Source: a virus
Taxonomy: Duplodnaviria > Caudoviricetes
DNA length: 64,000 nucleotides
IMG/VR virus record: IMGVR_UViG_2882828558_000007
Location: 1-64,000 of that record
Direction: 5' to 3' (one strand)
Translations under genes and position numbers: made by a program
Shown here: piece by piece, positions 1-64,000 of the stretch
Numbering within the stretch: position 1 is the first letter of the stretch
How the letters are laid out: every line of letters starts with the position of its first letter
Notes under the pieces: model-generated
Database searches by the model: none
Told to the model about the DNA's origin: nothing
What the model saw: the letters and a program-made list of their open reading frames with translations, nothing else

Positions 1-984
1 GCCGACGCTATCGTCGCTGCTGAGCCCGAGCCCCTGGAATACGTTCGCGTTTGCGACGCCTTCGGCACCGGCTTCTTCTACATCCCGGGCACCGAAACCT
101 GCCTCAAGATCAGCGGTTACGTCCGTTTCCAGACCGACTTCGGTCGTGACGAATTCGGCAATTCCGACTGGAGCTCCTGGACGCGCGCTCGCGTCGCTTT
201 CGACGCGAAGTCTGACACGGAACTCGGCACGCTCACCAGCTTCATCGCCATCCACGGCGAGTCTGGTCACGGCGGTTTGGGCCTCGATATCGAGAACGCA
301 GAACTTGTCGGTCTTGGTAGCGGTGCTTCGAGCGACTTCTATATTGATGAAGCCTACATCGAACTCGGCGGCTTCCGCGTCGGTACCTTCCTGAACTGGT
401 GGGATAACGACCTGATCGGCGAAACCGAAACGGCGTCGAACATCACCCGCTTCACCTCGGTTCGTTACGTCTATGACGGCGGCACGTTCCGCGCCGGCCT
501 CAGCGTCGATGAAATCCCGGATTACACCGACCTTCTTACGAATGCCACGTACCACAACGGCTTCGGCGTCTCCGGTATGGTTGCTGCCACCCTCGGCGGC
601 GTGAACTTCGAACTGCTCGGTGCATACGACGACTCGACCGAAGAAGGCGCAGTCCGCGCTTGGCTGTCGGCTGAAGTTGGCCCGGGCACGTTCGAGCTGA
701 TGGGTCTCTATGCCAGCGGCCCGAACGCTTACTATGACGCTGCTGAGTGGAGCGTTGCAGCAGACTACTCGTTCAAGGCAACCGAAAAGCTGACGATCAC
801 CCCCGGTGCTCAGTACTTCGGTGACTACGGTCTCATCGACGGCAACGACGCATGGCGCGTTGGCCTGACGGTTGACTACGCTATCGTTGACAACCTCGCC
901 CTCAAGGCAACCGTCAACTACACGGATCCGGACAACGAGGACGATTTCGTCACCGGCTTCCTGCGTCTGCAGCGTAACTTCTAA
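1..984 (+). CDS. ropA: Outer membrane porin, RopA/Omp2b family (5'-truncated by window edge; host gene)
   Basis: Frame 1 reads ADAIVAAEPEPLEYVRVCDAFGTGFFYIPGTETCLKISGYVR, the alphaproteobacterial porin N-terminal signature; ends ...LRLQRNF with a terminal Phe. Confidence 0.9.
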   Translation, partial: ADAIVAAEPEPLEYVRVCDAFGTGFFYIPGTETCLKISGYVRFQTDFGRDEFGNSDWSSWTRARVAFDAKSDTELGTLTSFIAIHGESGHGGLGLDIENAELVGLGSGASSDFYIDEAYIELGGFRVGTFLNWWDNDLIGETETASNITRFTSVRYVYDGGTFRAGLSVDEIPDYTDLLTNATYHNGFGVSGMVAATLGGVNFELLGAYDDSTEEGAVRAWLSAEVGPGTFELMGLYASGPNAYYDAAEWSVAADYSFKATEKLTITPGAQYFGDYGLIDGNDAWRVGLTVDYAIVDNLALKATVNYTDPDNEDDFVTGFLRLQRNF

Positions 985-1009
985 GCCAATTTGGCTTAGC
1001 TCATCCAAA

Positions 1010-1040
1010 AACGGAGAACCCGGCTGTAGGTCGGGTTTTT
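1010..1040 (+). terminator. Rho-independent terminator after the porin gene
   Basis: AACCCG(1017-1022)/CGGGTT(1032-1037) stem followed by a T-run; a separate palindrome CTAAGCCAA-T-TTGGCTTAG spans 981-999. Confidence 0.65.
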
Positions 1041-1134
1041 CGCGTTCCGGCTAGTTTTTGGGGTTAATTAGCAGGAAATTTATAAGCAATTTAATGCAAC
1101 CAATGCGCGTCACATCGGGCGCAGTCAGGTCAGC

Positions 1135-2034
1135 ATGTTAAATCACCCCTTGATGAGCGGCCCCTACCGCTTGAGCTATCAGTTTCAGAACGCTTCCAAT
1201 CAGGCTTCGCTTCGCGCCCTGCTCGACCGCTATGTCGACGTTCTCTGGGAACCGGGCTCGCATAAATACAATGTCACGTCCTTCGTCGGCGAGCTCGACG
1301 AGATCCTGCTCGGCGTCGAGTTTTCGGACTTCACCGACGAGATGCTGGATACGCTGACGTCGTCGCTTCGCAAGCGCGGCAACAGCAATGCCACGATCAA
1401 CCGCAAGATGGCGGCGCTCAGCAAGCTTCTGAAGAAGGCCCAGAAGATGGGCGACATCCAAAGCCTGCCGGAGTTCAAGCGCCTGAAGGAGAAGGCCGGA
1501 CGCATCCGCTTTCTCGAGCCGGAAGAGGAAAACCGGCTGTTCGCCGCCATATCCGAGAAATCGGAACTCTATGGTCGCTTCTGCATCTTCCTCATCGACA
1601 CCGGCGCGCGGCTTGGCGAGGGTATCGGCCTTCGATGGCAGGATATGAATCAGGACCGCGTGACGTTCTGGCTGACGAAAAGCGGCAAAAGCCGCTCTGT
1701 TCCCCTCACCGAGCGGGCAGCGGCCGCCATTCAGGCTTCGGAGCGCAGGCGGCGCGGGCCTTTCACGAACATCGTCCAGGCAAAGTTCCGGGCGGCGTGG
1801 AACGAGGCCAAGCAGGAGGTCGGTCTCGGCGCGGAACCGGACGTGGTGCCGCATATCCTGCGGCACACCTGCGCGTCACGGCTCGTGCAGGGCGGGATCG
1901 ATATCCGGCGCGTGCAGACATGGCTCGGGCACCAGACGCTGCAGATGACCATGCGTTATGCGCACCTGGCATCCGGCGATCTCGATGTCTGTGTTCCCGT
2001 TCTGGAACACGCCGCGCGCGTCAAAGCGGGGTAG
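1135..2034 (+). CDS. Tyrosine recombinase, XerC-like (host side of att)
   Basis: DTGARLGE (R), HILRHTCASRL (H-x-x-R), LGHQTLQMTMRYAH (H, Y) catalytic motifs. Confidence 0.9.
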   Translation: MLNHPLMSGPYRLSYQFQNASNQASLRALLDRYVDVLWEPGSHKYNVTSFVGELDEILLGVEFSDFTDEMLDTLTSSLRKRGNSNATINRKMAALSKLLKKAQKMGDIQSLPEFKRLKEKAGRIRFLEPEEENRLFAAISEKSELYGRFCIFLIDTGARLGEGIGLRWQDMNQDRVTFWLTKSGKSRSVPLTERAAAAIQASERRRRGPFTNIVQAKFRAAWNEAKQEVGLGAEPDVVPHILRHTCASRLVQGGIDIRRVQTWLGHQTLQMTMRYAHLASGDLDVCVPVLEHAARVKAG

Positions 2035-2264
2035 GCCCGCCTTTGCACGGCGGGAGGCATTCTGTGCCTCCCGAATCATCGGCTTGAAAAGCCCTGAGAG
2101 CGTGGCCGTGCTCGACACGGCCCGCATGGAGACGATGCGCAAAAGACCGCTGCGCGTGCAGAGGACGGCCGCACGGACTAAGGCGCGAGAAATTCTGGAT
2201 ATTGTCGCAAAAATCTAAAAATGCCTTGCAATCCCGACCCATGCCGCATAGTGAAATCGCGAGC

Positions 2265-2306
2265 GGAGAGGTGGCCGAGTGGTCGAAGGCGCTCCCCTGC
2301 TAAGGG
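2265..2306 (+). pseudogene. 5' half of tRNA-Ser(GCT), interrupted in the anticodon arm; prophage attachment junction
   Basis: GGAGAGGTGGCCGAGTGGTCGAAGGCGCTCCCCTGCTAAGGG gives acceptor 5' strand, D arm and anticodon loop CTGCTAA; the following sequence has no variable arm, T arm or CCA. Confidence 0.85.
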
Positions 2307-3388
2307 CGGTTGCTTGCAGATTTTGCCTGCAAGTCACTGATTTCATTGAGAAAATCAGCCTCTTCAATTTCCGTAGCTTCCGTGTGCAGGATTTGTGCAC
2401 TTTTTTCGACGTTCTCGCCGAAGATAGCATCCACGACGTCGTGAGCCGGATCGGCCTTTGCGTACGTATCCATCATCACTTTTGGACTGGCCCATCCACC
2501 TAAGCGTGCAGCGGTAACTGGGTCTATACCGCGTCGGACAACAAGCTCCGTGGCGAATGTGACGCGGCCAGCGGAGTGTGGCGGCGCATACGCGATGCCA
2601 GCGTCGTCACACACAGATTTCCACCCATTGTACACGGCGTGCCGGCTTGCGTAGCCGAATAGGCCGTTGACCTTCTTCTTGTTCTGCCGGTTCCTTTTGG
2701 GGTCGACGGCCATCAGCGGCCGAAGCATTTCTGCGAGGACTGGAGAGATGCGCGTCAGGCGAGGCTTGGTCTTCGTCTTGGTGAGCATTACCGTCCGCGC
2801 CTCCAGGTCAACATCGTTCGCCGTGACGCGGCACGCCTCACTGATGCGGGCGGCCGTCTCCCACATGAACCGGGCCATGGCCGTCATGCCTGGAGATTTT
2901 GACTTCGCGGCGAACTTGGCGTGCCACTCAGCGTCAACGGCCTCCTTCTTCTTCGGGTCGACGGCGAATCGCTTGATCTTGATTTGCCGGCCGTCCTCAT
3001 CCTGGTAGGCGAAATTCACTATTGCCTGCACGGGGGTCAGGACTTGCCTGTTCAATGTCGCTGGCGATGCGGCTGGGTATAGGTCTTTCGCGTGTTGGCG
3101 AACCCACTCCGGTTTCAGCCCGCGCAGCTTGCGCTTCCCCCACTTCTTGATGATTGGCTCGATGAACCGACCATCTTTCCCAGCCGCGAGATAGGCGTAT
3201 GCAGCGTCCGCTATCGTCTTCTCTTCATCAAAGCCCCGCTGATCGGCCAGCCTGATTTGAGCCGCCCTCTCCTCTGCTAGCGCTTGAGCTTCCTTTTTCG
3301 AAGCAAGGCCAGTGCTTTCTCGGTGGTATCCGTCGGGGCGACTGACGCCGAAGTAGTAGACCTTCCCTCGTTTGAATAACTTCGCCAT
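2300..3388 (-). CDS. int: Phage integrase (tyrosine recombinase)
   Basis: ETAARISEA, KTKTK, HSAGR, LGGW, MDTYAK motifs; N-terminal arm-binding-like segment; adjacent to the tRNA fragment. Confidence 0.9.
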   Translation of the reverse strand: MAKLFKRGKVYYFGVSRPDGYHRESTGLASKKEAQALAEERAAQIRLADQRGFDEEKTIADAAYAYLAAGKDGRFIEPIIKKWGKRKLRGLKPEWVRQHAKDLYPAASPATLNRQVLTPVQAIVNFAYQDEDGRQIKIKRFAVDPKKKEAVDAEWHAKFAAKSKSPGMTAMARFMWETAARISEACRVTANDVDLEARTVMLTKTKTKPRLTRISPVLAEMLRPLMAVDPKRNRQNKKKVNGLFGYASRHAVYNGWKSVCDDAGIAYAPPHSAGRVTFATELVVRRGIDPVTAARLGGWASPKVMMDTYAKADPAHDVVDAIFGENVEKSAQILHTEATEIEEADFLNEISDLQAKSASNRP

Positions 3389-3600
3389 TTGGCTTTTTCC
3401 TCTTTAAGCAGTTCCGGTATGTCGTCGATGGAGATGAGCATCGCTCTTCCTATCTTTCTTGAGACGCCCACCCGCCTGGCTTTCTCCCAGACGGTGCGCG
3501 CCGACATACTAACACCACTCGCAGCGGTGATCCTCTCAGCGATGGCCTCTGGCGTCAGGAGCCGGTCGATAGCCGGTATATTGTCGTTATCGTGGTGCAT
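3277..3600 (-). CDS. Putative excisionase / HTH DNA-binding protein
   Basis: LLTPEAIAERI...SARTVWEKARR winged-helix pattern; directly upstream of and overlapping int; AGAGGAG RBS. Confidence 0.65.
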   Translation of the reverse strand: MHHDNDNIPAIDRLLTPEAIAERITAASGVSMSARTVWEKARRVGVSRKIGRAMLISIDDIPELLKEEKAKWRSYSNEGRSTTSASVAPTDTTEKALALLRKRKLKR

Positions 3601-3642
3601 TGCTCTCCTCTTTGCGGCCGTTTGACGGGCGGGGTTGGGTGG

Positions 3643-3882
3643 TTATGGATTGAGGATAGTTTGCGCGATGTGCTCTGCCACGCGATGCCCGCCGACAGGC
3701 CCCCATCCGTTTAGGTGCCGTGCCACGTCAGAGCAGCGCTGGCGCTCTGCGAGGATGGCGGCGGCGATGAGGTGAACGGCCGGCGCATCGTCCGTTGTGT
3801 CCATTGGAATATCGCCTATCTTCTGCAGTTGCTCATGCACCTCGCATGCGGCAGTCACGACATCTTCCGGCATGTTGCTCAC
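3643..3882 (-). CDS. Hypothetical phage protein
   Basis: 79 aa ORF, AGGAGG RBS, overlap with the upstream gene. Confidence 0.6.
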   Translation of the reverse strand: MSNMPEDVVTAACEVHEQLQKIGDIPMDTTDDAPAVHLIAAAILAERQRCSDVARHLNGWGPVGGHRVAEHIAQTILNP

Positions 3883-4073
3883 GTCGCCCTCCTATAAACG
3901 ATGCGCCCAGACTTCCTGCACATAACGAACCATCCTCCCGTGCCGTTGCGGATGCAAGACGACACAGCATCGGACATCCAGCCCCATACCGTGTGCACTG
4001 TCCCATCGGGCCGGCAGGTTAGATAGTGCCTCACGCTGCCCTCCTGATGGCTTCTAGCCCGTACAGAAGCCAT
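3879..4073 (-). CDS. Hypothetical phage protein (start uncertain, possibly GTG near 4034)
   Basis: Fits the chain of coupled ORFs. Confidence 0.45.
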   Translation of the reverse strand: MASVRARSHQEGSVRHYLTCRPDGTVHTVWGWMSDAVSSCIRNGTGGWFVMCRKSGRIVYRRAT

Positions 4074-4750
4074 TCCGTTTCGCGCTCCAGATCCTGCACC
4101 GTTGCCGCGATAATCGTATGATCTGCCTCAACAAGCGCCTGCACGCTGTCACTCTCTATGCCTTCCGGTCCTTCGAAGTCAGGCCGTTCCAGCCGCAAGA
4201 CAACTCCGCCCTGCGCCTTAAACCACGGCGCTTCATACACAAGGCTCTCCACGACGATCGGTGCTCGCGGCGACTCCCGACGAATGCGGGCAATCTCCAT
4301 GGCGAGTGTCCATTCTACTCCCATCGTCACACCCATAAAGTGACCGAACTTCTCTAAGAAGAATCGCGGGGCCACGTTGCCAGGCAGATGAGAAGACGGC
4401 ACGTCCTTCAACTCGCCGTAAACCATGCGCTCGGCAAGTATGATGTCTCCAGTGACGTGTGCGAAGTAATATAGGGCCGCCTCCTTGCCGCCGTCGAAGG
4501 CATGCGCGCGGGCGAACCCATAGCGCTCTTCAAGCAGTGTGGCGACGGTGGACTTGCCGACATTACGCTTTCCAGTAATGCCGAGAAGTAGCGGGCGATG
4601 GTTGTCGTTGGCAACCACCATCTCGGCGCTGTTCAGGTATGAAAACCGGCCCGCTGACGGCTCACGCAGCCGCTCTACTGGTTCATGGCTTAACCGCTCA
4701 TACTTCCCGATCGCCGCACCGAGGGCGGCAAGTTGCGGTTCGTGAGTCAT
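4031..4750 (-). CDS. Deoxynucleoside monophosphate kinase-like P-loop protein
   Basis: GITGKRNVGKSTVA Walker A; ESDSVQAL...ADHTII C-terminus as in phage dNMP kinases. Confidence 0.7.
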   Translation of the reverse strand: MTHEPQLAALGAAIGKYERLSHEPVERLREPSAGRFSYLNSAEMVVANDNHRPLLLGITGKRNVGKSTVATLLEERYGFARAHAFDGGKEAALYYFAHVTGDIILAERMVYGELKDVPSSHLPGNVAPRFFLEKFGHFMGVTMGVEWTLAMEIARIRRESPRAPIVVESLVYEAPWFKAQGGVVLRLERPDFEGPEGIESDSVQALVEADHTIIAATVQDLERETEWLLYGLEAIRRAA

Positions 4751-5013
4751 GGTTTTTCCTCCAGTGCGGCGTTGATCATGGCTTGCCAGAGAGATTCGAC
4801 GTTGTGGTAGTCGAACTCAAGCCCTACGTGCTGCATCCCCTCCGTCGGCTCCCGCATCGCCTCAATGGCGGCGCGGGCGGTGCGCTCAAAGTTTCGGATG
4901 ATGCGCCAGCCGTCTGGAGTAGATTCCTGCCTTTCCTCCGGCGGGGTCTCGACTATAGCCCTCGCCACCCGCTCAATCATGCTCAACGATTCTTCTTTTT
5001 GTTGAACAGTCAT
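4747..5013 (-). CDS. Hypothetical phage protein
   Basis: MTVQQKEESLSMIERVARAI...ARAAIEAMREPTEGM, a pattern common in rhizobial phage ORFs; GGAGG RBS. Confidence 0.6.
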   Translation of the reverse strand: MTVQQKEESLSMIERVARAIVETPPEERQESTPDGWRIIRNFERTARAAIEAMREPTEGMQHVGLEFDYHNVESLWQAMINAALEEKP

Positions 5014-5122
5014 GCGCCCCTCCTTGCCGACATGAAGAACGACGTCTTCTTGAACACCGCCACGCCCATCTCCTCGATTGCTGCGCGCACTGCCGCAGCA
5101 ATGGCCTGTTCCTGTTCCTTGG

Positions 5123-5323
5123 TCATGCTGCCTCTCCTTTTTTCCCAAGCAGTTCGGCGAGCCGGTCGAACCAGATGTTCACGCCCTCAACTAGCTTTTC
5201 ACGATCGTGGTCGAATACCGGGCCGCTGTTTAGCTTCCGCAGGTTGTCGGCGAGGCCCGAAGCGTAATCAGCAGCCTGCCGGATTCTTGTGCTCTGGTCC
5301 GCGTGCAGGTTTAGGTCCATCAA
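5123..5323 (-). CDS. Hypothetical phage protein
   Basis: 66 aa, coupled to neighbours. Confidence 0.55.
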   Translation of the reverse strand: MMDLNLHADQSTRIRQAADYASGLADNLRKLNSGPVFDHDREKLVEGVNIWFDRLAELLGKKGEAA

Positions 5324-5685
5324 ACCGTCTCCTCTTCCTTCACCTTTTCGCGCCGCTTAGGCTCATCCACGCTGGGCGCCAGCGGTTGGCCGGGCACAAG
5401 TAGCGCCCGCAGACCGCCAAGCCTGTCCTTGACGAGCGGCCGGAACCGGCGAGCGGCATACGGTGCGTCGAGAATGCCCCATGCCTCGCCGAACTTGCTG
5501 TCGATGCCTTCAAGCTTCACGCCCAGATAATCGCCGAAGACGTAGTGACTGGCCATGCCGACCCATCTGATGGTGAAGATATCGCCTTCGGTCAGATTAA
5601 CGTCCTTGACCGAAGCTCCGCCTTCCAGCGGCACCTGGTCATCCACGCAAACGACCTGCTGGCCGACGTAGAACTGGTAGGTCAT
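5320..5685 (-). CDS. Hypothetical phage protein (FYVGQQVVCVD N-terminus)
   Basis: 121 aa, coupled ORF. Confidence 0.6.
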   Translation of the reverse strand: MTYQFYVGQQVVCVDDQVPLEGGASVKDVNLTEGDIFTIRWVGMASHYVFGDYLGVKLEGIDSKFGEAWGILDAPYAARRFRPLVKDRLGGLRALLVPGQPLAPSVDEPKRREKVKEEETV

Positions 5686-5810
5686 TGTGAAGCCCCCACG
5701 ATTGCAAAGAAGGCGAGAACGACAAAGGCGATAGCGCGATTGCTACTCTTGGTGTTGTAGGCCGCATAAATTGCTGCTGCGGCAGCAATGCCGAGTCCGA
5801 GTCCGGTCAT
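5682..5810 (-). CDS. Small membrane protein (42 aa, not in ORF track)
   Basis: MTGLGLGIAAAAAIYAAYNTKSSNRAIAFVVLAFFAIVGASQ; ATGA overlaps at both ends. Confidence 0.55.
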   Translation of the reverse strand: MTGLGLGIAAAAAIYAAYNTKSSNRAIAFVVLAFFAIVGASQ

Positions 5811-6007
5811 GTTCGCACCTCCATCATCAGATCATCGACAGTAAACTGGCCTTCCTCATAACCGACCAGCATCTCGACGCCGACCGTATGCATGCCGCCG
5901 TCTTCGTCTGCTGCTCTTTGCTGGCGGTCAGCTATATCCTTCACGACATCCCAAAACCCAGGTGCTGGAGTGAAGGTGCCGGAAGCTTCAATGGTGGGGA
6001 AGGTCAT
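5807..6007 (-). CDS. Hypothetical phage protein
   Basis: Start moved to MTFPTIE (ATGA overlap). Confidence 0.5.
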   Translation of the reverse strand: MTFPTIEASGTFTPAPGFWDVVKDIADRQQRAADEDGGMHTVGVEMLVGYEEGQFTVDDLMMEVRT

Positions 6008-6180
6008 GCGGCCTCCGAAATGTTGTTCTTGACGGTCAAGTCTTCCGCCTTGGCGTCCCGCCAATGCCGAAGCGTTGGCGCATTGCTGTGGCGATCGACC
6101 TCAACCTGAAGAATGAGCCGGCCCGCCTCGTCGGCGCGATGACGGCTACGGCCGGTGAGAGTTTCGCGGTGATAGGTCAT
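6004..6180 (-). CDS. Hypothetical phage protein, paralog of 61940-62119
   Basis: LTGRSRHR...GRLILQVEV...HWRDAKAED. Confidence 0.6.
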   Translation of the reverse strand: MTYHRETLTGRSRHRADEAGRLILQVEVDRHSNAPTLRHWRDAKAEDLTVKNNISEAA

Positions 6181-6404
6181 GTTCGCGTCCTCCGAACAGA
6201 GGTGACTGAGTAGCTCCACGCACGCAGAGGCAAGCTAGCCTCCAGCGCCCGTTCCGCAGCGTCGTTCCAATCCTTAGCCGGAACGGTGAGCGTTACATCC
6301 CGCGTCTCCGTGTCTAGCTCATGCCCGTCGAGGTACGGATGGCGTCCATCCAGATGCACGACCACCTCATATGGATAGGTCTTTCTCTTGAACCAACGCA
6401 TCAC
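6177..6404 (-). CDS. Hypothetical phage protein
   Basis: 75 aa coupled ORF. Confidence 0.55.
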   Translation of the reverse strand: MMRWFKRKTYPYEVVVHLDGRHPYLDGHELDTETRDVTLTVPAKDWNDAAERALEASLPLRAWSYSVTSVRRTRT

Positions 6405-7069
6405 ACCCTCCCCACCTTGTTCTCAGCTAGCCACCGCGGCGATACATGAAGGATCGGCTTGCCAGCCCGCACGAACTCCTCGATCTCGTACTGCAGCCCA
6501 ACCGACTCCTGCCAGCCAGCCATCGTCAGAACGATCATACCGGCCGCGCCATCCACCAAAGGCTGGCACTGGCGCTTCCAGAAGTCCCACGTCAGCGGCA
6601 GGTCGCCCGCCAGCGTAATGGCATGGCCGTGCGCGATCGGACTGTAGACGACCATTCCGAACCGCATGAGCCGCGCGGCAGCATCCGCGACAACGCGGGC
6701 CGCAGCATCGTGGCCGGCCTCGTACTTACTGTAGGGCGAGCCGAGGTAGACGTAGCCTGACTGGTCAGCGAGAAGAGCAAGGCCTTGCGGCAGGCGCTCC
6801 TCCGGCGTCATCTCCATGTGGGGATTGTCGCCGTAGAACTGTCTGCTGTCCGTGGACGCCGGACGCCGCAGCCCGACGTAGATGCCGCCGTCGAATTCAG
6901 GCTGTGGAAGCATCGGCCGCATGTTGCCGGCCGAGTCCACGCTCATGCCAGCCGCCACATGCGTTGCTGGCACATTATCATTCGCCGGCCGATACTTCTC
7001 GAGCGAGCCGAAGGCGGTGGTGGTGAGTTCGACGGGGACAGGGGATTCGTTCTTGAATGCGTACATCAC
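6401..7069 (-). CDS. DUF1937 / nucleoside deoxyribosyltransferase-fold protein with N-terminal extension
   Basis: YVYLGSPYS...VVYSPIAHGH...W...CQPLVDGAAGMIVLTMAGWQESVGLQYEIE. Confidence 0.7.
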   Translation of the reverse strand: MMYAFKNESPVPVELTTTAFGSLEKYRPANDNVPATHVAAGMSVDSAGNMRPMLPQPEFDGGIYVGLRRPASTDSRQFYGDNPHMEMTPEERLPQGLALLADQSGYVYLGSPYSKYEAGHDAAARVVADAAARLMRFGMVVYSPIAHGHAITLAGDLPLTWDFWKRQCQPLVDGAAGMIVLTMAGWQESVGLQYEIEEFVRAGKPILHVSPRWLAENKVGRV

Positions 7070-7206
7070 GCGGCCCTCCGGATGTCTTCGATATGCGGAC
7101 CCTTGATCTCAATGGTACCCACGGGTCCACCGGCAACGTCGTCCGCAATTTCTCGGCTGAAGCACTTGACCATCCATTCGTCTACTTGGCCTTGAAAGCC
7201 ATCCAT
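7066..7206 (-). CDS. Small hypothetical protein (46 aa)
   Basis: MDGFQGQVERMVKC...DIRRAA; AGAGGAG RBS. Confidence 0.45.
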   Translation of the reverse strand: MDGFQGQVDEWMVKCFSREIADDVAGGPVGTIEIKGPHIEDIRRAA

Positions 7207-7258
7207 CTAAGTCTCCTCTTGTGGTAGTCCTGCCGGTTGGTGGCCGGCAGGGTGGTGG

Positions 7259-7546
7259 TTAGCGTCGGCTTGATCGCAGCCGCTCGTTAGGATCATGCGG
7301 GATTTCTATCCAGCCTATCCGCAACGTGGAGTATCCGTTAAAAAACTCGCGCCGGAAGGCGTAATACCATTCGCGCCACGTTGGTTTGCGGCGGCGCTCG
7401 AACACACGCGCCGCTACCGTGGACACCCTATGACCTTGACGGATCGCCCTGACTATCTCTCCGAACATGAGGCAGGTTAGAAGCGTGACTACGCCAACGC
7501 CTATGGCCGCGAAGGGCGTCACCAACAATATGATCAAGGAGCTCAA
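7259..7546 (-). CDS. Membrane-anchored hypothetical protein (TTG start)
   Basis: N-terminal hydrophobic helix; start overlaps the upstream stop; AGGAG RBS. Confidence 0.5.
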   Translation of the reverse strand: MSSLIILLVTPFAAIGVGVVTLLTCLMFGEIVRAIRQGHRVSTVAARVFERRRKPTWREWYYAFRREFFNGYSTLRIGWIEIPHDPNERLRSSRR

Positions 7547-8793
7547 GCCACACTCCTCTGTTCTGCCGGCACGTTGTCGTTGGCCGCATCCATCATGGCC
7601 ACCCGGACACGCGACACCTCGCCGAACTCGCGATGGTACGAGATCGACTGCATCGACCGCCCCGATAGGAAGCCCGCTCCGAAATGCCACGCATCCTGGG
7701 GCGTCGGCGTCTGGTGCGATTCAGAAATCACGCCATTGCCTTCTGTCGCGAACTTGCTGGAGTGGTGGATATGGAATCCGTGCACGAAACGGTGACGGGT
7801 AGCGCCCCAGTCCTCCGCCCGGCGGTGCGCCATGATGCTGGCCATATCCTTCAGCTTGACGGTGTGCCCGTGTGTGGCGCCAAGCAGCACCTTGCCGAAC
7901 CGAAACCAGAAGAACAGCGACGGGTCGACGTCGACCGTCACGCGAGGCTCGTTGCGATACCAGGCCAGTAGGAAATAGGCGACCGCGACCGAGGCGTGTT
8001 CGTCGTGGTTGCCCGGCAGGATGCGCACCGTGACGTGGCCGTGCCGGCGGAGATTGGCGTCGATCGTGCGAACGACCAGTCGGCAGGCCGTCATCAGCAC
8101 CTTCTGATACCGCCCATCGACCTGCAGGGCGTTGCCCGACCGCGCCGTCTTGTTCTCGTTCGTATCGCTATGCAAAAGGTCCCCGCCACCCAGCACGATA
8201 GCATGAGCGCTCCGCGGTGTGCGGCTGATAAGGTCTTCGACGCCACGACCGATCGTGTCTTCGGCCAGTTTGAGGTCCCAGTTCGTGTCGGCCTCGCGAT
8301 GCCACGCGAATAGGCCTATGTGCCAGTCAGCCAGCGGCGTGAGCGTGAGCAGATCCTGGCACGCCATGGATGGCGCCATCGTCGGGCGCGCAGGCTCAAC
8401 ATCCTTGAACGCCTCCTTCAGGATTTCGGCTATATCCTGCGGCGCATATTCGTTGCGGGTCTTCACCCACCGCTGAATCGTCCGGCCTTCCGCATCAACA
8501 AGCGCCGATACGCCCTTGACGGTATGTCCTGCTGGCACCTCGAATTCCGGGCCGACATCCGGCTTCTGCTGCACATAGTCGCCGTGCGGGCCGTTGCTCA
8601 CCTTCACGATGCGGAATCCCGGCAACACCGGCTTGGTGCCAAGTAACCCCCGCTCCGCCGCCCGTCTGAGGCGGTTCTGGAAGCTGGAGCGCGCAAGGCC
8701 GAGCGCGGCGGCCGCAGCAGACTGGCTGCCGTGCGCATGCATGGCGGCAACGGCTTCGGCGATCTGTTCGTCAGTTAGGATTGGTTGGGGCAT
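7543..8793 (-). CDS. Calcineurin-like metallophosphoesterase with N-terminal HTH
   Basis: LADWHIG, GGGDLLH, LPGNHD, ATHGH, HGFHIHH motifs; SQSAAAAALGLARSSFQNRL HTH. Confidence 0.8.
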   Translation of the reverse strand: MPQPILTDEQIAEAVAAMHAHGSQSAAAAALGLARSSFQNRLRRAAERGLLGTKPVLPGFRIVKVSNGPHGDYVQQKPDVGPEFEVPAGHTVKGVSALVDAEGRTIQRWVKTRNEYAPQDIAEILKEAFKDVEPARPTMAPSMACQDLLTLTPLADWHIGLFAWHREADTNWDLKLAEDTIGRGVEDLISRTPRSAHAIVLGGGDLLHSDTNENKTARSGNALQVDGRYQKVLMTACRLVVRTIDANLRRHGHVTVRILPGNHDEHASVAVAYFLLAWYRNEPRVTVDVDPSLFFWFRFGKVLLGATHGHTVKLKDMASIMAHRRAEDWGATRHRFVHGFHIHHSSKFATEGNGVISESHQTPTPQDAWHFGAGFLSGRSMQSISYHREFGEVSRVRVAMMDAANDNVPAEQRSVA

Positions 8794-9158
8794 GTTGTCT
8801 CCATGAAACTGCTACGGATGCGGCGGACGAAGTCTTCCTGCGCTAGTGACTTCGCGCCAGCTTCGTTCGGCGCGCGGCCGATCTCCTTGCCGTTGAGGCG
8901 GACGGTCCATTCGCCCGACAATTCGTACCAAGGGCCGACGCCGTAAACGACCGTGTCGAACGGCGTTCTTGCCGTCAAAAATCTTTCAAATCGAGACCAC
9001 TTCAATGAAGGTCCCGGCGCCATATCCAGTCCGAAGCCGTGCTTGCGCAGCACCTTCAGCGCGTCCTCAAGGCCGTCGGTATAGCCCTCGTCGTAGTCGT
9101 CTATGATCGTGGCGCCACCTAGAGCCTCGATCTCGCGGTAGAGGCTGGTGAGGGTCAT
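8775..9158 (-). CDS. Hypothetical phage protein
   Basis: 127 aa coupled ORF. Confidence 0.55.
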   Translation of the reverse strand: MTLTSLYREIEALGGATIIDDYDEGYTDGLEDALKVLRKHGFGLDMAPGPSLKWSRFERFLTARTPFDTVVYGVGPWYELSGEWTVRLNGKEIGRAPNEAGAKSLAQEDFVRRIRSSFMETTCPNQS

Positions 9159-9340
9159 CGCGTCACCTCAAGGCTGGCGCGACCGGCCCAGTAGAGGGGC
9201 CAAGACATCCCTGTCAGGGTGGCGTCAAAGCCGCATATATTGAATGACTCCTGATAGGCACTGCACCGATGGTTCGCGTAGTAGCCACCAGTCAGAAACG
9301 CGCCGATCAGATAGAAAACGATGGCAATCGCGTATCGCAT
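9155..9340 (-). CDS. Small membrane protein
   Basis: Start moved to MRYAIAIVFYLIGAFLTGGYY. Confidence 0.5.
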   Translation of the reverse strand: MRYAIAIVFYLIGAFLTGGYYANHRCSAYQESFNICGFDATLTGMSWPLYWAGRASLEVTR

Positions 9341-9450
9341 CACTCGCCCTCCGGTTCGTCGGGCAGCGGTGGATACCAGAACCACCAGCCGGCGAAGATG
9401 AATGCGGCCATGAAGACAGCAAGGCAGATGAAGATGACCGTCGAACTCAT
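9340..9450 (-). CDS. Small membrane protein (36 aa, not in ORF track)
   Basis: MSSTVIFICLAVFMAAFIFAGWWFWYPPLPDEPEGE; coupled at both ends. Confidence 0.5.
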   Translation of the reverse strand: MSSTVIFICLAVFMAAFIFAGWWFWYPPLPDEPEGE

Positions 9451-9890
9451 AGCAGCGGCACCTCCGCGTTCTTGGGCGGGCTTGAGCCGCCGCCCTCTTC
9501 GGCAAAGCCGGGCGAGCCGTCCTCGCCTTGCGTCATGACGACCGCGCCCTCGCCGTCGGCCGCTCCATCCTGGGCGGCCTGTAACTGTTGCGCGGTCTGC
9601 TCGGAGTACGGCAGGACGAACAGGCGTGGCTCGCCGCCCGAAGACGATGGGTCGCCCAGCATCACATAGATGGCCTTATCGACGTCGACGCGAACGCCGA
9701 GGACGGTCTGTTGGCCCGTCGGTAGCCAGGGAGAAGGGTAGCTGAGGGCCGCAAGCGGGATGGCGATGGTGGCAGCCGCGATGACGGCGAAGGCCACTGC
9801 CTGCCGGAGCCTAGGGTTGGTGGCGACCACGGTTGCGGTGGCGACCACGAAGGCGAGCCATAGGAGGAGGGAGAGGGTCATGGGTTCCAC
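9447..9890 (-). CDS. Membrane protein (2 TM plus periplasmic domain), probable partner of the ExbB/ExbD-like pair
   Basis: Two N-terminal hydrophobic helices; PRLFVLPYSEQTAQQL motif. Confidence 0.65.
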   Translation of the reverse strand: MEPMTLSLLLWLAFVVATATVVATNPRLRQAVAFAVIAAATIAIPLAALSYPSPWLPTGQQTVLGVRVDVDKAIYVMLGDPSSSGGEPRLFVLPYSEQTAQQLQAAQDGAADGEGAVVMTQGEDGSPGFAEEGGGSSPPKNAEVPLL

Positions 9891-10291
9891 CTCGCCATTT
9901 GCACCGCCAATCGTCGCGTCTCGCGATGAGCAGAACCACAGCCAGACGCTTGCGTAGCGATGTGATCCAGACGGTTTCCGATCAACGAGACCTCGCGGTG
10001 GTAATGCTCTTCCAGCCAGACATGGTCAAAGATCAGTCGGCCCTCAGTCATTGGAAGGTTAAAGATCGCAGCGGGGTCCTCGACAGGCAGGATCACGGTC
10101 TTAACGTCCGTGATTTCATTCTCCCGACAAAGACACTCGAACAGTCGAGCCTGTTCCCTATTGACGAATACGACGGTGTCGCCCTTTTTGACCGTGTCCA
10201 ACAGATTTTTTGTGCGTCCTGTTCGTCGCGCGCCACGGAAGTATACTTCCACGACGGCTTTTACCGCTGTCGAGATTCCGAAGATATCCAT
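9878..10291 (-). CDS. Hypothetical protein with degenerate P-loop-like RRTGRT
   Basis: Start moved to MDIFGIS (TGATG overlap, AGGAG RBS). Confidence 0.55.
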   Translation of the reverse strand: MDIFGISTAVKAVVEVYFRGARRTGRTKNLLDTVKKGDTVVFVNREQARLFECLCRENEITDVKTVILPVEDPAAIFNLPMTEGRLIFDHVWLEEHYHREVSLIGNRLDHIATQASGCGSAHRETRRLAVQMARWNP

Positions 10292-10833
10292 CACTTCGCT
10301 CCTCTTATCTCTCTGAAAACATGGCTCGCCGATCCCGGCACGACCTTGCCGCTTCGCATGACGAACCGCAGCGCTGTCTTCTCCTGCTTTTCGGAAACAA
10401 GCGTCACGACGCCGGACCAGACAAGTTCGCCCGAGGCGAGCCGCACCTCGACCGACACGGGCACCGGCACCTTGCCGGCGCAGCCGTAGCAACGCACATT
10501 GACGACGTACTCGCCGTCGGGGAGCCCGCGCGTAAAAGCACTCTCGAAATTAAGGCCCGAGAGATCGTTGGATGTGCCGAGGTCATCACGCAGCAGGCTC
10601 CACACCTTGCCGGACTTGCGGCTGTAGCCGACCGCCTCGTCGCCTGGCGACTTCACCCAGAGATCCACGTCGATGGCGCCAGCAGGCCATGCGGCGGAGG
10701 CTACAAGGTTTCCGGGTGGGTCGATGGGGTCGGTTTCTGCCTTCGGATTGACCGACGGCAGGATGAACATGACGACCGCCACCACTCCCAGCAGCATTGC
10801 CAGGAGCACGTCTTGGATGAGGGTGCGGATCAT
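10291..10833 (-). CDS. ExbD/MotB-like single-TM protein with YfaP-like periplasmic domain
   Basis: Asp at the start of the TM helix (QDVLLAMLLGVVAVVMFI); DVDLWVKSP motif; no OmpA domain recognised. Confidence 0.55.
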   Translation of the reverse strand: MIRTLIQDVLLAMLLGVVAVVMFILPSVNPKAETDPIDPPGNLVASAAWPAGAIDVDLWVKSPGDEAVGYSRKSGKVWSLLRDDLGTSNDLSGLNFESAFTRGLPDGEYVVNVRCYGCAGKVPVPVSVEVRLASGELVWSGVVTLVSEKQEKTALRFVMRSGKVVPGSASHVFREIRGAK

Positions 10834-11147
10834 TGGAACGCTCCCTCGTCAGGAATCGCCATCCATGCGATCGGATTGGCGGCCTCCTCAAACTCACTCC
10901 CGAAGCGAAACCACCAGTCTGGCCAAGAAATGGTCTTCTGCGCCCACTCGTCGTAGTCGCTATCTCCACCACCCCAGACGAGAACGTGCGGTCCGTCCTG
11001 AACGCGGCCCAAGCCTTCCGCGCTGCACCCGTAATCGGTCAGCCTGCCGGTGACTTCGTCGTGGTAGGGGTCGGCGTCGTGGCGGCAAAGGCCGAGGATT
11101 GGGCGATCCTTTGGCGCGGACGACATATCATATATCCACGCGCTCAT
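10830..11147 (-). CDS. Hypothetical protein (DUF551-like)
   Basis: W...SSAPKDRPILG...PIAWMAIP pattern. Confidence 0.55.
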   Translation of the reverse strand: MSAWIYDMSSAPKDRPILGLCRHDADPYHDEVTGRLTDYGCSAEGLGRVQDGPHVLVWGGGDSDYDEWAQKTISWPDWWFRFGSEFEEAANPIAWMAIPDEGAFQ

Positions 11148-11557
11148 TCGCTTGCCGCCAGCCCGAGCAGCCATGCGTTCGTGCTCGTCCAGAGCGCAGC
11201 GATCGCACCCACCAGCGTCGAGCAGAACGCAACGCTCATGCCTTCAAGGAGCGCATTGGCCAGTGTCATGAGGCCGTCGGCGCTGTCCAGAGAGCCGGAG
11301 GCCATGCCTTGAATCGCAAGGATAAACCCGATCAGATTCCCGATCAGCCCGAGCATGACGAACCAGAGCTTGGCGTGCGGCAGGAGGCTGGTCTTGCCCC
11401 AGAACGCTGCTGCGGTCGTTACCGCCAGCAGGACGGCGATCACATACGAAATGCCGGACACGTCATGGGTGAAGACGAACGTGACGTAGCCCATGATTGC
11501 CGCCCACGCGACGAGCGCCAGCCAGCACGTGTTGAGGATGATGAGGCGGGCGGTCAT
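11144..11557 (-). CDS. MotA/TolQ/ExbB proton-channel family membrane protein
   Basis: LGLIGNLIGFILAI...GMSVAFCSTLVG matches the GLLGTVxG...GISxAL.TT.xG signature. Confidence 0.7.
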   Translation of the reverse strand: MTARLIILNTCWLALVAWAAIMGYVTFVFTHDVSGISYVIAVLLAVTTAAAFWGKTSLLPHAKLWFVMLGLIGNLIGFILAIQGMASGSLDSADGLMTLANALLEGMSVAFCSTLVGAIAALWTSTNAWLLGLAASE

Positions 11558-12282
11558 ACAGAGCCCTCCCCGCCAGCGGCATCAAGTTTCGCGATCATCT
11601 CGCACACCACCGTCGACGGCACGACGTAGCCGAGACCGACGATCGTCGGGACGTAGCCGCCGGACGAGCCTGGGATTTGCAGCGGCGCAAGCATCACGGC
11701 GGATGTGACCCCGACAATACGGCCGTCAGCGAAGACCGGTCCGCCGGACTGCCCCATGACGGTCGTCATGTCGGTGACATAGAGAAGGCGTCCTAGGCCG
11801 TCGCGCGGTGCGCCAGCGACCTTCCCCCATACGGTGACGAACTCCTGCCCCATCGGGTTGCCGATCGCCGTCAGCGGCGTGCCTACGGGCACCACGCTGC
11901 AGCTGAGGTCGGCCGCGAGCAGTTTCATGTTGGTCTGCAGGATAGCAACGTCGGTCTTCTCGTCGACCGCCACGACGGTGGCAGACGATGTTCGACCGTC
12001 CCACGACTTGATCGATACGACCTTCGCCCCGACGACGACGTGTGCCGCGGTAACGATGCGACCACCGCCGATATGGAAGGCCGATCCGAGGTCTGACGGC
12101 CGTTTGATGAGAAGCGATGCGTCAGCCATAACCGGCGTCGTGGGAGCGGCGCGCTCGACCATGACCGTTGTTGGTGCCGGGATCTTCGGGAAGATGTAGG
12201 CAGCGGCGCTCGGTGCGAATACGACCGCAACGACTATGAACGCCCCCAAGGCGATTAACGCCATGCGTCTAAGCAGGGTCAT
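11554..12282 (-). CDS. Trypsin-like (S1) serine protease with signal peptide/anchor
   Basis: GSAFHIGGGRIVTAAHVV (His), DVAIL (Asp), GQSGGPVF (Ser). Confidence 0.9.
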   Translation of the reverse strand: MTLLRRMALIALGAFIVVAVVFAPSAAAYIFPKIPAPTTVMVERAAPTTPVMADASLLIKRPSDLGSAFHIGGGRIVTAAHVVVGAKVVSIKSWDGRTSSATVVAVDEKTDVAILQTNMKLLAADLSCSVVPVGTPLTAIGNPMGQEFVTVWGKVAGAPRDGLGRLLYVTDMTTVMGQSGGPVFADGRIVGVTSAVMLAPLQIPGSSGGYVPTIVGLGYVVPSTVVCEMIAKLDAAGGEGSV

Positions 12283-12353
12283 GTATGCCTCCTCTGTTGG
12301 TGGTAGGAACCGCTTGGTTGGCGGCGCATGGCGTTGGTAGCGCCAATTTGTTC

Positions 12354-12383
12354 ACCTTAGTTCTTTTTTACAAATTTGTCAAG
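12354..12383 (-). promoter_or_regulatory. Sigma70 promoter with ACAAATTTGT operator (copy 1)
   Basis: TTGACA-17-TAAGGT; palindrome at 12370-12379. Confidence 0.75.
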
Positions 12384-12385
12384 AC

Positions 12386-12427
12386 CAGAAACAAAAACAG
12401 CCCCCTCCACCGTGAGGCAGAGGGGGC
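12386..12427 (-). terminator. Terminator downstream of the lysis genes
   Basis: GCCCCCT/AGGGGGC stem followed by TGTTTTTGTTT on the minus strand. Confidence 0.6.
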
Positions 12428-12456
12428 TTGATCGATAAGAACAAAATAAGTACAAA
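12428..12456 (+). promoter_or_regulatory. Sigma70 promoter overlapped by an alphaproteobacterial LexA box
   Basis: TTGATC-17-TACAAA; GAAC-AAAATAA-GTAC at 12439-12453. Confidence 0.65.
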
Positions 12457-12461
12457 GCCGT

Positions 12462-12722
12462 ATGACCAACAGGAAGCTTGCCCCGCTCGACTTTGAGTCG
12501 CTGTTCAATGCGCAAAAGCCGACGTTCGAGAGCCTGCCGCAATGGTACGAACTTGGTGGCCATTGCTCACAGTGCGAGCGCGAAGGCTGGGTAGATCGTT
12601 GGCAGTTGGCGCGTGAACACGGGGAAACCTCCAGGATCGCAGACCTGCGGCCCGCCCTGCGGTGTCGCAAGTGCGGCAACAAGGGCAGCAACACATGGAT
12701 TGTTGCCCAGGCTCCCCGCTGA
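12462..12722 (+). CDS. Small Zn-ribbon protein
   Basis: CSQC...CRKC. Confidence 0.7.
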   Translation: MTNRKLAPLDFESLFNAQKPTFESLPQWYELGGHCSQCEREGWVDRWQLAREHGETSRIADLRPALRCRKCGNKGSNTWIVAQAPR

Positions 12723-12949
12723 TGAACAACAGCACCTGGGGCGGGATGGTGGCAATGAACCTGCGATATCACGTGCATTGCGAGCGATGCGACAGGTTCG
12801 TCGAGCTGGACATGACGAAGCTTCCGCCCGACGGTCCTGCGCTTAACCGAACGTTCCGGTGCGCTACTTGTGGCGAGCGCGGGCGAAGCATCGTCAGTGC
12901 TCGCAGCGCGGACAGGACCGTGCCGGTCGCGCGACCCTTGCCTAGATAG
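12722..12949 (+). CDS. Small Zn-ribbon protein
   Basis: MNNSTWGG start (TGATG overlap); CERC...CATC. Confidence 0.65.
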   Translation: MNNSTWGGMVAMNLRYHVHCERCDRFVELDMTKLPPDGPALNRTFRCATCGERGRSIVSARSADRTVPVARPLPR

Positions 12950-12973
12950 CCGCCAGCCCTATTCTCCTTCGAA

Positions 12974-13198
12974 GTGGAGGTGCGCATGGCTACGATTACA
13001 GGACCCAGACAGGGCGTGGACCCTGACGACGCGCAGATGGACTGCGAACAGGCGCTCGACGACCACGTTCGCGACCTGATCGACGAAGCGATAACGGCAG
13101 GATGGCCACCGCACGTTGTCTTCGCCGCACTAAAAAGCGTCGTCGACAACAGGGAACTGGCCTACGCCGAAGACCCGGACCCGGCGCCTGACCCATGA
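12974..13198 (+). CDS. Small acidic hypothetical protein (start may be 12986)
   Basis: DCEQAL...LIDEAITAGWPP pattern common in rhizobia. Confidence 0.6.
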   Translation: MEVRMATITGPRQGVDPDDAQMDCEQALDDHVRDLIDEAITAGWPPHVVFAALKSVVDNRELAYAEDPDPAPDP

Positions 13199-13443
13199 GA
13201 GCCGGCCTCTGGGCAGAACCCGTCACGTTCGAGACGCTGACGCTCGGTGTCTATCGCACCATCAGCAGCGCGAGCGAGGCGGCTGGCATCCTGCTTTACC
13301 ACTGGCCGACGGACGAAGGTCCGGCCTTCAAAGCGGCGCAGGAAATATGCCTGGCCGCCTTGGAGGGCAAGGTCGACCCGGAAGAGTCGCGTCACGCGTT
13401 CCTACTGGCTGCCGACGAGGCCGGTGTCTTCATACGGGATTAG
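13195..13443 (+). CDS. DUF982 family protein
   Basis: PVT...YRTISSASEAAGILLYHWP...A...CLAALEG...SRHAFLLAADEAG. Confidence 0.8.
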   Translation: MRAGLWAEPVTFETLTLGVYRTISSASEAAGILLYHWPTDEGPAFKAAQEICLAALEGKVDPEESRHAFLLAADEAGVFIRD

Positions 13444-13778
13444 GACGACCGCCTTGTCCCCGGCCTCGCTTCATAGAGGCGATCTAGTCGCTCACCAAGG
13501 CCATCAATCCGATTGCCGACGCCCTCGATGGCGCGCATGATCTGCGCTGTCTGCTCCTGCATGCCGGCCTTGGTCACGTATGTCTCGGCCGTATGGAGTT
13601 TGTGGTCGGCCAGTTCCTGGCGCGTAAGAAGGGCGAGCGCGTTGGCTGAGGCTGCAACACCGGCCGCCTCTGTCTTGGCCTTCTCCACCTTCCCCTCGAT
13701 CCGCCACCAGATGCCCCAGAGCGTGCCAGAGAGCATGACGAAGAAGCCGACGACGGCCATGATTTCAGAGCCGGTCAT
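13440..13778 (-). CDS. Lysis-region membrane protein (1 TM plus coiled coil)
   Basis: Start moved to MTGSEIM (ATGA overlap). Confidence 0.65.
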   Translation of the reverse strand: MTGSEIMAVVGFFVMLSGTLWGIWWRIEGKVEKAKTEAAGVAASANALALLTRQELADHKLHTAETYVTKAGMQEQTAQIMRAIEGVGNRIDGLGERLDRLYEARPGTRRSS

Positions 13779-14185
13779 TTCTTGCCTCCAATCGCCTTTG
13801 CGATCAACTGGGCACCGGCAACGCCACCGCCCACATAGAAGATGTTCGCGAACACGATGTCCGCATATTCCTTGAGCTGCGGCGGCAGCGCCGCAACGTC
13901 CGGAAGCGTACCGTCGAACAGCGAGTCCGTCATGCCCCAGCCGAACCACGCCGCAGTCGGAACGGCGGCAATGAGCCAAGGAATCCAGAAGGCCTTGTGC
14001 TGCATGCCCTCGCGCACGACGGCCGCGTTGTTCGCCTGTGCCGCCATCTGCGCCTCGAGCGCCTTGATGGACACGTCAGCCTTGATGCGCTCGGAGTCGT
14101 TCGAGGCGTTCAGCTTGAGCTCGTAGGCGCGCGTCAGGGCGGTGGCGAGATCGCCACCAAGCCATTTCAGGATAAGCTGGATCAC
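13775..14185 (-). CDS. Lysis-region membrane protein (holin- or spanin-like)
   Basis: GTG start overlapping the upstream TGA; two C-terminal TM helices. Confidence 0.6.
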   Translation of the reverse strand: MIQLILKWLGGDLATALTRAYELKLNASNDSERIKADVSIKALEAQMAAQANNAAVVREGMQHKAFWIPWLIAAVPTAAWFGWGMTDSLFDGTLPDVAALPPQLKEYADIVFANIFYVGGGVAGAQLIAKAIGGKK

Positions 14186-14382
14186 GTTGCCCAGCCCTTG
14201 CGCTTGGCCCACTGCCACCAGGCAATCGGGACGGAGGCGATCGCGGCGCTGATGCCGGCTTCAATGGAGGCGGCAACGGCGGGGTCGGTGGTGAGGAGTT
14301 CCTTAACCTCGTCGCCGATGTAGCCCGAACCGTACAGCCAGCCGGCGATGACATAGAGAAGAATGCGAAGCCATACGGTCAT
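14182..14382 (-). CDS. Putative holin (66 aa, 2 TM, basic C-terminus)
   Basis: MTVWLRILLYVIAGWLYGSG...WWQWAKRKGWAT; follows the endolysin. Confidence 0.65.
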   Translation of the reverse strand: MTVWLRILLYVIAGWLYGSGYIGDEVKELLTTDPAVAASIEAGISAAIASVPIAWWQWAKRKGWAT

Positions 14383-15167
14383 TTCGAGCGTCCCGGAAAG
14401 AGTGCGATGATGAAGGCCGTAAGCACCTCCAGCCAGCCAGCCTTCTTCGTCGGCGTGGCGCTGGGCGGCATTTCCGGCTTGGGCGCGGGGATGGGCGTGG
14501 TGGTGGCAGTGGAGGCCGGCACGGAAAGCTTGAGCTTCATTGCCCTGCCGCGCGCGTCCTTGACTTCCGTCAGACCGAGGCTGCCGCCGTTCCACCGCTT
14601 GCGGATCGCCGTCGTCTGGCCATTGTCGGCCATCTCGTTCAGGCCCCACTTCTGCCAGAGGATGAGCGCCGCCTTCATTCCTGCGTCAGCCTGCCGAAGC
14701 AGGTCAGGGTTTGCCACGACGGGAATGCCGCTTTCCTTTTCGACCTTGGCGAAGTTGGCGCGGCCAGTGACCTGGCCCGGCCCGGAGCCGCGATAGTCCC
14801 AGCCATCGTTCGGCTGAGTGTTGCCAAGGTTGGTACGGCCCCATTCGCCGCCATAGATCTTGTTTGCGATTGCCTTTTGATCGGCCGCCCGCTTCCCGGA
14901 TCGCCCGAGCCTGTTCACGTCGGCCGCACTGATTCGATGGCGACCGAAGGTCTTCATGAGCCCTTCGACGGAATAGTTCAGGTTTTCCGACAGGCGAGTG
15001 AAGCCGCCCGTCTCATGGCAAACGTTCGCCAGGAACTCGGAAATGCGCTTCTGGTTGTTCACGCCATAGGCAGCAGCATATTTGTTGAACGCCGCCGCAA
15101 GGTCGTCGTGCATCTGCACGCGCTTCGTCGTTCCCGCGATCGCTCGCAGGTCGTTTGCAGTTACCAT
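14379..15167 (-). CDS. Endolysin, glycoside hydrolase family 19
   Basis: HETGGF...ENLNYS, YRGSGPGQVTGRANF, IRKRWNGG. Confidence 0.9.
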   Translation of the reverse strand: MVTANDLRAIAGTTKRVQMHDDLAAAFNKYAAAYGVNNQKRISEFLANVCHETGGFTRLSENLNYSVEGLMKTFGRHRISAADVNRLGRSGKRAADQKAIANKIYGGEWGRTNLGNTQPNDGWDYRGSGPGQVTGRANFAKVEKESGIPVVANPDLLRQADAGMKAALILWQKWGLNEMADNGQTTAIRKRWNGGSLGLTEVKDARGRAMKLKLSVPASTATTTPIPAPKPEMPPSATPTKKAGWLEVLTAFIIALFPGRSK

Positions 15168-15193
15168 TTCGATTTCCTTTGAATAGTGCCGAC

Positions 15194-16351
15194 TTAGTTG
15201 GCGTCGGTCAGCCCGTTGCGCTGATACTGTGACCAGCCGTCTGGCGTCGCAGGCGTGCCGGCGGGGGAGTCCTTCGCGACGGTGCCCGTTTCGCCGACGG
15301 TCTTGCCGCCGCCGCTTGTCGCGCCGTCTTTTGCGGGAGCCTTGCCGCCCTTGCCGGACTTGCCGTCGTAGAGCTTGGCGCTGATCGCGGTCGTGTAGCC
15401 GCCAGACTTGTCGTACTTGTGGGTGGCGGTATCGATGACGTAGGGCACGCCGTCTAGGCCGGGGCGGATTCCGCTGAACAGCAACGCCGAGCCCGCGGTG
15501 ATGGCCGTGTCGCCGATCACGGTGACGCTGGCAGAGCCCTCAAAACGCTTTCTGTCGTTGGCTTTTGCCTGCGCAGCCTTGTCGGCCTCCGCCAGGCTGG
15601 AGAATGGTTCGGTTATCCGGTAGACGCTGTCGCCGTCAGCATCGGCGTCCACTGCGACTTCGACGCGCTCCGCTTTATCCTTGTCCTGATAATACGCGAC
15701 AACCTTGCTGTACTTTGTCTCGTCGTTCGATTCGAAAGAGCCGGAGCCCTGAACCACCATGTCAGGCGTGACGATTACCGTACCAGCAAAGGTGCCGCTT
15801 GCGGACAGGCCGGAGCCTCGTTTGGAGAAAACGAGCTTCCCCCCCTTCACTGCGAACAATGCATTGTGACGATCGGCAAGGCGCTGGAGCATCTGGACAT
15901 TGGATTCGTCTTGCTGCCCGAACCACTCATACTCGAAATCGCCAATATCCGAGTCAACAGAGGCGGAAAGACCGCTCTCCGTCGCCACCTCGGACACGAT
16001 GTCCTTGAGCTTCTTCTTGTCCCAGTGCCGCTCCTGCTTTTCCTTCAACTTGCCGCTTCGCAGGTCAGCAGATTTGCCGCCGATCGACATGGAATACGGT
16101 AGAAACTTAGGTGTCACTTTGTCGGCAGTGAACCGCCCTAAAGACCGGGTCGTGCCGTACCCCATTCTGATATCTACGACCGCCCCTTTGCGCGGGATGG
16201 CGAGGAATTGCGGCGGTCCGTCGTTCAACTCCATATCGAACGTGTCTGCGCCACCCTCCTCCTTGTCCGTCACCGTGACGGATATCAGGCGCTCGTAGAA
16301 CGCGCCGGCAACAGGCTGGCCGTCGATCGTGATTTCAATTCTGGGCTTCAT
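15194..16351 (-). CDS. Phage late control D / baseplate hub (P2 gpD-like)
   Basis: Position after X; QQDESNVQMLQRLA...FAVKGGKLVF. Confidence 0.85.
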   Translation of the reverse strand: MKPRIEITIDGQPVAGAFYERLISVTVTDKEEGGADTFDMELNDGPPQFLAIPRKGAVVDIRMGYGTTRSLGRFTADKVTPKFLPYSMSIGGKSADLRSGKLKEKQERHWDKKKLKDIVSEVATESGLSASVDSDIGDFEYEWFGQQDESNVQMLQRLADRHNALFAVKGGKLVFSKRGSGLSASGTFAGTVIVTPDMVVQGSGSFESNDETKYSKVVAYYQDKDKAERVEVAVDADADGDSVYRITEPFSSLAEADKAAQAKANDRKRFEGSASVTVIGDTAITAGSALLFSGIRPGLDGVPYVIDTATHKYDKSGGYTTAISAKLYDGKSGKGGKAPAKDGATSGGGKTVGETGTVAKDSPAGTPATPDGWSQYQRNGLTDAN

Positions 16352-16354
16352 TGA

Positions 16355-16567
16355 TTACTCCCAGATCTTCACCAGTTCGCGCGCCGCCGGCCGCGTGTCG
16401 ATGTCGGGCAAGACGAGCGCGGTCCCGATCGGCAGAACCGGCCCGAGCGCCCCTATGCCAGGATTGGCGTCGAGGACGATTTCAGTGGTCGAGCGCGTGC
16501 GGCCGTAGAAGTCCCGGCAGACGAGGTCGACGGTCTGTCCGGCTTTCGTGATGTATGTGGATGGCAT
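16355..16567 (-). CDS. Tail protein X (P2 gpX, LysM-like)
   Basis: GQTVDLVCRDFYG...VLDANPG...LPIGTALVLP. Confidence 0.85.
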   Translation of the reverse strand: MPSTYITKAGQTVDLVCRDFYGRTRSTTEIVLDANPGIGALGPVLPIGTALVLPDIDTRPAARELVKIWE

Positions 16568-16571
16568 CGGA

Positions 16572-17015
16572 TCACCCGAACAGATTGAGGATCGGTGCAA
16601 ACAGGCCGCCACCGGCAACTGACTGGCCGTAGCGCCTCAGTGTGATCGAGTAGCTGTTCTTCCGCGCCGCGCCAGCAGCGTTGTGGTAGCTGCGATCCTC
16701 GTCGATGCCGTGCACCGTGAACATGCCATGGATCACGCCTTCGTAGTCATCGCCGGAGACAAGCATCATGGGCGTTCCGGCCTGCGCTGAGGCAATGATA
16801 CCATCGAGCGACGCCTGGCCGCCGTACTCTTGCGGGAACAGCACACCGCGGATCGTCACCTCTTCAGAGGTCGGGCCGGTCCATTGCTGCTGATCCATGG
16901 TCTGCGCGACCTTGATCTCGGCCCACGGCGTCTGCACCTTGCGCTGCACGCCTTCATAGCCAAGCCTGTCGCGCGCTTCGAAGGCGAAGCCTCCGAGCAT
17001 CATTGAAACGGTCAT
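16572..17015 (-). CDS. Tail protein U (P2 gpU-like)
   Basis: MMLGGFAF...QWTGPTSEEVTIRGVLFP. Confidence 0.85.
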   Translation of the reverse strand: MTVSMMLGGFAFEARDRLGYEGVQRKVQTPWAEIKVAQTMDQQQWTGPTSEEVTIRGVLFPQEYGGQASLDGIIASAQAGTPMMLVSGDDYEGVIHGMFTVHGIDEDRSYHNAAGAARKNSYSITLRRYGQSVAGGGLFAPILNLFG

Positions 17016-17024
17016 GGGGGCTCC

Positions 17025-17053
17025 TTGCGTGACGGCTGGTAACGCGGTAAGAT
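17025..17053 (+). promoter_or_regulatory. Sigma70 promoter for a small antisense-oriented ORF
   Basis: TTGCGT-17-TAAGAT; ATG 7 nt after the -10 box. Confidence 0.6.
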
Positions 17054-17059
17054 TGCCAG

Positions 17060-17161
17060 ATGGAAAACACAAACAAGCGATACGTGCGAGTAGCGTTGTT
17101 CTTGTTCACGTTGTGGCTATGGTTTTACCTAGCCACCGAGATGGCTAGGTTTGTGTCGTGA
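17060..17161 (+). CDS. 33-aa single-TM peptide (moron, not in ORF track)
   Basis: MENTNKRYVRVALFLFTLWLWFYLATEMARFVS. Confidence 0.55.
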   Translation: MENTNKRYVRVALFLFTLWLWFYLATEMARFVS

Positions 17162-17167
17162 GATCCC

Positions 17168-19276
17168 TTACCTAGGCCCACCCCAGCTTGCGCCTACGGT
17201 CGACTTTACGGCCTGTCCAAGGCGGGACGCGGCCGCGTCAGCTGCTGCCTCCGGAGATGACACGCCACTTATGGTGATCGGTGCGTTTACCGTGATCTCA
17301 ATCGGCTGCGGGTTCGTCACCGCCACCTGCTGAACGCCTGACGGCTGGTTCATTGCCGCGATGCTGCTCGAGTCGATGATGACGGGCGTGTTGCTGGCGG
17401 CTTTCGTTTCGACACCAAAGTGCTGGCGAGAGTCGAAGCCGGGGTCTGCTGCGGCTCCGAACATGAACCTGCTCAGCCCTGAGACCCCGGCCTCGTCCTT
17501 CTTCAAGCCAAGCATGCGCTCAAGAAAATCCTTGAACTTGGCCTGATTCTGTACCTGCTTTTCGAAAGTGTCGCCGGGCGTCTCGGAAAGCAGCTGCGGC
17601 GTCGAACCGATGACCGCTCCAGCACCAAGCCCCTTCAGGTACTTCCACGCAGACCCCAGCGTCGCCGCTATGCCGCCGCCTGCCGCGGCTCCACCGGCCG
17701 CAGCACTGCCGGCGCCAGCGGCGCCCGCTGCTCCACCACCAATGATGCCGCCAATCTTGCCTAGCGTCTTCAGAATTCCGACGGCCGTCGTGATGCCAGT
17801 AAGGAACGCGATCGCCCGCGCCAGCTTCATGATCGAGCTCGCGACAAGGCCAATCCCCACGGCGGCAAGCATGAGCTTGAAACCGTCCGCGCCCAGCTCT
17901 CCAAGGAACTGCGCGATCGGATTGTTGCGGATCGCGTCAGACAGTTCGCGGACGGATGCGCCGTATTCCTTGAACTTTGCGAAGATCCTGCCCAGCTGGT
18001 CGGCCGAAGCAGAGCCATCCGCCTTGCCGAACAGCAAGTCACCCAGGTCGTTAATTGTTTCGCGAATGCCGCTGTCGACGCCGAAGCCCTGCAGGAAGGC
18101 CTGCATCGCCGTGCCCATCTTGTCGAAGATGGTGGCGCGCTCGCCCATCGTATCCAGGATGTCACCGACGCCGAGCGCCGCTTCCTTGATGCCGGGCAGC
18201 ATGTCGTCGCCCATGCTGCGGAAGAAGTCGGCGAACTTGTTTTTAAGGATTTGCAGCACGTTTCCGACCGTGCTGGCGCGGATCGTGTACTCCTTGAAGG
18301 CGCTGCCCGCGTAGTTCGCCTCATCGCCCACGAGGCCAAGCTGGCGCCGCAACTCCGTGGCATTGTTGATCACGGGCATCAGGGCGCGCGCTTCGTCGCC
18401 GAACAGCGCCGAGGCGATCGATATCCGCTCCCACTCCGGCAGCGTCTGGATGCGGTCGATGACGTCCAGCGTCGTCTTCAGCGCGTTCTTCTGCATCGAC
18501 TTGGCGGTCTTCACCGCATCGAGCCCCAGACGCTTGAAAGCTGTGTTGTGCGTCTTGGTGGCGCGCGTACCGATCGTGAGAGCGCGGCCCATGTTCCGGA
18601 ACGAAGTCGCTGCGACTTCCGCCTCACCACCAGACGAGATCATGGCGCCACCGAACGCCAGGGTTTCCTGCGCCGAGAAGCCGAACATCTCGCCGGTTGC
18701 GGCGACGCGCTTCGTGTATTCCAGCAGCCGCGGCGCATTGGCCGCCGTATTGTTCGACAGGTGATTGAGGCTGTCGGCGAACAGCCCGACCTCGTTCACG
18801 CCGAGATTAAGCTGGTTCTTGATCTCCGCGAGCGCCTGCCCTGTCTCGGCGACCGGAACGTCCCATGCCGTCGACACCTTGGCGACCATCTCGCTGAATT
18901 TGGTGATCTCCGCCAGCGGGATGTTCGACTGGCCGGCCGCCGCGTAAATCTGGGCGATTCCGCTGGCCGCTATCGGCAGTTCCTTCGACATGGCGATGAT
19001 CGAGCGGCGAACGTTCGCCATCTGCTCGTCGTTCGCGTCCAGCACCTTGCGGACGTCGGCGAATGCAGACTCAAATTCCAGCGCCGCACCGACGGTTCCG
19101 CCAATACCCTGCGTGACGCCCACATAGGCGCCACCGAAGGCGGCGAGCCGACCAGCCATGCCAAGGAAGGAAGCGTGCCCGCGCTGTAGACTACCGAGCG
19201 CGCTGTTGATGCCCTTCGCCCTGCCCGACACATTGTCGATGAGCGAGAGTATCAGGCTTGATTTCAAGACGGCCAT
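17168..19276 (-). CDS. Tail tape measure protein (TP901 family)
   Basis: AALEFESAFADVRKV, alanine-rich helical core; follows the chaperone gene. Confidence 0.9.
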   Translation of the reverse strand: MAVLKSSLILSLIDNVSGRAKGINSALGSLQRGHASFLGMAGRLAAFGGAYVGVTQGIGGTVGAALEFESAFADVRKVLDANDEQMANVRRSIIAMSKELPIAASGIAQIYAAAGQSNIPLAEITKFSEMVAKVSTAWDVPVAETGQALAEIKNQLNLGVNEVGLFADSLNHLSNNTAANAPRLLEYTKRVAATGEMFGFSAQETLAFGGAMISSGGEAEVAATSFRNMGRALTIGTRATKTHNTAFKRLGLDAVKTAKSMQKNALKTTLDVIDRIQTLPEWERISIASALFGDEARALMPVINNATELRRQLGLVGDEANYAGSAFKEYTIRASTVGNVLQILKNKFADFFRSMGDDMLPGIKEAALGVGDILDTMGERATIFDKMGTAMQAFLQGFGVDSGIRETINDLGDLLFGKADGSASADQLGRIFAKFKEYGASVRELSDAIRNNPIAQFLGELGADGFKLMLAAVGIGLVASSIMKLARAIAFLTGITTAVGILKTLGKIGGIIGGGAAGAAGAGSAAAGGAAAGGGIAATLGSAWKYLKGLGAGAVIGSTPQLLSETPGDTFEKQVQNQAKFKDFLERMLGLKKDEAGVSGLSRFMFGAAADPGFDSRQHFGVETKAASNTPVIIDSSSIAAMNQPSGVQQVAVTNPQPIEITVNAPITISGVSSPEAAADAAASRLGQAVKSTVGASWGGPR

Positions 19277-19288
19277 GCTGCCCTCGCG

Positions 19289-19450
19289 CTACATGCCGCC
19301 GCCGAACAGGCGACGGACTTCCATTGCTTTTTCGAAGTAGGCCATGGCCTTACTGGGCGGCCACTTTTCGAGCCGGTCTACGTCCTGCTTGAGCTCGCGA
19401 GCGATGACGCTCACAATCAGGCGCCAGTCGTGACCGGCGGCTCCTCCCCC
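19289..19450 (-). CDS. Tail chaperone -1 frameshift extension (gpE'-like)
   Basis: -1 frame from the GGGGG at 19446-19450 reads GGAAGHDWRLIVSVIARELKQDVDRLEKWPPSKAMAYFEKAMEVRRLFGGGM. Confidence 0.7.
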   Translation of the reverse strand, partial: GGGAAGHDWRLIVSVIARELKQDVDRLEKWPPSKAMAYFEKAMEVRRLFGGGM

Positions 19451-19680
19451 AGGAGGTCTTTGGTTGCGGCCATGATGGCGTTCAGATCGCGAGACTTGAC
19501 CTTGCGGAACGCTGGAAGCGGCACGTCTGCCATGGATGCCAGAACAGCGACGATCTTGGACATTTCGCCCTTCACGGCGTCGGCTAGCATCAGGTCGCCG
19601 ACTTCGGCTTCGCGGAAGGTGAACTCGTCATAAATCTTGCCGTTGTGCTCAACGGGCTTGGAAAGCTTGACAGTCGTCAT
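19417..19680 (-). CDS. Tail assembly chaperone (P2 gpE / Mu gp41-like)
   Basis: VKLSKPVEHNGK...FTFREAEVGDL...RDLNAI. Confidence 0.85.
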   Translation of the reverse strand: MTTVKLSKPVEHNGKIYDEFTFREAEVGDLMLADAVKGEMSKIVAVLASMADVPLPAFRKVKSRDLNAIMAATKDLLGEEPPVTTGA

Positions 19681-19702
19681 GCTGGTCTCCTCATCAGGAA
19701 AG

Positions 19703-19726
19703 AAAAAGCCCGCATTCGCGCGGGCT
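19703..19726 (-). terminator. Terminator after the tail tube gene
   Basis: AGCCCGC/GCGGGCT stem plus TTTTT. Confidence 0.65.
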
Positions 19727-19745
19727 GAGTTTGCGGCGTGGAATG

Positions 19746-20252
19746 CTAGAGAAGCAGCGAGTTCCGCATGCCGCTATGCTGGCTGATGCCCCCGATCTTC
19801 ACGTCGAAGTCATCCATTTCGATCAGCTCGTCACCGTCGACTTCCAGCTTGTAGTAGTTGACCGAGACCGAATAATCGTTCTCCGCCATGTCGCCCGGCT
19901 TCCAGTTGCCCGGATCGGCCTGCTTGAGAAAGCCGCGGATAGTCATGACCGCCGAATGCTCGACGCCGTCCTCATCCACCAGCGCGCCAGTGATGAGGAA
20001 CAGGTTCTCCGTCCCGGCCTTGAGGCCGAACAGCTTGAGGATCTGCGGGTCGAGGCCGGGCATCTTGAAGCTGAATTCCAGCTTCTCGTAGCCCATATGG
20101 ACCTCACGCGGCTTGATCATGCCGGCGTTGCGAAGCTCCTCGAGCTTCGCCTGCGGGACCGGGGGCGTGATGTCCCCGATCTGACCCAGCTTGGAGACGC
20201 GGTCGGCCCACAGCATGCAGTTACGCAGGAGGTAACTTGGAAGATTGCTCAT
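19746..20252 (-). CDS. Major tail tube protein (P2 FII)
   Basis: ELRNAGM...GYEKLE...YYKLEVDGDELIEMD. Confidence 0.9.
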   Translation of the reverse strand: MSNLPSYLLRNCMLWADRVSKLGQIGDITPPVPQAKLEELRNAGMIKPREVHMGYEKLEFSFKMPGLDPQILKLFGLKAGTENLFLITGALVDEDGVEHSAVMTIRGFLKQADPGNWKPGDMAENDYSVSVNYYKLEVDGDELIEMDDFDVKIGGISQHSGMRNSLLL

Positions 20253-20268
20253 CGTGTATTCCTTGTGA

Positions 20269-21924
20269 TTAGACGGCGAGCGTCAGGGGGCCGTTCTCGA
20301 TCGCGCCGCGCACCTCATCCAGCAGCAGCTGGTAGTAGAGGATGTTGCGGTGGGTCGTGATGTTGATCTGTTCCATGATGCCGACCGGCTCGAATTCGAC
20401 ATTCAGGAACACCTTGCCGTTGGCGTTGACCGTCGGCTCGTTCAGGTCGGACAGCCAGACGCGGCCGCCGAGGATGTCGTCGTTCTTCTGGAAGACGCGA
20501 AGCGCGGCGTTGCCGTCCTCGATCATCATCTTGAGGTTGGCCTTTGTCAGCTTGCGGTCGACATAGACGAAGTACAGGTCTTCCAGCGCTTCGTTGATCA
20601 TGTCGGCCGTGGCGCGGACGCTGTCGAACTGCCAGATTTCGGTATCCGTCGCGAGGCGCGAGCCCCAGGTGCGCAGGCCGCCACGCTCATTGATAACGGT
20701 CGAAACCTGCCGCTCGTTGAGGTAGTTGCTGTCGACCGGGTACTGGATCGTGCGCGCAACGCCATCGAGCGTGCGGATGATCTTGTTCGATACCGAGCCG
20801 GACACGCCTTCCGGAGAGGCCACGACGCGAGCGCGAACGCCTGCAAAGACCGGCGCGATCGGAACCGTCACAGGCGTGCCGTTGACGTTCTTGATGCCCT
20901 TGGGGTCGATAATCAGGACGCGGTCGCTGTTGACCGTGTTGCGGAAGCGGACGGCCTCTGCGTTGGTCGAGTTCGGGCCGTGGATGTAGGCACGCGCGCG
21001 GATCTGCGGGCAGATCGTCGCGAGGGCCGAGACGAACGGGCTGGTGACGTCGCCAAGGTTGGCAACAGCCGCCGCGCTCGAGCCGCCGCCACCGGAGAAG
21101 CTGACCGTCGGTGCAGAGATGTAGCCTTCGCCAGGCTCCGAAACGGTAACGCCAGTCACCGGGCCGCCGAGTACCGCCGTCAGGATCGCGCCAGAACCAC
21201 CACCGCCGGAAAGGGTAACGGCAGGAGCGTCGACGTAGCCGGAGCCCTTGTTGCCCATGGTGATGGCCGTGATGGCACCGCCGGAAACCGTCGCTGTCGC
21301 CGTCGCCTGCACGCCGCCAGCCGGAGGCGGAGCGATCGTGATCGTCGGAGCCGTCGCGTAGTCGGCACCCGCGTTCGTGATGGTGAGCGACTTGACCTTG
21401 TGCTTGTTGATGGTCGCGGTCGCGGTGGCATCACCAGTCGAGAACGAAACGGAAGGCGCTGCGGTGTAGTCCGCGCCACCATTCGTCACGGTGACGGACA
21501 GCACGCCGTCTTCGATGTAGGCGCCCGTGTCGCCGGCCGTCACGATGACGCGCGGCTGGACACCCAGGAGCGACTTGGCGCGCAGAGCGGCATAGAGGCC
21601 GGTGCGGGCGGCCGCGTCGCCGATCAGGTTGGCCTGCACGACTGCCGGGTCTTCGTCGTCCTCGACGCGGTTCACGATGACAGTCGAGCCACCCTCACCC
21701 ATCACCGTCAGGACGTCAGCCAGCAGCGTGCCGACCGAGCCAAGCAGCGAGGCAGCAGCCTGGGACGTGACGAGCGTCGGGGTATTGACCGGGAAAGCCG
21801 CAGAATCCGCGTCGGGAGCCGTGCCGTTGACGAACGTCACACCGAAGTTCTGGACGCGCAGAAGCGATGGCGTGTCGGGGCTTTCCCCAAGGTTCACGCC
21901 ATGGAAGTACGATAGGTCAGCCAA
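20269..21924 (-). CDS. Tail sheath protein (P2 FI) with an inserted four-repeat domain
   Basis: YFHGV N-terminus, SNK...GV, NYLNE...RTWGSRL, VRATADMI. Confidence 0.9.
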   Translation of the reverse strand: MADLSYFHGVNLGESPDTPSLLRVQNFGVTFVNGTAPDADSAAFPVNTPTLVTSQAAASLLGSVGTLLADVLTVMGEGGSTVIVNRVEDDEDPAVVQANLIGDAAARTGLYAALRAKSLLGVQPRVIVTAGDTGAYIEDGVLSVTVTNGGADYTAAPSVSFSTGDATATATINKHKVKSLTITNAGADYATAPTITIAPPPAGGVQATATATVSGGAITAITMGNKGSGYVDAPAVTLSGGGGSGAILTAVLGGPVTGVTVSEPGEGYISAPTVSFSGGGGSSAAAVANLGDVTSPFVSALATICPQIRARAYIHGPNSTNAEAVRFRNTVNSDRVLIIDPKGIKNVNGTPVTVPIAPVFAGVRARVVASPEGVSGSVSNKIIRTLDGVARTIQYPVDSNYLNERQVSTVINERGGLRTWGSRLATDTEIWQFDSVRATADMINEALEDLYFVYVDRKLTKANLKMMIEDGNAALRVFQKNDDILGGRVWLSDLNEPTVNANGKVFLNVEFEPVGIMEQINITTHRNILYYQLLLDEVRGAIENGPLTLAV

Positions 21925-22148
21925 TGCGGCCTCCTTTAGGATGTGGTTGGGTGGTTTGTGGTGGTGGGGTTAGGGGCCCGCTTCTCAATCGCGGGTGGTG
22001 AGATGTTCGGCTTAATGTGGGAGAGTAGAAAAGCCGATCAGTAATTTAGAGCCCGACCTTGGCGGGTGTGGTGCAGTCAATCACGATATATGATTGTATG
22101 ATCACTCGACGCCACCTTGTTGGGTATGGCAAACGTTAGGGACCACGC

Positions 22149-23639
22149 ATGGAAGGTGATTACGTACACAATGCGCAGATCCATACGTCACACGCACGGT
22201 TGAGCAGAACGCTAGCGAAGGCTTCACTCGTTTTGCCGTCTATCGTGATGGCGGTTGTTATTGCGGGAGAGGTCCCGATCATCGGGAAAGACGCGCAATA
22301 TTACCTCCAGTCCGGCAGTCTTTGGGCTGAAGGGAAAGTATCTTATGCCGGCAGCCATATTGGCACGCGAATTTTCCCGGTGCTCTATTACTACTTTTTT
22401 GAATGGGCTCTCGGCCCCTCGATCGACAGCGTCTCAATCGCGCTCGGCGTTCTGTTTCTCGCATTTTGCGGTGCTGCGGCATGGCTCTGCTATGACGGTT
22501 TAAGATCAGAGAAATTGCGGGCCGTCGCCTTCCTGACAATCATCGCGATTGGTTTCGTCTGGATCGACTGGAGAAGACCGCAAACCGAGCCGTTCATCGT
22601 TATTCTCGTCCTGCTTGGCCTCGTCCTAGTCCAGAAAGCATTCCGAGCACCGAACCCATCCGGTCAATGCAGTTTGCTCTGCCTCGCTGCCCTCATGTGC
22701 GGAATCGGTCTCGGGTTCAGGACTGAGACGCTGATCCTTCTCATATCCATCATATTGGTCTGGGTCGCGGCGGGCGTAGCAAGGCAGACCAAAGTCAACG
22801 CGATATTGGCGTCGGCCGCTATGGTCTTCTCCTTCATTGGTGGTTCTTACGTGCCGGGCCTGGCTTTTCGTGCGCTGTCCGGTCAGCCAATGCCACAGCA
22901 ACTTACCGGATACTTTGTGTTCTTCCATCCTGTTGAAGCATTTGGCAACGCTTCGTTCGGTCCAGCGTCCGCCGAGCTTGCCAAGCTTGGAGCGGAGCTT
23001 CTTTCCCATGCCCCTCGCCGCATCGACATAGAACCGATCCGTCTAGGCTTGTCGGGAGCCTACAATTCCAGAGGGCCGAAGTACGCTTCCGATCTTTACT
23101 TGAGAGCCGGACTTGAGACCATTACGGCCACACCTAGAGCGGTAATCGCGGATACGGCTTCGACTGCTCTCGCCTATCTGGCCACGCGGCCTGGAACATA
23201 CAGGGTCGATAAGGACGATGTCGCCATGGCCGACACACGTGAAAGACTGGCCGAGATTGATGGCGAGCGTCTTGAGCAAGCGAAGTGGCGCTTCCTCGGT
23301 GACTTCAGCTGGCCCACCGCGACAATCGTCGACAATCGAACGTCCGCACGGCCGGTCCTCGAAGGAATCGAAACCCCTTATCTAACCTTTTCAATTCCAG
23401 CGTGGGCAGTCGCAGCTCTGACCGCCGTCGCATTGATAGTCTCGCTCAAATCAGCCCAAGCGCCGTGGGTCATAGCAGTAGCGGCATTGTTCTATATCGG
23501 ATCTGTCATGGCCGCTGCATTCACTCAAGGTTTCGTTGACCGCTATTGGCTTGCCGCGAGCTTACCATTGATGGCCGCGATCGTTCTCGGCATACTCAAA
23601 ACGAATGATCGTCTTCCGGTCACACAAATTTCGAGCTAA
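22149..23639 (+). CDS. Polytopic membrane protein, GT-C-fold glycosyltransferase-like (moron)
   Basis: Many TM helices; D-x-x-Y-Y after TM1; QTEP motif; large periplasmic loop. Confidence 0.6.
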   Translation: MEGDYVHNAQIHTSHARLSRTLAKASLVLPSIVMAVVIAGEVPIIGKDAQYYLQSGSLWAEGKVSYAGSHIGTRIFPVLYYYFFEWALGPSIDSVSIALGVLFLAFCGAAAWLCYDGLRSEKLRAVAFLTIIAIGFVWIDWRRPQTEPFIVILVLLGLVLVQKAFRAPNPSGQCSLLCLAALMCGIGLGFRTETLILLISIILVWVAAGVARQTKVNAILASAAMVFSFIGGSYVPGLAFRALSGQPMPQQLTGYFVFFHPVEAFGNASFGPASAELAKLGAELLSHAPRRIDIEPIRLGLSGAYNSRGPKYASDLYLRAGLETITATPRAVIADTASTALAYLATRPGTYRVDKDDVAMADTRERLAEIDGERLEQAKWRFLGDFSWPTATIVDNRTSARPVLEGIETPYLTFSIPAWAVAALTAVALIVSLKSAQAPWVIAVAALFYIGSVMAAAFTQGFVDRYWLAASLPLMAAIVLGILKTNDRLPVTQISS

Positions 23640-23657
23640 GAGGCAGATAATTAGAGA

Positions 23658-24035
23658 ATGTCGGCCTCAACTATGAAAACTGGATACCTTTCAATGATTG
23701 CCCAGCTTCTGATCATTGCGTTGGTGGCGACTGCTGCGCAAATTGCCATGAAGTTTGCAGCAGAGGCGTGGGCGGCAACAGGATCGATCTTTTCTACGAA
23801 AGTTTTGACCCTATTCGCAGTCGCAACCGGCATAGCGATTGCAGGGCAACTTCTGTGGTTTTTCGTTCTTAGGACGACACCACTATCAACTGGGTACATA
23901 TTCCTGTCTTTGGTTTTCGTGTTGGTTCCGCTGTCAGCTTTCCTCTTTTTCGGTGAGAAGATGACAACGGCTCACATAATAAGCACATCATTTATCGTCG
24001 CCGGCATCATCGCCGTCGGCTTCGGGTCGGAGTGA
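23658..24035 (+). CDS. SMR/EamA-like 4-TM transporter (ArnE/ArnF flippase-like)
   Basis: LWFFVLRTTPLSTGY...LVPLSAFLFFGEKMT. Confidence 0.75.
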   Translation: MSASTMKTGYLSMIAQLLIIALVATAAQIAMKFAAEAWAATGSIFSTKVLTLFAVATGIAIAGQLLWFFVLRTTPLSTGYIFLSLVFVLVPLSAFLFFGEKMTTAHIISTSFIVAGIIAVGFGSE

Positions 24036-24041
24036 ATCAAG

Positions 24042-24794
24042 ATGGCCGCTGAAAACGTTCAAAAGGCCCATTATGAGGCTATGCACGACGACTATGAGCG
24101 CCATTACTACGATGCAACCTCGCTCGACTATCGGCGCCGATTTATCTTCAAGCCCGCGCTGAAAGGCCTTGATCTCTCCGGTGCCCGTATTGCCGATATC
24201 GCGTCTGGAAGTGGATGGAACACGGTCCTGATGAAGGAGTTCGTGCCTACCGCAACATTCCACGGCTTCGATATCTCAGGCCCAGCGTGCCGAGCATATC
24301 AGACAAACACGGGCTTTCCCGCCACGGAATGCGACCTCTCCGCCTACTCCCACGAAGGAGAGCTTTTCGACGCTGCAATCGTCATCGGTGGCCTACATCA
24401 TATGGTCAATGATCTGGCCACATCCACCGCAGCAATAGCGGGGATGATTAAGCCCGGTGGTTATTTGATCGCCTATGAGCCCAACGCCGACTTCTTCCTA
24501 AATGTCGCTCGCAAGGCATGGTACAGGGTGGACCGGTACTTCGAGGAAGAAACGGAACGGGCACTTTCTGTCGAGGAATTGAAGTCGTGTTTTAGCGGCA
24601 AGATGGACCTTATGAATGTTCGACCCATTGGTGGGCCCAGCTACATTTCCATTCTGAACAGCCTAGTGCTGCGCATACCTATGGCAGCGAAGAAGCCCCT
24701 TGCCTCGTTGCTTAACGTGGCTGAGGTTGCTTACAACTCACTGCCCGGAAGAGCGCCATTTCCGGCGTTCCTGTCCACGTGGCAACGTCTCTAG
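24042..24794 (+). CDS. Class I SAM-dependent methyltransferase
   Basis: IADIASGSG, GFDIS, FDAAIVIGGLHH, IKPGGYLIAYEP. Confidence 0.85.
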   Translation: MAAENVQKAHYEAMHDDYERHYYDATSLDYRRRFIFKPALKGLDLSGARIADIASGSGWNTVLMKEFVPTATFHGFDISGPACRAYQTNTGFPATECDLSAYSHEGELFDAAIVIGGLHHMVNDLATSTAAIAGMIKPGGYLIAYEPNADFFLNVARKAWYRVDRYFEEETERALSVEELKSCFSGKMDLMNVRPIGGPSYISILNSLVLRIPMAAKKPLASLLNVAEVAYNSLPGRAPFPAFLSTWQRL

Positions 24795-24800
24795 ATCGCG

Positions 24801-26159
24801 TTAGATATCCATGATTTCCAGATCGTCTACATAGGCCGTGCCCGTAGCGCCGCCGACGCACTGAACCATGAATGCGGCGCTGGTGTTATATGCCGTATCC
24901 GTCGCCAATGTCGCCCCATCAAGCTTAATCACAACATTGTCGCCAACCTCGAACGACAATTGATGCCAGCCCGCAGTTCTGTTGACCGCGGTTGTGACCC
25001 ACGACCCATTGCGCAGCCGGTAAACATACTTTGACGAAGAGATGCTTCGAACAAAGCCGACCGTCAGTTGCGCGACCGTTATAGCGTCTGCATCCGGCAC
25101 GAGCCGGAAAGTATTCTGCGAACTCGCCGTCGCGTCGAGATCGTCATAGATCCAGACGGAATAGACCTTATCGCGAAAGCCTTTCTTTTCCAGCATCCCG
25201 GATCCGACGATACGAGCGCCATAATTGCCGGTCTTAGCAACCGTCGATCGCCCAACCGTCCCTGAATACTCGTCCCAGCCGAGAAGGCTGCCGGCGCCTT
25301 GCTCTTGAGCCCAACCAATCCCTTTATACCCGTCGTTGACGGCGTTTCGGCCGGAGTAGAAGAACTCATTTCCGTACAGCGAAGGAGTGGTTACATAGTT
25401 ACTGTCGAACGCGCCTGAAGCCCCATGTGATAATATCGGAACACCAAGCGTCAGGTACGTTCCATCGGTGATCGAAAGGAATGTGTTGTACTTCTGCGGC
25501 TCGACCTGCACCTGTCGAGCGTATGCGATTTCGAAGGCCTCGCCGTTCCACCGCACAGATGGGTAGATGGCCTGCCAGTTCGCAAGCATTGTGAGATCGA
25601 ACCATGCGCTGTCATCGGACTTGTACGCCCAGCCCTTGAACATCCGCATCTCATTGCCGTTCATGCGTGTGACGAAGATCAGAAGCTTGTCCTCGTCGTG
25701 AGGATCATCGATGACGCAAGGAGCATGAGCAGCCGGTGAAGGCATCCCCGAGAGGTACGTCAGCCCATACCAATTGACGAGGTCCGTCGAACGAATGACT
25801 GCCGCACGATATTGAGGGTTCCTGTCGCTGAAAACGCTGCAATACAGGCTGACTATACCGTCTGCTATACGAGCCGAAAAGGGCGCAAGACCCTGATAAG
25901 GAGAAACGACAGACTTGTCGATCACCTTGCCCTGCTTGACCCATGAGCCGTTGATGAGCTTCGCGAGACCGATGCTGTTCTGAAGGCGCGGGTTGGCGCC
26001 CACATTCCGAGAGCCGGCATGCGCAATGTAGCGCTCGCCGCCAAACTCAAACGGCACGGCTGCATAGACGAAGTAGTCGTCCCAAGCGCCGGATGCCCCT
26101 CTGTCGATGATCGGCGTCGTTGTCAGACGGTTATAGCCCTTTTCATGGTCAATAATCAT
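24801..26159 (-). CDS. Tail-associated beta-propeller glycoside hydrolase-like protein with C-terminal ConA/LamG-like domain
   Basis: Start moved to MIIDHEK (ATGA overlap); PIIDRGASGAWDD and PILSHGASGAFDS blade repeats; GWHQLSF motif. Confidence 0.6.
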   Translation of the reverse strand: MIIDHEKGYNRLTTTPIIDRGASGAWDDYFVYAAVPFEFGGERYIAHAGSRNVGANPRLQNSIGLAKLINGSWVKQGKVIDKSVVSPYQGLAPFSARIADGIVSLYCSVFSDRNPQYRAAVIRSTDLVNWYGLTYLSGMPSPAAHAPCVIDDPHDEDKLLIFVTRMNGNEMRMFKGWAYKSDDSAWFDLTMLANWQAIYPSVRWNGEAFEIAYARQVQVEPQKYNTFLSITDGTYLTLGVPILSHGASGAFDSNYVTTPSLYGNEFFYSGRNAVNDGYKGIGWAQEQGAGSLLGWDEYSGTVGRSTVAKTGNYGARIVGSGMLEKKGFRDKVYSVWIYDDLDATASSQNTFRLVPDADAITVAQLTVGFVRSISSSKYVYRLRNGSWVTTAVNRTAGWHQLSFEVGDNVVIKLDGATLATDTAYNTSAAFMVQCVGGATGTAYVDDLEIMDI

Positions 26160-27232
26160 GCTGTCCAATACCTCGCAGAAATAGTGCCGCCGGCCTGGAA
26201 TGTGTCTGTTCCGTTTGCAAAGGTTAGGCGCACGCCGGTGAGAACGTCGGATAATTCTTTCTCGGAGACAGTCAGAGTCGTCTTCTGTGCGCCGGAGTCT
26301 GTGCGGCCAGCCCATAGAGTGATGACCCACTTATTGCCGGCATGCTTTCGGAAGGTTGCCCCAACAGTGTAGACTGAAGAAGACGTATTGCTGCCGGTGA
26401 TATTGATGTTTGATGTCAAGGATGCGGTCGCCGCGGATGTGGCAGTCATATCAGAAACACCACCAATGGCACCCGTGGTTTCTGGACCACCTGAATCTAC
26501 AAGCTGAAAAACCGGGTTTGATCCTGTGCTTGACCGCAGACCACTGATACTTATGTCGATAAGCTTCGTGGTTGATGGAAATGATAGGTCCTGCGCCGTC
26601 CCGGATAAGGACGCCGCCGCAATTTCCCGCAACCCCAGACCGGCAAGGTCTACATCCCTGTCCGGCATGATGATGTCGCGCTTCTGTCCAGCCGTGATTG
26701 CAGCCAGATTAAAACCTAGCCGCTTTGTCGGCGCGGCCGACGGCGCCAGCACGGCATCCTGGATCGAGCCGGTCATCACGCCGCCAGATTTATCCAGCTT
26801 TCCGGCAAGCGCACTCGCATCTGCCTTCAGCGCCAAAGCGGCAGTCGTGGCGGCCGCGTCGGCTTTCGTCCCGATCAGCGCAGCCATGGTGGCCGCGAAG
26901 TTCGGATCGTCACCAATGGCCGCAGCGAGCTCGTTGAGCGTGTCCAACGCACCGGGGGCGCTATCCACCAGCGCGTTGAACGCCGCTTTCACGAAGGCAG
27001 TCGTGGCAAGCTGTCCGCTGTCCGTGCCAGGCGCTGCTGTCGGGGCAGTCGGCGTTCCCGTAAAGGCAGGAGACGCCAGACCAGCCTTCGACACAATAGC
27101 CGCCAGAGCATTCGCAACGTCCACGTCAATGGCCCGCAGGGCGGCAATCAACCGCCCTACGTCGACCTCAAGCGTGTTCCCGACCGCGGGCTCTGGATAG
27201 CCGCGGTTCGGGGTCGTGTTCTCAGTCACCAT
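26156..27232 (-). CDS. Tail fibre protein
   Basis: SPAFTGTPTAPT...QLATTAFV, APGALDTLNELAAAIGDDPNF repeats typical of P2/T4-like fibres. Confidence 0.85.
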   Translation of the reverse strand: MVTENTTPNRGYPEPAVGNTLEVDVGRLIAALRAIDVDVANALAAIVSKAGLASPAFTGTPTAPTAAPGTDSGQLATTAFVKAAFNALVDSAPGALDTLNELAAAIGDDPNFAATMAALIGTKADAAATTAALALKADASALAGKLDKSGGVMTGSIQDAVLAPSAAPTKRLGFNLAAITAGQKRDIIMPDRDVDLAGLGLREIAAASLSGTAQDLSFPSTTKLIDISISGLRSSTGSNPVFQLVDSGGPETTGAIGGVSDMTATSAATASLTSNINITGSNTSSSVYTVGATFRKHAGNKWVITLWAGRTDSGAQKTTLTVSEKELSDVLTGVRLTFANGTDTFQAGGTISARYWTA

Positions 27233-27250
27233 CTTGTGGATTCCCAAACG

Positions 27251-30200
27251 TTATGAAGTGAAGGCCCGCAGGTCAGCGACCGAAGGCCGCGCCGCTGGCG
27301 TACCCGTGAGGGTCAGCCGCAGTCGCCCGCCAGTCGGAGCCGCAACGCTTGCCTCGCGGTAAGAGCGCTCAATGAAGCCCATATCGATCGGCGATGCGGA
27401 TATCTGGGAAACAGCCGACCAGTCGTCGTCAGTCGCATCCACCTCAACCGTCAGGGCCGAACCAACAGGCAGCTTCGTTGACGCGATAACATCAAGCTGC
27501 ATGTCCGCACCGAACGTGAACGCCCGGCTGACATACACACCGTTGGCCTGCATCGTGCCGAGGACAGCCAGGATGTCTCGCCCAACAACCGGAGTGACCA
27601 GCGGCCCACCCGTCAAGATGGCCCGGATCGTCAGATTGCCAGTGAAGAAGGAAGTTCGCTCCCAGACCTGATCGGGCAGGACCCTAACAGGCGTTTCCGA
27701 TCCGAAGACCAGCTCGAAGACAACAGAAGTCGCTTCGGTGGGCAGGAAGACGTTGCTGCGGATAATGACATCCGACACGTCCGTCACGGCATATGTGCCA
27801 AGGTCGACAGTGCGCGACGTCGGATTGAACCTCGCGCAATTGATCTTGAACGTGATGTCCGAATCCTGGTGGACCGTCCAACTGACGGCGTTGCTCGAAC
27901 TGAAACGCGTGCCAACCGTATAGGGCTGGGCCGCGATCCACTGCTGGTTAACAGCATCGAAAGCGCCGCGATCGGCAATGCTGATGCTGTGGTCCGGGTC
28001 GTTGGTCTTGACGACGAACGCAAACATCTGGTCGGGGGGCAGGTAGAACGGAACCGGAAACGCGAAGTTCGTCCACGTTCCGGTCAGCACCGACTGCATA
28101 TCGACTTCCGTCTGGGCGATGACCTCCGTCGTCGGAAAGCCATTGTCGACCGTGACGAACTCCAGGATTACAGGCTCGGCCCGGTTGCCAATGGCGCAGA
28201 ACTTAATGTCCACGCTGCTGACGTGGCGGCCCTGCGTGAAGCTGAAGCTCTGCGCCTGCGGGTCAATCCCGCGCCAGGCGCTGTTGGTGTTGTTACTGCT
28301 TACGCCGCGACCTGAGTTGCCGCCGGTCTGGAACCGCAGCACCGTCGTGTTGCGCTGGAGCTCGATCGTCTCAAGGCGCCCCTCACCTGTGAAGCTTGCC
28401 GTGCAGACCGTTCCAGAGCCGCCGACAGCGCGAACCAGCTTCGTGCCAGAAGTCACGCCGGCCGGTATCGTGAACGACCCCGTAATGACGCCGCTTCCAT
28501 TGGCCACGAGTCCGCCCGGATTGACGTTCACGCCGTCGAACGTCAGTTCGGCGAGCGTTTCACCAGGGCCGAATTGGCTGATCGTGAAGTTGACCGCAAT
28601 CTGGCGCAGAAACCGGATAGGCTGCGTTCGCACGTTCTGCAGGACTTCCGTCCGCGTCACTCGCTCCGTGTTGCCTGAGCCGAAGATCTGCGTCTGCTCG
28701 GAAAGCCAAACAGTCTGCCGCTGCGTCCAGAAGTCTTCCGACGGCACAATCCGAAGGATTGCCGGCAGCGGTGCAAACGACTGGTAGGGGTTGATCTTCA
28801 CGCAGCCGGAGACGAGCTCCTGACTGACAACCGTTTCTTCGCTGTACGACAGGAACAATGATGATCCCGCGTCGATTTCCTGAAACGCCGCAGAGATCGG
28901 TATCTGGAACGAGCCGTTAAAGACAGCGCCGTTCTGCGTCACGCCAGCGTCACGGAAATCATCGTTCAGCAACGGGTCGCTGAAAATGCCTGTAGTCTCT
29001 GCCGGCGCGCGCGCATTGATGTCGATCTGCTGTTTTTGAAGCGATACCTGATTAAACAGGTCCAACACGTTGTTATACATGCGATCGATGGCTGAGAACG
29101 GGTACGCCCGGATTGAGTCATTGACCACCACCGGAGTGCCAAACCAGTCATTGTAGATCGTCGCCAGCGACAGGAGGGTCTTTGGCACCTGCGGCGGCTG
29201 CGGCTGTGTCGGAGCCGATAGACCCTTGAGGTAGACGACATTGCCGTCCGCATCCAGGCAAATCCTGTCCGTTCGCGGCAGCTTGTTCGTATAACCAAGG
29301 AATACCGGCTGACCCGTGACACCGCCGGCCACCGAGATCGTCGTTGCCGTGATTGCAGTCGGCGTGACCGCATCGAGGTAGCGGTAGGTCACATTGTAGG
29401 AGGAGGATGTTGCCGGCTCAATGCCGCCGACCAGCCAGTCTACGGAGTCGCCACTGCGCTGATAGTCAACGCCCTGCGTGTACGTCGTTCCGCCCTGCAC
29501 GACCGAGATGATCGAGGTGACGCCGTCGTCGGGCAGTAGGTCAGCGCCGTCGGTCACGCCCTTGGTGAGCGTTACAGTGCGCTGCTTGGTGACGATGGCC
29601 GATGTGACCGAAGACACCGGAGGGCGGCGCACGGTGATTACAGCCGTGCCGCTGCCTCCGTCATCGAAATTGTGCGGTTCGGCATCGATCGTGCCGGTAT
29701 CGGGCTCTTCCGTCTCGGCAAAGCGCGATGCCGTCGGACGGTTGCGCTTGAAGCCCATGATGTTGGCGCGGCCCTCGGAAATCGCGAAGATCTGCTTGCC
29801 GGCCTCCAGGCCAAGCGGCGAGACCGTGCACCCGCGCACCACATAGTTCTCATGGGCGTCGTAGTCGTATGTCGCGATCTGCTGCTGAATCCCGGACAGG
29901 GTCGGCGGGGCGTCCTGCGAAACGATCACGCCGTCGCGAAGCAGAAGGTACGGATAGAACTGCCCTGCTCCGCCGTCGCCTTCAATGGCCCAGGCGAAAC
30001 TGACGACAGTGCGCACCGCGCCGGGCTCTCCGTAACTCTCCTCTGCTTCCGGCACGAGACCGAGATAGATATCGTCGTCCTCTGCCGTCACGATGGTCGT
30101 GGTCGAGCGAACGCCGATTTTCACGTCACCAGTCATCGGGACGTCGACGAGCGTGCCCTCCGGCACCTTGCGGCGTGAACCGTCGATGTAGAGTTCGCCG

Positions 30201-30457
30201 GCCGTGATGGTGACTGTTTCGTCTTCGACGTTGACGAGAACGTCAGCACCGTCGATGCGGTCTCCGTCTCGGGCGATCAGGTCGCCGATGCCTTTGCGCT
30301 TCCGCTCCTCGATCGAGAAGGCTTCGTTCAGATCCGCGCCCTGCGACAGGTCGCCCTCGCCCAGGTAGACGCGATCGTTGTTCGGACGTTCGGAAATTCG
30401 GTCGCGAATCCTCGCAAGATCCGGCCTTTCGACCGGATCAAATACTAGAGTTGTCAT
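27251..30457 (-). CDS. Large virion/baseplate-associated protein (DUF4815-like, 1068 aa)
   Basis: Start at MTTLVFD; QGADLNE, DPQAQSF motifs; position between gpI and fibre. Confidence 0.75.
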   Translation of the reverse strand: MTTLVFDPVERPDLARIRDRISERPNNDRVYLGEGDLSQGADLNEAFSIEERKRKGIGDLIARDGDRIDGADVLVNVEDETVTITAGELYIDGSRRKVPEGTLVDVPMTGDVKIGVRSTTTIVTAEDDDIYLGLVPEAEESYGEPGAVRTVVSFAWAIEGDGGAGQFYPYLLLRDGVIVSQDAPPTLSGIQQQIATYDYDAHENYVVRGCTVSPLGLEAGKQIFAISEGRANIMGFKRNRPTASRFAETEEPDTGTIDAEPHNFDDGGSGTAVITVRRPPVSSVTSAIVTKQRTVTLTKGVTDGADLLPDDGVTSIISVVQGGTTYTQGVDYQRSGDSVDWLVGGIEPATSSSYNVTYRYLDAVTPTAITATTISVAGGVTGQPVFLGYTNKLPRTDRICLDADGNVVYLKGLSAPTQPQPPQVPKTLLSLATIYNDWFGTPVVVNDSIRAYPFSAIDRMYNNVLDLFNQVSLQKQQIDINARAPAETTGIFSDPLLNDDFRDAGVTQNGAVFNGSFQIPISAAFQEIDAGSSLFLSYSEETVVSQELVSGCVKINPYQSFAPLPAILRIVPSEDFWTQRQTVWLSEQTQIFGSGNTERVTRTEVLQNVRTQPIRFLRQIAVNFTISQFGPGETLAELTFDGVNVNPGGLVANGSGVITGSFTIPAGVTSGTKLVRAVGGSGTVCTASFTGEGRLETIELQRNTTVLRFQTGGNSGRGVSSNNTNSAWRGIDPQAQSFSFTQGRHVSSVDIKFCAIGNRAEPVILEFVTVDNGFPTTEVIAQTEVDMQSVLTGTWTNFAFPVPFYLPPDQMFAFVVKTNDPDHSISIADRGAFDAVNQQWIAAQPYTVGTRFSSSNAVSWTVHQDSDITFKINCARFNPTSRTVDLGTYAVTDVSDVIIRSNVFLPTEATSVVFELVFGSETPVRVLPDQVWERTSFFTGNLTIRAILTGGPLVTPVVGRDILAVLGTMQANGVYVSRAFTFGADMQLDVIASTKLPVGSALTVEVDATDDDWSAVSQISASPIDMGFIERSYREASVAAPTGGRLRLTLTGTPAARPSVADLRAFTS

Positions 30458-30464
30458 AATGACC

Positions 30465-31544
30465 TCAGATGGTGAGATTGATGACAATGCGCTCGCGCAC
30501 TGTTTCCAAGAACGTGAAGGAAATCGGCGACTCCCCCACGCGAACCTCGCCATCGGGAAAGTCGATCTGCTCTGGATCGAGCCATGTCTTGAAGGGCGCT
30601 ACGCCCTGGGCAACGCCACCGAACACGACGGCTGCGAAGGCAACCTCGCCGGACGCCACGCCGAAAGCGATCGTCGCGTCATAAGCGAGAACGACCGTGT
30701 CTTCGGTGTCGCCGTAGTCGGTGATGTCCTGAACTGCGCGCACGACGCGGGCGTACCCGATAGGGTCGCCGTCGGCGTCATAGAGCCCGATATGGGCGCT
30801 CTTCTGCAGCATCAGCCAAGACTTCAGGACGCGCGCGTCAGAAACGCCGCCCCATGTCAGTCCGGGTGCTGCCCACGTAAGTGATCCGAGCCAGGTGACA
30901 TCGTCGCCGTCAGCGAAATCAACGCCCAGTTCGGCTGCCACCCCGGCCTCGGCCGTGGCATCAAGTTCATGCGTCCGCCCGTGCGACCACTTTACTTTGC
31001 CGTCTGCAATGCGGACTCCGGAGCTGTCACCCCATATGGACCGCCCCCAGCGTGACCGCCCGTAGACATGGCCACGCACGTCGTATCCGAAGTAGCCGCG
31101 CCAGAAGAACGAGCGCGCCGGATCGGACAAGCCGGCAAGGTATTCGGCATTGGTCAGCCGCTGGATTTCATCGACGCCTGGTAGTTCGCCCATCTGGATC
31201 TGGTAGAGATGCCAGCGCCTGCGGCCGCGAACCTGATCCTGAATGTCGATGCCGTCATAGTCGATCCATGACAGTGACGTCGTGATCGCCTGCGGGGTTC
31301 CGCGGAGACGCTGCCACACCCTGCCCTCATCGATCAGGTCCTCGACCGTGTCGAAGAAGTCAGAAATCGGGCCGAGGCCGTATTCATTCACCAGCCACGG
31401 CGCGACCGTGATGTTGAGCGGCCGGGCGTATTTCAGGCCATGGATCGCGTCGATCGAAGGACCGAGCTCGCTCGCGATGTCGGTTGCCTCTTCCAGAGCC
31501 AACTCAAAAGCGGTGCTGTTGGATGGCAGAAGAGAAACAACCAT
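30465..31544 (-). CDS. Tail protein I (P2 gpI-like, extended)
   Basis: SLLPSNSTAFELAL...PWLVNEYGL...RLRGTPQAI. Confidence 0.8.
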   Translation of the reverse strand: MVVSLLPSNSTAFELALEEATDIASELGPSIDAIHGLKYARPLNITVAPWLVNEYGLGPISDFFDTVEDLIDEGRVWQRLRGTPQAITTSLSWIDYDGIDIQDQVRGRRRWHLYQIQMGELPGVDEIQRLTNAEYLAGLSDPARSFFWRGYFGYDVRGHVYGRSRWGRSIWGDSSGVRIADGKVKWSHGRTHELDATAEAGVAAELGVDFADGDDVTWLGSLTWAAPGLTWGGVSDARVLKSWLMLQKSAHIGLYDADGDPIGYARVVRAVQDITDYGDTEDTVVLAYDATIAFGVASGEVAFAAVVFGGVAQGVAPFKTWLDPEQIDFPDGEVRVGESPISFTFLETVRERIVINLTI

Positions 31545-32431
31545 TACCGAAGCCTCCCCATGTAGGACAGGTTTACCGTCCCGAACGCCGCCGCGCTGAA
31601 CTTGTCCATGACAACGTCCGCTACCGGGGCAGTCAGCGTCACCTTCGCCGCTCCCGCAGCCATGAGGCGCGAGATGATCCACGACGTGTTGACGTCGAAG
31701 CCGATACCGCCCTCACTGTCGAGTGCGTCACGGAGCGTCTGCTCGAGGCCATCGAAGACCGACATGGGTGCCTCCGGCAGAAGCCAGATGCTCGCCGTCA
31801 CATTGACGATGGTCTTGACCGCCGGCACCACGGAAAGCACGTCATTGACGGAGCGCACGGCTGGCGCACTCAGGGCCGCCAACACAGAGTCCAGCAACGG
31901 TGCGCCGGGCGTTCCGCCATTGCTCGTCGTCAGGATGGCGACTTCGATCTCAGGGCCCGTGCCAGGCCGATAGACCGCCACGTCTCGGACATCAACGTCC
32001 ACCGACCGCGCATGAAACTTGTACCACTCCTCCGGCCCGGCCGTTGACCTGCCTTGGTCGGCAAGCACGATGCGCTCGCGAAGCGCCTTATCGGATTCGC
32101 CCGGAAGCCGGGTGACGCCGTGGTCCGCTGCAAGGTTGTCCAGGTCGGCGCCAGTGGCGTACGCAAGCAAGTTCGATCGGGACGCATCGTTGACGCGCGC
32201 CCGCTCCAGCATCTCGCGGTAGGCGTTCTCCTGAATGATGATCATTGCCGGGTCGGTTTCGAGCATTTCGACGTCGTAGTCCGGAAGGCCCGCGTCAGGA
32301 TTGGCGAGGCGAACCGCCTCCCACAGATCCTGAAACGTCTGCTTCTGGCGGGCGACAATCGCCTCGTAATCCAGTTCCTCGATGACCTGCGGAGTAGGCA
32401 ACGTCGATAGGTCGACCATGTCGCCCTCCAT
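31544..32431 (-). CDS. Baseplate J protein (start may be 32419)
   Basis: DLSTLPTPQVIEELDYE...YATGADLDNLAA...STAGPEEWY. Confidence 0.9.
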   Translation of the reverse strand: MEGDMVDLSTLPTPQVIEELDYEAIVARQKQTFQDLWEAVRLANPDAGLPDYDVEMLETDPAMIIIQENAYREMLERARVNDASRSNLLAYATGADLDNLAADHGVTRLPGESDKALRERIVLADQGRSTAGPEEWYKFHARSVDVDVRDVAVYRPGTGPEIEVAILTTSNGGTPGAPLLDSVLAALSAPAVRSVNDVLSVVPAVKTIVNVTASIWLLPEAPMSVFDGLEQTLRDALDSEGGIGFDVNTSWIISRLMAAGAAKVTLTAPVADVVMDKFSAAAFGTVNLSYMGRLR

Positions 32432-32435
32432 AGTG

Positions 32436-32810
32436 CTAAATCGTTAGTGCGACGCGCGCGACCTTATCCTCAGCGACGCTGTAGTCGCCCAAATGCCCGC
32501 GCGGGAAATAGGTGCCGGAGATCACAAGGCCGATCTTGCCGTCAGCGCTCACAGACCGCACGGCGCCCGTCCGCATTCGGAACCGAGGCTCCCATGCGTC
32601 GATTGCCGCAGCTGCGGCCGAATAGACGGCCAGGATGTTCTTCCGGATAGTCTTGCTGTCGACTAGGTCAGGCAGATCCGAACCGAAGGTACGGCGCATG
32701 ACGCGCGAACCGATGGCCGTCTGGATGATCTTGCCGATCGACTGGTCGGTGTGCTCCCAGTCAGTGAGCGGCCTTCCGGTTACGGCGCTTATTCCTGCCG
32801 AGTCTCGCAT
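32436..32810 (-). CDS. Baseplate W / gp25-like protein
   Basis: GISAVTGRPL...IGSRVMRRTFGS...WEPRF. Confidence 0.85.
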   Translation of the reverse strand: MRDSAGISAVTGRPLTDWEHTDQSIGKIIQTAIGSRVMRRTFGSDLPDLVDSKTIRKNILAVYSAAAAAIDAWEPRFRMRTGAVRSVSADGKIGLVISGTYFPRGHLGDYSVAEDKVARVALTI

Positions 32811-32970
32811 GTGGCTCTTCCTTGGTATCGGCCGGAACATACGACGCCACAACACTGCCTCGCGGCGGGGTCAGTTCGGCAGCCTGCTCATCGCTAAGCG
32901 AGAACGGCACGCCGGCCGTGCGCCAGCGACCTGCGACCTCACAGTCGCGCTTTGTCGTGTAGAGTTTCAT
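32761..32970 (-). CDS. Small hypothetical baseplate-region protein
   Basis: 69 aa between V and W; GGAGG RBS. Confidence 0.55.
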   Translation of the reverse strand: MKLYTTKRDCEVAGRWRTAGVPFSLSDEQAAELTPPRGSVVASYVPADTKEEPHARLGRNKRRNRKAAH

Positions 32971-32978
32971 GTGGCCTC

Positions 32979-33515
32979 CTAGACTGCGTAGACGCGGCTG
33001 GCCGAACCCACGGCAACGTCACCGTCGCTGTCGACGTCGCCCTTGCGGTGGAGCAGCTGACCGCCCTCGCCGCCAAGGTGAACTTCTCCATCCAAGACGA
33101 TCTTGGCCGCGGTGATTGTAACGGCCTCCCCGCTCGCCCCGATCACCGTGTCGCCAATCTTGATATGGAAGGGCACGTCGGCGTTCTCGCGAGCGTTCTC
33201 TTCGCTGTATGTCGAAAGGTCGATCGTCGCGTCCGCCAGGTCGCCGCTTTCTGAGTGAACGTCTACCTGCTCGTCTACCGACAGGATAACGTCGATTTTG
33301 ACGCCTCCAGCCCCGAGCGTTCTGGGCCGTATCCAGGGCGTCAGGTACGGCTTTCCGCCCTGCTCGCCTAGCTTTACGCGATACTTTCCCGCGTTCTCGC
33401 CAGTCCCGACCTCAGCAACCCTGCCGGTTCTCTTGCGGTTTCGTCCACGGCGCTCGGCATCAGCGAGGCGGCCATAGATATCCGCGATCTGATCGGGAAG
33501 GTTGTCCGGAATCAT
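32979..33515 (-). CDS. Baseplate assembly protein V (spike)
   Basis: RTGRVAEV...YRVKL...TPWI...SVDEQVDV. Confidence 0.8.
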   Translation of the reverse strand: MIPDNLPDQIADIYGRLADAERRGRNRKRTGRVAEVGTGENAGKYRVKLGEQGGKPYLTPWIRPRTLGAGGVKIDVILSVDEQVDVHSESGDLADATIDLSTYSEENARENADVPFHIKIGDTVIGASGEAVTITAAKIVLDGEVHLGGEGGQLLHRKGDVDSDGDVAVGSASRVYAV

Positions 33516-33539
33516 GGTGCGCTTCCTGTACGGCTACCC

Positions 33540-34891
<1,352 letters not shown>

Positions 34892-34916
34892 TGTTAACTC
34901 CTCATCTAGCGGCAAC

Positions 34917-34944
34917 AAAAAGCCCGCCAGAAGAACTAGCGGGC
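34917..34944 (-). terminator. Terminator between the accessory helicase and the mini-ATPase
   Basis: GCCCGCTAG/CTGGCGGGC stem plus TTTTT. Confidence 0.6.
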
Positions 34945-34970
34945 CTTGTCTTGGCGCCGGTGATTTTGGG

Positions 34971-36995
34971 TTAGGCCGCCTTGGTGCTGGCCGTGTTGTC
35001 GTTGGCCGAGGGCCATGCCTCTGGCGGGATGACGATGTCGGGGCGGTTGTCTCGGACCCATTCGAGGGCTTCGCGGATGGGGATAAGCTTTCCGTGGGTC
35101 GGGACACCCTGGCGACGCAACGTCTTCACGATTTTTATATTTCTACCGATCCGCCGAGCAAAACTGCTAGCGTTGTCCACCCCCAGCGTGCAGCGCTTCG
35201 CGCTATTGAATAAGATCAGTTGCTCAAAATCGACGTTACGAGACACCCACTCTCTGCCGGCAGCAACAGGAACGAGCAATCCATCGTGGGGCAGACCGCG
35301 CTTTACCCATGACGAGGCTGTTGTCTCTGCGACATCAAATAAGCGAGCAAAAGAGGCAATAGTGACGGCAGAGTTGTTGTCCTTAAGTGGCAACGTATCA
35401 TGTCTCTCATAGGCGCTTACGTTGTCCTCTACCCACTTGATCGCGTCCGGCCACTTTACCAGATCCCCGACCGTGGGTAGGCCACGGGCTATCCATGCCG
35501 AAACTTTACGCCGAGGTACGTTTAGGCGTTTTGCGGCAATGTCCAATCGAATGACCGAATTGTTTCGTGCATCATTTCTGCGCTGTCGATCCTTGAGGTG
35601 ACCAAGATCAACGTTGGCCTCTACCCATGTGTTCGCATCGTCGATGGGAACCACGGCAGCGCGCAAAGGCATCCCCATCCCCACCCACTTCTGTAAGGTC
35701 GGATGAGACACTCCCCAACGCCTAGCAAATGCCTTCCGTGTCTCACACCCCTCCGGCACCTCGCCCCGGATCTCCCGTAAGGCGCCATCAAATTCGCCGA
35801 TCTCCCTGCCCATGGGAAACTCAAACCCGCAAGCGCAGACAGGCTCTCGCTCGGCGCGGACCTCCTTGCACTCTGGGCACTTCCGTGGACCGCGCTCTAG
35901 CGCCTTACGCCGCTCCTTAGCCGCGCCACCGTCTAGGCTCCATGCCCAATTGTCAGCGAACCAGCCGTGTTCGTGGTAGAGACCCGCGTGGTCGAATATC
36001 ATTGCACAGTCTTTGCCCTCGGCGATTCGCAGCACGCGACCAATCATCTGAAGCAGCAGCCGAACAGACCGCGTCGGACGCATCAAGATGACGGCATCAA
36101 TAGCCGGGATGTCGAAGCCTTCCGTAAAGACCTCCACGTTGCTCAACACGCAGATCTCTCCAGAAGCCAAGTCGGCCACAGCGGCGTCGCGCTCGTCATC
36201 GGGCGTGTTCGCATCGACATGTGCCGCCGCAATGCCCTCCTCGCGAAACTTCTCCACCAGCGCCCTGCTCGCGTCTACAGATACAGCAAAGACCAGCGCC
36301 CGCTTGCCCGGAATGCTCTTCTTGTATTCCGACACAGCGTCACCGATCAGAACGGGCGTGTTCATGACCTTCTCGATATCGTCCTTGCGATAGTCGCCCG
36401 CCTGCATGCGTGCGGCAGACAGGTCCGGCTCGGAAGGCGCGAAATAGCGGAACCCTGAAAGCCACCCCTCGTCGACCAGTTCTTTAATGGAGGGACCGAC
36501 GATCATCTCGTCGAACAATTCCCTCAGCCCTGCCCCATCTTGCCGCTCCGGTGTAGCGGTCAGTCCAACATGCTTCGCAGCCTGCGTCTTGTCGCGGATG
36601 TCGCGCCATGAAGCGGCCGGAGTGTGATGGCATTCATCCCAGATGACTAGCGAGGGAGCAGGCAACTTTCCGATCCGCCGGCAAATTGAGCCGACAGACG
36701 CGATTTGCACGCGCTTCTCAGGCTGAAACTCGTACCTCTTGCCGGTTTCTGTATCTTTCGCTGGCGAAATAACCCCGAAATCAATGCCAGCCTCACGAAA
36801 TGCCTTGGCGGTCTGCCTGATAATTTCTTTGCGATGGCACAGAAACCACACGACGCCCTCGTGTCCGGCGACGATCTCCATGGCGGTTTTCGTCTTTCCG
36901 GCGCCAGTCGGCATTTGCAGAACCGCGCTGCCGCTCCGCTCAAGAGCAGCGAGCGTTTTCTCGACGGATTTCGCCTGATATTTTCTCAATGTCAT
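34971..36995 (-). CDS. SF2 DEAD/DEAH helicase with Zn ribbon and four C-terminal Nu1-like HTH repeats
   Basis: PTGAGKT, DECHH, TATP, QMIGRVLR, CPEC...CACG; four FARR..V...W...G(M/L)P...W repeats; start moved to MTLRKYQ. Confidence 0.85.
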   Translation of the reverse strand: MTLRKYQAKSVEKTLAALERSGSAVLQMPTGAGKTKTAMEIVAGHEGVVWFLCHRKEIIRQTAKAFREAGIDFGVISPAKDTETGKRYEFQPEKRVQIASVGSICRRIGKLPAPSLVIWDECHHTPAASWRDIRDKTQAAKHVGLTATPERQDGAGLRELFDEMIVGPSIKELVDEGWLSGFRYFAPSEPDLSAARMQAGDYRKDDIEKVMNTPVLIGDAVSEYKKSIPGKRALVFAVSVDASRALVEKFREEGIAAAHVDANTPDDERDAAVADLASGEICVLSNVEVFTEGFDIPAIDAVILMRPTRSVRLLLQMIGRVLRIAEGKDCAMIFDHAGLYHEHGWFADNWAWSLDGGAAKERRKALERGPRKCPECKEVRAEREPVCACGFEFPMGREIGEFDGALREIRGEVPEGCETRKAFARRWGVSHPTLQKWVGMGMPLRAAVVPIDDANTWVEANVDLGHLKDRQRRNDARNNSVIRLDIAAKRLNVPRRKVSAWIARGLPTVGDLVKWPDAIKWVEDNVSAYERHDTLPLKDNNSAVTIASFARLFDVAETTASSWVKRGLPHDGLLVPVAAGREWVSRNVDFEQLILFNSAKRCTLGVDNASSFARRIGRNIKIVKTLRRQGVPTHGKLIPIREALEWVRDNRPDIVIPPEAWPSANDNTASTKAA

Positions 36996-37032
36996 TGTGT
37001 CTCCTCTGGCGCGGTAGTGGTTTGGTGTGCCA

Positions 37033-37062
37033 AAGGTAGTCAATATTTACAAATTTGTCAAG
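37033..37062 (-). promoter_or_regulatory. Sigma70 promoter with ACAAATTTGT operator (copy 2)
   Basis: TTGACA-17-TACCTT; palindrome at 37049-37058. Confidence 0.75.
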
Positions 37063-37447
37063 CCTCATTCAGATTCAGGACCAGCCTTGTATGGCTCCGG
37101 TCGTCGACGTCAGCCACCTCAAACCAGGGCTCGCCCCATCGTGACAGGGCCTTCACCTTGTCGCCCTGCTTAGGTTGCGGCCCAGTGTAGGTCGTTCGAT
37201 CGATATGCAACTGCGCCTTATCGGCAACGATCCGAGAGCGCCAACCAGAATCCCGGCTGCCCGCTACACTGGTCGTCTTCCCCTCGCCGACCCGCAGGAC
37301 CGCCTCAATCTCGACCGCCGGCCGCGTCGGATCGACGACGCCACTCTTTAAGAACGACAAGCGTACCGGCTCCGCGAACTTATCGTCCACGGCAGCCAGC
37401 ACTTTGTCGCGCAGTTCGTGAAAACGGGCAGAAACTGGCATAATCAA
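37058..37447 (-). CDS. Head-tail joining/closure protein (putative)
   Basis: Position after the capsid gene; PKQGDKV...WFEV pattern. Confidence 0.6.
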   Translation of the reverse strand: MIMPVSARFHELRDKVLAAVDDKFAEPVRLSFLKSGVVDPTRPAVEIEAVLRVGEGKTTSVAGSRDSGWRSRIVADKAQLHIDRTTYTGPQPKQGDKVKALSRWGEPWFEVADVDDRSHTRLVLNLNEA

Positions 37448-37465
37448 CTCCTGCCCGTCTTCTAG

Positions 37466-38503
37466 TTAGGTGTTCTTGGCGCGCAGCAGGGCGGCCGGAC
37501 GCGTGCAAATATGCAGCGCGTTCGTCTGGGTCTCGCCGTAGACGCCCTTGTCCATCGGCAGCATTTCCTGCTTGGCGTAGTACTTCTTGCCGAGGGTGTT
37601 GACCGTCTCCATGTAGGGAGCCGGGGCAAAGTACGACTTGAACATGCCGCGGGCGCCCACCGGGAAGAACTTCGCCTTGGTCGCCTCAACGCCTACGCTC
37701 GCACCATCGCCGGTGGCAGCCACTGCGCCGTAGTTTTCGAATACAATGCCGCCGAACGTAAAGATCGGGTTGTCAGCGCGGTTGCCGCCAACGTAGCTAT
37801 CGCGCAGGATTGCGGCCTCAGACCATCCCTTGTAGGTCTCGCGAACTTCAGCGTGCGAGATCAGCTGGTCGAAGAAGGTGTCGCCGACGAACGCATGGAC
37901 GTAGCTGAACGGCGAACCGCCCATTGCCGTGCGAGTTGCCCGAACGATACCTGCGCAGGCCTTGCGCAGCGCGCCAGATGCCGGCGTCGCGTTGTCGAGG
38001 TCGAAGTCAACCTCAGCAGCCTGCGTCACACCGAACTCAGTGAAGAGGTTCAGGCTCGTCGCGTCAGCGTAAGTGACAACGCCCTGAACGGCGCCGAGGC
38101 GGCTGTATTCGTTGGTGACCTCGAGGTCGGACATGTTGTCCATGACTTTGTCGAGAACGACCGACATGACCGTCTCGAGTTCGGATTCGGAGCCGAACTT
38201 GCGGACGTTCTGGATTTCATCGGCGATAACCGACCATTCGCGCAGGAAGTGCGGAACCGTGAGGTTCTTCATGCTGCGCTTCTGGTTATCCTTCACGTCG
38301 CCCTTGCCGCCGCGGGGGGTCGGGGGGACGAGCTGAAGGGCGTCACCGATGCGCTCGATCGACACGGAGGTGGTCGAGACCGACTTCTCCTCGAAAAGGC
38401 CAAGAGCCTCAATTCGGCTGGGGCGGTATTCGATTTCGTTGATGGCGTCGGTGAGAGAGGTGACGCCGAACGCGTCATCCTTGAATACGTTGAGAATCGT
38501 CAT
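37466..38503 (-). CDS. Major capsid protein E (lambda-like)
   Basis: FGVTSLTDAIN...LGLFEEK...TNEYSRLGAVQG...QTNALHICTRP. Confidence 0.9.
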   Translation of the reverse strand: MTILNVFKDDAFGVTSLTDAINEIEYRPSRIEALGLFEEKSVSTTSVSIERIGDALQLVPPTPRGGKGDVKDNQKRSMKNLTVPHFLREWSVIADEIQNVRKFGSESELETVMSVVLDKVMDNMSDLEVTNEYSRLGAVQGVVTYADATSLNLFTEFGVTQAAEVDFDLDNATPASGALRKACAGIVRATRTAMGGSPFSYVHAFVGDTFFDQLISHAEVRETYKGWSEAAILRDSYVGGNRADNPIFTFGGIVFENYGAVAATGDGASVGVEATKAKFFPVGARGMFKSYFAPAPYMETVNTLGKKYYAKQEMLPMDKGVYGETQTNALHICTRPAALLRAKNT

Positions 38504-38568
38504 AGGAAGCTCCTAAGAAAAAGGCCGCTCCCAAGCGGCCTATTGTTGATTTTGGCTAGAAGCGTCCG

Positions 38569-38949
38569 TTAGCGGACGATGATGCCGACTGCGGCAAGCT
38601 GGGTATGCTTGGCGCCAATCTTCGTGGCGTCGTTGACCGAAGCGTCGTAGGAGAGAGCGTCGCCCTTAACCTGTGCGGCGCGAGAGACGACTGCGGCCTT
38701 GACGTCAGCTGACGTAGCGTCCACGGCGTTGACGAGAACGGCGATCGCCGTCTGCGCGCCAGCCGTCTCGGTTACGGATGCATTGGTCGACGGCCAGAAC
38801 TTGCCGCTTGCTGTGATTTTTCCCAGCACAGTACCAGGCTTGAGGATGCCTGCGCCGGATGCAATCACGACATTGTCGCGTGCTCGGCCGGCCTCAGCTT
38901 CAGAGAGAATGAATTCGCCGTTGTGGCGGCCTTCAGTGAGAATAGTCAT
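38569..38949 (-). CDS. Head decoration protein D
   Basis: LKPGTVLGKITASGK...AIAVLVNAVDATSAD. Confidence 0.85.
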   Translation of the reverse strand: MTILTEGRHNGEFILSEAEAGRARDNVVIASGAGILKPGTVLGKITASGKFWPSTNASVTETAGAQTAIAVLVNAVDATSADVKAAVVSRAAQVKGDALSYDASVNDATKIGAKHTQLAAVGIIVR

Positions 38950-38967
38950 ATCAGACCGTCCTTCCGG

Positions 38968-40035
38968 TTACTTCTTGGAGAGCTTGTTTGCGCGTGCGAC
39001 GGCCTTGGCCCACACTGGCTGCGCGTCACCGCCCTGCTTGCCGCCGTTGAGCGTTGCGCCCGCGAGGCGATTGGCTTCGTAGGCTGCGACCGCGTCATCA
39101 GCGCTTGCGGTGGCCACGGGCGCGACAGCCAGGAGTGCCTTTACCTTCTCTGCGTCGGCGCCATCAGCAAACAGTGCCTCAGCGAGCGCCTCACGACCCT
39201 TGGCCTCATCGAGCGACATAATGGCGGCGCGGCGTTCGCGGTCTGCCTTCAGCGCGTCGGCAACAGCCTTGGCCTTTTCTGCGTCGAGCTCTGCGAGTTT
39301 GGCCTCAGCGGCGGCCTTCTCGGCCTTCGTTGTGGCAAGTTCGGCAGCAAGCGCGTCCGCACGTTCTTTCTCAGACATGTCAGAATCCTTGTGGTTAGCA
39401 GCGGACGACGCTGCGTCGTTAATCTTCGCCATCGACCAGCCCTTAGCCTTAGCCTGGGCTGCGAAACGCTTCGGAGCGTTTGCGTAGGCGCGGTAGTCAT
39501 AGGCGGCAACCGGCTTGGCTTTCTGCTCGCCTGTGTCGTCAGCAAAGCCGGCAGCGACAGCTTCGTCGCCATCGTACCAGGTCTCCGCCTTCATGATGTC
39601 GCGACATTCCGCGGCAGACTTTCCGCTACGGCGCGCGTAAAGCTTGGCATAGGCGGTAGCGTAGGCCTCGAGTTCCTCGATGGTCTTCGCATGATCCGCC
39701 GAATTGCCGTATGTGACGTTGAGCGGGTCATGGATCATCATCACAGCGCCGTCGGCTACCGTGATCCGGTCTCCTGCCATCGCGATGAGGCTGGCCGCGC
39801 TGGCAGCGATACCCTCCACGATGATGTGGACGCTGCCGTCATATGTCGCCAAAGCGGCGTGGATGGCCGCTCCGTCAGCTGCGATGCCGCCACCGCTATT
39901 AAGCCGAACAGTGATGTCACCATCCAGTCCAGCCAGAGCGGTCACGACCTCGGCATGGGTGAAGCCGTCGTCAAACCAATCGACGCCGACCGTGCCAGAA
40001 AGCGTGACTTCCTGACCTTTGACTTGAACAGTCAT
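38968..40035 (-). CDS. ClpP-type head maturation protease with C-terminal scaffold
   Basis: LNSGGG, AASAAS, MIHDP, ETWYDGDEAV; start moved to MTVQVKG. Confidence 0.9.
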   Translation of the reverse strand: MTVQVKGQEVTLSGTVGVDWFDDGFTHAEVVTALAGLDGDITVRLNSGGGIAADGAAIHAALATYDGSVHIIVEGIAASAASLIAMAGDRITVADGAVMMIHDPLNVTYGNSADHAKTIEELEAYATAYAKLYARRSGKSAAECRDIMKAETWYDGDEAVAAGFADDTGEQKAKPVAAYDYRAYANAPKRFAAQAKAKGWSMAKINDAASSAANHKDSDMSEKERADALAAELATTKAEKAAAEAKLAELDAEKAKAVADALKADRERRAAIMSLDEAKGREALAEALFADGADAEKVKALLAVAPVATASADDAVAAYEANRLAGATLNGGKQGGDAQPVWAKAVARANKLSKK

Positions 40036-40052
40036 CTTGTTTTCCTTATCGG

Positions 40053-40271
40053 CTAATAGCGTCGGAACCCGCCGCGCACCGCAAAACGCTTGCGCTTCCC
40101 GGCGCAAAGCCCTTCATGGTAGGCGATGAGGCGCTTCAACTCGTTCTTGTCAGCTTGAAAGTAGCGGATCTCGTCCTCACCGAAGCGAGCCTGCTGAACT
40201 CCGTCGCCGGAAACGATAGCTGTGTAGAGCGCCCTGAGACGCTCCGCCTCTGCGCAATGGTCAATCGGCAT
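40053..40271 (-). CDS. Head-tail joining protein W-like
   Basis: Small ORF beside the portal gene; IRYFQAD..EL.RLI. Confidence 0.65.
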   Translation of the reverse strand: MPIDHCAEAERLRALYTAIVSGDGVQQARFGEDEIRYFQADKNELKRLIAYHEGLCAGKRKRFAVRGGFRRY

Positions 40272-41892
40272 TCACGTCCTCCGCACCTTGCGCTATCCGC
40301 CCAGTTGACGGCATTGCCGCACCCAACGGGCCGCCACCGCCAACACTCCGCCCATAGGGGATCGGAATCCCCTTTTCGTTCATGTCGGTGATCTCTGCGG
40401 CTATTTTCTCTCGCGTCACGGCAGCGTCGCGACCCATAAGTGCCGCTTCGTCTTCCGTCGATGACAAGCCAAGCTCAATCCGCTTGGCCGAAGCCATGGT
40501 CGCCTTGTAGTCATCCGCCACGGGCTGGGCTGGGCCAGGCCACTCGGCATTGCAGACAAGCTCACGGTTGGCCGCGAATGCCGCGTATCCACCCTTGAAC
40601 GGTATCTGATCCATGCCGATCTTCTCGTCGAGCCAAGACTCGTAAATCGCCTGGCAGAACGGAGCAGCCACACGCTCACGACGACGCGTCACGATCGGCC
40701 ATACCGACGACATCGCCATGCGCACCGACGAGTAGTTCGCGTTGGAATGATCCATCGCGAAAGCCTCAAAGGTGATGCCAAGCCGACGGGCCATCTCTCG
40801 CTGAAGGTTCTGCGAGAACGGTATGTATTGAGAGCCCGGCGTTGCCGCCGTATGCATGTGGAATTCTTCGCCCGGACCGAGGTGGTTGATCCGCCCGTGG
40901 TCCGACATTGAGATGCCGTTTTCCTTCAGCGCGTCGATTCGGTTGCCCCAGACATCCAAAAGGTCCGCAGCGAGATCCGGGTCGTCATCCTCAAGCGTCC
41001 TGATCGCCTCGAAAGCGGTCTCGGAAGGCTCCGGCGACTTGATCGTGGCGGCAAACGCCGTCTGCAGCAGGGCTGTTGTAAGGGTCGCGTCGGCCAACTG
41101 GTCGTACTGCGCAGCAACTTTCAGGATCGGCGCAAGGACAGAGATGCCGCGAACGCTGTCGGGATTCTCCCCGCGGTCCATAACGTGGATCACCCGCCGC
41201 AGCGGGCCGTTCCACGCGGGCACGTCGAAGTCAAAATCCTGCCCGTTCTCGCGTCCGATCAACCTGAACTTGGTTGGCGACCCGCGTTCTGGGTCAAGAA
41301 AGATGCCCTGATCAAGACCGATGAATTCATTTGTCTCGCGTTTCAGGCGATGAGGCGCCACCAGCGACACTTTCGTGCCCGTTTTAATGCCATGCCGCCT
41401 GCGCATGGCTCTTGGCATGAAGTCAATTAGACCGATGGCCTCGCCGCTAGCGAGATAATACCTGATAACTCCATCAAGATGCTCGGCGAGCGTCGTCGTG
41501 CCGTTGAGGCTGTATTCCTGCGGTCGCCAGACGTGCAGATACCACTCATCCTCGACCAGCCTCGACCACGCTGTGATTTCAGCCGGCGTCCAGCCAAGTT
41601 TTGCCAACTTCGGCCTTGCCGACAGCTTAAGTTCATCACCAATCGTGTCGGTGATGATCTGGTCGACCGCACCAGCGATCCATCCGCTATTGTGGATGAA
41701 ATCCCAGGCTAGCGCTGAAGCACGCTCGGCCGACTCTCGAACGCTAACCGCGCCATCACGAGTGACGGCGCGGCGCATTGTCAGAATGCCGGAACTATTG
41801 TCGCGCAGGTACTGCGCTCGGACGCGCTTAACCGCGGGAGCGGCCACCTTGACGCCGGGGGCTTTCACCCGGATCTTTGGCTTGTCGCTCAT
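40261..41892 (-). CDS. Portal protein (lambda family)
   Basis: RGISVLAPIL, LLQTAFAATIK, DHSNANYSSVR. Confidence 0.9.
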   Translation of the reverse strand: MSDKPKIRVKAPGVKVAAPAVKRVRAQYLRDNSSGILTMRRAVTRDGAVSVRESAERASALAWDFIHNSGWIAGAVDQIITDTIGDELKLSARPKLAKLGWTPAEITAWSRLVEDEWYLHVWRPQEYSLNGTTTLAEHLDGVIRYYLASGEAIGLIDFMPRAMRRRHGIKTGTKVSLVAPHRLKRETNEFIGLDQGIFLDPERGSPTKFRLIGRENGQDFDFDVPAWNGPLRRVIHVMDRGENPDSVRGISVLAPILKVAAQYDQLADATLTTALLQTAFAATIKSPEPSETAFEAIRTLEDDDPDLAADLLDVWGNRIDALKENGISMSDHGRINHLGPGEEFHMHTAATPGSQYIPFSQNLQREMARRLGITFEAFAMDHSNANYSSVRMAMSSVWPIVTRRRERVAAPFCQAIYESWLDEKIGMDQIPFKGGYAAFAANRELVCNAEWPGPAQPVADDYKATMASAKRIELGLSSTEDEAALMGRDAAVTREKIAAEITDMNEKGIPIPYGRSVGGGGPLGAAMPSTGRIAQGAEDVNAD

Positions 41893-43862
41893 CGATAGGC
41901 CCCCCATCGCTCCCGCTTACGGCGAGGTGTCCGCTCCTTCGGCTTCCCGTCTCCGGGCACCTCCGTCGCGTTCTCCTGGCTTGGCGAATTGTCGTTCGCT
42001 GGCTTTTCTTCGGCCTTGCGGGATTGTCTGCGCGGCGTTTTATCAAGTTTGTTCGGTAGAGACATTCGTGCCGCCAGTGCCAGTACCAAGCAGTCCCACG
42101 CCTCATTTCGGGCGCCGGCCGTCTTGGTTTCCCATTTTCGCGTCGTTCTCCCGCCCACCGTCTTGGTGACCGCGTGCTCTGACGTCAGCTGCGTGAAGTA
42201 ATCGGAGCTCAGCCCCACGGCCGGGAAGTGAATAGCCCGGGGCGTTGGATCGTCCTCGTTCGGAACGATTGCAAGACGAGACGAGATATCGTCTTTCGCC
42301 GTATCGACGCCGATGATGTACGGCTTGTCGCCGCTATTCTTCGTCCGGCTGGCCGTCTTTGGCCAAATCATGCGCGGAGCCTTTGGATCGCGATTTCCGC
42401 GACCGATGCACGCATATATTCGGCGACGCTTACGGTCTCGAGCGAACTTGTAGACCATCTCCGATCGGTGGCCCGCGCTATCGATGCAGGCGGCTTGCGC
42501 GAAGAGTTTGCGCCCGTCGTCGGTCTCGCACGGCTCTCGGATCAGTCTGTCGAACTCGTCCCATATGGCCAGCTTCGACGTGTCACCGTTGATCACCTCG
42601 TGGCGAGCGACCCAGCTTTCTCCGTTGGCGCCCCAGGCAACAAACGTTGCCTCAATGCGATCATCCTGAGTGTCCGCCCCGACCGTAACCATAATGGCCC
42701 CGTCAGGTAGCGTCTCCCAGTTGTACGGCTCGCATCGGCTTCTCAGGACGTCTGGATCGGCAACATTCACGACTTCCTTGTGCGGCAAGCCGAGCACGAG
42801 GTTGACGAACGTCTTCTTCCTCAGAGGGTCCTTGTAAGCCGCCAACCACTCGACGGCCAACGCTGCCCATGACGCATTTGGGAACAGGCTGTAGGCTGCC
42901 CAAATATGGAAGCCGGCATGTCCGACGGACGGCTTGTCAGCAATCCACTCCCCGCCGTTGATCATGGCGAGTTTGTCGTGCTCCTCAATGCGGCAACCGT
43001 TCGCTTCGCAGCGGAAGTGTGCCGTTTCCGTCAGGTGGTTGCCGCCCTCATCCTTATCCCACTTGAAGTTTTCCCACTTCAGGCGCTGCTTCGTCCCGCA
43101 ATGCGGGCATGGGACGTGGTAATGGCGCTGGTCGCTTTCCTCAAACGACTTCTCGATGCGGCTGATACCCTGCACCGTTGGCGTGCTGCCAAGGATAATC
43201 TTGCGATTCCAGAACGTTTCTGTTCGCTTGGTGCCGAGCGAAATCTGATCGCCCTCATCGCCCGCGCCGTTGGCTGGATAGCCGTCGACCTCGTCAAACG
43301 CGACGATGCGGACCGTAATACGACGAAAACCGGCCGGGCTGTTCGCCCCAACGAAGGATACCGACGCGCCGTTGCGAAAGATGCGCTTGTCGACCTTCTG
43401 GTTCGCCGCCTTCGAGTTCAGATCGCCTGCGATTTCAGCCAGGACCGGCGTATCGCGCAGCATCGGCGCAATTTCCGTCTGGCTATAATCTCGAGCGTCG
43501 CTTTCCTTAGGCTGCACAATCAGGATAGGCGCTGGGTCCTGGTGGATGTAATATCCGACCATGTGATCCAGCATCTTTGTATAGCCCACTCGCGCGCTCT
43601 TCATGACCGTGATCTGACGAACAGTCGGATCGGTCACAGCGTCGAGCATTCCGTCCTGGTAACGGAAGGACTTGAATTTGCCAGTGTCTGCGCTGGTTTC
43701 GCGAGACAGGAATGCGTATGTGTTGGCCCACTGGCTGAGCGTGAGCTTGGGTGGCGGCTTTAGCGCTTCGCTACGGGCTCGGCGCAACCTCGTCAGCAGA
43801 CGGGCCGAACCTGTGCTGTAGCGACTTGCGGAGTTCTCCGAAGTCTCTTTGCCCATCATCAA
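41889..43862 (-). CDS. Terminase large subunit (GpA family)
   Basis: KSARVGYT, FDEVDGY, GSTPT, CPHC, DTQDDR, DSAG, NEAWDC. Confidence 0.95.
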   Translation of the reverse strand: MMMGKETSENSASRYSTGSARLLTRLRRARSEALKPPPKLTLSQWANTYAFLSRETSADTGKFKSFRYQDGMLDAVTDPTVRQITVMKSARVGYTKMLDHMVGYYIHQDPAPILIVQPKESDARDYSQTEIAPMLRDTPVLAEIAGDLNSKAANQKVDKRIFRNGASVSFVGANSPAGFRRITVRIVAFDEVDGYPANGAGDEGDQISLGTKRTETFWNRKIILGSTPTVQGISRIEKSFEESDQRHYHVPCPHCGTKQRLKWENFKWDKDEGGNHLTETAHFRCEANGCRIEEHDKLAMINGGEWIADKPSVGHAGFHIWAAYSLFPNASWAALAVEWLAAYKDPLRKKTFVNLVLGLPHKEVVNVADPDVLRSRCEPYNWETLPDGAIMVTVGADTQDDRIEATFVAWGANGESWVARHEVINGDTSKLAIWDEFDRLIREPCETDDGRKLFAQAACIDSAGHRSEMVYKFARDRKRRRIYACIGRGNRDPKAPRMIWPKTASRTKNSGDKPYIIGVDTAKDDISSRLAIVPNEDDPTPRAIHFPAVGLSSDYFTQLTSEHAVTKTVGGRTTRKWETKTAGARNEAWDCLVLALAARMSLPNKLDKTPRRQSRKAEEKPANDNSPSQENATEVPGDGKPKERTPRRKRERWGAYR

Positions 43863-44388
43863 TCGCCAACTCGTTCAATGCGGCAATCACTTCCTCGTCG
43901 ATGATGGCCTTAATCTCTTCGGCCGACTTCAAAACGGCAGCCGAAGGCGCCACTTTAGAGCCGATACCCAGAAGCCTGTTCCTAACAACTGCGTATTCGC
44001 TGGCCACCGCCACGATTACGTCCTCGATTTCCACGACTGCGCCGCTTTCGCGCTCGAATTCGAGCTGGCGAAGAAGGGCAGCGTAGTTTTCTTTAATGCG
44101 CTCGGCCTCAGCCTTCGACCACTTTGCGCCGCCCGGTGCGGACACCAGTTCTTCGGCGGCGGCTTCAAGGCTTGTAGTGTCCGCGACTACGTCCGCGCCC
44201 CGATCCGTTGCGGACACAGGATGCTCCCCGCCCCGCCAATCCAGATCCAGATACCGAGGATCGATTGTGCCGTCGGCCAAAAGCTTGATATGCTCGGACT
44301 TCACCTTCCTGCGGACGACCTTGTCATCGCAGCCGGCGCGGCGGGCAAACTCCCGAATTGAAATCCCAAGAGCCATGCCCGCGGACAC
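43771..44388 (-). CDS. Terminase small subunit
   Basis: SIREFARRAG HTH; coiled coil; overlaps TerL. Confidence 0.8.
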   Translation of the reverse strand: MSAGMALGISIREFARRAGCDDKVVRRKVKSEHIKLLADGTIDPRYLDLDWRGGEHPVSATDRGADVVADTTSLEAAAEELVSAPGGAKWSKAEAERIKENYAALLRQLEFERESGAVVEIEDVIVAVASEYAVVRNRLLGIGSKVAPSAAVLKSAEEIKAIIDEEVIAALNELAIDDGQRDFGELRKSLQHRFGPSADEVAPSP

Positions 44389-44440
44389 CTTTTCAAACTA
44401 CCCGATGTGGCGAAGCCGAGGCGTTCGCGCCCGCTGTGCT

Positions 44441-44486
44441 ATATTTGCAACACACGGTCCCTATGATGGGGGTGCGTTGCAAATAT
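44441..44486. repeat. 15-bp inverted repeat upstream of terS; candidate cos site
   Basis: ATATTTGCAACACAC ... GTGCGTTGCAAATAT (14/15 match) around GGTCCCTATGATGGGG. Confidence 0.5.
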
Positions 44487-44497
44487 GTAACATCTGC

Positions 44498-45274
44498 CTA
44501 GCCTGCGCGTACGAACTTGGATGGGTCGTTGTCATTTGATGGCTGCGGAGCGATCACTTCGACCACGCGCCATCCGCCACGCACTGTGCCCATCCTAAGC
44601 TTGGCCAAGTTGCTGGAGTTTCCGCTGGTCAGTCTGCCGGATTTAACCATGTAACTCTGGCGCGCAGTTATCCTCTCGCCAGAATTCACATTCTCATAGA
44701 CGCGCTCAACCCAGTCTCGAACCGGAACTTTTTTACTGTTAGCGTTCCTCGAGCATTTGGCCGACTGCCGCGCCTCAAACTCCCGCCTGGTCATCTTCGT
44801 TAACGACCAGCCGCCAGTCACACGGGACGCATCCCGCACGATGTAGTTAACGCGATCACGATTGATGCCGGAGTAATCAGAGAACTCAAAGCGAGTGCCA
44901 GCGAACAGGTCGCCATCAATGTGGTGGAACTCGTAGATGGTTAAGTCGACGTTCGTCGCGCCCCACCCCTTATTGGACGCAGCCCACTTCCTGCGCGCCA
45001 GCCCGTAACTCTTCCGTGCGCGGTTCAATTCGTATCGCGGGCACTTACTCATCATAATGAGCGCCGCCCATGCATCTCGCCCACCGTGAATATGGGCGAG
45101 CAGCAAATGCGCAAAGTAGTGATCCTCTGGCGTCAAACGAATGAGGTTGTGGTGGTTATCTCCGCCACCCATCCAGCGAGGCACGATGTGATGCATCTCG
45201 GTCACATCTGTGTCGTCGGGAGGGTTCTCGCGACGATCCTTAAGGAAATCTAGATAAACCCTACGGTACTCCAT
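44498..45274 (-). CDS. HNH homing-type endonuclease
   Basis: EMHHIVPRWMGGGDNHHNLIRLTPEDHYFAHLLL. Confidence 0.85.
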   Translation of the reverse strand: MEYRRVYLDFLKDRRENPPDDTDVTEMHHIVPRWMGGGDNHHNLIRLTPEDHYFAHLLLAHIHGGRDAWAALIMMSKCPRYELNRARKSYGLARRKWAASNKGWGATNVDLTIYEFHHIDGDLFAGTRFEFSDYSGINRDRVNYIVRDASRVTGGWSLTKMTRREFEARQSAKCSRNANSKKVPVRDWVERVYENVNSGERITARQSYMVKSGRLTSGNSSNLAKLRMGTVRGGWRVVEVIAPQPSNDNDPSKFVRAG

Positions 45275-45379
45275 GGTCTCGACTCCATGTCGACCTCATG
45301 GAAATGGCGAGGAGCAATGAAGCCCCTCGCCACCACAACGACTTGCGAGAGGTCGAGAATCGCAAGTGTTCAGTTTTTC

Positions 45380-45946
45380 TTAGGAAAGCGCCCCACCAGC
45401 CAACCTGCGCAGGTAGTGCGTGACGCGCACATCAAGCGCGTCCTTGCCCCTATCGAAGGTTGCAGCCGTGTTGCCCGTGGTCGCTTCGGTCGGCAGGACC
45501 ACGTCGGACTTGACGACCTGGAACTTGTTCCCAACACGCCGGAACACCTGACCGTTCCAGTTGCCCTTGACCACGCGGTTGGGCCACCATCCGGCCTTCA
45601 TGAACGTGCCGGCAAAGACCTGACGCTGATTACGGGGCGCTGCGCTCACACCCTTCCGGGTCTCGCGCGCCTTGAAATACTTGAGCCTGATCTCACCGCC
45701 CTTGACGGGGATCTCGTAGGCCAGCGTCGCAGGCGTGGACCGTATGCGCTTCTTGACCGCCTTGGCGCCCACTCGCTTGGCGAGGCCCGACTGGTCAGCC
45801 AGCGCCCTGCCCGTGGCAGTGGCAGCCTTGGCGCCCGTATCGTTGATTGCGCGGCTGTAGATCGTGCGAGCCTTGCTGTCGCCGAGTTCACGAGCAAGCT
45901 GCGTGAAGCGGCGTACGCCGTCGCCTGTGATCGATACGACTAGCAT
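45380..45946 (-). CDS. Minor tail protein Z-like / tail completion protein
   Basis: Basic protein; SRAINDTG..A, GVSA, F.GTF...GQVFRR. Confidence 0.6.
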   Translation of the reverse strand: MLVVSITGDGVRRFTQLARELGDSKARTIYSRAINDTGAKAATATGRALADQSGLAKRVGAKAVKKRIRSTPATLAYEIPVKGGEIRLKYFKARETRKGVSAAPRNQRQVFAGTFMKAGWWPNRVVKGNWNGQVFRRVGNKFQVVKSDVVLPTEATTGNTAATFDRGKDALDVRVTHYLRRLAGGALS

Positions 45947-45961
45947 GGTGGTGCCTGCAGC

Positions 45962-46037
45962 TGGTTGCGGAGCCCCGGAGTCGAACCGGGTGTCTCGTGG
46001 TTATGAGCCACGCGAGATACCGTTTCTCTAGCCCGCA
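45962..46037 (-). tRNA. Phage tRNA, anticodon CAT (Met or Ile2), encoded CCA
   Basis: Cloverleaf: D stem GAGA/TCTC, anticodon stem CGTGG/CCACG with loop CTCATAA, T arm CCCGG-TTCGACT-CCGGG; acceptor stem has one extra nucleotide. Confidence 0.85.
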
Positions 46038-46044
46038 GAGTAAG

Positions 46045-46600
46045 CGCACCACGAACGCCCGGTGCCGGGAGAGCGCATGTAGCGCTGAAACCAAAAGCGG
46101 CTGGGAGCAAGACGCGGTTTATCTATCCGCCGCTCAACCAGCCGCACGATCGCCATGTCGCGAGAGGAGGCGCGCCACAGCAATAAGATGCCCAACGGAA
46201 TGCCGCGTCCAAGCCGCTGGCATCTAGCCGTAGATGGGCAAAGGAAGACGACACGGCAGACCTCACAGGCTGCACTGCGCTCGGGTTGCGATCCCGTGCC
46301 GGATAGCGTGTCGACTGATCAGCAGGCGGCTCCCATACGGTGGGCCTTTGGGTATCCGGGCTTATGCTTCCGCGACCGGACCTGCCAGATAACGACGAAG
46401 CGCACCGTTGCTACGCCCGTGGGCGAGACTGCCGTGTTGGTCGCTTCGTCATGCGAAGATGGACACACGCGCAAGTCAACGTGCATCGGTCGAGTGGCGT
46501 CCGCGCTTGCACTGCGGCTGATAGCCTATGGCCGCAACCATCACTGGTCGGCAGCATCTTCGCATAGCAAGGAACGGGCGGGCTTCCCCATCCTTCTCAG
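46045..46600 (-). ncRNA. Candidate large structured non-coding RNA in the late leader
   Basis: Nested perfect helices of 11, 9, 8 and 7 bp, several GNRA-like loops, G-U pairs that favour the minus strand; no credible ORF. Confidence 0.5.
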
Positions 46601-46746
46601 GAGTTACAATTTCCTGCCTTGCCAATAGTTACCCGTCGCTCAGAGGCAGCAACTAAGTGCAGCATGTCAACGGGGCGCCCTCGGGCGCGTGGATGTGGGA
46701 AGCAATGCTATCCCTTCAATTAGTACGCACCCACGCGCCACGAAAT

Positions 46747-47673
46747 TTATGCCGCTCGCAATTTTCTTCCTTGGTCGATCGAAACGAGGATTTCAGCCAG
46801 CTCGACCAGTGCGGCCTTGCCCGCCTCAAGTGCTTCCGACTCCTTGAAGCCCAGTCGCAAACCGATCGACTTCAAGTTCCCGCGCGCCGCCACTTCGTCG
46901 ATGATCCCGGCCGCATCACTGCCGCGCTCTTCCGGCGCTTCCCACATGACAGCACCGCTTGACGAATTGCCTGTCGGGCTGCACACGCCGCCCATGAACG
47001 ACGCGCCCTCTGCTACGGCATCAGGACCGAGCCGTGCCGCATGCGGCAGCTGCCCTGCCGGGACGCCGCCATCCACGCCGTGGGCCTGCAGCTCCTTCCT
47101 GGCTGCCTCAACACCCGGCAGCGGGTCATACATCGGCGCGAGCGCCGGAAGGCCTGAGAAGTCACGATGGCAGTGCGCTGCGTGCATCGGCGATGGCGTT
47201 GTGGCCTTCGTCGCAAGGTAGAGCCAAGGCGTGCGTTCCTTGCTGGTCTTCTTCTCGGTGCTGCGCGCCCTATCCGTCGGTTTGAGCTTCTTGCCCTTCT
47301 TCGTGACACCCCACTCTGTAAGCCTGCCGTGCAGGAACTTCAGGCTGCCGATCTCGGTGCGGCCCTTGCTCGTGTGGGCCACAGGAAGCACGTTGCCTTC
47401 CTTGTCATGCGACGCTGCCATGATCTCGCCGATGGTCGGGCGGATTTCCTGCCTCGTCGGCTCGACATCGACGAACCAGTTCGCTGCAGGTCGAGGAAGG
47501 GCGGCGGCGAGCGCCGGAGCGAGTTCAGGGTGGTTGTCGTACAGCCAGCGAAGAGCGGGCAGCGTCCCGCGGTATCTCGGGTTCTGTGGCTTGTTGTCGT
47601 TCGCGGCTTTGAGCGGCTTCGGCGGGGCGTTGATGGCAGCGTGTAGCTGCTCGGCCAATGAACCTCTTCTCAT
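46747..47673 (-). CDS. Putative late transcriptional regulator (308 aa)
   Basis: Start moved to MRRGSLAEQL (GAGGAG RBS); last gene before the late leader; C-terminal HTH-like NLKSIGLRLG. Confidence 0.55.
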   Translation of the reverse strand: MRRGSLAEQLHAAINAPPKPLKAANDNKPQNPRYRGTLPALRWLYDNHPELAPALAAALPRPAANWFVDVEPTRQEIRPTIGEIMAASHDKEGNVLPVAHTSKGRTEIGSLKFLHGRLTEWGVTKKGKKLKPTDRARSTEKKTSKERTPWLYLATKATTPSPMHAAHCHRDFSGLPALAPMYDPLPGVEAARKELQAHGVDGGVPAGQLPHAARLGPDAVAEGASFMGGVCSPTGNSSSGAVMWEAPEERGSDAAGIIDEVAARGNLKSIGLRLGFKESEALEAGKAALVELAEILVSIDQGRKLRAA

Positions 47674-47712
47674 GCTGTCTCCTCGATGCCGGCAGGGTGT
47701 GGTGGTAACAAA

Positions 47713-47742
47713 AATATAGTCCAAATTTACAAATTTGTCAAG
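47713..47742 (-). promoter_or_regulatory. Sigma70 promoter with ACAAATTTGT operator (copy 3)
   Basis: TTGACA-17-TATATT; palindrome at 47729-47738. Confidence 0.8.
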
Positions 47743-48226
47743 GCGAGTTAGCGGCAAGCCAACCGCGCACCAGCGCGACAGCCTTGTCGGCTGCCTCACC
47801 GACACTTGCGAACCGCACGACCTCGACGTGGTGCCCAAGCCGGGCCAGCGCCGCATGCCGATCGACCTGCGCTGGAGACAGCCTGCCTTTACCGACCTTG
47901 TTCTCAAACATGCGCAGACGGCCACCAGAGAGGTAAACGCGCACGTCGGCCTCACCGGGCGTCATGCCGGCGGCAATCGCTTCCTGCTGCGCCCTGGGGC
48001 CGCGCTTGGCGCTGTTCTGGTCGCCAGCCAGCAGGAACTGCTTTCCGTACTCCGGCATAGCGCGCAGGGCGCGGATCTGCGCCGCCTGGCCTTCCCACTC
48101 CTTCGGCGGGGCGTCGGTGATGGTCACCTTACCGTTGGCGGTGGTGATCTTGACCCGCTTGCCGTTGACGCGGGTCGTCTGCGTCTGCCGGGTGCGGTTG
48201 CTGGCGCTTGTGCTGCTGGCTGCCAT
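47738..48226 (-). CDS. VRR-NUC domain nuclease
   Basis: GMTPGEADV...FENKVGKGRLSPAQ...LARLGH. Confidence 0.8.
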   Translation of the reverse strand: MAASSTSASNRTRQTQTTRVNGKRVKITTANGKVTITDAPPKEWEGQAAQIRALRAMPEYGKQFLLAGDQNSAKRGPRAQQEAIAAGMTPGEADVRVYLSGGRLRMFENKVGKGRLSPAQVDRHAALARLGHHVEVVRFASVGEAADKAVALVRGWLAANSP

Positions 48227-48229
48227 GGG

Positions 48230-48475
48230 GATCTCCTCGGTGGTGGTAGGGGTGGTTATAGGTGGTGGTGTTTTGAGGTGGCTATCCGCTACCCTCCTCC
48301 ACTCCACCACACCACCCTCCACACTAAAGTGTAGGAGGTGGTGGTGGGAGGTGGATTCAATGCGTCGTGGTGTGACTTTCACACCACCTCAAAAACGAGG
48401 TGGTTAGAGGTGGTTGAGGTGGCTAGTTTTGGCCTCTTTCACACCACCTCAAAAGCAAGGTGGTGGGTGGTGGTT
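48230..48475. repeat. CCACC/GGTGG-rich repeat array; candidate replication origin
   Basis: 19-bp direct repeat CTTTCACACCACCTCAAAA at 48376 and 48436; inverted ACCACCTC/GAGGTGGT. Confidence 0.55.
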
Positions 48476-49068
48476 CAGGCTGCTCTTGCGAATTCTCCGT
48501 GGTGCTCTTCGACGGCTTTCAGGTATGCTTCATGGGCTTCCTCTGACTTATCGAAGTATCCTAGGCAAACCTTTGCGCCACCAATCCTGATGTCGGCCCG
48601 CCACTTTCCCTCTGCCTTGTGCCAGCTGACGCCCTTGAAGCCAGACGTGTTATTCGATTTCATATCCGTGTTCATTTGGTTCTGGCTGTTCGTCGCTACG
48701 CGCAGATTGTCCCACCTGTTGTCGGACCTGTTTCGGTTCTTATGATCTATGAAAACTTCGGGAATGGTGCCGGTCATATATAGGAAGGCTAGGCGGTGGG
48801 CTGCATACCTTCCCCCGTCCACTCCGATGTGGATGTATCCATCCCTTGTTAACTTGCCTGCGCGGTCTCCAGCTCGAACTCGCAGACGGTCGACGCGCCA
48901 TGTGAAAATCCCGCTATTCGGATCGTAGAACAGAAGGGACCTAAGCCGATCTGATGTTAGCGGTCCCTCGTGGCGACGATCGAGGTGCGGCCTTCCTCTC
49001 ACCTCGACAACGGCATATCCGGGCAACGGCGAATACTTCTCGATGATTGATTTGATGGCGTGGTGCAT
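48475..49068 (-). CDS. HNH endonuclease with AP2 domain
   Basis: AHRLAFLYMTG...IDHKNRNRSDNRWDNLR; NNTSGFKGVSW...WRADI...LGYF. Confidence 0.9.
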   Translation of the reverse strand: MHHAIKSIIEKYSPLPGYAVVEVRGRPHLDRRHEGPLTSDRLRSLLFYDPNSGIFTWRVDRLRVRAGDRAGKLTRDGYIHIGVDGGRYAAHRLAFLYMTGTIPEVFIDHKNRNRSDNRWDNLRVATNSQNQMNTDMKSNNTSGFKGVSWHKAEGKWRADIRIGGAKVCLGYFDKSEEAHEAYLKAVEEHHGEFARAA

Positions 49069-49283
49069 CACCTGCTCTCCTTGCTGTGTGGCCAATCGGC
49101 GGGGCGGTAGCCCTCGTCATAAGCGGTCATGAGTAGGGCGACGTGCGTGGGGACTGGGCGCGGGTTCTTGGCGCGCTCATAGGTGCTGATCGTCAATGGC
49201 GCTTCGTAGCGCAGAACGCGCGCAAGCTGGGCCTGCGTGAGGCCCAGCCATTGACGGATCGTGCGGAACTGAGTGTTGGTCAT
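49068..49283 (-). CDS. Small XRE-type HTH protein
   Basis: FRTIRQWLGLTQAQLARVL...TISTYE...PVP. Confidence 0.8.
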   Translation of the reverse strand: MTNTQFRTIRQWLGLTQAQLARVLRYEAPLTISTYERAKNPRPVPTHVALLMTAYDEGYRPADWPHSKESR

Positions 49284-49284
49284 G

Positions 49285-49539
49285 CTATCCTCGTCGCCAA
49301 TGCGGGCCGAAAGTCTTGCGCATCATGTAGTCGTCGTAGATCAGTTCTTGAGCCCTGCTGATGATCAAGGGCGCATAGCTGCGAGGCAATTGCTTGCCGT
49401 CGATGTCGAGAGCCACATCGCCTAGCCGAGCGCTTGTCACCCCCGACTTTTTTAGGTCCTCAATGCGCTCTAGGCCTTGGTCGCGAAGCATGTTTCCAAC
49501 CCATGTTTCGCTCGCCATAACGCCGGCTGGCGCCGCCAT
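49285..49539 (-). CDS. Hypothetical protein
   Basis: 84 aa coupled ORF. Confidence 0.55.
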   Translation of the reverse strand: MAAPAGVMASETWVGNMLRDQGLERIEDLKKSGVTSARLGDVALDIDGKQLPRSYAPLIISRAQELIYDDYMMRKTFGPHWRRG

Positions 49540-49748
49540 TACGCCGCCTCCTTCGCCATTGCTTCGAGGATGTAGTTAGCTTCGTCGTTAGCGAGGAAGA
49601 TGAGATAATCTTCATCATGGCGAGCCTGAGCGATTAGGCCTTCAACGGCAAACTGTGTTGCCACGTCGATGTTGAAAGTGCGGTTCTGGAAAATCTGGTA
49701 GGCCTTGTAGGCTTCTGCGTACTTGGCGAGCGCTTCAATCTTGGTCAT
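49539..49748 (-). CDS. Hypothetical protein
   Basis: 69 aa, GAGGAG RBS, first gene after a promoter. Confidence 0.6.
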   Translation of the reverse strand: MTKIEALAKYAEAYKAYQIFQNRTFNIDVATQFAVEGLIAQARHDEDYLIFLANDEANYILEAMAKEAA

Positions 49749-49788
49749 CTCAATCTCCTCGGTGGTGGTAGCGGCGTTGGTGATTATT

Positions 49789-49817
49789 TATATATGCCAA
49801 ATATCCTAGTAAGTCAA
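49789..49817 (-). promoter_or_regulatory. Sigma70 promoter for the small-gene cassette
   Basis: TTGACT-17-TATATA. Confidence 0.7.
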
Positions 49818-49831
49818 TAAGCCTACCAAAG

Positions 49832-49858
49832 AAAAAGGGGCCGAAGCCCCTCTTTTTT
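49832..49858 (-). terminator. Bidirectional-type terminator after the primase gene
   Basis: AAAAAGGGGC-CGAA-GCCCCTCTTTTT. Confidence 0.75.
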
Positions 49859-49860
49859 GT

Positions 49861-52134
49861 TCAGGCGGCCTCAGCCGGCCGGACGAACTTTATCTTACGG
49901 TCAAAATGCTTCGGGTCCGGCTCGTCAACGACGGCAAGTATGCCACTCGATATCCATGCGTCGAGAATGGCCTTGACCTTGCGCTTGTCCGCGGTCATGG
50001 CCTTTGCTGTTTCCACATGCATGCCCAACGCTGACGCGAGGACGTACCCGGCCCAGTCTTCAGACTGAGACGACTCGCGGTAATTCTGGTTGGCGAATCG
50101 CACCAGGACTTCCTTGCGCACGTCCGGAGGGACGGCCTCGGCGATCTCCTCCTTGGACGGCCATTTCCACTCAGTCACCACAGGGGCGAAGTCCTGAGGC
50201 TTCGTGAGACCTCGACCATTGCCCAGTGGAACGCCTACGAGGTGACGCCAATCCAGCTTACTGCTTAGTGGGGTTAGGTTCGACTTGCCATAGGTCACGG
50301 AGAAGTACCCGAACCTGTCAGCGCCGTCGACGCCGGCCTCGTTTGCTTGCTCCGGTGACATGCGGTTCAGGACGCGAACCGATCGAGCCGCGCCGATGAG
50401 GGAAACCGCACCTCGAGCGTCTTCGACGGTAGCCTCCCGGTCGGCGACCTTGCGCAGATGGTGGACGATGTCGATCGCGCAGTTCGTGTAGTCAGCGATT
50501 TGCGCCCACAGCTTGGCCACCTTATCGATTGCCCCGTTGTCGTTCTCATTGACGCTGTGCGTCGACACGAACGGGTCCACGATCATCACGTCTATCTTGT
50601 TCCGCTCTATCTGTTCGACCACAGCCTCCACGATAGGTTGCTGGATGCGCACGCCTGCCTTCTTGTCGTCAACAGCGACGACCAGCTCCTGCTCGCGCCC
50701 GCTATCGAGAAACAGGTGCCCCTCGATGTCTTCCGGCTTTAGCTTGTAGTGGATGGCGGCAGCCATGATGCGCCGCTCCATCTCGTCGCGAGGATCTTCC
50801 GCATTAAACACCCACACACGCAGGCGCTCCGCAGGCTTGGTGCCGAGCAAAGTCTTGCCCGACGTCATCGCAAGAGCTTCCGCAAGGCTAAGGCTGGTCT
50901 TCCCCAAGCCGCCGGGGCTGACTGTTACGGACACGTATTTACGGATCAGGTGATTTCCATAGGCGAACTCTCGACGGGCAATGGACTTCGGGTCGATCCA
51001 CTTGAATGCGGTAGCAGTCAGCGGACTATTGTCGTTCGCCGGCTCCTCGTGCGCCGTATCGGTGATCCCGGTCGGGATATCTTCAGTCTCCGGGGCGTCT
51101 GGCTTGGCGCTTTCATCCCGTTCGGGATCATTCTCACCTTCAACGGCGACATCGTACCGCTCGGGAAGCCCCGTCTTTACACGTGCCTTGCGTAGCCCGT
51201 TGGCGACCATGCGCTGCACGTCGACAAGGCGCGTGTTGTCCTGGTGAAAATCCTGCTCCGGCGGATGACGCGGCTGGAGCGCGCCGGCCTTCAGGCCATT
51301 TTCGATGGTTTTGCAGCAGCGAGACCAATCCCTGCCCCATCCACGCGCTACGTCCTGTAGTTGAGCACGCGCTTCCGATTCGGACAGGTGGCCACCGCCA
51401 ACCCACTGCCCGAGCGAGAACGCCGCGTCATTGAGTGCGTTGTTCCGGTTTCCCATCGGCTCTGATGCAAGGTCAGATAGCTCTCTCTCGATCGCCGCGT
51501 CGACATAGACAACATTCGTGGAACTCGCGGCATAGTGCGTGTGGGACGGCGCGGATTTCGGCAATAGCAGGTCGAGCAGCCAGGCCGGGGCGTCGGCGAT
51601 CTCGCGCGTGTCGTCCGCCCACTTGTAGTGTCGTCCATTGGACAGGACGCTGCCCGCCGCAACGACGTAGCCGCCTTCCGACCGGATATCCACGCCAGCA
51701 CCGAGTGCGCCGCGGTTGCGTGTGCCGGCCACGTATTTGAAATAGATGTGCAGGCCGCCATTCGGGCTAATGACGCGCGCCGTCACAGGGAGGGGGCCGT
51801 GCTCCGCCTCCATGTCCGAAAGCCAGGCGAAACCGTTGGCTCCGCCTGGCTTGTTGTCGATGTCTAGCGCGAAGAAACCAGTCGGCGACCCCGTAGGGAG
51901 GCCGATGGCCGCGTCTGGCCAGTCGCTCCACCACCTGTCGATGATGTGCTGGAACTTCGTCGCCTGCTTGAAGCCATGAATCGTGAGAGGTGTTTTCTCG
52001 CCTAGGGTCGTTACTTCGCCTGTATGTCGATCGACAACATCTTCTGCCTCTGAGCGGCAGGGGAATACCGGCCATCCCTGGGAGACGTAGGCATTGGCAA
52101 GTTGATGGGGCGTGGGTTGTGTGGTTTCGGTCAT
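49861..52134 (-). CDS. Bifunctional primase/polymerase fused to a RepA-like (AAA_25) helicase
   Basis: GWPVFPC, IGLPTG...LDID, SPNGGLHIYF, GVDIRSEGGYVV; SPGGLGKTS, IVDPF, HH.RK; start moved to MTETTQP. Confidence 0.9.
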   Translation of the reverse strand: MTETTQPTPHQLANAYVSQGWPVFPCRSEAEDVVDRHTGEVTTLGEKTPLTIHGFKQATKFQHIIDRWWSDWPDAAIGLPTGSPTGFFALDIDNKPGGANGFAWLSDMEAEHGPLPVTARVISPNGGLHIYFKYVAGTRNRGALGAGVDIRSEGGYVVAAGSVLSNGRHYKWADDTREIADAPAWLLDLLLPKSAPSHTHYAASSTNVVYVDAAIERELSDLASEPMGNRNNALNDAAFSLGQWVGGGHLSESEARAQLQDVARGWGRDWSRCCKTIENGLKAGALQPRHPPEQDFHQDNTRLVDVQRMVANGLRKARVKTGLPERYDVAVEGENDPERDESAKPDAPETEDIPTGITDTAHEEPANDNSPLTATAFKWIDPKSIARREFAYGNHLIRKYVSVTVSPGGLGKTSLSLAEALAMTSGKTLLGTKPAERLRVWVFNAEDPRDEMERRIMAAAIHYKLKPEDIEGHLFLDSGREQELVVAVDDKKAGVRIQQPIVEAVVEQIERNKIDVMIVDPFVSTHSVNENDNGAIDKVAKLWAQIADYTNCAIDIVHHLRKVADREATVEDARGAVSLIGAARSVRVLNRMSPEQANEAGVDGADRFGYFSVTYGKSNLTPLSSKLDWRHLVGVPLGNGRGLTKPQDFAPVVTEWKWPSKEEIAEAVPPDVRKEVLVRFANQNYRESSQSEDWAGYVLASALGMHVETAKAMTADKRKVKAILDAWISSGILAVVDEPDPKHFDRKIKFVRPAEAA

Positions 52135-52164
52135 GCTGCTTCCTTGAATTCTGAAAAATACCGC

Positions 52165-52193
52165 TTGATGGATAGGGCCATTGGTCCTAATGT
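52165..52193 (+). promoter_or_regulatory. Sigma70 promoter for the plus-strand small-gene cassette
   Basis: TTGATG-17-TAATGT; AGAGGAG RBS before 52224. Confidence 0.6.
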
Positions 52194-52223
52194 GCTCATA
52201 CCAACACCGCAGAGGAGACAAAC

Positions 52224-52451
52224 ATGAGCCCCGAAATCGCCGCCCTTCTTGCCCGCCGCCTCGCCGCTCCGAAGCAGTTCGAAGTTGTCACGCTCTTCGC
52301 CGATGGCACTTCGCGCCGTTTTGAAACCGAGACCCGCGGTCAGGCCGACAACTACGCCATCGGCGAGAAGCGCAAAGTCGGGAAGGTCTTGAAGAACCGC
52401 GAAACCAATGCTGAGGTTCGCGTTGTTGATGTCTACGTGGCCGCGCTTTAA
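52224..52451 (+). CDS. Hypothetical protein
   Basis: 75 aa, strong RBS. Confidence 0.65.
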   Translation: MSPEIAALLARRLAAPKQFEVVTLFADGTSRRFETETRGQADNYAIGEKRKVGKVLKNRETNAEVRVVDVYVAAL

Positions 52452-52463
52452 GGAACGACGCCG

Positions 52464-52685
52464 ATGATCAACCTCCCCGGTCCCCGCAAAGAACGCAGCA
52501 ACGATGACGCCCGCCGCGGCATCCCCATGACTGCACCCGAAGTGCGCTGGGTCATTGACCAGCTTGAAGCACAGAACCCCAACAAGAACGCCCGCAGGCG
52601 TCTGGCGGAACTCGCGCTGGGCCGTCCGAACATCACGCCTGATGGCAAGGACGTCTACCGCGAGTATCTGGCTCTGCTGAAATGA
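52464..52685 (+). CDS. Hypothetical protein
   Basis: 73 aa, AAGGA RBS. Confidence 0.55.
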   Translation: MINLPGPRKERSNDDARRGIPMTAPEVRWVIDQLEAQNPNKNARRRLAELALGRPNITPDGKDVYREYLALLK

Positions 52686-52876
52686 CCTCCGCCGAACTGG
52701 AATCCCGGTGCGCAGCATTGTTCGGCGCCAATTGGCAGACGGCATTCGCGCGCCACAGTGGTGTGGACGCGCGAACCGTTCGACGTTGGAAGGCTGGCGA
52801 CCGTGAAATCCCGCCATGGGTGAATGCGTTGCTTCACGCATGGGAGACCTTGCGCGAGATGGGGGCGGATTGGTAG
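52682..52876 (+). CDS. Small HTH protein
   Basis: WQTAFARHSGVDARTVRRWKAGDREIP. Confidence 0.75.
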   Translation: MTSAELESRCAALFGANWQTAFARHSGVDARTVRRWKAGDREIPPWVNALLHAWETLREMGADW

Positions 52877-53547
52877 TTGTCGTTGGCCGCCTCTGGAACC
52901 TTCGCCGTCCTCGCTATCGAGATAAGCATCTCACGGAAGGGAACCGGCGTATGGATTCGCGGTGTGCTGTTCTGCCCCCCGCCTTTCGCCCCAACCTCAC
53001 CGAGGCGCTTGGCGCGCTTCAGCCCCATTCTGGCGATCACTTCCGGATCAAGACGTGGTTCGCCGATGCCCCAGTCGAGATCAGGTAGCTCTACCCTGTA
53101 CGCGACCAGCAGCGTGGGCTTACGGGCATAGTGCCCATATCGCCCCTGCTCGACGCAACACGTCCAGCCACCATGGAAGTCTGCGGAAATCCACCCGCCC
53201 TCTCGTGGCGGTTTGTTCAAGCCGAAGTGCGCCCACGCATGACTGCCCCACGGATGCTCTATGACGCCGCCCCATTTTCGCGCCGCGGCCAGAGCGGCTG
53301 CAAAGCACCCACCATCGTCGCCTTTCACTTTCCGTATGCCAGTCTGCTTGATGAACAGCGGCTGTCCAGCCCACAGCTTGCCCCATCTCTGGCACGGCGG
53401 ATGGGCAACGACCGGGTGCGGGCCGTCATAGAGCCGCGCGTCGCGAACCTCGTCCCATGGGTCGACGCCGGGCAAGCCGTAGTAGGCGCCATTGGTTTCG
53501 ACATAGAGGGCGGCGACGGGACGAACGTTATCATTATCGTGCTTCAT
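52834..53547 (-). CDS. C5-cytosine methyltransferase-like protein (PPCQ motif, atypical)
   Basis: DARLYDGPHPVVAHPPCQRW; GGVIEHP; no clear FxGxG motif I. Confidence 0.55.
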   Translation of the reverse strand: MKHDNDNVRPVAALYVETNGAYYGLPGVDPWDEVRDARLYDGPHPVVAHPPCQRWGKLWAGQPLFIKQTGIRKVKGDDGGCFAAALAAARKWGGVIEHPWGSHAWAHFGLNKPPREGGWISADFHGGWTCCVEQGRYGHYARKPTLLVAYRVELPDLDWGIGEPRLDPEVIARMGLKRAKRLGEVGAKGGGQNSTPRIHTPVPFREMLISIARTAKVPEAANDNYQSAPISRKVSHA

Positions 53548-53750
53548 TGCGCCCCTTTCAGATCGCCGCGCACGACGATCGATGTCTTGGTACGATATGC
53601 GTAGAACGGCGTCTTCTTGCCGCGCAGGTCGAGGAACGCTACGCCGGCAGCGAAGCCTCTACGCTCGGGGTAGTCAGCCTGAAACTGCAAAGCGACGGAC
53701 AGTGCGTCGCCCCAGTTCTCCGGCTTGGTGTTGGTTATTTTCAGGTCCAT
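53544..53750 (-). CDS. Hypothetical protein
   Basis: Start moved to MDLKITN. Confidence 0.5.
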   Translation of the reverse strand: MDLKITNTKPENWGDALSVALQFQADYPERRGFAAGVAFLDLRGKKTPFYAYRTKTSIVVRGDLKGAQ

Positions 53751-54133
53751 CAAAAAGGCGCCTCTTCTCGCAGCAAACGCCGCAACGTGTCCCCGAACGC
53801 CATGACGATCCGCTTGCACAGCATCTTGGCGTCGAGCTCGTCGAAGTGGTTCAGGTCGGAAATCCCGCGCTCGTCGATGATCGCCCCGAGCTCTTCCAGG
53901 CAGCCGTCAAGGGCCTTGAGTTCGTACACGTCAAACCGCCGCATATCGCGGACGGTCTCGATCAGGGCGCTGCATTCAAGGCAGAGATAACCGGGGTCCT
54001 TGTCGGTTCGGGACGTGAAGCCAACACCGACGCCGAACGACCGCATGCTGCAGACTCGGCAGACGGTCGGGTTGCCATGCTCGTCGGCCGTGGGCGTTAT
54101 GGGCAGGATGTCTTTGCCTGGGAGCCGGGTCAT
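53750..54133 (-). CDS. Zn-binding hypothetical protein
   Basis: CRVC...CLEC; ends EEAPF. Confidence 0.6.
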   Translation of the reverse strand: MTRLPGKDILPITPTADEHGNPTVCRVCSMRSFGVGVGFTSRTDKDPGYLCLECSALIETVRDMRRFDVYELKALDGCLEELGAIIDERGISDLNHFDELDAKMLCKRIVMAFGDTLRRLLREEAPF

Positions 54134-54981
54134 GCTGCCACCGCGGAGAAGAGGTCGGCTTGCCGTGCCCGATTGTCGTTCGCTGGCGCAACGGTTATTG
54201 CTGGCGCAATAACTTCTGGCGCCGGCATTGCCACGTCACCCTCTTGCGCGAAGTCGACGCAGACGATCTCGCACATCGGCGAGACTCCCTTCCAATCGTT
54301 GATGTAGAAAGCCGTATCGATGCCGCAACCAGCGTCAAAGTGAATGCCGGTAAATTCCTGGAACTTGACCGCCTTGCCGTCCTTCTGTCGCTCGTAGCAC
54401 GGGCGTCCACTGTAGTTAAAACCGGCCGACATCTGAGGGACGATGAACGCCCCGCTGCCAGCAAGGTGGGCCGCGATATCGATAACGTGGAACTCGAAGT
54501 CCTTTCCGCTATAACGCGGACTATTGCGCTCGCGCTTGATGGCACCGAACGGTGGATTGCTGATCGCCACGTCGAACCGGCCAAGCTCCATGTCGAGCAC
54601 GTCCAGTACGTCGGCCAGAACCCACTCCGCCTCGGGCAGGATTTTCTGCCCGACTGCAAGATAGTCAGGATTGCGCTCCACGCAGGTGATGCGCGCCTTC
54701 TGGTGGCTTCTGTGCCAGCATGCATAAGACAGCATGCCTATGCCAGCGCACAGGTCGATGATGCGGCCGCTGTAACCGCCTTGTCCTATGGCGTCGATTG
54801 TGAAGTCGAAGGCCATGTCGTAAGGCGTGAAGAACGCTCCTGCCGCACCGTTGACGTGGTTGGCGCCCTCGTTCCAGTTCCGAAGAACAAACTCTTTTTC
54901 GTCTTCGGTGAGTACGGGCTTTGTTAAGAGGTCGCACGCCTGCGCATGCGCCTTGGCTTGCGCCTTGGTGAGTTTGGCCAT
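54130..54981 (-). CDS. N6-adenine DNA methyltransferase-like
   Basis: GAFFTP, DLCAGIG, ISNPPF. Confidence 0.85.
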   Translation of the reverse strand: MAKLTKAQAKAHAQACDLLTKPVLTEDEKEFVLRNWNEGANHVNGAAGAFFTPYDMAFDFTIDAIGQGGYSGRIIDLCAGIGMLSYACWHRSHQKARITCVERNPDYLAVGQKILPEAEWVLADVLDVLDMELGRFDVAISNPPFGAIKRERNSPRYSGKDFEFHVIDIAAHLAGSGAFIVPQMSAGFNYSGRPCYERQKDGKAVKFQEFTGIHFDAGCGIDTAFYINDWKGVSPMCEIVCVDFAQEGDVAMPAPEVIAPAITVAPANDNRARQADLFSAVAA

Positions 54982-55559
54982 TATGCTGCCTCCTGCAGGG
55001 AGGGGATGTTATCATTCGCAGCAACCAGCGGCGAAAACCTCCCAACCTCATTCCCCCACGCTGACCACCCGGCCCACGCCTGCCGAGCAAACAGCTCGAG
55101 GTAAGGCCCGGCGACCAACTGCTCGACGCGGCCATAGACTTCGTCCGGCTTCCGGCTGTGTTCACGCCGCGGTGCGCGGATGACGGAGCGGACACCACGC
55201 GAAAGGCGGCGGGGCTTTCCGCGCTTGAACAGGTGGCAGATCTCGACTTCCTGACGGGTCCAGTAACCCATTCCCATACGGCCCTTGTCCCATATGAAGG
55301 CTACGGAGACGGGCTTGAACCCCCAGGCAGCCGCCACGTCGAAGGCTTCACGCTGCAGGTGGCTGACCGTCCACATGAACAGCAGGCAATCCTTGGCTGC
55401 GACTTCCGCGACGGGAAGCGCCGCGATATCGGCGAGCGACATCACGGCATAGGGCTGCTCACCTCGAGCGGGGGCTAGTTGCTGATTGGAGTAACTTCTG
55501 AACGACCACGGCGGGTCGGCCAAAATTGCGCCGTAGCGCCCTTCTGGTAGCGGCTGCAT
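54981..55559 (-). CDS. MT-A70 family adenine methyltransferase
   Basis: ILADPPW, LLFMW, HSRKP, YLELFAR, WGNE. Confidence 0.9.
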   Translation of the reverse strand: MQPLPEGRYGAILADPPWSFRSYSNQQLAPARGEQPYAVMSLADIAALPVAEVAAKDCLLFMWTVSHLQREAFDVAAAWGFKPVSVAFIWDKGRMGMGYWTRQEVEICHLFKRGKPRRLSRGVRSVIRAPRREHSRKPDEVYGRVEQLVAGPYLELFARQAWAGWSAWGNEVGRFSPLVAANDNIPSLQEAA

Positions 55560-55668
55560 GGTATCTCCTCTTATGTGGTATGCCCGCCCGTTGGTAGCGT
55601 GCGGTTTAGGTGGCTGTATTGACAGAAAAGTGCACGGCCTGTCGGGCAGTGCGATATGACTGATAATG

Positions 55669-55866
55669 CTAGTTGGCCCGACGTATGTTGCTGGCTGCTA
55701 GACGCAGGCCAGCGGCACTCGCGCCGTGGTGGATCGCTGCTTGTGCGGCCTTGGCTCGGACTTCGGCGTCTATGCGTGGCTCGTCCTTGGAGATCGCCAG
55801 ACACGCCGCAGCCTGCTTGTCATGCCATGCGGCGGCGAGGTTGTAGGCGGTGGCGAGGTCAGTCAT
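55669..55866 (-). CDS. Hypothetical protein
   Basis: Start moved to MTDLATA. Confidence 0.5.
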   Translation of the reverse strand: MTDLATAYNLAAAWHDKQAAACLAISKDEPRIDAEVRAKAAQAAIHHGASAAGLRLAASNIRRAN

Positions 55867-56162
55867 GTTATGCCAGAATGACGATTGACAGCCTTTGCGA
55901 TTAACACCGCATCTTCTGCACAGGAACATCGGCACAGCGTCCGGCAAAGCTGATCCCACACCTCGTGGTCATATCCGACGGTCTCTTCTGGAGAAGCCGG
56001 ACCATTGCCGTCTGCGGTGAGCGGCATAGCCATGTGGTAGACCGGCACGGCAACTCGCCAGAAGTCGCCCCCTTGTTGCTCGGCAACAATCGGGCGGGCT
56101 GCTGCGGCTCGCTCGTCCGCTTCGTCCCATGCGCTCTCAGCATTGCAGTAATGATGCATCAC
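55863..56162 (-). CDS. Hypothetical protein
   Basis: Start moved to MMHHYCN; coupled ORF. Confidence 0.5.
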   Translation of the reverse strand: MMHHYCNAESAWDEADERAAAARPIVAEQQGGDFWRVAVPVYHMAMPLTADGNGPASPEETVGYDHEVWDQLCRTLCRCSCAEDAVLIAKAVNRHSGIT

Positions 56163-56389
56163 ACCCTCCCCGCCATCCGCTCGCAATCATGGCCGACGCG
56201 CGTCAACTGCATCGACAGGTCCATGTGCTTGAGTTCCGTCAGCCGCATGGCCGCCTCATGCAGCCACTGCGCGGCGATTTCCAGCTGTGCGGCTGGCGTC
56301 TCGGCGCGGGATGGTGGTCTTCTGGTGGCGGCGAGACGGGCAAGCTGCATGCCGGGGCGTCCGTTGTTGATCATCAGGTTTCTGGTCAT
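56159..56389 (-). CDS. Hypothetical protein
   Basis: 76 aa coupled ORF. Confidence 0.5.
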   Translation of the reverse strand: MTRNLMINNGRPGMQLARLAATRRPPSRAETPAAQLEIAAQWLHEAAMRLTELKHMDLSMQLTRVGHDCERMAGRV

Positions 56390-56634
56390 TGTGCGGCCTC
56401 CAAAGATTCGAGGCGATCGAAAACGAGCCGCCAGCGATCTTCCTCGCTCATGCCCATGAACTGGCCGAAGGGGCTCGATTCGTAGTCGTATCGCGCCTCA
56501 GCCTCCGCCGCGATGCGAGCTTGAGACTCTGCCGTACCGCACGGGGCGCAGATGCTCGATGACATGGGGTTATTGTGTGACGCCCCGCAGACGCGACAAG
56601 GCGCGAAGTGGCGTCGTGCTGCTTTTGCCATCAC
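56386..56634 (-). CDS. Hypothetical Zn-finger protein
   Basis: CRVC...CAPC. Confidence 0.55.
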   Translation of the reverse strand: MMAKAARRHFAPCRVCGASHNNPMSSSICAPCGTAESQARIAAEAEARYDYESSPFGQFMGMSEEDRWRLVFDRLESLEAAQ

Positions 56635-57389
56635 GCCGCCACCTTAGTCTCTTTGACAACAAACCCCGGCACCTGCCGCAATCCAGCACGCACCGCCTCA
56701 TCCGCATTCCGTTGCGCCACGGCTATGAACTCATCAGCGGCCCGTCCATAGGCCCAGTCGAGCGCCTTCTCGGGGTCTTCAAGCACAGCCGTCCACACGG
56801 TGCGCAGCCCCAGCCCTGTCGTCGCGGCCTTCTCGCTGCGGCGCGCCGTCTTCTCCAGTGCCTTCGCGTCGGCCAGCAACTCCTCGGCGGCCTCCCGCTC
56901 GGCGAGGTTGCCCGATGAGGCTTGCATTGCAGCCTGCGCGGCGGCTCTGGCGGCCTCGGCTTCCTTGGCCACGCGCGCGGCTTTCGCGGCCTTTTCGTCG
57001 GCCACCTTCTTGCGCCACGGCGTCAGAAGCGTCTGGCAGGCTTCCTTGGCCAGGATGACCTTGCCCTTGCCCGCCTTGGTGTTGCCGATCAGCGGGTGGA
57101 ACTTGGTCTGGATTTCCGCAATCTTGTCGTCGAGCGGCTTCTTTTCGTCGACGCGCAGAGTCTCGGCCCGCTTGCCGCATTCGTGGATGCGGTCGTGCAG
57201 TTCGGTGATGACGTCGGCCATGGCCTCAGAATCGATCGGCTCGCCGTCGCAAAAATTCTTGGCTTCCTCGAACAGGTCTTCGATTTCCTGCTTGAGGAGT
57301 TCGAACGGCGAGAGTTCTTCGGGCGGGTTGTTGTGGCCTGGGCCTGCGACGGCGAGCGGGTTGAAGTCGTCGGTGGCGAGGCGGGTCAT
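56631..57389 (-). CDS. Coiled-coil phage protein of unknown function
   Basis: GHNNPP N-terminus; DEKKPL; C-terminal VRAGLRQVPGF. Confidence 0.65.
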   Translation of the reverse strand: MTRLATDDFNPLAVAGPGHNNPPEELSPFELLKQEIEDLFEEAKNFCDGEPIDSEAMADVITELHDRIHECGKRAETLRVDEKKPLDDKIAEIQTKFHPLIGNTKAGKGKVILAKEACQTLLTPWRKKVADEKAAKAARVAKEAEAARAAAQAAMQASSGNLAEREAAEELLADAKALEKTARRSEKAATTGLGLRTVWTAVLEDPEKALDWAYGRAADEFIAVAQRNADEAVRAGLRQVPGFVVKETKVAA

Positions 57390-57634
57390 GCGGCACCTAC
57401 AACGCGGTAGGCGATGATCTTTATCTCCTCACACTCGCACATCGAGTGGACCCACGGCTCAAGGCCGGCGCACCAGAATCCTGCGGGCGACATGCGAGAA
57501 ACTGTGCCGTCGGCATGTCGGACGTCGACGTAGCTATCGACGTCGACGGGGCACCCAGCGCCATCGTGCTCGATCCAGTCATCTTCGCCTGCCGCATCGG
57601 CAATAGGGCGCGCGTCTTCCGGTCTTCTCGTCAT
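57386..57634 (-). CDS. Hypothetical protein
   Basis: WIEHDGAGCPVD...IIAYRVV pattern common in phage ORFs. Confidence 0.6.
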   Translation of the reverse strand: MTRRPEDARPIADAAGEDDWIEHDGAGCPVDVDSYVDVRHADGTVSRMSPAGFWCAGLEPWVHSMCECEEIKIIAYRVVGAA

Positions 57635-57682
57635 CTCAGTCTCCTCTATGTGTGGTAGCCGCGCTTGGTGGGCGCGGTGTGG

Positions 57683-58139
57683 TTAGTTGTCGAAGAAAAA
57701 CAAAATCCTCTCTGCACCAACCTCGTTCAGGATTTCGAGGTCGCGGAAGAACGCATCGCCGAGAAATTCACGATATGTCATCATCGTGCCGCCGCCGAGA
57801 TGGCCATGCGCCGCTCCACAGGTTCTCAGAAAGTTGACGAGCGACACGCCGGTCCTCCATCGTCTGATCGTAGTCAAATGACCGCAACTCCTCGACCGTC
57901 AGCCATGACGGCGAGTGGGCATCACCAGCCCAGTTTGCATACCCTTCTGCTGCAGCGACGCTCGCGTCCTTTGGCCAGCCGCGACGTTCTGAGATTGGCG
58001 TGACATCAGAATAGTTTCGAACGTTGGCGAGGAAGCCAAAAACGCCGTATGACCGCCAACCGAATGGTTCGGCTTCAGTGACCAATTCCCACTCGCCGTC
58101 TACTCTGCGCTCGGCAAAGCTGTGGATATCACATCCCAT
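57683..58139 (-). pseudogene. MGCDIH-family phage gene split by a frameshift
   Basis: N-terminal part MGCDIH...GVFGFLANVRN...HSPSWL; C-terminal part GGGTMMTYREFLG...RILFFFDN lies in another frame. Confidence 0.6.
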
Positions 58140-58177
58140 CCTCAGTCTCCTCTATGTGGTGCATTCTTGGTATCGTG

Positions 58178-58207
58178 AACTTAACCGCAATTTACAAATT
58201 TGTCAAG
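58178..58207 (-). promoter_or_regulatory. Sigma70 promoter with ACAAATTTGT operator (copy 4)
   Basis: TTGACA-17-TAAGTT; palindrome at 58194-58203. Confidence 0.75.
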
Positions 58208-58226
58208 ACTGGTAATCCGCTCTCCT

Positions 58227-59963
58227 CTAAAACGGAATGTCATCTGCCATCGCCACCGCCAGCCGGCGCGTAGGCACATTGTTGTTGCTCGGGGCGGGTA
58301 CGTTGTCATTCGCAACAGCAGCAACGGTGTGCCCGACAACGTCCCACCACTTCCCGCGTGGTTTGACGAGGATCTCGGCGGTATCACGAAGCTCTCCCTG
58401 TCGCTCCAGCCACTCCATCACCGTCTTTGGGAACGGCCTTGAGCCACCATGGGCGAGCCAGAAACGATCGGCTCTGCTCTTGGGGAACCCGTTATGCTGG
58501 GGGCATAACCATTCGTTCACGTGGTTCATTCCGACCTGGTACGACACCTTCACCGAAGGCGTCTCGCCCTTCTCATGGAACCAGAACTTGCGCGAACGTA
58601 CCTTCCGGGATTCGGGCTCTGCAACAGTGGCCAGGATCGCGACATCGGTCGGCTTGGCGGTGAACTTAGGCTTTTCCTCGAACTCGAATTGATAGCCACA
58701 GTTCGGACAGACCCGCGCACCAGCGGCGACGATCTCCTCACACTGCATACAAACCTTGATTGGTGCCTCTCCCGTCCCCTTGCCTGGCTTTTTCGGCGTA
58801 ACGCAGTCCACGGGCCCGTGTCGTTCGATATTGCCGGCAAAGTTCATATACCGGCAGTTTGGCTTCGGACCCATCGCTATGGCAGCCTTTCGCCCTTCGG
58901 CGTCAGACGTTTCGGGGTCGAACCCCGCAGGCCAGACGACCCGCGTTCCACGTCCGGCGCGTTGAACATAGCGGTTGGCGCTTTCCGTAGGAGCCAGGTC
59001 TGGAATCAGGTCAACGCCCGGAATGTTCGTACCTGTGCTGAGGACGTTGTCGTTGGTGCACCCCCACAAACGGCCGGCCTTCAGGTCGGCGATGATCTTG
59101 CGCCGCTCACCTTTCGGTGTCTTTCCGCTTAGCACCTCGCAAGTTTTGCCGTATTTGCGGATCTCGTCACGAACGTGGGTAGCGTGATCGATGCCGTTAC
59201 AGAAGATGATGGCCGTCTTTCTGTTTTCTGCATTGGCATAGGCCATGATTTCCGCGACGGCGGCGCGGGTTAGTTCCTCCTTGTCCGTAGCCTTGGCGAG
59301 GTCTGACTTCTTGAAGTCTCCCCCCAGCCGATGGACACCCGTCATATCGTACTGGAGCTCAGTCGGCTTGCTGGTCAGGCGCGTCAGGTAGCCATCGTCG
59401 ATCGCCTGCGCGATGCTGTAGGTGTAGACGACCTTGTCGAACAGTCGGTCTTCGCCCTCATCGAGGCGGCCAGAATCAAGGCGGTACGGCGTTGCCGTAA
59501 AGCCAACAATCTTCATGTCCGGATTGATTTCGAACAGCGCCGCGATAAGCTTTCGGTACATCGTGTTGCCGTCGTTCGGCACGAGATGCACCTCGTCGAT
59601 CTTCAGCACGTCGACATGGCCGATCAGGTCGGCCTTGTCCCATATGGTTTGCAGCTGACCGAAGACAACCTGTGCCCGATAGTCCCGCCGGTTAAGGCTG
59701 GCGGCAGCTATCCCGGCTGGAGCAAATGGGCACATGCCCACAAACTCCATGAAGTTTCCCTCGACGAGCTCTTCGACGTGCGTGGCGTTGAGAATGCGGA
59801 TGTCTGGCCACCCCTCAACGAGACGCTTATCTAGCATGGCCATAGTGCCGCTCTTCCCGGTGCCCGTGGCCATATCAACGAGCGGGTGTCCGGGTTCTTC
59901 GGCCCAGTAGTCGAAGACCGCATCGACGGCCTCGATCTGATAGTAGCGCGGATTGAACGCCAT
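58227..59963 (-). CDS. SF2 DEAD/DEAH helicase (replication module)
   Basis: ATGTGKS, DEVH, TATP, VQRAGRGTR, CMQC...CPNC; C-terminal DDIPF. Confidence 0.9.
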   Translation of the reverse strand: MAFNPRYYQIEAVDAVFDYWAEEPGHPLVDMATGTGKSGTMAMLDKRLVEGWPDIRILNATHVEELVEGNFMEFVGMCPFAPAGIAAASLNRRDYRAQVVFGQLQTIWDKADLIGHVDVLKIDEVHLVPNDGNTMYRKLIAALFEINPDMKIVGFTATPYRLDSGRLDEGEDRLFDKVVYTYSIAQAIDDGYLTRLTSKPTELQYDMTGVHRLGGDFKKSDLAKATDKEELTRAAVAEIMAYANAENRKTAIIFCNGIDHATHVRDEIRKYGKTCEVLSGKTPKGERRKIIADLKAGRLWGCTNDNVLSTGTNIPGVDLIPDLAPTESANRYVQRAGRGTRVVWPAGFDPETSDAEGRKAAIAMGPKPNCRYMNFAGNIERHGPVDCVTPKKPGKGTGEAPIKVCMQCEEIVAAGARVCPNCGYQFEFEEKPKFTAKPTDVAILATVAEPESRKVRSRKFWFHEKGETPSVKVSYQVGMNHVNEWLCPQHNGFPKSRADRFWLAHGGSRPFPKTVMEWLERQGELRDTAEILVKPRGKWWDVVGHTVAAVANDNVPAPSNNNVPTRRLAVAMADDIPF

Positions 59964-60115
59964 CACGCCACCTCAGCCGTCTTGCCTTTCCCACGCCCCT
60001 CCTCCCGCGCAAACGCCTGCGCCAGCCGGATGGCGTCTTCGCGCACGACGATCCAGCCGGCGTTTCGCAACGCCGCCAGCTGCTCGGGACCTATGATATC
60101 GCGCGGATGGATCAT
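59963..60115 (-). CDS. Small hypothetical protein (50 aa)
   Basis: MIHPRDIIGPEQLAALRNAGW...; coupled at both ends. Confidence 0.5.
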   Translation of the reverse strand: MIHPRDIIGPEQLAALRNAGWIVVREDAIRLAQAFAREEGRGKGKTAEVA

Positions 60116-60624
60116 GCTGCTGCCCTCAGCTCGGCGCGGAGCTTGGCAATGCCCGCCTCCTCGATCTGCCGCACGCGCTCACGGGACACGCCGATTTCCG
60201 CACCAATGTCGGACAACTTGAACCCCATGCCTCTGCGCAGGAGGACGGCTCCATCACGGCCGGTCATCCGGTTGAGCACGTCCAGAGCGGCAATCGAGCG
60301 CTCCTGCGTTTCGGCAAGCGATGCGGTACGGAATGCCCTGTCGGCCTTGTCGCCGTAGACGATCGTGACGCGCTTCTTGGTCTTGTGCGCCGAGATTACC
60401 GCGCGCAGCTGCCACCGCAGCCAGCTGGGAAAGCCGCCGTTTGGCGTGTATTCGCCGTGGAAATTGCGCCAGCAGCTGAGCGCCCGCAACATGACGTCCT
60501 GGATAACGTCTTCGCGCTGCCCGGTCGGCAGGTAGCGCACCGCGAGCGCCCGAACCATAGGCATATAGCGCTCAAGGGCAGCGTCAAACTCGGCGGGGCG
60601 GTTGTCGTTGGCGTGGGTAGCCAT
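60112..60624 (-). CDS. Phage-encoded sigma70-family (ECF-like) factor
   Basis: Region 2 EDVIQDVMLRAL...FPSWLRW; region 4 LSDIGAEIGVSRERVRQIE. Confidence 0.85.
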   Translation of the reverse strand: MATHANDNRPAEFDAALERYMPMVRALAVRYLPTGQREDVIQDVMLRALSCWRNFHGEYTPNGGFPSWLRWQLRAVISAHKTKKRVTIVYGDKADRAFRTASLAETQERSIAALDVLNRMTGRDGAVLLRRGMGFKLSDIGAEIGVSRERVRQIEEAGIAKLRAELRAAA

Positions 60625-60642
60625 GGTGGTCTCCTCTTGTGG

Positions 60643-60999
60643 TTAGGCAGCCTTGGTGGGGCTGTCTTCGTTGATAACCGCCCAGATCCTGCGCACGGCG
60701 GCAGGAACGAGGGCGGCTCGTTCTTTCGGCATGTGCATCATGTGGCAGTCCGCTTCCGGCCAGCCGGTAGCCCACGACAGGGCTTGGTAGGCCTCGCCGC
60801 GCGACAGGTGTCCGGATTTCCACAGTACGTCAAAGACGCGGTGCGCATCGCTGCGTGCCTTGTGTGTCTCAGCGTCGGCAAGCGGCTTGTTGCCCCAAGA
60901 CCACAGGCCGCAGCAGTCGTGGCGGCGACCAAAGCGGGTTTCGCTGCGCGCGGCTCGCGCGCCGCATACCGGGCAGATCGGGCGCGGCTTGCGGCTCAT
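60643..60999 (-). CDS. Zn-finger protein (DUF3268-like)
   Basis: CPVCG...ARSDAHRVFDVLWKSG..SRGEAY. Confidence 0.75.
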   Translation of the reverse strand: MSRKPRPICPVCGARAARSETRFGRRHDCCGLWSWGNKPLADAETHKARSDAHRVFDVLWKSGHLSRGEAYQALSWATGWPEADCHMMHMPKERAALVPAAVRRIWAVINEDSPTKAA

Positions 61000-61940
61000 G
61001 TTGTTGGCTCCGCAGCCGCGCCGTCCACCCACCGCTCACCTGTGGTCCGGTGGACGTAGGTTATGGTCTCGGCCTCCTCGTCCGCATCGACCTGCTCGTA
61101 GGCGGCAAGCATGGACGGGATGAAAAGGTGAGCGGCGCAGCCTTCCGCCTGCTCATCGAGCGACAAAGGTTTCTGCCAGCGGCTGCAGTCCCACCCGGCG
61201 TTGCCGTCAAGCAGCGGCGTGGCATGGATGCAGGACCTGCAATGCGCACGCGGCTTGATCTCGCCCCAGCAAACCTCCGCCTGACGGCAGAACATGCCGC
61301 GGAAGTCGTCGCGCTTCGTGCACAGCCTGCCGGGCGGTTCGGGCATGTTTATGATGCGCTCCACCCTCGCCACCTGGTGGATGGCGAAGTCGTGGTCGAA
61401 GTTTACCCGCTCGAGATGCAGATCCTCGTCGTTTTTGTTGGACATCATGTAGAGGACGCGGTCGATGCCGAGCCCGTACATGTAGAACTGAAACGTGGCG
61501 TAGTGCTCCGGCTTGCCTTCCTTCACCCCTAACTTCTTGACCTTGGCGAACACCTCCTGCTTGGCCGATTTGCATTCGACGATGTGTTCGGTCTTGGCGG
61601 CCTCCGGCAGGCCGAGAGCGCGACCGTCGATCTTGCCGCGCAGATGCCCGCCGGCCGCGCGAACGCGGTCCTGCTGACCCCAAACCTCAATTCCGACGAG
61701 CCGCAGCAGATCGAGAAGGCGCTCCTCCTCTATCTCGCCACGTTCGAAGATCCGTCGCTTGCGCCAGTCGATCGCTTCCGGAACGGACGCCCGGCGGAAT
61801 GTGAGCCAAAGAGCTCGGTCACACTCCATACCGATATCGCCAGCCGACACGCCGACGGACTCCCACTGGTCTTCATCGGATTCGAGGGCGTGCTGGATGG
61901 CGCGCAGGGTTGAGGGCGTTGGGCGGGGGATAGGGGCCAT
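60996..61940 (-). CDS. PD-(D/E)XK exonuclease (Cas4-like fold)
   Basis: SAGDIGMECDRALW, GKIDG, VECKS, Q.YM, C-terminal Cys cluster. Confidence 0.8.
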   Translation of the reverse strand: MAPIPRPTPSTLRAIQHALESDEDQWESVGVSAGDIGMECDRALWLTFRRASVPEAIDWRKRRIFERGEIEEERLLDLLRLVGIEVWGQQDRVRAAGGHLRGKIDGRALGLPEAAKTEHIVECKSAKQEVFAKVKKLGVKEGKPEHYATFQFYMYGLGIDRVLYMMSNKNDEDLHLERVNFDHDFAIHQVARVERIINMPEPPGRLCTKRDDFRGMFCRQAEVCWGEIKPRAHCRSCIHATPLLDGNAGWDCSRWQKPLSLDEQAEGCAAHLFIPSMLAAYEQVDADEEAETITYVHRTTGERWVDGAAAEPTT

Positions 61941-62119
61941 TAGGCGGACGCCTCATGCGCGCCGTCATCGACCTTGGCATCCCGCCAATGCGTCGTTGTC
62001 CACTCGTCGTAGTATCCGGACCCGTTGAGGTCTTTCATGTGGAACAGCGTGTATTCGACCTGCAGGATGAGCTTGCCGCGCCAGTTGGTGCGGTAGCGCT
62101 TTCGTCCGGTGAGGGTCAT
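61940..62119 (-). CDS. Hypothetical protein (59 aa, not in ORF track), paralog of 6004-6180
   Basis: MTLTGRKRYRTNWRGKLILQVEY...HWRDAKVDD. Confidence 0.6.
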   Translation of the reverse strand: MTLTGRKRYRTNWRGKLILQVEYTLFHMKDLNGSGYYDEWTTTHWRDAKVDDGAHEASA

Positions 62120-62331
62120 GCCGCCACCTTATGCCCTAGAGCCTCCGCGAAGTACCCGCCCACAGAGCCAACCCCTCCGCCGTCGCGCATAAGGTACGCC
62201 CCGTGAGCATGCTCCACAGACCGATACTTCGGGTCGACAGTGCGCTCCAGGATCAGCACGCCGTCATCAATGTCACCGCGCCGGATGGCTGAAATTGCCT
62301 CTCGGATAAGGTTCTTGATCTCTCGCTCCAT
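62116..62331 (-). CDS. Hypothetical protein
   Basis: 71 aa coupled ORF. Confidence 0.55.
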   Translation of the reverse strand: MEREIKNLIREAISAIRRGDIDDGVLILERTVDPKYRSVEHAHGAYLMRDGGGVGSVGGYFAEALGHKVAA

Positions 62332-63389
62332 CAGTTCACCCTCAGAGGCATGAGAACTCCGTCCCAGTTGTCGTTCTCGCCGGTCACCACTGCCGGTGAG
62401 TTGCTCTCAGACAACGCCAGCTTGACCTTGCCCGGAGGCAGGGCCGCCAGCATGTCGCGCAGGTAGAGGCTATTAAGGCCGTAATCGATCGGCTCTCCGC
62501 TGTAATCGGCAGCCACTTCATCAGCTGCTTCGCCGGCATCAGATCGGGCCGAGAACTGGATTGCGCCGGACGCGATAGACAGACGAACACCCTTGCTCTT
62601 CTCGCTGCTCACCGTCACGACGCGATCGGCCGCCCGCATCATCTCGTCGCGGTTCACGGCCACGACTTTATCGTTGTGTTGTGGGATGACCCGCTCGTAA
62701 TCGGGATACTCCATGCCGATCAGTTTGGTCGTGATCGTGATGTCCTCGCCAATGACGCGCATCTTTTCAGGGCTGACGCTGACGATCGTCGTGCCCTTCG
62801 GCATGACGCTGACCGCTTTGTTCGGGATGATGATGTCATCGAAGGAAGGCGCTTCATCGCCCTGTGAGCGAGCGAGACGGTGCCCGTCTGTCGCCACGGC
62901 AACAAGCTTTCCGGCTTTGGAGCGCAAAAGCACGCCATTGAGCATTTCGCGGATGTCGTTCGTGCCGGCAGCAAACGCCACCGAGGACAGCAGATCAGCA
63001 ATGTCCGTCTCGAACTCGGCGTTAAAGCTATCCGCGCCCATGGACGGGAAGTCCGCAGCAGGCAGCGTGCGAAGCGAGAAGCGACTACGTCCGGACTTCA
63101 CGACAAGTTTGTCATCATCCAGCAGGAGGATGATTTCGGAAGCGCCGGCCTTCTTGGCAATGTCACCGAACAACTTGGCGTCTACGCACACAGACCCAGC
63201 GGCCGCGACGGTTGCGGGCGCCTTGGCTTCCGCAACGATGGCGAGGTCTGTAGCCGTCACGGTCAGTGTGTCGTCCGTCGCGACAAGGCGCAGGTTGGAC
63301 AGGATTTCGATGATGTTTCTGCTTTCAACGACGCGGCTTACCGCCGAGATAACGCGGGAAAGCTCCGCCCGACTGATTGTCAGGTGCAT
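62331..63389 (-). CDS. dnaN: DNA polymerase III beta sliding clamp homolog
   Basis: ATDL, F.LRTLPAADFP, LVAVATDGHRLA, YPDYERVIP, GLNSLYL, VLMPLR. Confidence 0.95.
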   Translation of the reverse strand: MHLTISRAELSRVISAVSRVVESRNIIEILSNLRLVATDDTLTVTATDLAIVAEAKAPATVAAAGSVCVDAKLFGDIAKKAGASEIILLLDDDKLVVKSGRSRFSLRTLPAADFPSMGADSFNAEFETDIADLLSSVAFAAGTNDIREMLNGVLLRSKAGKLVAVATDGHRLARSQGDEAPSFDDIIIPNKAVSVMPKGTTIVSVSPEKMRVIGEDITITTKLIGMEYPDYERVIPQHNDKVVAVNRDEMMRAADRVVTVSSEKSKGVRLSIASGAIQFSARSDAGEAADEVAADYSGEPIDYGLNSLYLRDMLAALPPGKVKLALSESNSPAVVTGENDNWDGVLMPLRVN

Positions 63390-63452
63390 TGTGGTCTCCT
63401 CTTGGTGGTAGTGCGCGGCCAGTTGCAGGTAGCAACCGGCCGCTGGTGGTGG

Positions 63453-63536
63453 TTAGGCGCGGGTGAAGAGCACGGCGAGCACGTAGGCGAAGCTGAATGC
63501 AACTGCAGCAATCGCCACCGCGTCAGGCCAGCCCAT
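63453..63536 (-). CDS. 27-aa hydrophobic peptide
   Basis: MGWPDAVAIAAVAFSFAYVLAVLFTRA; TGATG overlap. Confidence 0.4.
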   Translation of the reverse strand: MGWPDAVAIAAVAFSFAYVLAVLFTRA

Positions 63537-64000
63537 CACTTCTTCCCCCAGGGCCGGCTGCCCGTAGCCGCAGCAGCCGGTCGGCTGGCCTGCTGTTGCT
63601 GGCGGTTGTCATTCGCCGCAGGTGCGCGATTGTCGTTGGCTGCTGCTGGTTTGGTTTGAACCGCATCGAGCGCAGGCTCGGGAATGTTGCCCTGATCCGG
63701 GAAGAAGTACCGCTTGACCTCCATGCGCGCCGGGAATTCAGGGGAGCCGTCTGCCTTGAGCTTCTTGCTCGGCTTGCCGAGGCCAAGCTTCACCGTGTAG
63801 GTGCGATAGTGCAGCTCCTCCGTGTCTTCCACGCCCTCAACGCCCATCGCGCGGCAGAGGGACGCAAATTCCCGTTGTCCGATCTCCTGCGCCTGCGCAT
63901 TGGTGTTTTCGAGGTTGATGAAGCCGAAGAACTTTCGACCGGACACCTCTTCTGGAGCCAGGACATTTACCGTGTACTTCATGCCGTTGCCGGTGCGCGC
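63536..64000 (-). CDS. DUF669-family ssDNA-binding-like protein (5' end outside window)
   Basis: FGFINLEN...AQEIGQREFASLCRAMGV; C-terminal RPWGKK. Confidence 0.7.
   Translation of the reverse strand, partial: ARTGNGMKYTVNVLAPEEVSGRKFFGFINLENTNAQAQEIGQREFASLCRAMGVEGVEDTEELHYRTYTVKLGLGKPSKKLKADGSPEFPARMEVKRYFFPDQGNIPEPALDAVQTKPAAANDNRAPAANDNRQQQQASRPAAAATGSRPWGKK

What the first reader, a model, noticed from the sequence alone, without database searches (positions are those of the whole stretch)
3277..63640. Phage-wide ssrA-tag mimicry: ANDN motif in about 15 non-virion proteins
Seen: ANDN occurs in the dNMP kinase (4601-4612), DUF1937 (6974), phosphoesterase (7573), accessory helicase (34995), TerL (41988), late regulator (47593), primase (51028), C5-MTase-like (52876), N6-MTase (54172), MT-A70 (55008), helicase (58302), sigma factor (60601) and twice in DUF669 (63605, 63629). 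Variants DNDN/SNDN occur in Xis, the MTase-like N-terminus and the HNH. Codons differ between copies (GCC AAC GAC AAC, GCG AAT GAT AAC, GCG AAC GAC AAT), so conservation is at protein level. Several C-termini read like complete tags: AANDNIPSLQEAA*, PANDNRARQADLFSAVAA*, SANDNTASTKAA*, AANDNVPAEQRSVA*. I found none in capsid, portal, tail or lysis proteins. Known: alphaproteobacterial tmRNA tags start (A)ANDN and end in AA (e.g. Caulobacter AANDNFAEEFAVAA); the N-terminal part binds the SspB adaptor and the AA end binds ClpX. Inference: the phage hard-codes SspB docking sites to set ClpXP turnover of its lytic-cycle proteins or to titrate host SspB, a proteolytic control layer.
Basis: partly seen in the sequence, partly recalled or inferred. 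Interest (0 to 1): 0.82.

Follow-up and report, generated by a model that had tools for sequence, protein, structure and literature searches.

The report
Phage proteins copy host tmRNA tag
A temperate phage of a Rhizobium-family bacterium has written the two unchanging parts of its host's tmRNA "destroy-me" tag (Ala-Asn-Asp-Asn at the head, Ala-Ala at the very end) into the loose ends of about a third of its non-virion proteins, which probably ties their lifetime to the host SspB-ClpXP protease, although no binding or degradation has been measured.

Summary
All 14 ANDN copies lie at the stated coordinates, on the coding strand and in the frame of a gene. Shuffles give about 0.2. Of the 27 copies in the 5.4-Mb genome, 15 lie in this one prophage.

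- **Protein-level motif.** Codons vary synonymously and no copy is out of frame. Every copy lies in an N-terminal extension, a linker or a C-terminal tail.
- **Host match.** The host tmRNA tag is ANDNYAEARLAA. The host also has SspB and a ClpX with its N-domain.
- **Second half of the tag.** 21 of 57 non-structural proteins end in Ala-Ala, none of 26 virion proteins does, and the host baseline is 4%. ANDN and the Ala-Ala end tend to sit on the same proteins.
- **Spacing.** In complete C-terminal tags the head-to-end spacing has its mode at the host tag's value.
- **Spread.** 59 related prophage and phage loci carry 396 copies on the coding strand and 5 on the other. The cultured Rhizobium phage RHph_X2_25 has the trait too.

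Best reading (0.6): these are built-in ssrA-like degrons read by SspB-ClpXP.

The scan has already noted the same thing on at least 13 other genomes. I found no published description at this scale. The nearest precedent is the ssrA-like tags on the integrase and repressor of some mycobacteriophages.

The parts
4601..4612 (-). ANDN in the N-terminal region of the P-loop protein 4031-4750, which ends in Ala-Ala
   Evidence: the protein has no Pfam hit
6974..6985 (-). ANDN at residue 28 of the DUF1937 protein 6401-7066, upstream of the domain (residues 105-206)
7543..7584 (-). Complete tag-like C-terminus (ANDN plus 9 residues, ending Val-Ala) of the 416-aa HTH protein 7543-8793
34971..35006 (-). 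Complete tag-like C-terminus (ANDN plus 7 residues, ending Ala-Ala) of the accessory SF2 helicase 34971-36989
41988..41999 (-). ANDN in the C-terminal tail of the large terminase 41889-43649 (residue 551, after the nuclease domain that ends at 531)
47593..47604 (-). ANDN at residue 19 of the unknown 303-aa protein 46747-47658, which ends in Ala-Ala
51028..51039 (-). ANDN in the linker between the PrimPol and AAA_25 domains of the primase-helicase 49861-52134, which ends in Ala-Ala. The motif is kept in 36 of 56 orthologues.
52834..52887 (-). Tag-like C-terminus (ANDN plus 13 residues, ending His-Ala) of the phrog_12600 protein 52834-53547. The same protein has a DNDN variant at its N-terminus (53527-53535).
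54130..54183 (-). Tag-like C-terminus of the N6-type methyltransferase 54130-54981: ANDN, then a clamp-binding-like QADLF, then Ala-Ala. These are the only conserved islands in an otherwise hypervariable tail.
54981..55019 (-). Complete 13-residue tag mimic at the C-terminus of the MT-A70 methyltransferase 54981-55559. It has the same length as the host tag with its added Ala. In orthologues the motif sits at the N- or the C-terminus.
58227..58313 (-). ANDN in the C-terminal tail of the SF2 helicase 58227-59963, followed by an SSB-tip-like acidic end (Asp-Asp-Ile-Pro-Phe)
60601..60612 (-). ANDN at residues 5-8 of the sigma-70-family factor 60112-60624, before region 2. The protein ends in Ala-Ala. 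The motif is kept in 27 of 36 orthologues, always in the N-terminal extension.
63605..63640 (-). Two ANDN copies, 8 residues apart, in the C-terminal tail of the DUF669-like protein (Pfam match just under its cut-off). The gene runs from 63536 to 64132, past the window's end.
3580..3588 (-). DNDN variant at the N-terminus of the excisionase-like protein 3277-3600
44528..44536 (-). SNDN variant in the C-terminal tail of the protein 44498-45274
4031..63389 (-). Ala-Ala C-termini on 21 of 57 non-structural phage proteins, encoded with all four Ala codons. None of the 26 virion-block proteins (13440-41892, leaving out 34352-36989) has one.

Best explanation
The phage encodes, inside its own genes, the two parts of the host ssrA (tmRNA) degradation tag that do not vary. 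One is the head [Ala/Pro]-Ala-Asn-Asp-Asn, which in the native tag is the part held by the SspB adaptor. The other is the C-terminal Ala-Ala-COOH, which ClpX reads.

In five proteins of this window the two parts form a complete C-terminal tag of native length. In the others the head sits in an N-terminal extension or a linker, and the Ala-Ala end sits at the C-terminus. The likely effect is that SspB tethers these proteins to ClpXP and they are turned over. The tagged proteins are non-virion: replication, methylation, transcription and packaging enzymes. Virion proteins carry neither part and stay stable.

Shown here: the motif is real, it is selected at protein level, it matches the host tag in sequence and spacing, it co-occurs with the Ala-Ala end, and it is kept across a phage lineage. 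Inferred: SspB binding, ClpXP degradation and the biological purpose. Possible purposes are a timed shut-off of early functions, removal of harmful lytic proteins in lysogens, or coupling of phage development to host proteolytic capacity.
For: 1. **Excess and frame.** There are 14 copies against 0.2 expected, all on the coding strand and all in frame. Among the orderings of the same four residues, ANDN occurs 307 times in the related proteins, NDNA 35 times and every other ordering at most 4 times.
2. **Host machinery.** The host tag is ANDNYAEARLAA. The host SspB lies beside the tmRNA gene. It has a conserved binding domain, a variable linker and an invariant C-terminal peptide, and it is close to solved SspB structures 2NYS and 2QAS/2QAZ. 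ClpX with its zinc N-domain is present.
3. **What hosts keep, phages copy.** The tags of five hosts of related prophages differ in the middle, but all begin with ANDN and end in AA. Those are exactly the two parts the phages copy.
4. **Ala-Ala ends.** They occur on 21 of 57 non-structural proteins, 0 of 26 structural proteins, and 4.2% of host ORFs. All four Ala codons are used.
5. **Co-occurrence.** ANDN and the AA end sit on the same proteins: 9 of 14 against 12 of 43 in this phage. At family level it is 9 of 12 against 5 of 25, p = 0.003.
6. **Spacing.** In 74 non-redundant tails that end in AA, 59 have 7-10 residues after ANDN, with a mode of 8. The host tags have 8-9.
7. **Lineage-wide.** 59 related loci hold 396 copies on the coding strand and 5 on the other. 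Orthologues carry the motif in variable N- or C-terminal extensions. In the methyltransferase tail only ANDN, Q..LF and AA are conserved.
8. **Position in proteins.** Every motif in a protein with a Pfam domain lies outside the domain.
9. **Taxonomic restriction.** Protein-encoded AANDN-x-AA-stop tags were found in 10 of 151 genomes of the host's family. In a phylum-wide sample they were found only in the alphaproteobacterial class (4 of 115 genomes) and in none of 286 other genomes.
Against: - No binding or degradation data exist.
- Host tags have Tyr, Asn or Arg directly after ANDN, then Ala. The phage motif has a variable residue there and prefers Pro at the second position (153 of 396), which no native tag examined here has. 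The receptor's fit is therefore not proven.
- Several motif-bearing proteins do not end in Ala-Ala: TerL, DUF669, DUF1937 and the helicase.
- Many Ala-Ala ends are preceded by Glu, Arg or Lys rather than a hydrophobic residue. These may be weak ClpX signals.
- In the cultured relative RHph_X2_25 the major capsid protein also carries the motif, so the non-virion rule is not absolute.
- Some of the Ala-Ala ends overlap the ribosome-binding region and start codon of the next gene. A small DNA-level contribution to that half cannot be excluded.
Confidence: 0.6

Rival explanations
1. The motif is a docking peptide for a receptor other than SspB. Candidates are a phage-encoded hub or a host replication or repair protein that gathers DNA-handling enzymes at the phage replisome. 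On this reading the likeness to the tag head is convergent or incidental.
For: Most bearers are DNA-metabolism enzymes. The same tails carry other docking peptides: a clamp-binding-like QADLF next to a phage-encoded beta clamp, and SSB-tip-like ends. The phage motif prefers Pro at +2, unlike native tags.
Against: This reading does not explain three observations. The same proteins also end in Ala-Ala. The spacing in C-terminal tags equals that of native tags. The copied parts are exactly those invariant among host tags. Bearers also include a sigma factor, the terminase and unknown small proteins. No candidate receptor was identified.
Confidence: 0.2
2. The motifs do bind SspB and ClpX, but they act in trans as decoys. 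By flooding the cell with tag mimics the phage saturates SspB-ClpXP, and so stabilises other substrates or disables host quality control.
For: The sequence evidence for mimicry is the same as for the best explanation. DUF669 and several relatives carry two copies in tandem.
Against: A decoy would be expected as one abundant protein with many copies. Instead there is usually one copy per protein, spread over about 16 different enzymes. The copies are kept at protein-specific positions in orthologues. They are absent from the abundant virion proteins.
Confidence: 0.12
3. The pattern is a DNA-level signal (a binding site or repeat), a compositional effect, or chance.
For: All copies lie on one strand. 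Only GCC and GCG are used for the Ala codon in this window.
Against: All 14 DNA matches are in the reading frame of a gene, with none out of frame. Third positions vary synonymously, and other Ala codons are used in relatives. The flanks share no DNA similarity. Shuffles give 0.16-0.21. Every other ordering of the same four residues is far rarer: NDNA 35 times, the rest at most 4.
Confidence: 0.02

Closest known systems
Native tmRNA (ssrA) tag read by SspB and ClpXP, alphaproteobacterial version
   Same: The head (Ala)-Ala-Asn-Asp-Asn, the Ala-Ala-COOH end and the 8-9-residue spacing are the same as in the host's own tag. In E. coli the SspB domain binds the first seven tag residues and tethers the substrate to ClpX (PMC9963277). 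A solved Caulobacter SspB and its Agrobacterium homologue are close relatives of the host protein.
   Different: The native tag is added after translation begins, by trans-translation, to broken products. Here it is encoded in intact genes. The head can sit at the N-terminus or in a linker, far from the Ala-Ala end. The residue after the head is not aromatic, and Pro is favoured at +2.
ssrA-like C-terminal tags on integrase and repressor of mycobacteriophages with integration-dependent immunity (Broussard et al. 2013, as summarised in PMC9635641)
   Same: These are phage genes that encode an ssrA-like C-terminal degradation tag, so that host ClpXP sets the protein's level.
   Different: In the mycobacteriophages two regulatory proteins are tagged, and integration removes the repressor's tag. 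Mycobacteria have no SspB, and only the C-terminal part is copied. Here about a third of the non-virion proteome is tagged and the adaptor-binding head is copied as well. The integrase of this phage is not tagged.
E. coli RseA(1-108) as an SspB-ClpXP substrate, and engineered SspB-dependent tags (DAS+4)
   Same: Both are bipartite signals, with an SspB-binding stretch separate from a C-terminal Ala-Ala-type ClpX signal. A weak ClpX signal makes degradation depend on SspB. This rests on my own knowledge of Flynn et al. 2004 and McGinness et al. 2006. The engineered use of such tags is described in PMC3064785.
   Different: RseA's SspB-binding stretch does not resemble the tag head. The engineered tags are synthetic.
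Phage-encoded SspB homologue of Pseudomonas phage pf16 (PMC5587285)
   Same: It is another case of a phage touching the SspB pathway.
   Different: pf16 encodes the adaptor itself, not its ligands. No SspB homologue is encoded in this prophage: the whole genome has one SspB match, which is chromosomal.

Membership tests
ssrA-tag-like bipartite degron (SspB-binding head plus ClpX-binding end) | Head identical to the host tag's head (Ala-Asn-Asp-Asn, usually preceded by Ala) | tested here: met
   The host tag is known. There are 14 sites. The residue before the motif is Ala or Pro in 308 of 396 related sites.
ssrA-tag-like bipartite degron (SspB-binding head plus ClpX-binding end) | Ala-Ala at the free C-terminus | tested here: met
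   Three of the five complete tags in the window end in Ala-Ala and two end in x-Ala. Nine of 14 ANDN proteins end in AA. Of 130 related ANDN tails, 74 end in AA.
ssrA-tag-like bipartite degron (SspB-binding head plus ClpX-binding end) | Head-to-end spacing as in native tags (8-9 residues after the head) | tested here: met
   The mode is 8, and 59 of 74 tails have 7-10 residues. Native tags have 8-9.
ssrA-tag-like bipartite degron (SspB-binding head plus ClpX-binding end) | Residues directly after the head as in native tags (Tyr, Asn or Arg, then Ala) | tested here: not met
   The +1 position is variable and +2 is Pro in 153 of 396 sites.
ssrA-tag-like bipartite degron (SspB-binding head plus ClpX-binding end) | Host encodes SspB and a ClpX with its adaptor-binding N-domain | tested here: met
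ssrA-tag-like bipartite degron (SspB-binding head plus ClpX-binding end) | Physical binding of the head by SspB | not testable with these tools
ssrA-tag-like bipartite degron (SspB-binding head plus ClpX-binding end) | ClpXP-dependent and SspB-enhanced degradation | not testable with these tools
   This needs half-life measurements.
Integration-dependent immunity tags (mycobacteriophage type) | Tag on the integrase and repressor, with attP inside the repressor gene | tested here: not met
   The integrase (2300-3388) and the repressor-region proteins do not end in a tag.
DNA repeat or protein-binding site | Occurrence independent of reading frame, with conserved bases at all positions | tested here: not met
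   All 14 sites are in frame, and third positions vary.

The most novel reading that the evidence does not exclude
The tags are conditional degrons that make host SspB-ClpXP a global timer and sensor for the phage. In several tails the tag head sits directly beside a partner-docking peptide. In the methyltransferase that peptide is a clamp-binding-like motif, and the phage brings its own clamp. In the helicase it is an SSB-tip-like end. A protein engaged at the replisome would then be shielded and a free one destroyed. Because SspB and ClpXP capacity change with host physiology, the lifetime of the whole early proteome, and with it the choice between lysis and lysogeny, would track the state of the host.
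Probability: 0.2. Interest if true: 0.85.

Novelty: new variant of a known kind. Interest (0 to 1): 0.72.

Why it matters
Gene-encoded degradation tags are known for single phage regulators. Here an entire class of phage proteins, about a third of the non-virion proteome, carries a copy of the host's quality-control tag, including the part that the adaptor reads. The trait is kept across a lineage of alphaproteobacterial temperate phages.

If the tags work as read, host proteolysis is a built-in layer of phage gene control that acts after translation. It would also give a natural set of dozens of SspB-alpha ligands of varied strength and geometry (N-terminal, internal and C-terminal). That set would be useful for understanding adaptor rules and for building tunable degrons in rhizobia and agrobacteria.

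It can be tested directly, because cultured relatives exist (RHph_X2_25, RHph_X2_26, 16-3) on genetically tractable hosts.

Tried and rejected
- **AlphaFold2 of the methyltransferase** with a 13-sequence alignment, meant to show a disordered tail: mean pLDDT was 43, too poor to use.
- **Scan of IMG/VR for the enterobacterial tag head** (seven residues, back-translated): 8 single hits, several of them in giant-virus bins and none clustered. This gives no sign of an equivalent gamma-type mimicry.
- **Gamma/beta-type complete tags.** Back-translated tags (head Ala-Ala-Asn-Asp-Asp/Glu-Asn, end Ala-Ala-stop) gave 0 hits in 401 genomes of the phylum. The pattern also fails to match native tmRNA genes, because their first Ala is not encoded, so it had no positive control.
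- **Covariation with the host tag.** I looked for covariation between the residue after ANDN and each host's own tag in five host-prophage pairs and saw none.
- **tmRNA genes among the pattern hits.** The hits in one family of small alphaproteobacterial genomes are the native tmRNA gene where checked: its tag carries ANDN twice, and three further hits there have near-identical sequence. I did not count these four as protein tags.
- **Primary papers.** The SspB-alpha papers (Chien 2007, Lessner 2007, Chowdhury 2010) and Flynn 2004 are not held in the library. What I say about them rests on my own knowledge.
- **Megablast against cultured phages** found no close relative at DNA level.
- **DNA-motif, compositional and chance explanations** were rejected on the frame, codon and shuffle data.

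Full report
**Observation.** A six-frame translation finds ANDN 14 times in the window. The back-translated DNA pattern GCN-AAY-GAY-AAY matches the same 14 places and nowhere else on either strand. Dinucleotide-preserving shuffles average 0.21 with a maximum of 2. Because every DNA match is in the reading frame of a gene, a frame-blind DNA signal can be set aside. The third codon positions vary synonymously and the flanks are unrelated. Shuffling residues within each phage protein gives a mean of 0.16 and a maximum of 3 in 2,000 trials.

In the whole 5.37-Mb genome, all ORFs of at least 150 aa hold 27 copies. Fifteen of them lie in this prophage. A crude home-made gene call finds two more copies in phage genes just past the window's end.

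**What the bearers are.** Pfam confirms the following:
- a sigma-70-family factor;
- two SF2 helicases;
- MT-A70;
- a second methyltransferase;
- a PrimPol plus AAA_25 primase-helicase;
- a gpA-type large terminase;
- DUF1937;
- DUF669, where the match (20.7 bits) lies just under Pfam's cut-off of 21.

In every protein with a Pfam domain the motif lies outside the domain, in an N-terminal extension, an inter-domain linker or a C-terminal tail. None of the 26 proteins of the head-tail block (7,399 aa) has it.

**The host side.** The host's alpha-type tmRNA encodes the tag ANDNYAEARLAA. An SspB gene lies about 150 bases downstream of the tmRNA gene. Its product is close to the solved Agrobacterium SspB-like protein 2NYS and to Caulobacter SspB 2QAS/2QAZ. 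Across 32 relatives it shows a conserved binding domain, a variable acidic linker and an invariant C-terminal peptide, which is the usual adaptor build. ClpX with its zinc N-domain is present. The nearest named SspB proteins are from Shinella, so the host is a member of the Rhizobium family.

**The second half of the tag.**
- 21 of 57 non-structural proteins end in Ala-Ala.
- None of the 26 structural proteins does.
- 4.2% of host ORFs do.

The two Ala codons use all four synonymous forms. Several of these ends overlap the ribosome-binding site and start codon of the next gene, but coupled structural genes show no such ends. The signal is therefore mainly at protein level. ANDN and the Ala-Ala end go together: 9 of 14 ANDN proteins end in AA, against 12 of 43 others.

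**Relatives.** The primase retrieved 16 loci from bacterial genomes and 43 from IMG/VR, at 27-77% identity. The bacterial loci came from Agrobacterium, Rhizobium, Limoniibacter, Ahrensia, Roseobacter and a Bradyrhizobium-family genome. Together they carry 396 ANDN copies on the coding strand and 5 on the other. The findings in these loci are:
- The residue before the motif is Ala (186) or Pro (122). The second residue after it is Pro in 153 cases.
- Among the orderings of the four residues, ANDN occurs 307 times, NDNA 35 times (it overlaps ANDN followed by Ala) and every other ordering at most 4 times.
- After clustering, 12 of 37 families have the motif in at least half their members, 14 have Ala-Ala ends, and 9 have both (p = 0.003).
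- Within a family the motif sits in short extensions of variable length, and it can be at the N-terminus in one orthologue and at the C-terminus in another, as in MT-A70 and the cytosine methyltransferase family.
- In the alignment of the N6-type methyltransferase the catalytic domain is followed by a hypervariable tail. Only three islands in that tail are conserved: ANDN, Q..LF and the final Ala-Ala.
- Of 130 non-redundant C-terminal tails with the motif, 74 end in AA. In 59 of those 74, 7-10 residues follow ANDN, with a mode of 8.

Five hosts of these prophages have tags that differ in the middle, but all begin with ANDN, end in AA and have 8-9 residues after ANDN. The phages thus copy exactly what is invariant among host tags, at the native spacing.

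**Distribution.** Three cultured phages share the replication module: RHph_X2_26 (48% primase identity), RHph_X2_25 and 16-3 (about 30%). In the annotated genome of RHph_X2_25 the motif and the Ala-Ala ends are again frequent in early proteins. One copy lies in the major capsid protein, an exception to the non-virion rule.

A back-translated pattern for a complete encoded tag (AANDN, 6-11 residues, AA, stop) matched 10 of 151 genomes sampled from the host's family, against 2 control hits. Pairs of hits lay 4-35 kb apart on one contig. In 401 genomes sampled from the phylum, 9 hits fell in 7 genomes, all alphaproteobacterial:
- Four hits, in one family of small genomes, have near-identical sequence. 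The one I checked is the native tmRNA gene, whose tag carries ANDN twice. I did not count these four as protein tags.
- The other five hits, in 4 of 115 alphaproteobacterial genomes (this one included), are protein-encoded tags. Where I looked they sit in clusters of four ANDN copies on one strand within 20 kb.
- None of 286 genomes of other classes had a hit.

Searches for the gamma-type equivalent found nothing convincing.

**Interpretation.** The simplest account is that these are built-in ssrA-like degrons. [quoted passage not shown] Alphaproteobacteria have an SspB orthologue that does the same for their tag (Lessner 2007 and Chien 2007, from my own knowledge, as the papers are not held).

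Five proteins in this window carry a complete C-terminal tag. The others carry the head at a distance from an Ala-Ala end. That arrangement has a natural precedent in E. coli RseA(1-108) and an engineered one in SspB-dependent tags (my own knowledge; PMC3064785). The motifs are spread one per protein over many enzymes, are kept at protein-specific places and are absent from virion proteins. This points to an effect in cis on each bearer rather than a decoy.

The purpose is inferred. It could be a timed shut-off of early functions, removal of harmful lytic enzymes that leak in lysogens, or coupling of development to host proteolytic capacity. The integrase and the repressor-region proteins are not tagged.

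**What argues for caution.**
- Nothing has been measured.
- The residue after the head is not the Tyr, Asn or Arg of native tags, and the preference for Pro at +2 is the phage's own. A different receptor therefore cannot be excluded.
- The same tails also hold a clamp-binding-like motif and SSB-tip-like ends, which shows that these phages use docking peptides freely.
- Some bearers lack an Ala-Ala end.

**Novelty.** Text searches found no description of this motif in phages. The nearest published case is the ssrA-like tag on the integrase and repressor of mycobacteriophages with integration-dependent immunity (PMC9635641). A phage-encoded SspB has been noted in Pseudomonas phage pf16 (PMC5587285).

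Earlier notes of this scan report the same ANDN/AA mimicry on at least 13 other genomes, mostly relatives of phage 16-3, plus one satellite and one Pseudomonas phage. I tested the claim independently on this window.
- the family-level co-occurrence of the two halves;
- the spacing distribution;
- the comparison with five host tags;
- the restriction of encoded complete tags to the alphaproteobacterial class in a phylum-wide sample;
- the neighbouring clamp-binding and SSB-tip-like peptides.

Noticed in passing
window 54148-54162 (-), with 62331-63389 (-): The N6-type methyltransferase tail holds QADLF between ANDN and the final Ala-Ala. Orthologues have QADLF, QLSLF or QLTLF at the same place, which fits the bacterial beta-clamp-binding consensus. 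The phage encodes its own three-domain beta clamp. A clamp-tethered phage methyltransferase would be worth testing.
   Followed up: partly
window 58227-58250 (-) and 53750-53770 (-): The SF2 helicase ends in an acidic stretch plus Ile-Pro-Phe, and the DUF6511 protein ends in Ala-Pro-Phe. Pro-Phe ends are kept in 37 of 41 and 40 of 42 orthologues respectively. They resemble the C-terminal tip of bacterial SSB, a known docking peptide.
   Followed up: partly
L063 (Rhizobium phage RHph_X2_25, MW960032.1, 20000-68757): This cultured phage shares the replication module and the ANDN/Ala-Ala trait but has a different, HK97-like structural module. Its major capsid protein carries one AANDN copy, and its terminase and prohead protease end in Ala-Ala.
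   Followed up: partly
L092 (G183:C3:218900-220900): The native tmRNA of a small-genome alphaproteobacterial family encodes a 22-residue tag that contains ANDN twice. This is a natural tandem head like the double copy in the DUF669 tail.
   Followed up: no
window 45962-46037 (-): A phage-borne tRNA-Met (anticodon CAT) lies between the early region and the packaging genes.
   Followed up: no
window 34971-36989 (-): A second SF2 helicase carries several weak HTH matches in its C-terminal half and sits between the head and tail genes. It belongs to the same blast cluster as the replication helicase and carries a complete tag mimic.
   Followed up: no
L076 6738-7469 (+), beyond the window's end: An AAA_24 ATPase ends in an SNDN variant plus 7 residues ending Ala-Ala. 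Three neighbouring early genes also end in Ala-Ala. The phage's early region therefore extends about 4 kb past the window's end.
   Followed up: partly

Follow-up and report, generated by a model that had tools for sequence, protein, structure and literature searches.

Among solved structures and NCBIfam models alike, the motor of the phage protein described here, P0002, is matched best by E. coli RadD (YejH; PDB 6JDE and 7R7J), in which two RecA-like domains are followed by a cysteine zinc element, with two zinc fingers, and a variable C-terminal region (PMC9049331). P0002 has the same order of parts, although only the motor aligns, one zinc ribbon is present instead of two, and an array of winged HTH (wHTH) repeats stands in for the RadD C-terminal domain. 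These repeats share the fold and the sequence signature of the DNA-binding domains of lambda gpNu1 and the small terminase subunits (TerS) of cos phages (1J9I, 7LW0, 7LWR, and 7LXS; phrog_57), but P0002 carries four tandem copies per chain and has neither a TerL neighbor nor an oligomerization or TerL-binding region. RppC of the E. coli PICIs (6HLK and 6HN7) exemplifies the reuse of a TerS-type HTH outside terminase, in conflict between phages and other elements; RppC is a small TerS-binding dimer, whereas in P0002 the module has been multiplied and fused to an ATPase. The MerR-like wHTH proteins Xis, RdfS, and BldC belong to the same fold class and, by analogy, a covalent string of modules would resemble their DNA-bound filaments. 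Unlike the P0002 modules, which are covalently linked and mutually divergent, these are separate small proteins acting on direct repeats.

The window analyzed is a 64,000-nucleotide stretch of a rhizobial prophage in a 5.4-Mb host genome, in which the fusion ORF was confirmed at 34971..37043 (−). The ATG at 36995 is, from the sequence, most likely the true start of the gene, because a Shine-Dalgarno GAGGAG (37001..37006, −) lies 5 nt upstream, the database call for P0002 starts there, and the TTG at 37043 falls inside the promoter; the resulting CDS (34971..36995, −) encodes 674 aa plus stop. The GAGGAGAC element at this Shine-Dalgarno site also follows two further copies of the promoter (47742 and 58207). 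The gene is followed by an intrinsic terminator (34914..34947, −) with a GC-rich 12-bp stem, a 5-nt loop, and a U-run; the segment 34900–34975 folds at −31.7 kcal/mol (z −3.56), and 0 of 200 shuffles were equally stable. The original prediction had assigned the gene its own promoter, operator, and terminator, and all are present in the sequence; a generic consensus scan reported neither promoter nor terminator for the gene (its sigma-70 scan was empty).

The predicted combination of an SF2 helicase, a zinc ribbon, and four Nu1-like HTH repeats was borne out, with motif II reading DECH. Residues 1–345 (35961..36995, −) form the RadD-like SF2 motor with two RecA-like domains, which matches Pfam ResIII (4e-24) and Helicase_C (4e-16), phrog_16 (1e-93), and, among PDB entries, RadD 6JDE (2.7e-28). 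It displays the SF2 hallmarks of motif I, motif II, and a C-terminal RecA-like domain with the motif VI arginine. An alignment of 15 homologues shows little or no variation in motif I (GxGKT) or in motif II, where DECH is a variant of DExH: Gly31, Gly33, Lys34, and Thr35 are nearly invariant, and Asp120-Glu121-Cys122-His124 and Gln316..Gly319-Arg320 are invariant. The NCBIfam RadD model NF053632 matches at 5.9e-41 and 140.4 bits, over profile positions 1–360 of 573 only, and P0002 falls below the curated cut-off of this equivalog, which is 720 bits over the whole protein. By its sequence the motor is RadD-like, of the recombination/repair type, and not a RadD orthologue.

The four-cysteine zinc ribbon (35820..35888, −; Cys373, Cys376, Cys387, and Cys389) has the form CxxC-x10-CxC, and its columns are invariant in the same 15 sequences. 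Its position corresponds to the first zinc-binding element of RadD, Cys384 and Cys387 (PMC9049331), so that the RadD zinc region is matched in part, by one ribbon after the second RecA-like domain. No alignment of P0002 to RadD was obtained past the motor, where neither the RadD C-terminal domain nor its SSB-tail binding was recognized and where the wHTH array is located. RadD is described as lacking stand-alone helicase activity in vitro (PMC8887467), which makes the output of the P0002 motor uncertain. P0002 had been considered additional to a replication helicase at 58227; a second paralogue does lie there, but it is itself RadD-like, and a better candidate for the replicative helicase is part of the primase-helicase at 49861–52221.

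The wHTH repeats, each of ~48 aa in P0002, comprise repeat 1 (35613..35756, −; residues 414–461; HMM E 5.5e-21; phrog_57 9.6e-15), repeat 2 (35421..35579, −; residues ~473–525; E 2.6e-13), repeat 3 (35235..35384, −; residues ~538–587; E 4.2e-17), and repeat 4 (35046..35192, −; residues ~602–650; E 8.1e-17), the last being the most conserved position in the family. An iterated HMM applied to 21 family proteins detected 91 significant copies, with two to six per protein and four in P0002 (E 1e-13 to 1e-21). Last repeats are 42% identical across proteins versus 29% for middle repeats; within P0002 the repeats are only ~30% identical to one another, with the fold-defining residues kept in every one. 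For repeat 1, the AF2 model (pLDDT 96.3) has 7LW0, 7LWR, 7LXS, and 1J9I as its best Foldseek matches (TM 0.72–0.74), and its strand-helix-helix-strand-helix topology recurs in repeats 2 and 3 of the full-length model, which is itself of low confidence (pLDDT 66.9, pTM 0.38, 15 sequences). In these models the four modules are predicted to fold independently, as beads on a string joined by flexible linkers.

Several comparisons relate the modules to terminase. The repeat profile ranks RppC (E 0.009) and five TerS DNA-binding domains at the top of the PDB, and each of the nine single-copy relatives that were tested is a full-length small terminase subunit of phrog_57. The repeats are thus of the proposed Nu1/TerS type by PDB profile, PHROGs, and AF2/Foldseek. 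Single repeats reached Pfam HTH families below threshold only and did not match Phage_Nu1; the link to TerS is made by profile, PHROGs, and fold rather than by Pfam. The phrog_57 match is limited to profile positions 14–73 of 199, such that P0002 has the TerS DNA-binding domain and lacks the oligomerization region, the TerL-binding region, and adjacency to TerL. The phage encodes a separate TerS (43771–44388) and TerL (41889–43862); this TerS was not supported as the source of the repeats, its N-terminus showing no special similarity to any of them (best E 0.12).

Since the repeats are of the Nu1/TerS type by profile, fold, and single-copy relatives, P0002 may fairly be read as a motor addressed by sequence-specific DNA-binding modules, with DNA binding by the array itself suggested by homology. 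The original prediction of a sequence-specific translocase reading cos-like or other repeated sites is supported insofar as it describes an addressed motor. An array of identical cos-like repeats is not supported, as modules that are only ~30% identical would be expected to read a composite site. A role in packaging, in which the modules bind the phage's own, a satellite's, or a rival's cos and the motor either clears branched DNA or proteins ahead of terminase or competes with TerS, as Rpp proteins redirect packaging, would be in line with the proximity of the repeats to TerS domains and RppC, with the location of the gene within the morphogenesis block, and with the weak sub-threshold resemblance of the neighboring ORF179 to the gpA terminase ATPase. 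We consider such a role very unlikely: the phage's own TerS does not specially resemble the repeats, P0002 lacks the oligomerization and TerL-binding part of TerS, its homologues in other phages are encoded far from terminase genes, and the related phages AmM-1 and Pyei1 package without the gene.

Comparison within the family implies that the array is exchanged as a unit. P0014 and P0015 show 96–97% identity in the core and only 26–30% in the array; conversely, P0008 and P0011 have cores that are ~60% identical and share ~290 essentially identical array residues. By these sequences, the repeat array is a cassette exchanged whole between family members. Assembly of arrays from a common pool of repeat types was not supported, as all repeats are ~30% identical save for the whole-array identity of P0008 and P0011. 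In type I restriction systems the target-recognition domains of HsdS are swapped, and the analogy lies in a conserved enzymatic scaffold with a specificity block exchanged between conserved flanks; the domain type is unrelated, however, and P0002 is partnered by neither a methylase nor a nuclease.

Among family proteins that are 50–97% identical, no variation is seen in the ATPase motifs, the zinc ribbon, or the C-terminal tail, which bears on whether P0002 has a specific address at all. The wHTH string might instead bind DNA non-specifically, or bind proteins, in a selfish or nearly neutral insertion; no DNA target was found for the array, homing-type HNH genes lie alongside at two loci, and tandem HTH_17 arrays are present in many uncharacterized proteins. 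Against such a passenger stand the invariant elements just described, the retention of fold-defining residues in each repeat despite ~30% identity, and the connection of the gene to a phage-native promoter, and we regard it as most improbable. A feature-based search of the ESM Atlas gave no usable match, and no description of the fusion architecture was found in the literature searched.

The P0002 gene lies within a 2.7-kb insertion, as shown by its flanks, a 129-aa head-module gene upstream (37058..37447, −; phrog_25398) and a 262-aa gene downstream, ahead of baseplate genes (33540..34328, −; phrog_12983), whose homologues lie side by side in two related phages, AmM-1 of Aurantimonas and Pyei1 of Paracoccus. 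The predicted placement between head and tail genes is thereby confirmed, and the suspected AT-richness is real if modest (cassette GC 57.6% versus 62.3% and 60.6% in the flanks; GC3 0.66 versus 0.80). Flank adjacency in relatives, an own promoter and terminator, and deviant composition are the features of a moron; the promoter, however, is phage-native. No convincing iterons or insertion scars were found in or around the cassette. Its second gene, ORF179 (34352..34891, −; 179 aa), encodes a twin-arginine-like leader and Walker A/B motifs. Among 5.8 billion proteins it has one homologue cluster only (P0166, 96% identity), and none in viral contigs; P0166 and the helicase P0014 are probably encoded on the same 73-kb NCBI contig, as the longest contig of each measures 73,421. 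The ORF179 match to gpA scores 25.3 bits against a cut-off of 25.6.

In the loci of relatives the gene keeps company with DNA-metabolism genes, which favors the reading of P0002 as an accessory DNA motor. The SSB gene is immediately upstream of the fusion gene in L006, an integrase gene directly neighbors it or lies no more than ~1.2 kb away in L001, L003, and L006, an integrase-like ORF lies ~4 kb off in L043, and an HNH gene is downstream in L001 and probably also in L043. The frequent integrase neighbors, and SSB in L006, would also suit an ori- or att-specific initiator or directionality factor, in which the array would sit at ori (compare lambda O and P4 alpha) or on att arms as a covalent Xis-like filament while the motor opens or remodels the DNA, and in which instability would limit firing, as for lambda O. 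The fold class, common to the head-to-tail array binders Xis, RdfS, and BldC, also favors this reading, as does the fact that the specificity modules of initiators are likewise mosaic between related phages. It is nevertheless quite unlikely, given that the phage has its own complete replication module, that the integrase is ~32 kb away in the window, that related phages dispense with the gene, that iteron-like repeats were not found in or beside it, and that the single-copy relatives of the repeat profile are TerS and not Xis.

The promoter of the gene (37034..37062, −) consists of a −35 element, CTTGAC (37062–37057), a 17-nt spacer, and a −10 element, CTACCT (37039–37034). A perfect palindrome, ACAAATTTGT (37049–37058), overlaps the −35 element and the spacer and is a candidate operator; four exact copies and one with a single mismatch occur where 0.84 would be expected, and none of 100 shuffles reached five. 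The four exact copies have in common CTTGACAAATTTGTAAA and a −10-like hexamer at a spacing of 17 nt. Besides the P0002 gene, three minus-strand units have this promoter, and replication or recombination genes are present in two of the three; the units so headed, at 12383, 37062, 47742, and 58207, include the replication/methylase unit and the leftward unit. As its promoter is one of these four near-identical phage copies, each with the palindromic operator, the gene is probably regulated together with early genes and probably does not serve in defense expressed by the lysogen. Early timing presupposes that the palindrome is the operator of a repressor; in the window, no repressor came to light, nor any protein homologous to the RHph_X2_25 C repressor or XRE protein.

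These observations weaken the earlier suggestion of a prophage-encoded defense, as the operator-bearing promoter is phage-native and shared, and P0002 belongs to no PADLOC system. Under that suggestion the protein would be made in the lysogen for anti-phage defense or superinfection exclusion, the array would recognize incoming foreign sites (e.g. of cosB type), the motor would block replication or packaging, and the hypervariability would reflect an arms race. The placement of the accessory 2.7-kb insertion where morons typically lie, its separate promoter and terminator, its lower GC, the hypervariable, cassette-like specificity part, and the rarity of the fusion, for which a search of 300 scored genomes from the host's family found the full form in the genome of the window and in none of the 299 others, all speak for it. 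However, the promoter is one of four near-identical phage copies, which suggests repression in the lysogen, and in other phages the gene occupies early-operon regions beside int, SSB, or HNH genes. In PADLOC-DB 2.0, P0002 and its neighbors belong to no system and P0002 shows generic SF2 similarity only (type IV REase, PbeA, and type I R subunits), with no partner effector and no nuclease domain. On balance we judge defense unlikely.

The reading of P0002 as an early, addressed motor extends to its C-terminus. The conserved tail, beginning RPDIVIPPEAWP (34974..35045, −), is nearly invariant in the family; in the full-length model the segment RPDIVIPPEA has a pLDDT of ~83, and the last 11 residues fall below 50 and are predicted to be disordered. 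These last residues, ANDNTASTKAA (34974–35006, −), imitate the tmRNA tag of the host, ANDNYAEARLAA, at its start (ANDN) and its end (AA-COOH), with a KAA ending that differs from the canonical LAA. The host encodes SspB, with sspB directly downstream of ssrA. What alphaproteobacterial SspB recognizes in the tag is reported by Lessner 2007 and by Chien 2007. The NDN motif occurs 13 times more often than expected and concentrates in C-terminal tails (P = 3e-4); C-terminal ANDN tails occur on nine long ORFs in the 5.4-Mb genome, eight of them in the prophage, and ANDN-x5-9-AA tails are found on unrelated proteins in related phage loci. With an exposed AA-COOH end and the adaptor-side motif of the host tag, the P0002 tail has the sequence features of an ssrA-like degron and is a putative substrate of the SspB/ClpXP route.

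Tags like ssrA are documented on phage Int and Rep: the repressor and integrase of mycobacteriophages with integration-dependent immunity carry an encoded tmRNA-tag imitation that leads to host proteolysis (PMC9262239). In the mycobacteriophages the imitation is confined to the --LAA end and to two proteins of lysogeny, whereas here ANDN is imitated too, on many DNA-metabolism proteins of one lineage. A literature search on phage ANDN tails returned nothing specific. The tail was rejected as an ssrA gene fragment or att relic, as only the four ANDN codons match ssrA DNA (11/12 nt), and no tmRNA-like RNA was found in the window. DNA-level constraint on the tail was not supported, synonymous conservation (11 of 17 codons) not exceeding that of helicase motif V (9 of 12). 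The ANDN tails on DNA-metabolism proteins could alternatively be docking motifs for another hub, e.g. a phage beta-clamp.

We propose, giving the proposal an even chance of being right, that P0002 is an accessory DNA motor of the phage, anchored to a site by an address of its own and limited in time by a proteolytic timer that it carries. P0002 would be synthesized early after induction, once the operator is freed; its wHTH string would bind one composite DNA site and tether the motor there, and the tethered motor, driven by ATP, would remodel nearby DNA in the manner of RadD, by branch migration, help with strand exchange, or protein displacement, before being cleared quickly via SspB and ClpXP. 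With a different array, an unchanged motor would be sent elsewhere, whether within the phage genome itself or to a rival element. A more far-reaching version, in which a separate short sub-site is read by every module, the lineage re-addresses one conserved RadD-like motor by whole-array swaps as a weapon or tool against rival phage, satellite, or host loci, and a whole set of its DNA-metabolism enzymes is timed by SspB-binding ANDN and a C-terminal AA, is speculative and rather unlikely.

Fusions of helicases with DNA-binding domains are common; what is unusual in P0002 is the pairing of a motor with a covalent string of terminase-type wHTH modules and the exchange of the whole array between otherwise near-identical genes. 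The tmRNA-tag imitation, including the adaptor-side ANDN, extends over an entire set of DNA-metabolism proteins in an alphaproteobacterial temperate phage lineage, and as ANDN tails are almost exclusive to the prophage in the host genome, a phage-wide timing of early functions by SspB/ClpXP is directly testable. If the modules bind DNA additively, the family would show how a DNA motor can be re-addressed in nature and would put Nu1-type domains to a new use outside packaging.

The open reading frame behind the original prediction (34971–37043, minus strand) was confirmed in the sequence; its start codon is likely the ATG at 36995, since GAGGAG precedes it and the public call of the fusion helicase (P0002, 674 residues) begins there. 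Residues 1–345 form an SF2 motor (Pfam ResIII, 4e-24; Helicase_C, 4e-16; phrog_16, 1e-93) with DECH as motif II. In an alignment of 15 homologs, motifs I, II, and VI show no or almost no variation, and the zinc ribbon following the motor (CxxC-x10-CxC) is invariant. The nearest solved relative of the motor is the E. coli repair ATPase RadD (6JDE, 2.7e-28), with a type IV restriction helicase and XPB ranking behind; RadD is also the top NCBIfam model, but scores 140 bits where the cut-off is 720 and aligns over the motor part only. The fusion helicase shares the RadD layout, but an array of winged helix-turn-helix (wHTH) repeats occupies the place of the RadD C-terminal domain. The helicase at 58227–59966 (minus strand), previously assigned to replication, is indeed a second paralog, but is RadD-like too (192 bits against the 720-bit cut-off); the replicative helicase of the phage more probably resides in the primase-helicase (49861–52221). 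The 58227–59966 protein ends in MADDIPF, imitating the SSB C-terminal tip, to which bacterial RadD binds.

The four predicted repeats are present as a ~48-residue module within the C-terminal 260 residues. A repeat HMM seeded with the four P0002 copies and iterated over 21 family proteins converged at 91 significant copies, 2–6 per protein, with E values of 1e-13 to 1e-21 for the P0002 copies. Run against the whole set of PDB sequences, a profile of 24 repeats (A2) gave the top ranks to RppC and to five DNA-binding domains of small terminases (entries 6HLK, 7LW0, 7LWR, 1J9I, 7LXS, and 6HN7_B), followed by P2 Cox; the E values are marginal (0.009–0.1), as expected for a domain of only 50 residues, yet the ranking is consistent. 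AlphaFold2 modeling of repeat 1 with the A2 alignment gave a strand-helix-turn-helix-wing-helix fold (pLDDT 96.3), for which Foldseek returned 7LW0, 7LWR, 7LXS, and 1J9I as best matches (TM 0.72–0.74, probability 0.99–1.00) and 6HN7_B at TM 0.75, with Xis, RacA, RdfS, and BldC after these. The 937 matches to A2 among 1.84 billion representative proteins include ~40 helicase-length proteins carrying 3–9 copies, the sole one tested (P0017, 918 residues, nine copies) containing ResIII and Helicase_C, and many 150–200-residue proteins with a single N-terminal copy, all nine of those tested being full-length phrog_57 small terminase subunits (E 1e-17 to 1e-33). Because PDB profile, fold, large-database profile, and phrog_57 relatives agree, the proposed comparison with lambda Nu1 holds at the domain level. 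By its profile matches the fusion helicase itself is not a terminase subunit, since only positions 14–73 of the 199 in the phrog_57 profile are matched and separate TerS (43771–44388) and TerL (41889–43862) genes exist; the phage's own TerS showed no special similarity to any of the repeats. A packaging role, suggested together with the Nu1 comparison, is considered highly unlikely. A homing-endonuclease-like gene (phrog_655; 44498–45274, minus strand) lies immediately ahead of the gene for the small terminase. Long tandem MerR/HTH_17-type arrays (up to ~16) also occur without a helicase, in P0036 (1015 residues), P0063, P0074, and Atlas entries, so that the poly-wHTH array looks like a more widespread architecture that has not been described; no description of an SF2 motor fused to a wHTH array was found in the literature searched.

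Comparison of homologous sequences shows the array to be an exchangeable cassette. Homologs P0014 and P0015 are 96–97% identical to P0002 in the motor and 80–89% in the tail, and just 26–30% in the array. P0008 and P0011 are ~60% identical in the motor, and their arrays differ at only one of ~290 residues, the breakpoints falling at the conserved flanks VPEGCET and GIPIQA. Conservation is somewhat higher at the first (35%) and last (42%) repeat positions. A pool of shared repeat types was considered and rejected, every repeat being ~30% identical to the others, within and between proteins alike. That the helicase is a passenger whose motor has no DNA address is the least probable of the readings considered.

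The proposed insertion between head and tail genes is borne out by two related phages in which homologs of the flanking 129- and 262-residue genes adjoin, separated by 10 bp (Aurantimonas phage AmM-1) and 3 bp (Paracoccus phage Pyei1); in the window the gap is 2.73 kb and holds the helicase and a 179-residue ORF (ORF179; 34352–34891, minus strand). The cassette is also AT-richer, as claimed (57.6% GC versus 62.3% and 60.6% in the flanks; GC3 0.66 in the helicase versus 0.80 in the capsid gene). ORF179 has both a twin-arginine-like leader (MNRRTFL...) and Walker A and B motifs of the cytoplasmic type, and its homologs form a single cluster, 96% identical, among 5.8 billion proteins. The longest contig of this cluster equals in length that of P0014, which suggests that the two genes may also occur together elsewhere, as a cassette whose array has been replaced. 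In an Ahrensia MAG (L003), the ORF after the helicase (12015–12308, plus strand) starts MNRRKFL... and is otherwise unrelated to ORF179. A 17-nt inverted repeat, possibly there by chance (34292–34308 and 34973–34989, 88% complementary), encloses ORF179 together with the terminator, its arms lying in the first codons of the 262-residue gene and the last helicase codons.

Among phage records, only Rhizobium phage RHph_X2_25 had a full-length homolog (53% identity). Its gene sits between those for the C repressor and the integrase, and an HNH gene comes after it. An apparent HNH gene also lies downstream of the helicase at locus L043, where an unscanned integrase-like ORF is located ~4 kb away. 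At L003 an integrase lies directly upstream of the helicase; at L006 SSB overlaps the helicase start and an integrase lies ~1.2 kb downstream. None of the neighboring genes at the homolog loci was common to the window, and a search of 299 other scored genomes from the host's family did not turn up the fusion. A function as an ori or att factor is judged decidedly unlikely. Two copies ~67 kb apart on one contig of a Roseobacter MAG (PCCY01000018.1; L004 and L005) are identical in the C-terminal part compared, and that of L003, in a MAG assigned to another genus, differs there by one residue; this pattern could reflect a pair of prophages, a repeat, or an artifact of binning or assembly.

Sequence elements for the claimed operator-bearing promoter and terminator were both located. 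CTTGAC, a 17-nt spacer, and CTACCT directly follow the upstream stop codon, the perfect palindrome ACAAATTTGT overlaps the −35 element, and a 12-bp GC-rich hairpin with a U-run (−31.7 kcal/mol, z −3.6) follows the helicase stop codon. The palindrome occurs four times exactly and once with one mismatch in the window (0.84 expected), and the exact copies belong to one conserved module of CTTGACAAATTTGTAAA and a −10 hexamer at 17-nt spacing (CTTGACAAATTTGTAAA-N6-(C/T)TAnnn; 12354–12383, 37034–37062, 47713–47742, and 58178–58207, all minus strand), with a GAGGAGAC ribosome-binding site ~30–45 nt downstream in three of the four. The other three copies serve a leftward unit toward exonuclease, dNMP kinase, and integrase, the gene of a 308-residue protein immediately ahead of the late leader, and a unit with exonuclease, methyltransferases, and primase. 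Since near-identical copies recur elsewhere in the window, the helicase promoter is phage-native and not foreign. The arrangement suggests an early-type regulon controlled through a palindromic operator, the palindrome being a candidate site for some repressor; no such repressor was identified within the window. An early-type regulon would weaken the case for expression from a silent prophage. Defense expressed in the lysogen, another of the roles first suggested, is thus unlikely: the phage-native early-type module counts against it, as does PADLOC, which returned just generic SF2 similarity and no specific defense system. The 308-residue protein (46747–47673, minus strand), a candidate late regulator driven by the copy with a perfect −10 (CTATAT at 47729), had no PHROG or NCBIfam match; its gene adjoins the late leader and tRNA-Met downstream, and ANDN occurs near the protein's N terminus.

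The last ~35 residues of the fusion helicase are nearly invariant across the family, RPDIVIPPEA being ordered (pLDDT ~83) and ANDNTASTKAA disordered (<50) in a full-length model of otherwise low confidence (pLDDT 66.9). The host tmRNA tag is ANDNYAEARLAA, and in alphaproteobacteria the adaptor SspB recognizes the tag by its ANDN side. Tag and adaptor are encoded side by side in the host, as sspB starts ~140 bp downstream of the permuted tmRNA gene, ssrA (C13:242077–243042). The likeness of the tail to the tag lies at the peptide level, because the match to ssrA DNA is limited to the ANDN codons and synonymous sites of the tail show no unusual conservation. Among the ORFs of the window, NDN is over-represented 13-fold, with 8 of 14 occurrences within the last 40 residues (P = 3e-4), and eight of the nine long ORFs with C-terminal ANDN in the 5.4-Mb host genome lie inside this prophage. 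Such tails (7543–8811, 41889–43874, 52834–53658, 54130–55008, 54981–55697, 58227–59972, and 63536–64000, minus strand) are carried by methyltransferases, exonucleases, both RadD-like paralogs, TerL, and others. ANDN sits within 10–36 residues of the C terminus in many unrelated DNA-metabolism proteins encoded by this prophage and by related phages, several of which end in AA (e.g., ANDN-x11-VAA and ANDN-x6-EAA). ANDN-tailed proteins also occur at L001, L003/L004, L043, and L044, and related phage loci have ANDN-x5-9-AA tails on unrelated proteins; none were found in four loci holding only repeat-less helicases, nor in L006 or L007, which diverge most among the fusion loci. This distribution looks like a lineage-wide imitation of the host tmRNA tag; in mycobacteriophages, ssrA-like tags destabilize phage Int and Rep (PMC9262239). 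Alternatively, the ANDN tail may be a docking motif for another hub, e.g., a phage beta-clamp.

The domain make-up, insertion, cassette exchange, tag-like tail confined to the phage, and common promoter module are direct observations. In the joint reading that we propose, and which we consider about evenly poised between right and wrong, the array would bind a composite DNA site and tether the RadD-type motor there, expression would be early, and SspB/ClpXP would shorten the lifetime of the fusion helicase. Candidate targets of the array are the phage's own cos, ori, or att, or the DNA of a rival element, and exchange of the array would give the motor a new DNA address.

Follow-up and report, generated by a model that had tools for sequence, protein, structure and literature searches.

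A modular noncoding leader with small RNA motifs and a putative terminator upstream of the late genes in Rhizobiaceae prophages

The window analyzed is a 64,000 nt stretch of viral DNA (Caudoviricetes), positions 1–64,000 of the IMG/VR record IMGVR_UViG_2882828558_000007. It represents a prophage whose relatives lead to the Rhizobiaceae, i.e. to loci of Agrobacterium, Neorhizobium and Rhizobium and to Rhizobium phage RHph_TM3_3_14B. The list of open reading frames, together with domain searches, places all of the genes that flank the region of interest on the minus strand. In gene order the series starts with a primase-polymerase (positions 49861–52221), an HNH-AP2 endonuclease (48475–49095) and a VRR-NUC-like protein (47738–48382), and continues with a 308 amino acid protein of a family termed p308, whose gene is at positions 46747–47673 when its likely true start is used. 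A gap of 709 nt follows (46038–46746). Next is a tRNA-Met gene with anticodon CAT (45962–46037), which is detected by ARAGORN and has an Rfam score of 46.8 bits. The first late gene, a tail-completion/Neck1-like gene (45380–45946), starts 15 nt past the tRNA and is succeeded by genes for an HNH homing endonuclease (44498–45274), a small terminase (43771–44388) and a gpA-type large terminase (41889–43862), with the portal gene next. The gap is the leader of the packaging/late genes and is directly upstream of a phage tRNA.

The earlier note on this DNA had placed a single highly structured RNA of about 550 nt in the late leader upstream of the tRNA, and the gene order agrees with that placement. 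The helices it listed are also present. Three are exact perfect complements, namely 46451–46461 with 46555–46565 (11 bp), 46394–46402 with 46442–46450 (9 bp) and 46097–46104 with 46138–46145 (8 bp). The remaining words are found as pairs at positions 46249 and 46307 (CGACACG/CGTGTCG), 46189 and 46235 (TGCCCA/TGGGCA), 46322 and 46381 (GCAGG/CCTGC), and 46355 and 46376 (TCCGG/CCGGA). An Rfam cmscan of the window at gathering thresholds shows the tRNA as the sole known RNA family, and a search of positions 45800–46900 at E ≤ 10 adds only matches far below threshold; GOLLD and ROOL, with which the proposed RNA had been compared, give no match even at this value. An Rfam search of 12 loci with partial matches likewise shows no known family.

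The statement that the gap has no credible open reading frame holds in practice. A 157 aa frame is open on the plus strand (46155–46628), however it has no Pfam match, and the large indels by which homologous loci differ preclude its conservation. A second coding candidate is a small open reading frame behind the plus-strand word GAGGAGG (46164–46170). In two relatives a frame of 24 codons is well spaced after this word, and four of the six differences between them are synonymous. The corresponding frame of the window however contains a TAA and has no start codon, the ATG being in another frame, and the changes are of a type better accounted for by RNA pairing. The small open reading frame was rejected since its frame is not kept in the window. 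With no family match for either candidate, a protein-coding role for the gap is exceedingly improbable.

About 120 related phage and prophage loci were gathered in four ways: by BLAST searches of phage records and of 400 genomes from the family, by fetching loci via the VRR-NUC protein, by pattern scans of IMG/VR and metagenomes, and by iterated nhmmer profiles. Alignment of these loci resolves the gap into short modules whose order on the gene strand is fixed in every locus, M0-M1-(M2)-(M3)-(M4)-M5, with variable spacing. All are on the minus strand. M0 (46684–46743, or about 46694–46743 in the nhmmer count, with 20 loci) is a hairpin right after the stop codon and contains, at 46684/46731, an inverted repeat with at least 9 bp and no mismatch. 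M1 (46625–46676) was found in 117 loci, 86 of them unique, by nhmmer and pattern searches. M2 (46566–46600) is a small hairpin, AAGGA...UCCUU, with 97% identity to G020; nhmmer finds it in four loci, too few for a covariation test. M3 (46319–46387) is present in 10 loci (nhmmer), M4 (46189–46241) in 26 loci, 18 of them unique, and M5 (46088–46184) in 59 loci (nhmmer, window positions 46092–46175). Two further segments of the window are located between modules. A lineage-specific insert at positions 46394–46565 includes two neighbouring hairpin domains, those of the 11-bp and 9-bp helices, and a spacer hairpin formed by CGACACG/CGUGUCG (46249–46313) is not conserved and has no homologs among the related loci. 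The window contains no second copy of any module, and M1 occurs once per phage.

Unrelated sequence of 50 to more than 600 nt lies between the modules, and many loci have tRNA genes inserted there as well. From the end of M1, the hairpin of M5 that carries the word CUCCUC is less than 100 nt to about 700 nt away. The set M1-M4-M5 spans approximately 245 nt in phage TM3_3_14B, versus approximately 590 nt in the window. The comparison of loci indicates that the gap is a chain of small RNA modules, each predicted to fold independently, and not one RNA of 550 nt.

This bears directly on the proposal of a single ornate RNA of a new class, similar to GOLLD or ROOL, in which the whole architecture is functional, including a coaxial stack of the 11-bp and 9-bp helices. 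GOLLD (RF01998) and ROOL (RF03087) resemble the gap in being noncoding, structured, prophage-borne and next to tRNA genes. The helices in the gap are dense, there is a slight excess of perfect inverted repeats over shuffled sequence, and several of the sub-helices are conserved. However the gap lacks a conserved multi-domain architecture. The relatives have only modules of 35–90 nt that assort independently of one another, being present or absent separately and split by unrelated sequence and tRNA genes, and the M1 to M5 distance varies. The 11-bp and 9-bp helices, taken as the core of the proposed RNA, are in a segment that has no counterpart in any other locus. No homolog of this insert of approximately 170 nt turned up among about 270 fetched loci, nor did the phage collection contain one; the sole weak match is to L015, which has none of the modules. 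The single ornate RNA is largely refuted by this comparison and is very unlikely.

Folding statistics lead in the same direction. A folding energy of the gap within the range of dinucleotide shuffles had been named beforehand as an outcome that would speak against a large structured RNA, and the energy of the whole gap does lie within that range (z = −0.79 for the minus strand and −1.57 for the plus strand, 20 shuffles each). Perfect inverted repeats of 9 bp or more number three in the gap versus 0.48 expected, which is a modest enrichment. A repeat of 11 bp or more, of which the gap has one, arises in 3.1% of 1000 shuffles, and six such repeats are found across the 64 kb. The expectation of structure above chance does hold for individual pieces, i.e. 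for M4 (46184–46247, z = −3.23), M5 (46088–46185, z = −2.35) and the 9-bp hairpin (46394–46450, z = −3.10), but not for the gap as a whole nor for the 11-bp domain (−1.58), M3 (+0.5) or the CGACACG hairpin (−0.31). Dense helices in a G+C-rich leader are not in themselves evidence of a large ornate RNA, and the first reading is corrected in this respect.

M1 is the most widespread module and is located just outside the coordinates considered earlier. It displays an outer helix, ACCCR/YGGGU (ACGCU/GGCGU in some lineages), around a hairpin CUGCA-loop-UGCAG whose inner loop is 5 to 15 nt long across homologs. The unpaired CAUG and CCNCUGAR and the 3′ tail GUAACUAU are near-invariant. In the window copy the inner hairpin contains a single U-U mismatch. 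Pairing is maintained in 94% of cells (78 sequences). The covariation score is 0.221, whereas shuffles give 0.072 (0/500) and slid controls no more than 0.044; this count, as those for the other modules, rests on sequences that are related to one another. A strict M1 pattern has no matches in 401 genomes of the order, and since the window copy itself deviates from the strict pattern, this result shows only the rarity of the exact M1 word outside the family.

A conserved segment at this location could also be a DNA element, such as a cos or packaging site, a replication origin or an array of promoters or operators. For example, the TTGCAG-N15-17-TAACTAT of M1 could be taken for a late promoter. 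M1 contains an inverted repeat, the HNH and gpA-type terminase genes are downstream of the gap, and conservation drops abruptly past GTAACTAT, in the way expected downstream of a −10 box. In 17 loci however tRNA-Met begins 0–2 nt past this word, and likewise past the tail GUAACUAU, a position incompatible with a −10 box for the tRNA. The sharp end of conservation is due to the start of the tRNA at that point, and M1 would be transcribed in these loci as the 5′ leader of the tRNA rather than serve as its promoter. The helices are kept through G-U pairs, which correspond to A-C on the other strand: homologs of M1 show 57 G-U versus 16 A-C and those of M5a, the hairpin of M5, 26 versus 3. The excess of G-U indicates that the RNA is the gene-sense strand, and the minus-strand preference claimed from the single sequence is upheld by these counts. 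In addition, the loop of the supposed palindrome varies in length, as given above, and M1 is common to phages whose large terminases are just 34% identical. A function of M1 as late promoter was rejected on account of the abutting tRNAs together with the G-U pairs. A cos site is unlikely given these two observations and the sharing of M1 across divergent terminases. A DNA element of any of these types is highly improbable.

M3 has a closing stem, GCAGG/CCUGC, that encloses two hairpins, and carries a conserved CACCGUAUGGG. The RNAalifold consensus of seven sequences shows 16 pairs, three of them with compensatory changes. M4 is a single irregular hairpin composed of UGCCCA/UGGGCA, ACGG/CCGU, GAUGCC/GGCAUU and GCG/CGC, with the invariant loop GCUUGGA. 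Here the helix TGCCCA/TGGGCA is present and conserved as had been noted, however it does not enclose two sub-hairpins. The minimum free energy structure of the window copy is exactly the consensus hairpin. Pairing in M4 is seen in 91.5% of cells, the covariation score is 0.185 (0.078 in shuffles, 0/500; at most 0.053 in slid controls) and there are 5–6 compensatory pairs, five of them by RNAalifold. Three of the structures first seen by eye, M4, M3 with its enclosed TCCGG/CCGGA, and the stem GCGGCTGG/CCAGCCGC of M5, accordingly show compensatory changes among relatives. Covariation is clear in M1, M4 and M5 and limited to a few pairs in M3, but it has no bearing on the 11-bp and 9-bp helices, for which there are no homologs to compare.

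M5 consists of two parts. The first, M5a, is a hairpin of 36 nt and 13 bp at positions 46149–46184 whose apical loop displays the anti-Shine-Dalgarno word CCUCCUCU. CCUCCUC in the loop hardly varies, in contrast to the stem: 41 of 43 unique homologs fold by themselves into a hairpin of 11–15 bp with CUCCUC in the loop and with differing stems. Pairing was assessed from the fold of each sequence and by an end-anchored count with shuffled partners, for which the hairpin ends were defined by the individual folds. Among the outer eight pairs, 91.5% are paired, compared with 71.6 ± 2.6% when the 3′ arms are swapped among sequences.

The second part, M5b (46088–46145), has the stem GCGGCUGG...CCAGCCGC with an inner helix, followed by UUUUGGUUU. 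The closing stem, GCGGCTGG/CCAGCCGC (46097–46145), is G+C-rich and 8 bp long, and the U-rich UUUUGGUUU is at positions 46088–46096. M5b has the anatomy of an intrinsic terminator on the transcribed strand, i.e. a G+C-rich hairpin and then a U-rich tract. Relatives keep the stem by compensatory changes, GCGCCAGG/CCUGGCGC and GCGGCGAG/CUCGCCGC being two examples. A hairpin of −21 to −38 kcal/mol with a U-tract is found in 62 of 82 M1 loci, typically 55–75 nt past CUCCUC. A simple terminator scan omits M5, as the loop of its stem is above the limit of that scan; the terminator was called from a separate scan and from folds. M5b is probably a strong intrinsic terminator. The gap as a whole very probably represents a noncoding, modular, minus-strand RNA with terminator anatomy.

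The best matches of M5 in Rfam, which cover positions 46050–46188 on the minus strand, are below threshold. They are ar14/NfeR1 (RF02344) at 17.5 bits and CcsR1 (RF02791) at 14.9 bits, with E values of about 1, and the gathering scores of these families are 58.8 and 65.3 bits. Both belong to the "cuckoo" RNAs, are from the same host clade and display a hairpin with a CCUCCUC(CC) loop followed by a terminator. M5 differs in having one anti-Shine-Dalgarno hairpin instead of two or three, and in its location within a prophage leader behind other modules. A literature search on prophage anti-Shine-Dalgarno small RNAs in rhizobia gave nothing on the M5 element.

These likenesses suggest an alternative in which M5, or M4 with M5, is a gene for a trans-acting small RNA of the ar14/NfeR1 and CcsR type, with the late genes and the tRNA transcribed from a promoter of their own and with no gating. 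The near-invariant loop on a varying stem is consistent with this alternative. A hairpin followed by a U-tailed terminator is also the usual 3′ module of base-pairing small RNAs, and where a tRNA precedes M5, processing of the tRNA would free the hairpin-terminator piece. Against it are the Rfam scores, which are far under the thresholds, and the result of a scan with one promoter consensus, which shows no promoter-like site just before M4 or M5. Moreover, a tRNA begins 7–14 nt after the start of the U-tract in at least 11 loci. There is no room for a separate promoter in this interval, so such tRNAs would be made only by readthrough of the terminator. A small RNA gene without gating is on balance unlikely.

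The modules are always found behind the same protein. In 86 of 86 unique loci the gene before M1 belongs to the p308 family, and in every locus examined its stop codon is 70–95 nt before M1. The p308 open reading frames form two clusters (51 and 35 of the 86 loci), which are homologous by hhalign (97.6% probability, E = 4e-12). Profile searches of Pfam, PHROG and PDB give no match to p308. The confidence of an AlphaFold (AF2) model is low, with a mean pLDDT of 63; the model displays a C-terminal three-helix segment, and Foldseek finds nothing for it below E = 4. Sub-threshold leads from a protein atlas (DUF6456, 0.85; DUF1133, 0.75) were not used as evidence.

A candidate promoter is present upstream of the p308 gene at positions 47713–47741 on the minus strand. 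It is an exact match to CTTGAC-N17-CTATAT, and its spacer contains the palindrome ACAAATTTGT. The window has exactly four copies of the word TTGACAAATTTGT versus 0.57 expected when up to two mismatches are allowed. It is also found upstream of the homologous p308 gene in about 20 of 63 loci, which is only about a third. No other promoter-like site was detected between positions 45300 and 47800, the region from 47713 to 45300 with the late gene start included, in a simple sigma-70-type scan that is limited to one consensus and that a weak or phage-specific promoter just before the tRNA could escape. The transcription unit likely starts at this candidate promoter. Downstream, tRNA genes of the same orientation, between one and six per locus, lie within 1 kb in 59 of 86 M1 loci.

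These data allow at least three RNA motifs without an Rfam entry to be defined: M1, M4 and the M5 anti-Shine-Dalgarno hairpin with its terminator. They are backed by covariation and occur in more than 100 phage and prophage contigs, always behind one protein family, among phage tRNA genes and at the boundary of the packaging genes. The modules represent new RNA motifs. The gap is a conserved modular phage leader that carries several undescribed small RNA motifs and, probably, a terminator gate for the late genes.

Taken together, the gap is interpreted as the structured noncoding tail or leader of a minus-strand transcription unit in which the M5 terminator gates the late genes, with a probability of about 0.6. 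Transcription would start at positions 47713–47741 and cross the p308 gene. RNA polymerase would then traverse M0, M1, M2, the lineage-specific insert, M3 and M4 before it reaches M5, and the M5 terminator (46088–46145) would be the default end of the unit. These transcript ends are placed at predicted sites. The stopped transcripts may carry, or be processed into, small stable RNAs, among them a hairpin-terminator piece with the anti-Shine-Dalgarno loop. Only polymerases that read through would reach tRNA-Met and the genes for tail completion, the HNH endonuclease, the terminase and the portal. M5 would in this way separate the replication-side genes from the packaging/late genes as a gate, resembling tR′ of phage lambda. 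Whether readthrough of M5 is actively regulated is an evenly balanced question. Action of the loop in trans on ribosome-binding sites is conceivable, though the odds are below even.

The arrangement pR′-6S RNA-tR′ of lambda, which is served by the Q protein, offers the closest parallel for such a gate. Both systems have a noncoding stretch between a regulator-side gene and the late (lysis, packaging) genes that ends in an intrinsic terminator to be read through, and a short terminated RNA is proposed here as the default product, as in lambda. In the window a terminator-like element is located between the p308 gene and the late genes. There are differences. The likely promoter of the window is upstream of the gene for the 308 aa protein and not inside the leader, and the leader is long, modular and tRNA-bearing. 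No Q-family antiterminator is found upstream, p308 having no Pfam, PHROG, PDB or Foldseek match. As there is no Q-family protein, the gap is not a member of the lambda Q/tR′ system.

M1 together with the upstream protein is proposed as a regulator of the readthrough, a role that is doubtful at present. The likeness is to the nut sites (boxA/boxB) of lambda and to put of HK022: M1 is a small structured RNA with invariant unpaired bases, right after a phage protein gene and upstream of a terminator. No sequence or structure match between M1 and nut or put is known to the authors. M1 also differs from nut in that it occurs once per phage and not once per operon, and an antitermination role is for M1 a proposal only. 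As a tentative suggestion, M1 and p308 could form a new RNA-dependent switch of processive antitermination, or of processing, in phages of Rhizobiaceae. The p308 protein, translated from the same transcript, would recognise the unpaired invariant bases of M1 on the nascent RNA and enable polymerase to pass M5. The terminated product would in that case be an anti-Shine-Dalgarno small RNA that damps translation, and the switch would amount to a timer of the N/nut or put type built from unrelated parts.

To our knowledge, gene regulation in the temperate phages of nitrogen-fixing, plant-associated Rhizobiaceae is almost unstudied. If the gate model is true it would provide a testable handle on the early-to-late switch of these phages and might reveal a new antitermination system as well. 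Should the anti-Shine-Dalgarno hairpin work in trans, a class of host small RNAs that shapes symbiosis would have a phage-borne relative in it.

Small structured RNAs among phage tRNA genes have a precedent. The tRNA cluster of phage T4 contains small stable RNAs (species 1 and 2), whose role is unknown, among co-transcribed tRNA genes. In general terms the modules described here are similar, as they would also be freed by tRNA processing enzymes. The sequences and the type of phage are unrelated however, and the modules are at an early-late boundary and end in an anti-Shine-Dalgarno hairpin and terminator. Between that terminator and tRNA-Met the window has a linker (46038–46087, minus strand) with a short hairpin (z = −1.66), which is common to L141.

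Transfer RNA genes occupy the same leader position in relatives, where they form arrays of up to six genes (e.g. L221, L204, L201, L158 and L205, all related phage or prophage loci). The genes in these arrays are all co-oriented and include tRNA kinds for Met, Pro, Thr, Ser, Ala, Gly, Trp and Asn. The leader is a tRNA island of this phage group.

The lineage-specific insert of the leader (46394–46565, minus strand) contains four copies of a CGAAG/CUUCG core, which are located within its 11-bp and 9-bp helices. Because of these four copies, the two hairpin domains of the insert could also pair with each other in alternative ways. Hairpins similar to M5, the anti-SD hairpin module, are found without the most widespread module, M1, within 1.5 kb at loci L010, L011, L014 and L016 (genomes G349, G188, G019 and G272). 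No Rfam family was found at these four loci, and their hairpins may belong to other prophage types or represent host sRNA genes.

The conserved unknown protein of the p308 family (46747–47673, minus strand) displays the word AANDNK near its N-terminus, and in many homologs AANDNKK appears again near the C-terminus (alignment A7). The word is similar to the opening residues of the ssrA tag in alpha-proteobacteria. The C-terminal ~60 residues are predicted to form three helices of an HTH-like type; no significant structural match was found.

The word TTGACAAATTTGT has four exact copies in the window, all on the minus strand (12370–12382, 37049–37061, 47729–47741 and 58194–58206). In this word a -35 box runs directly into the palindrome ACAAATTTGT. 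When as many as two mismatches are tolerated, there are nine matches in the window versus 0.57 expected. The copies look like a promoter set with one common operator, and thus one regulator may control four prophage transcription units.

The region is flanked by two HNH-type homing endonuclease genes, both on the minus strand. One (44498–45274, PHROG 655) is between the tail-completion and small terminase genes; the other encodes an HNH_3-AP2 protein (48475–49095) and is between the primase-polymerase gene and a VRR-NUC-like gene.
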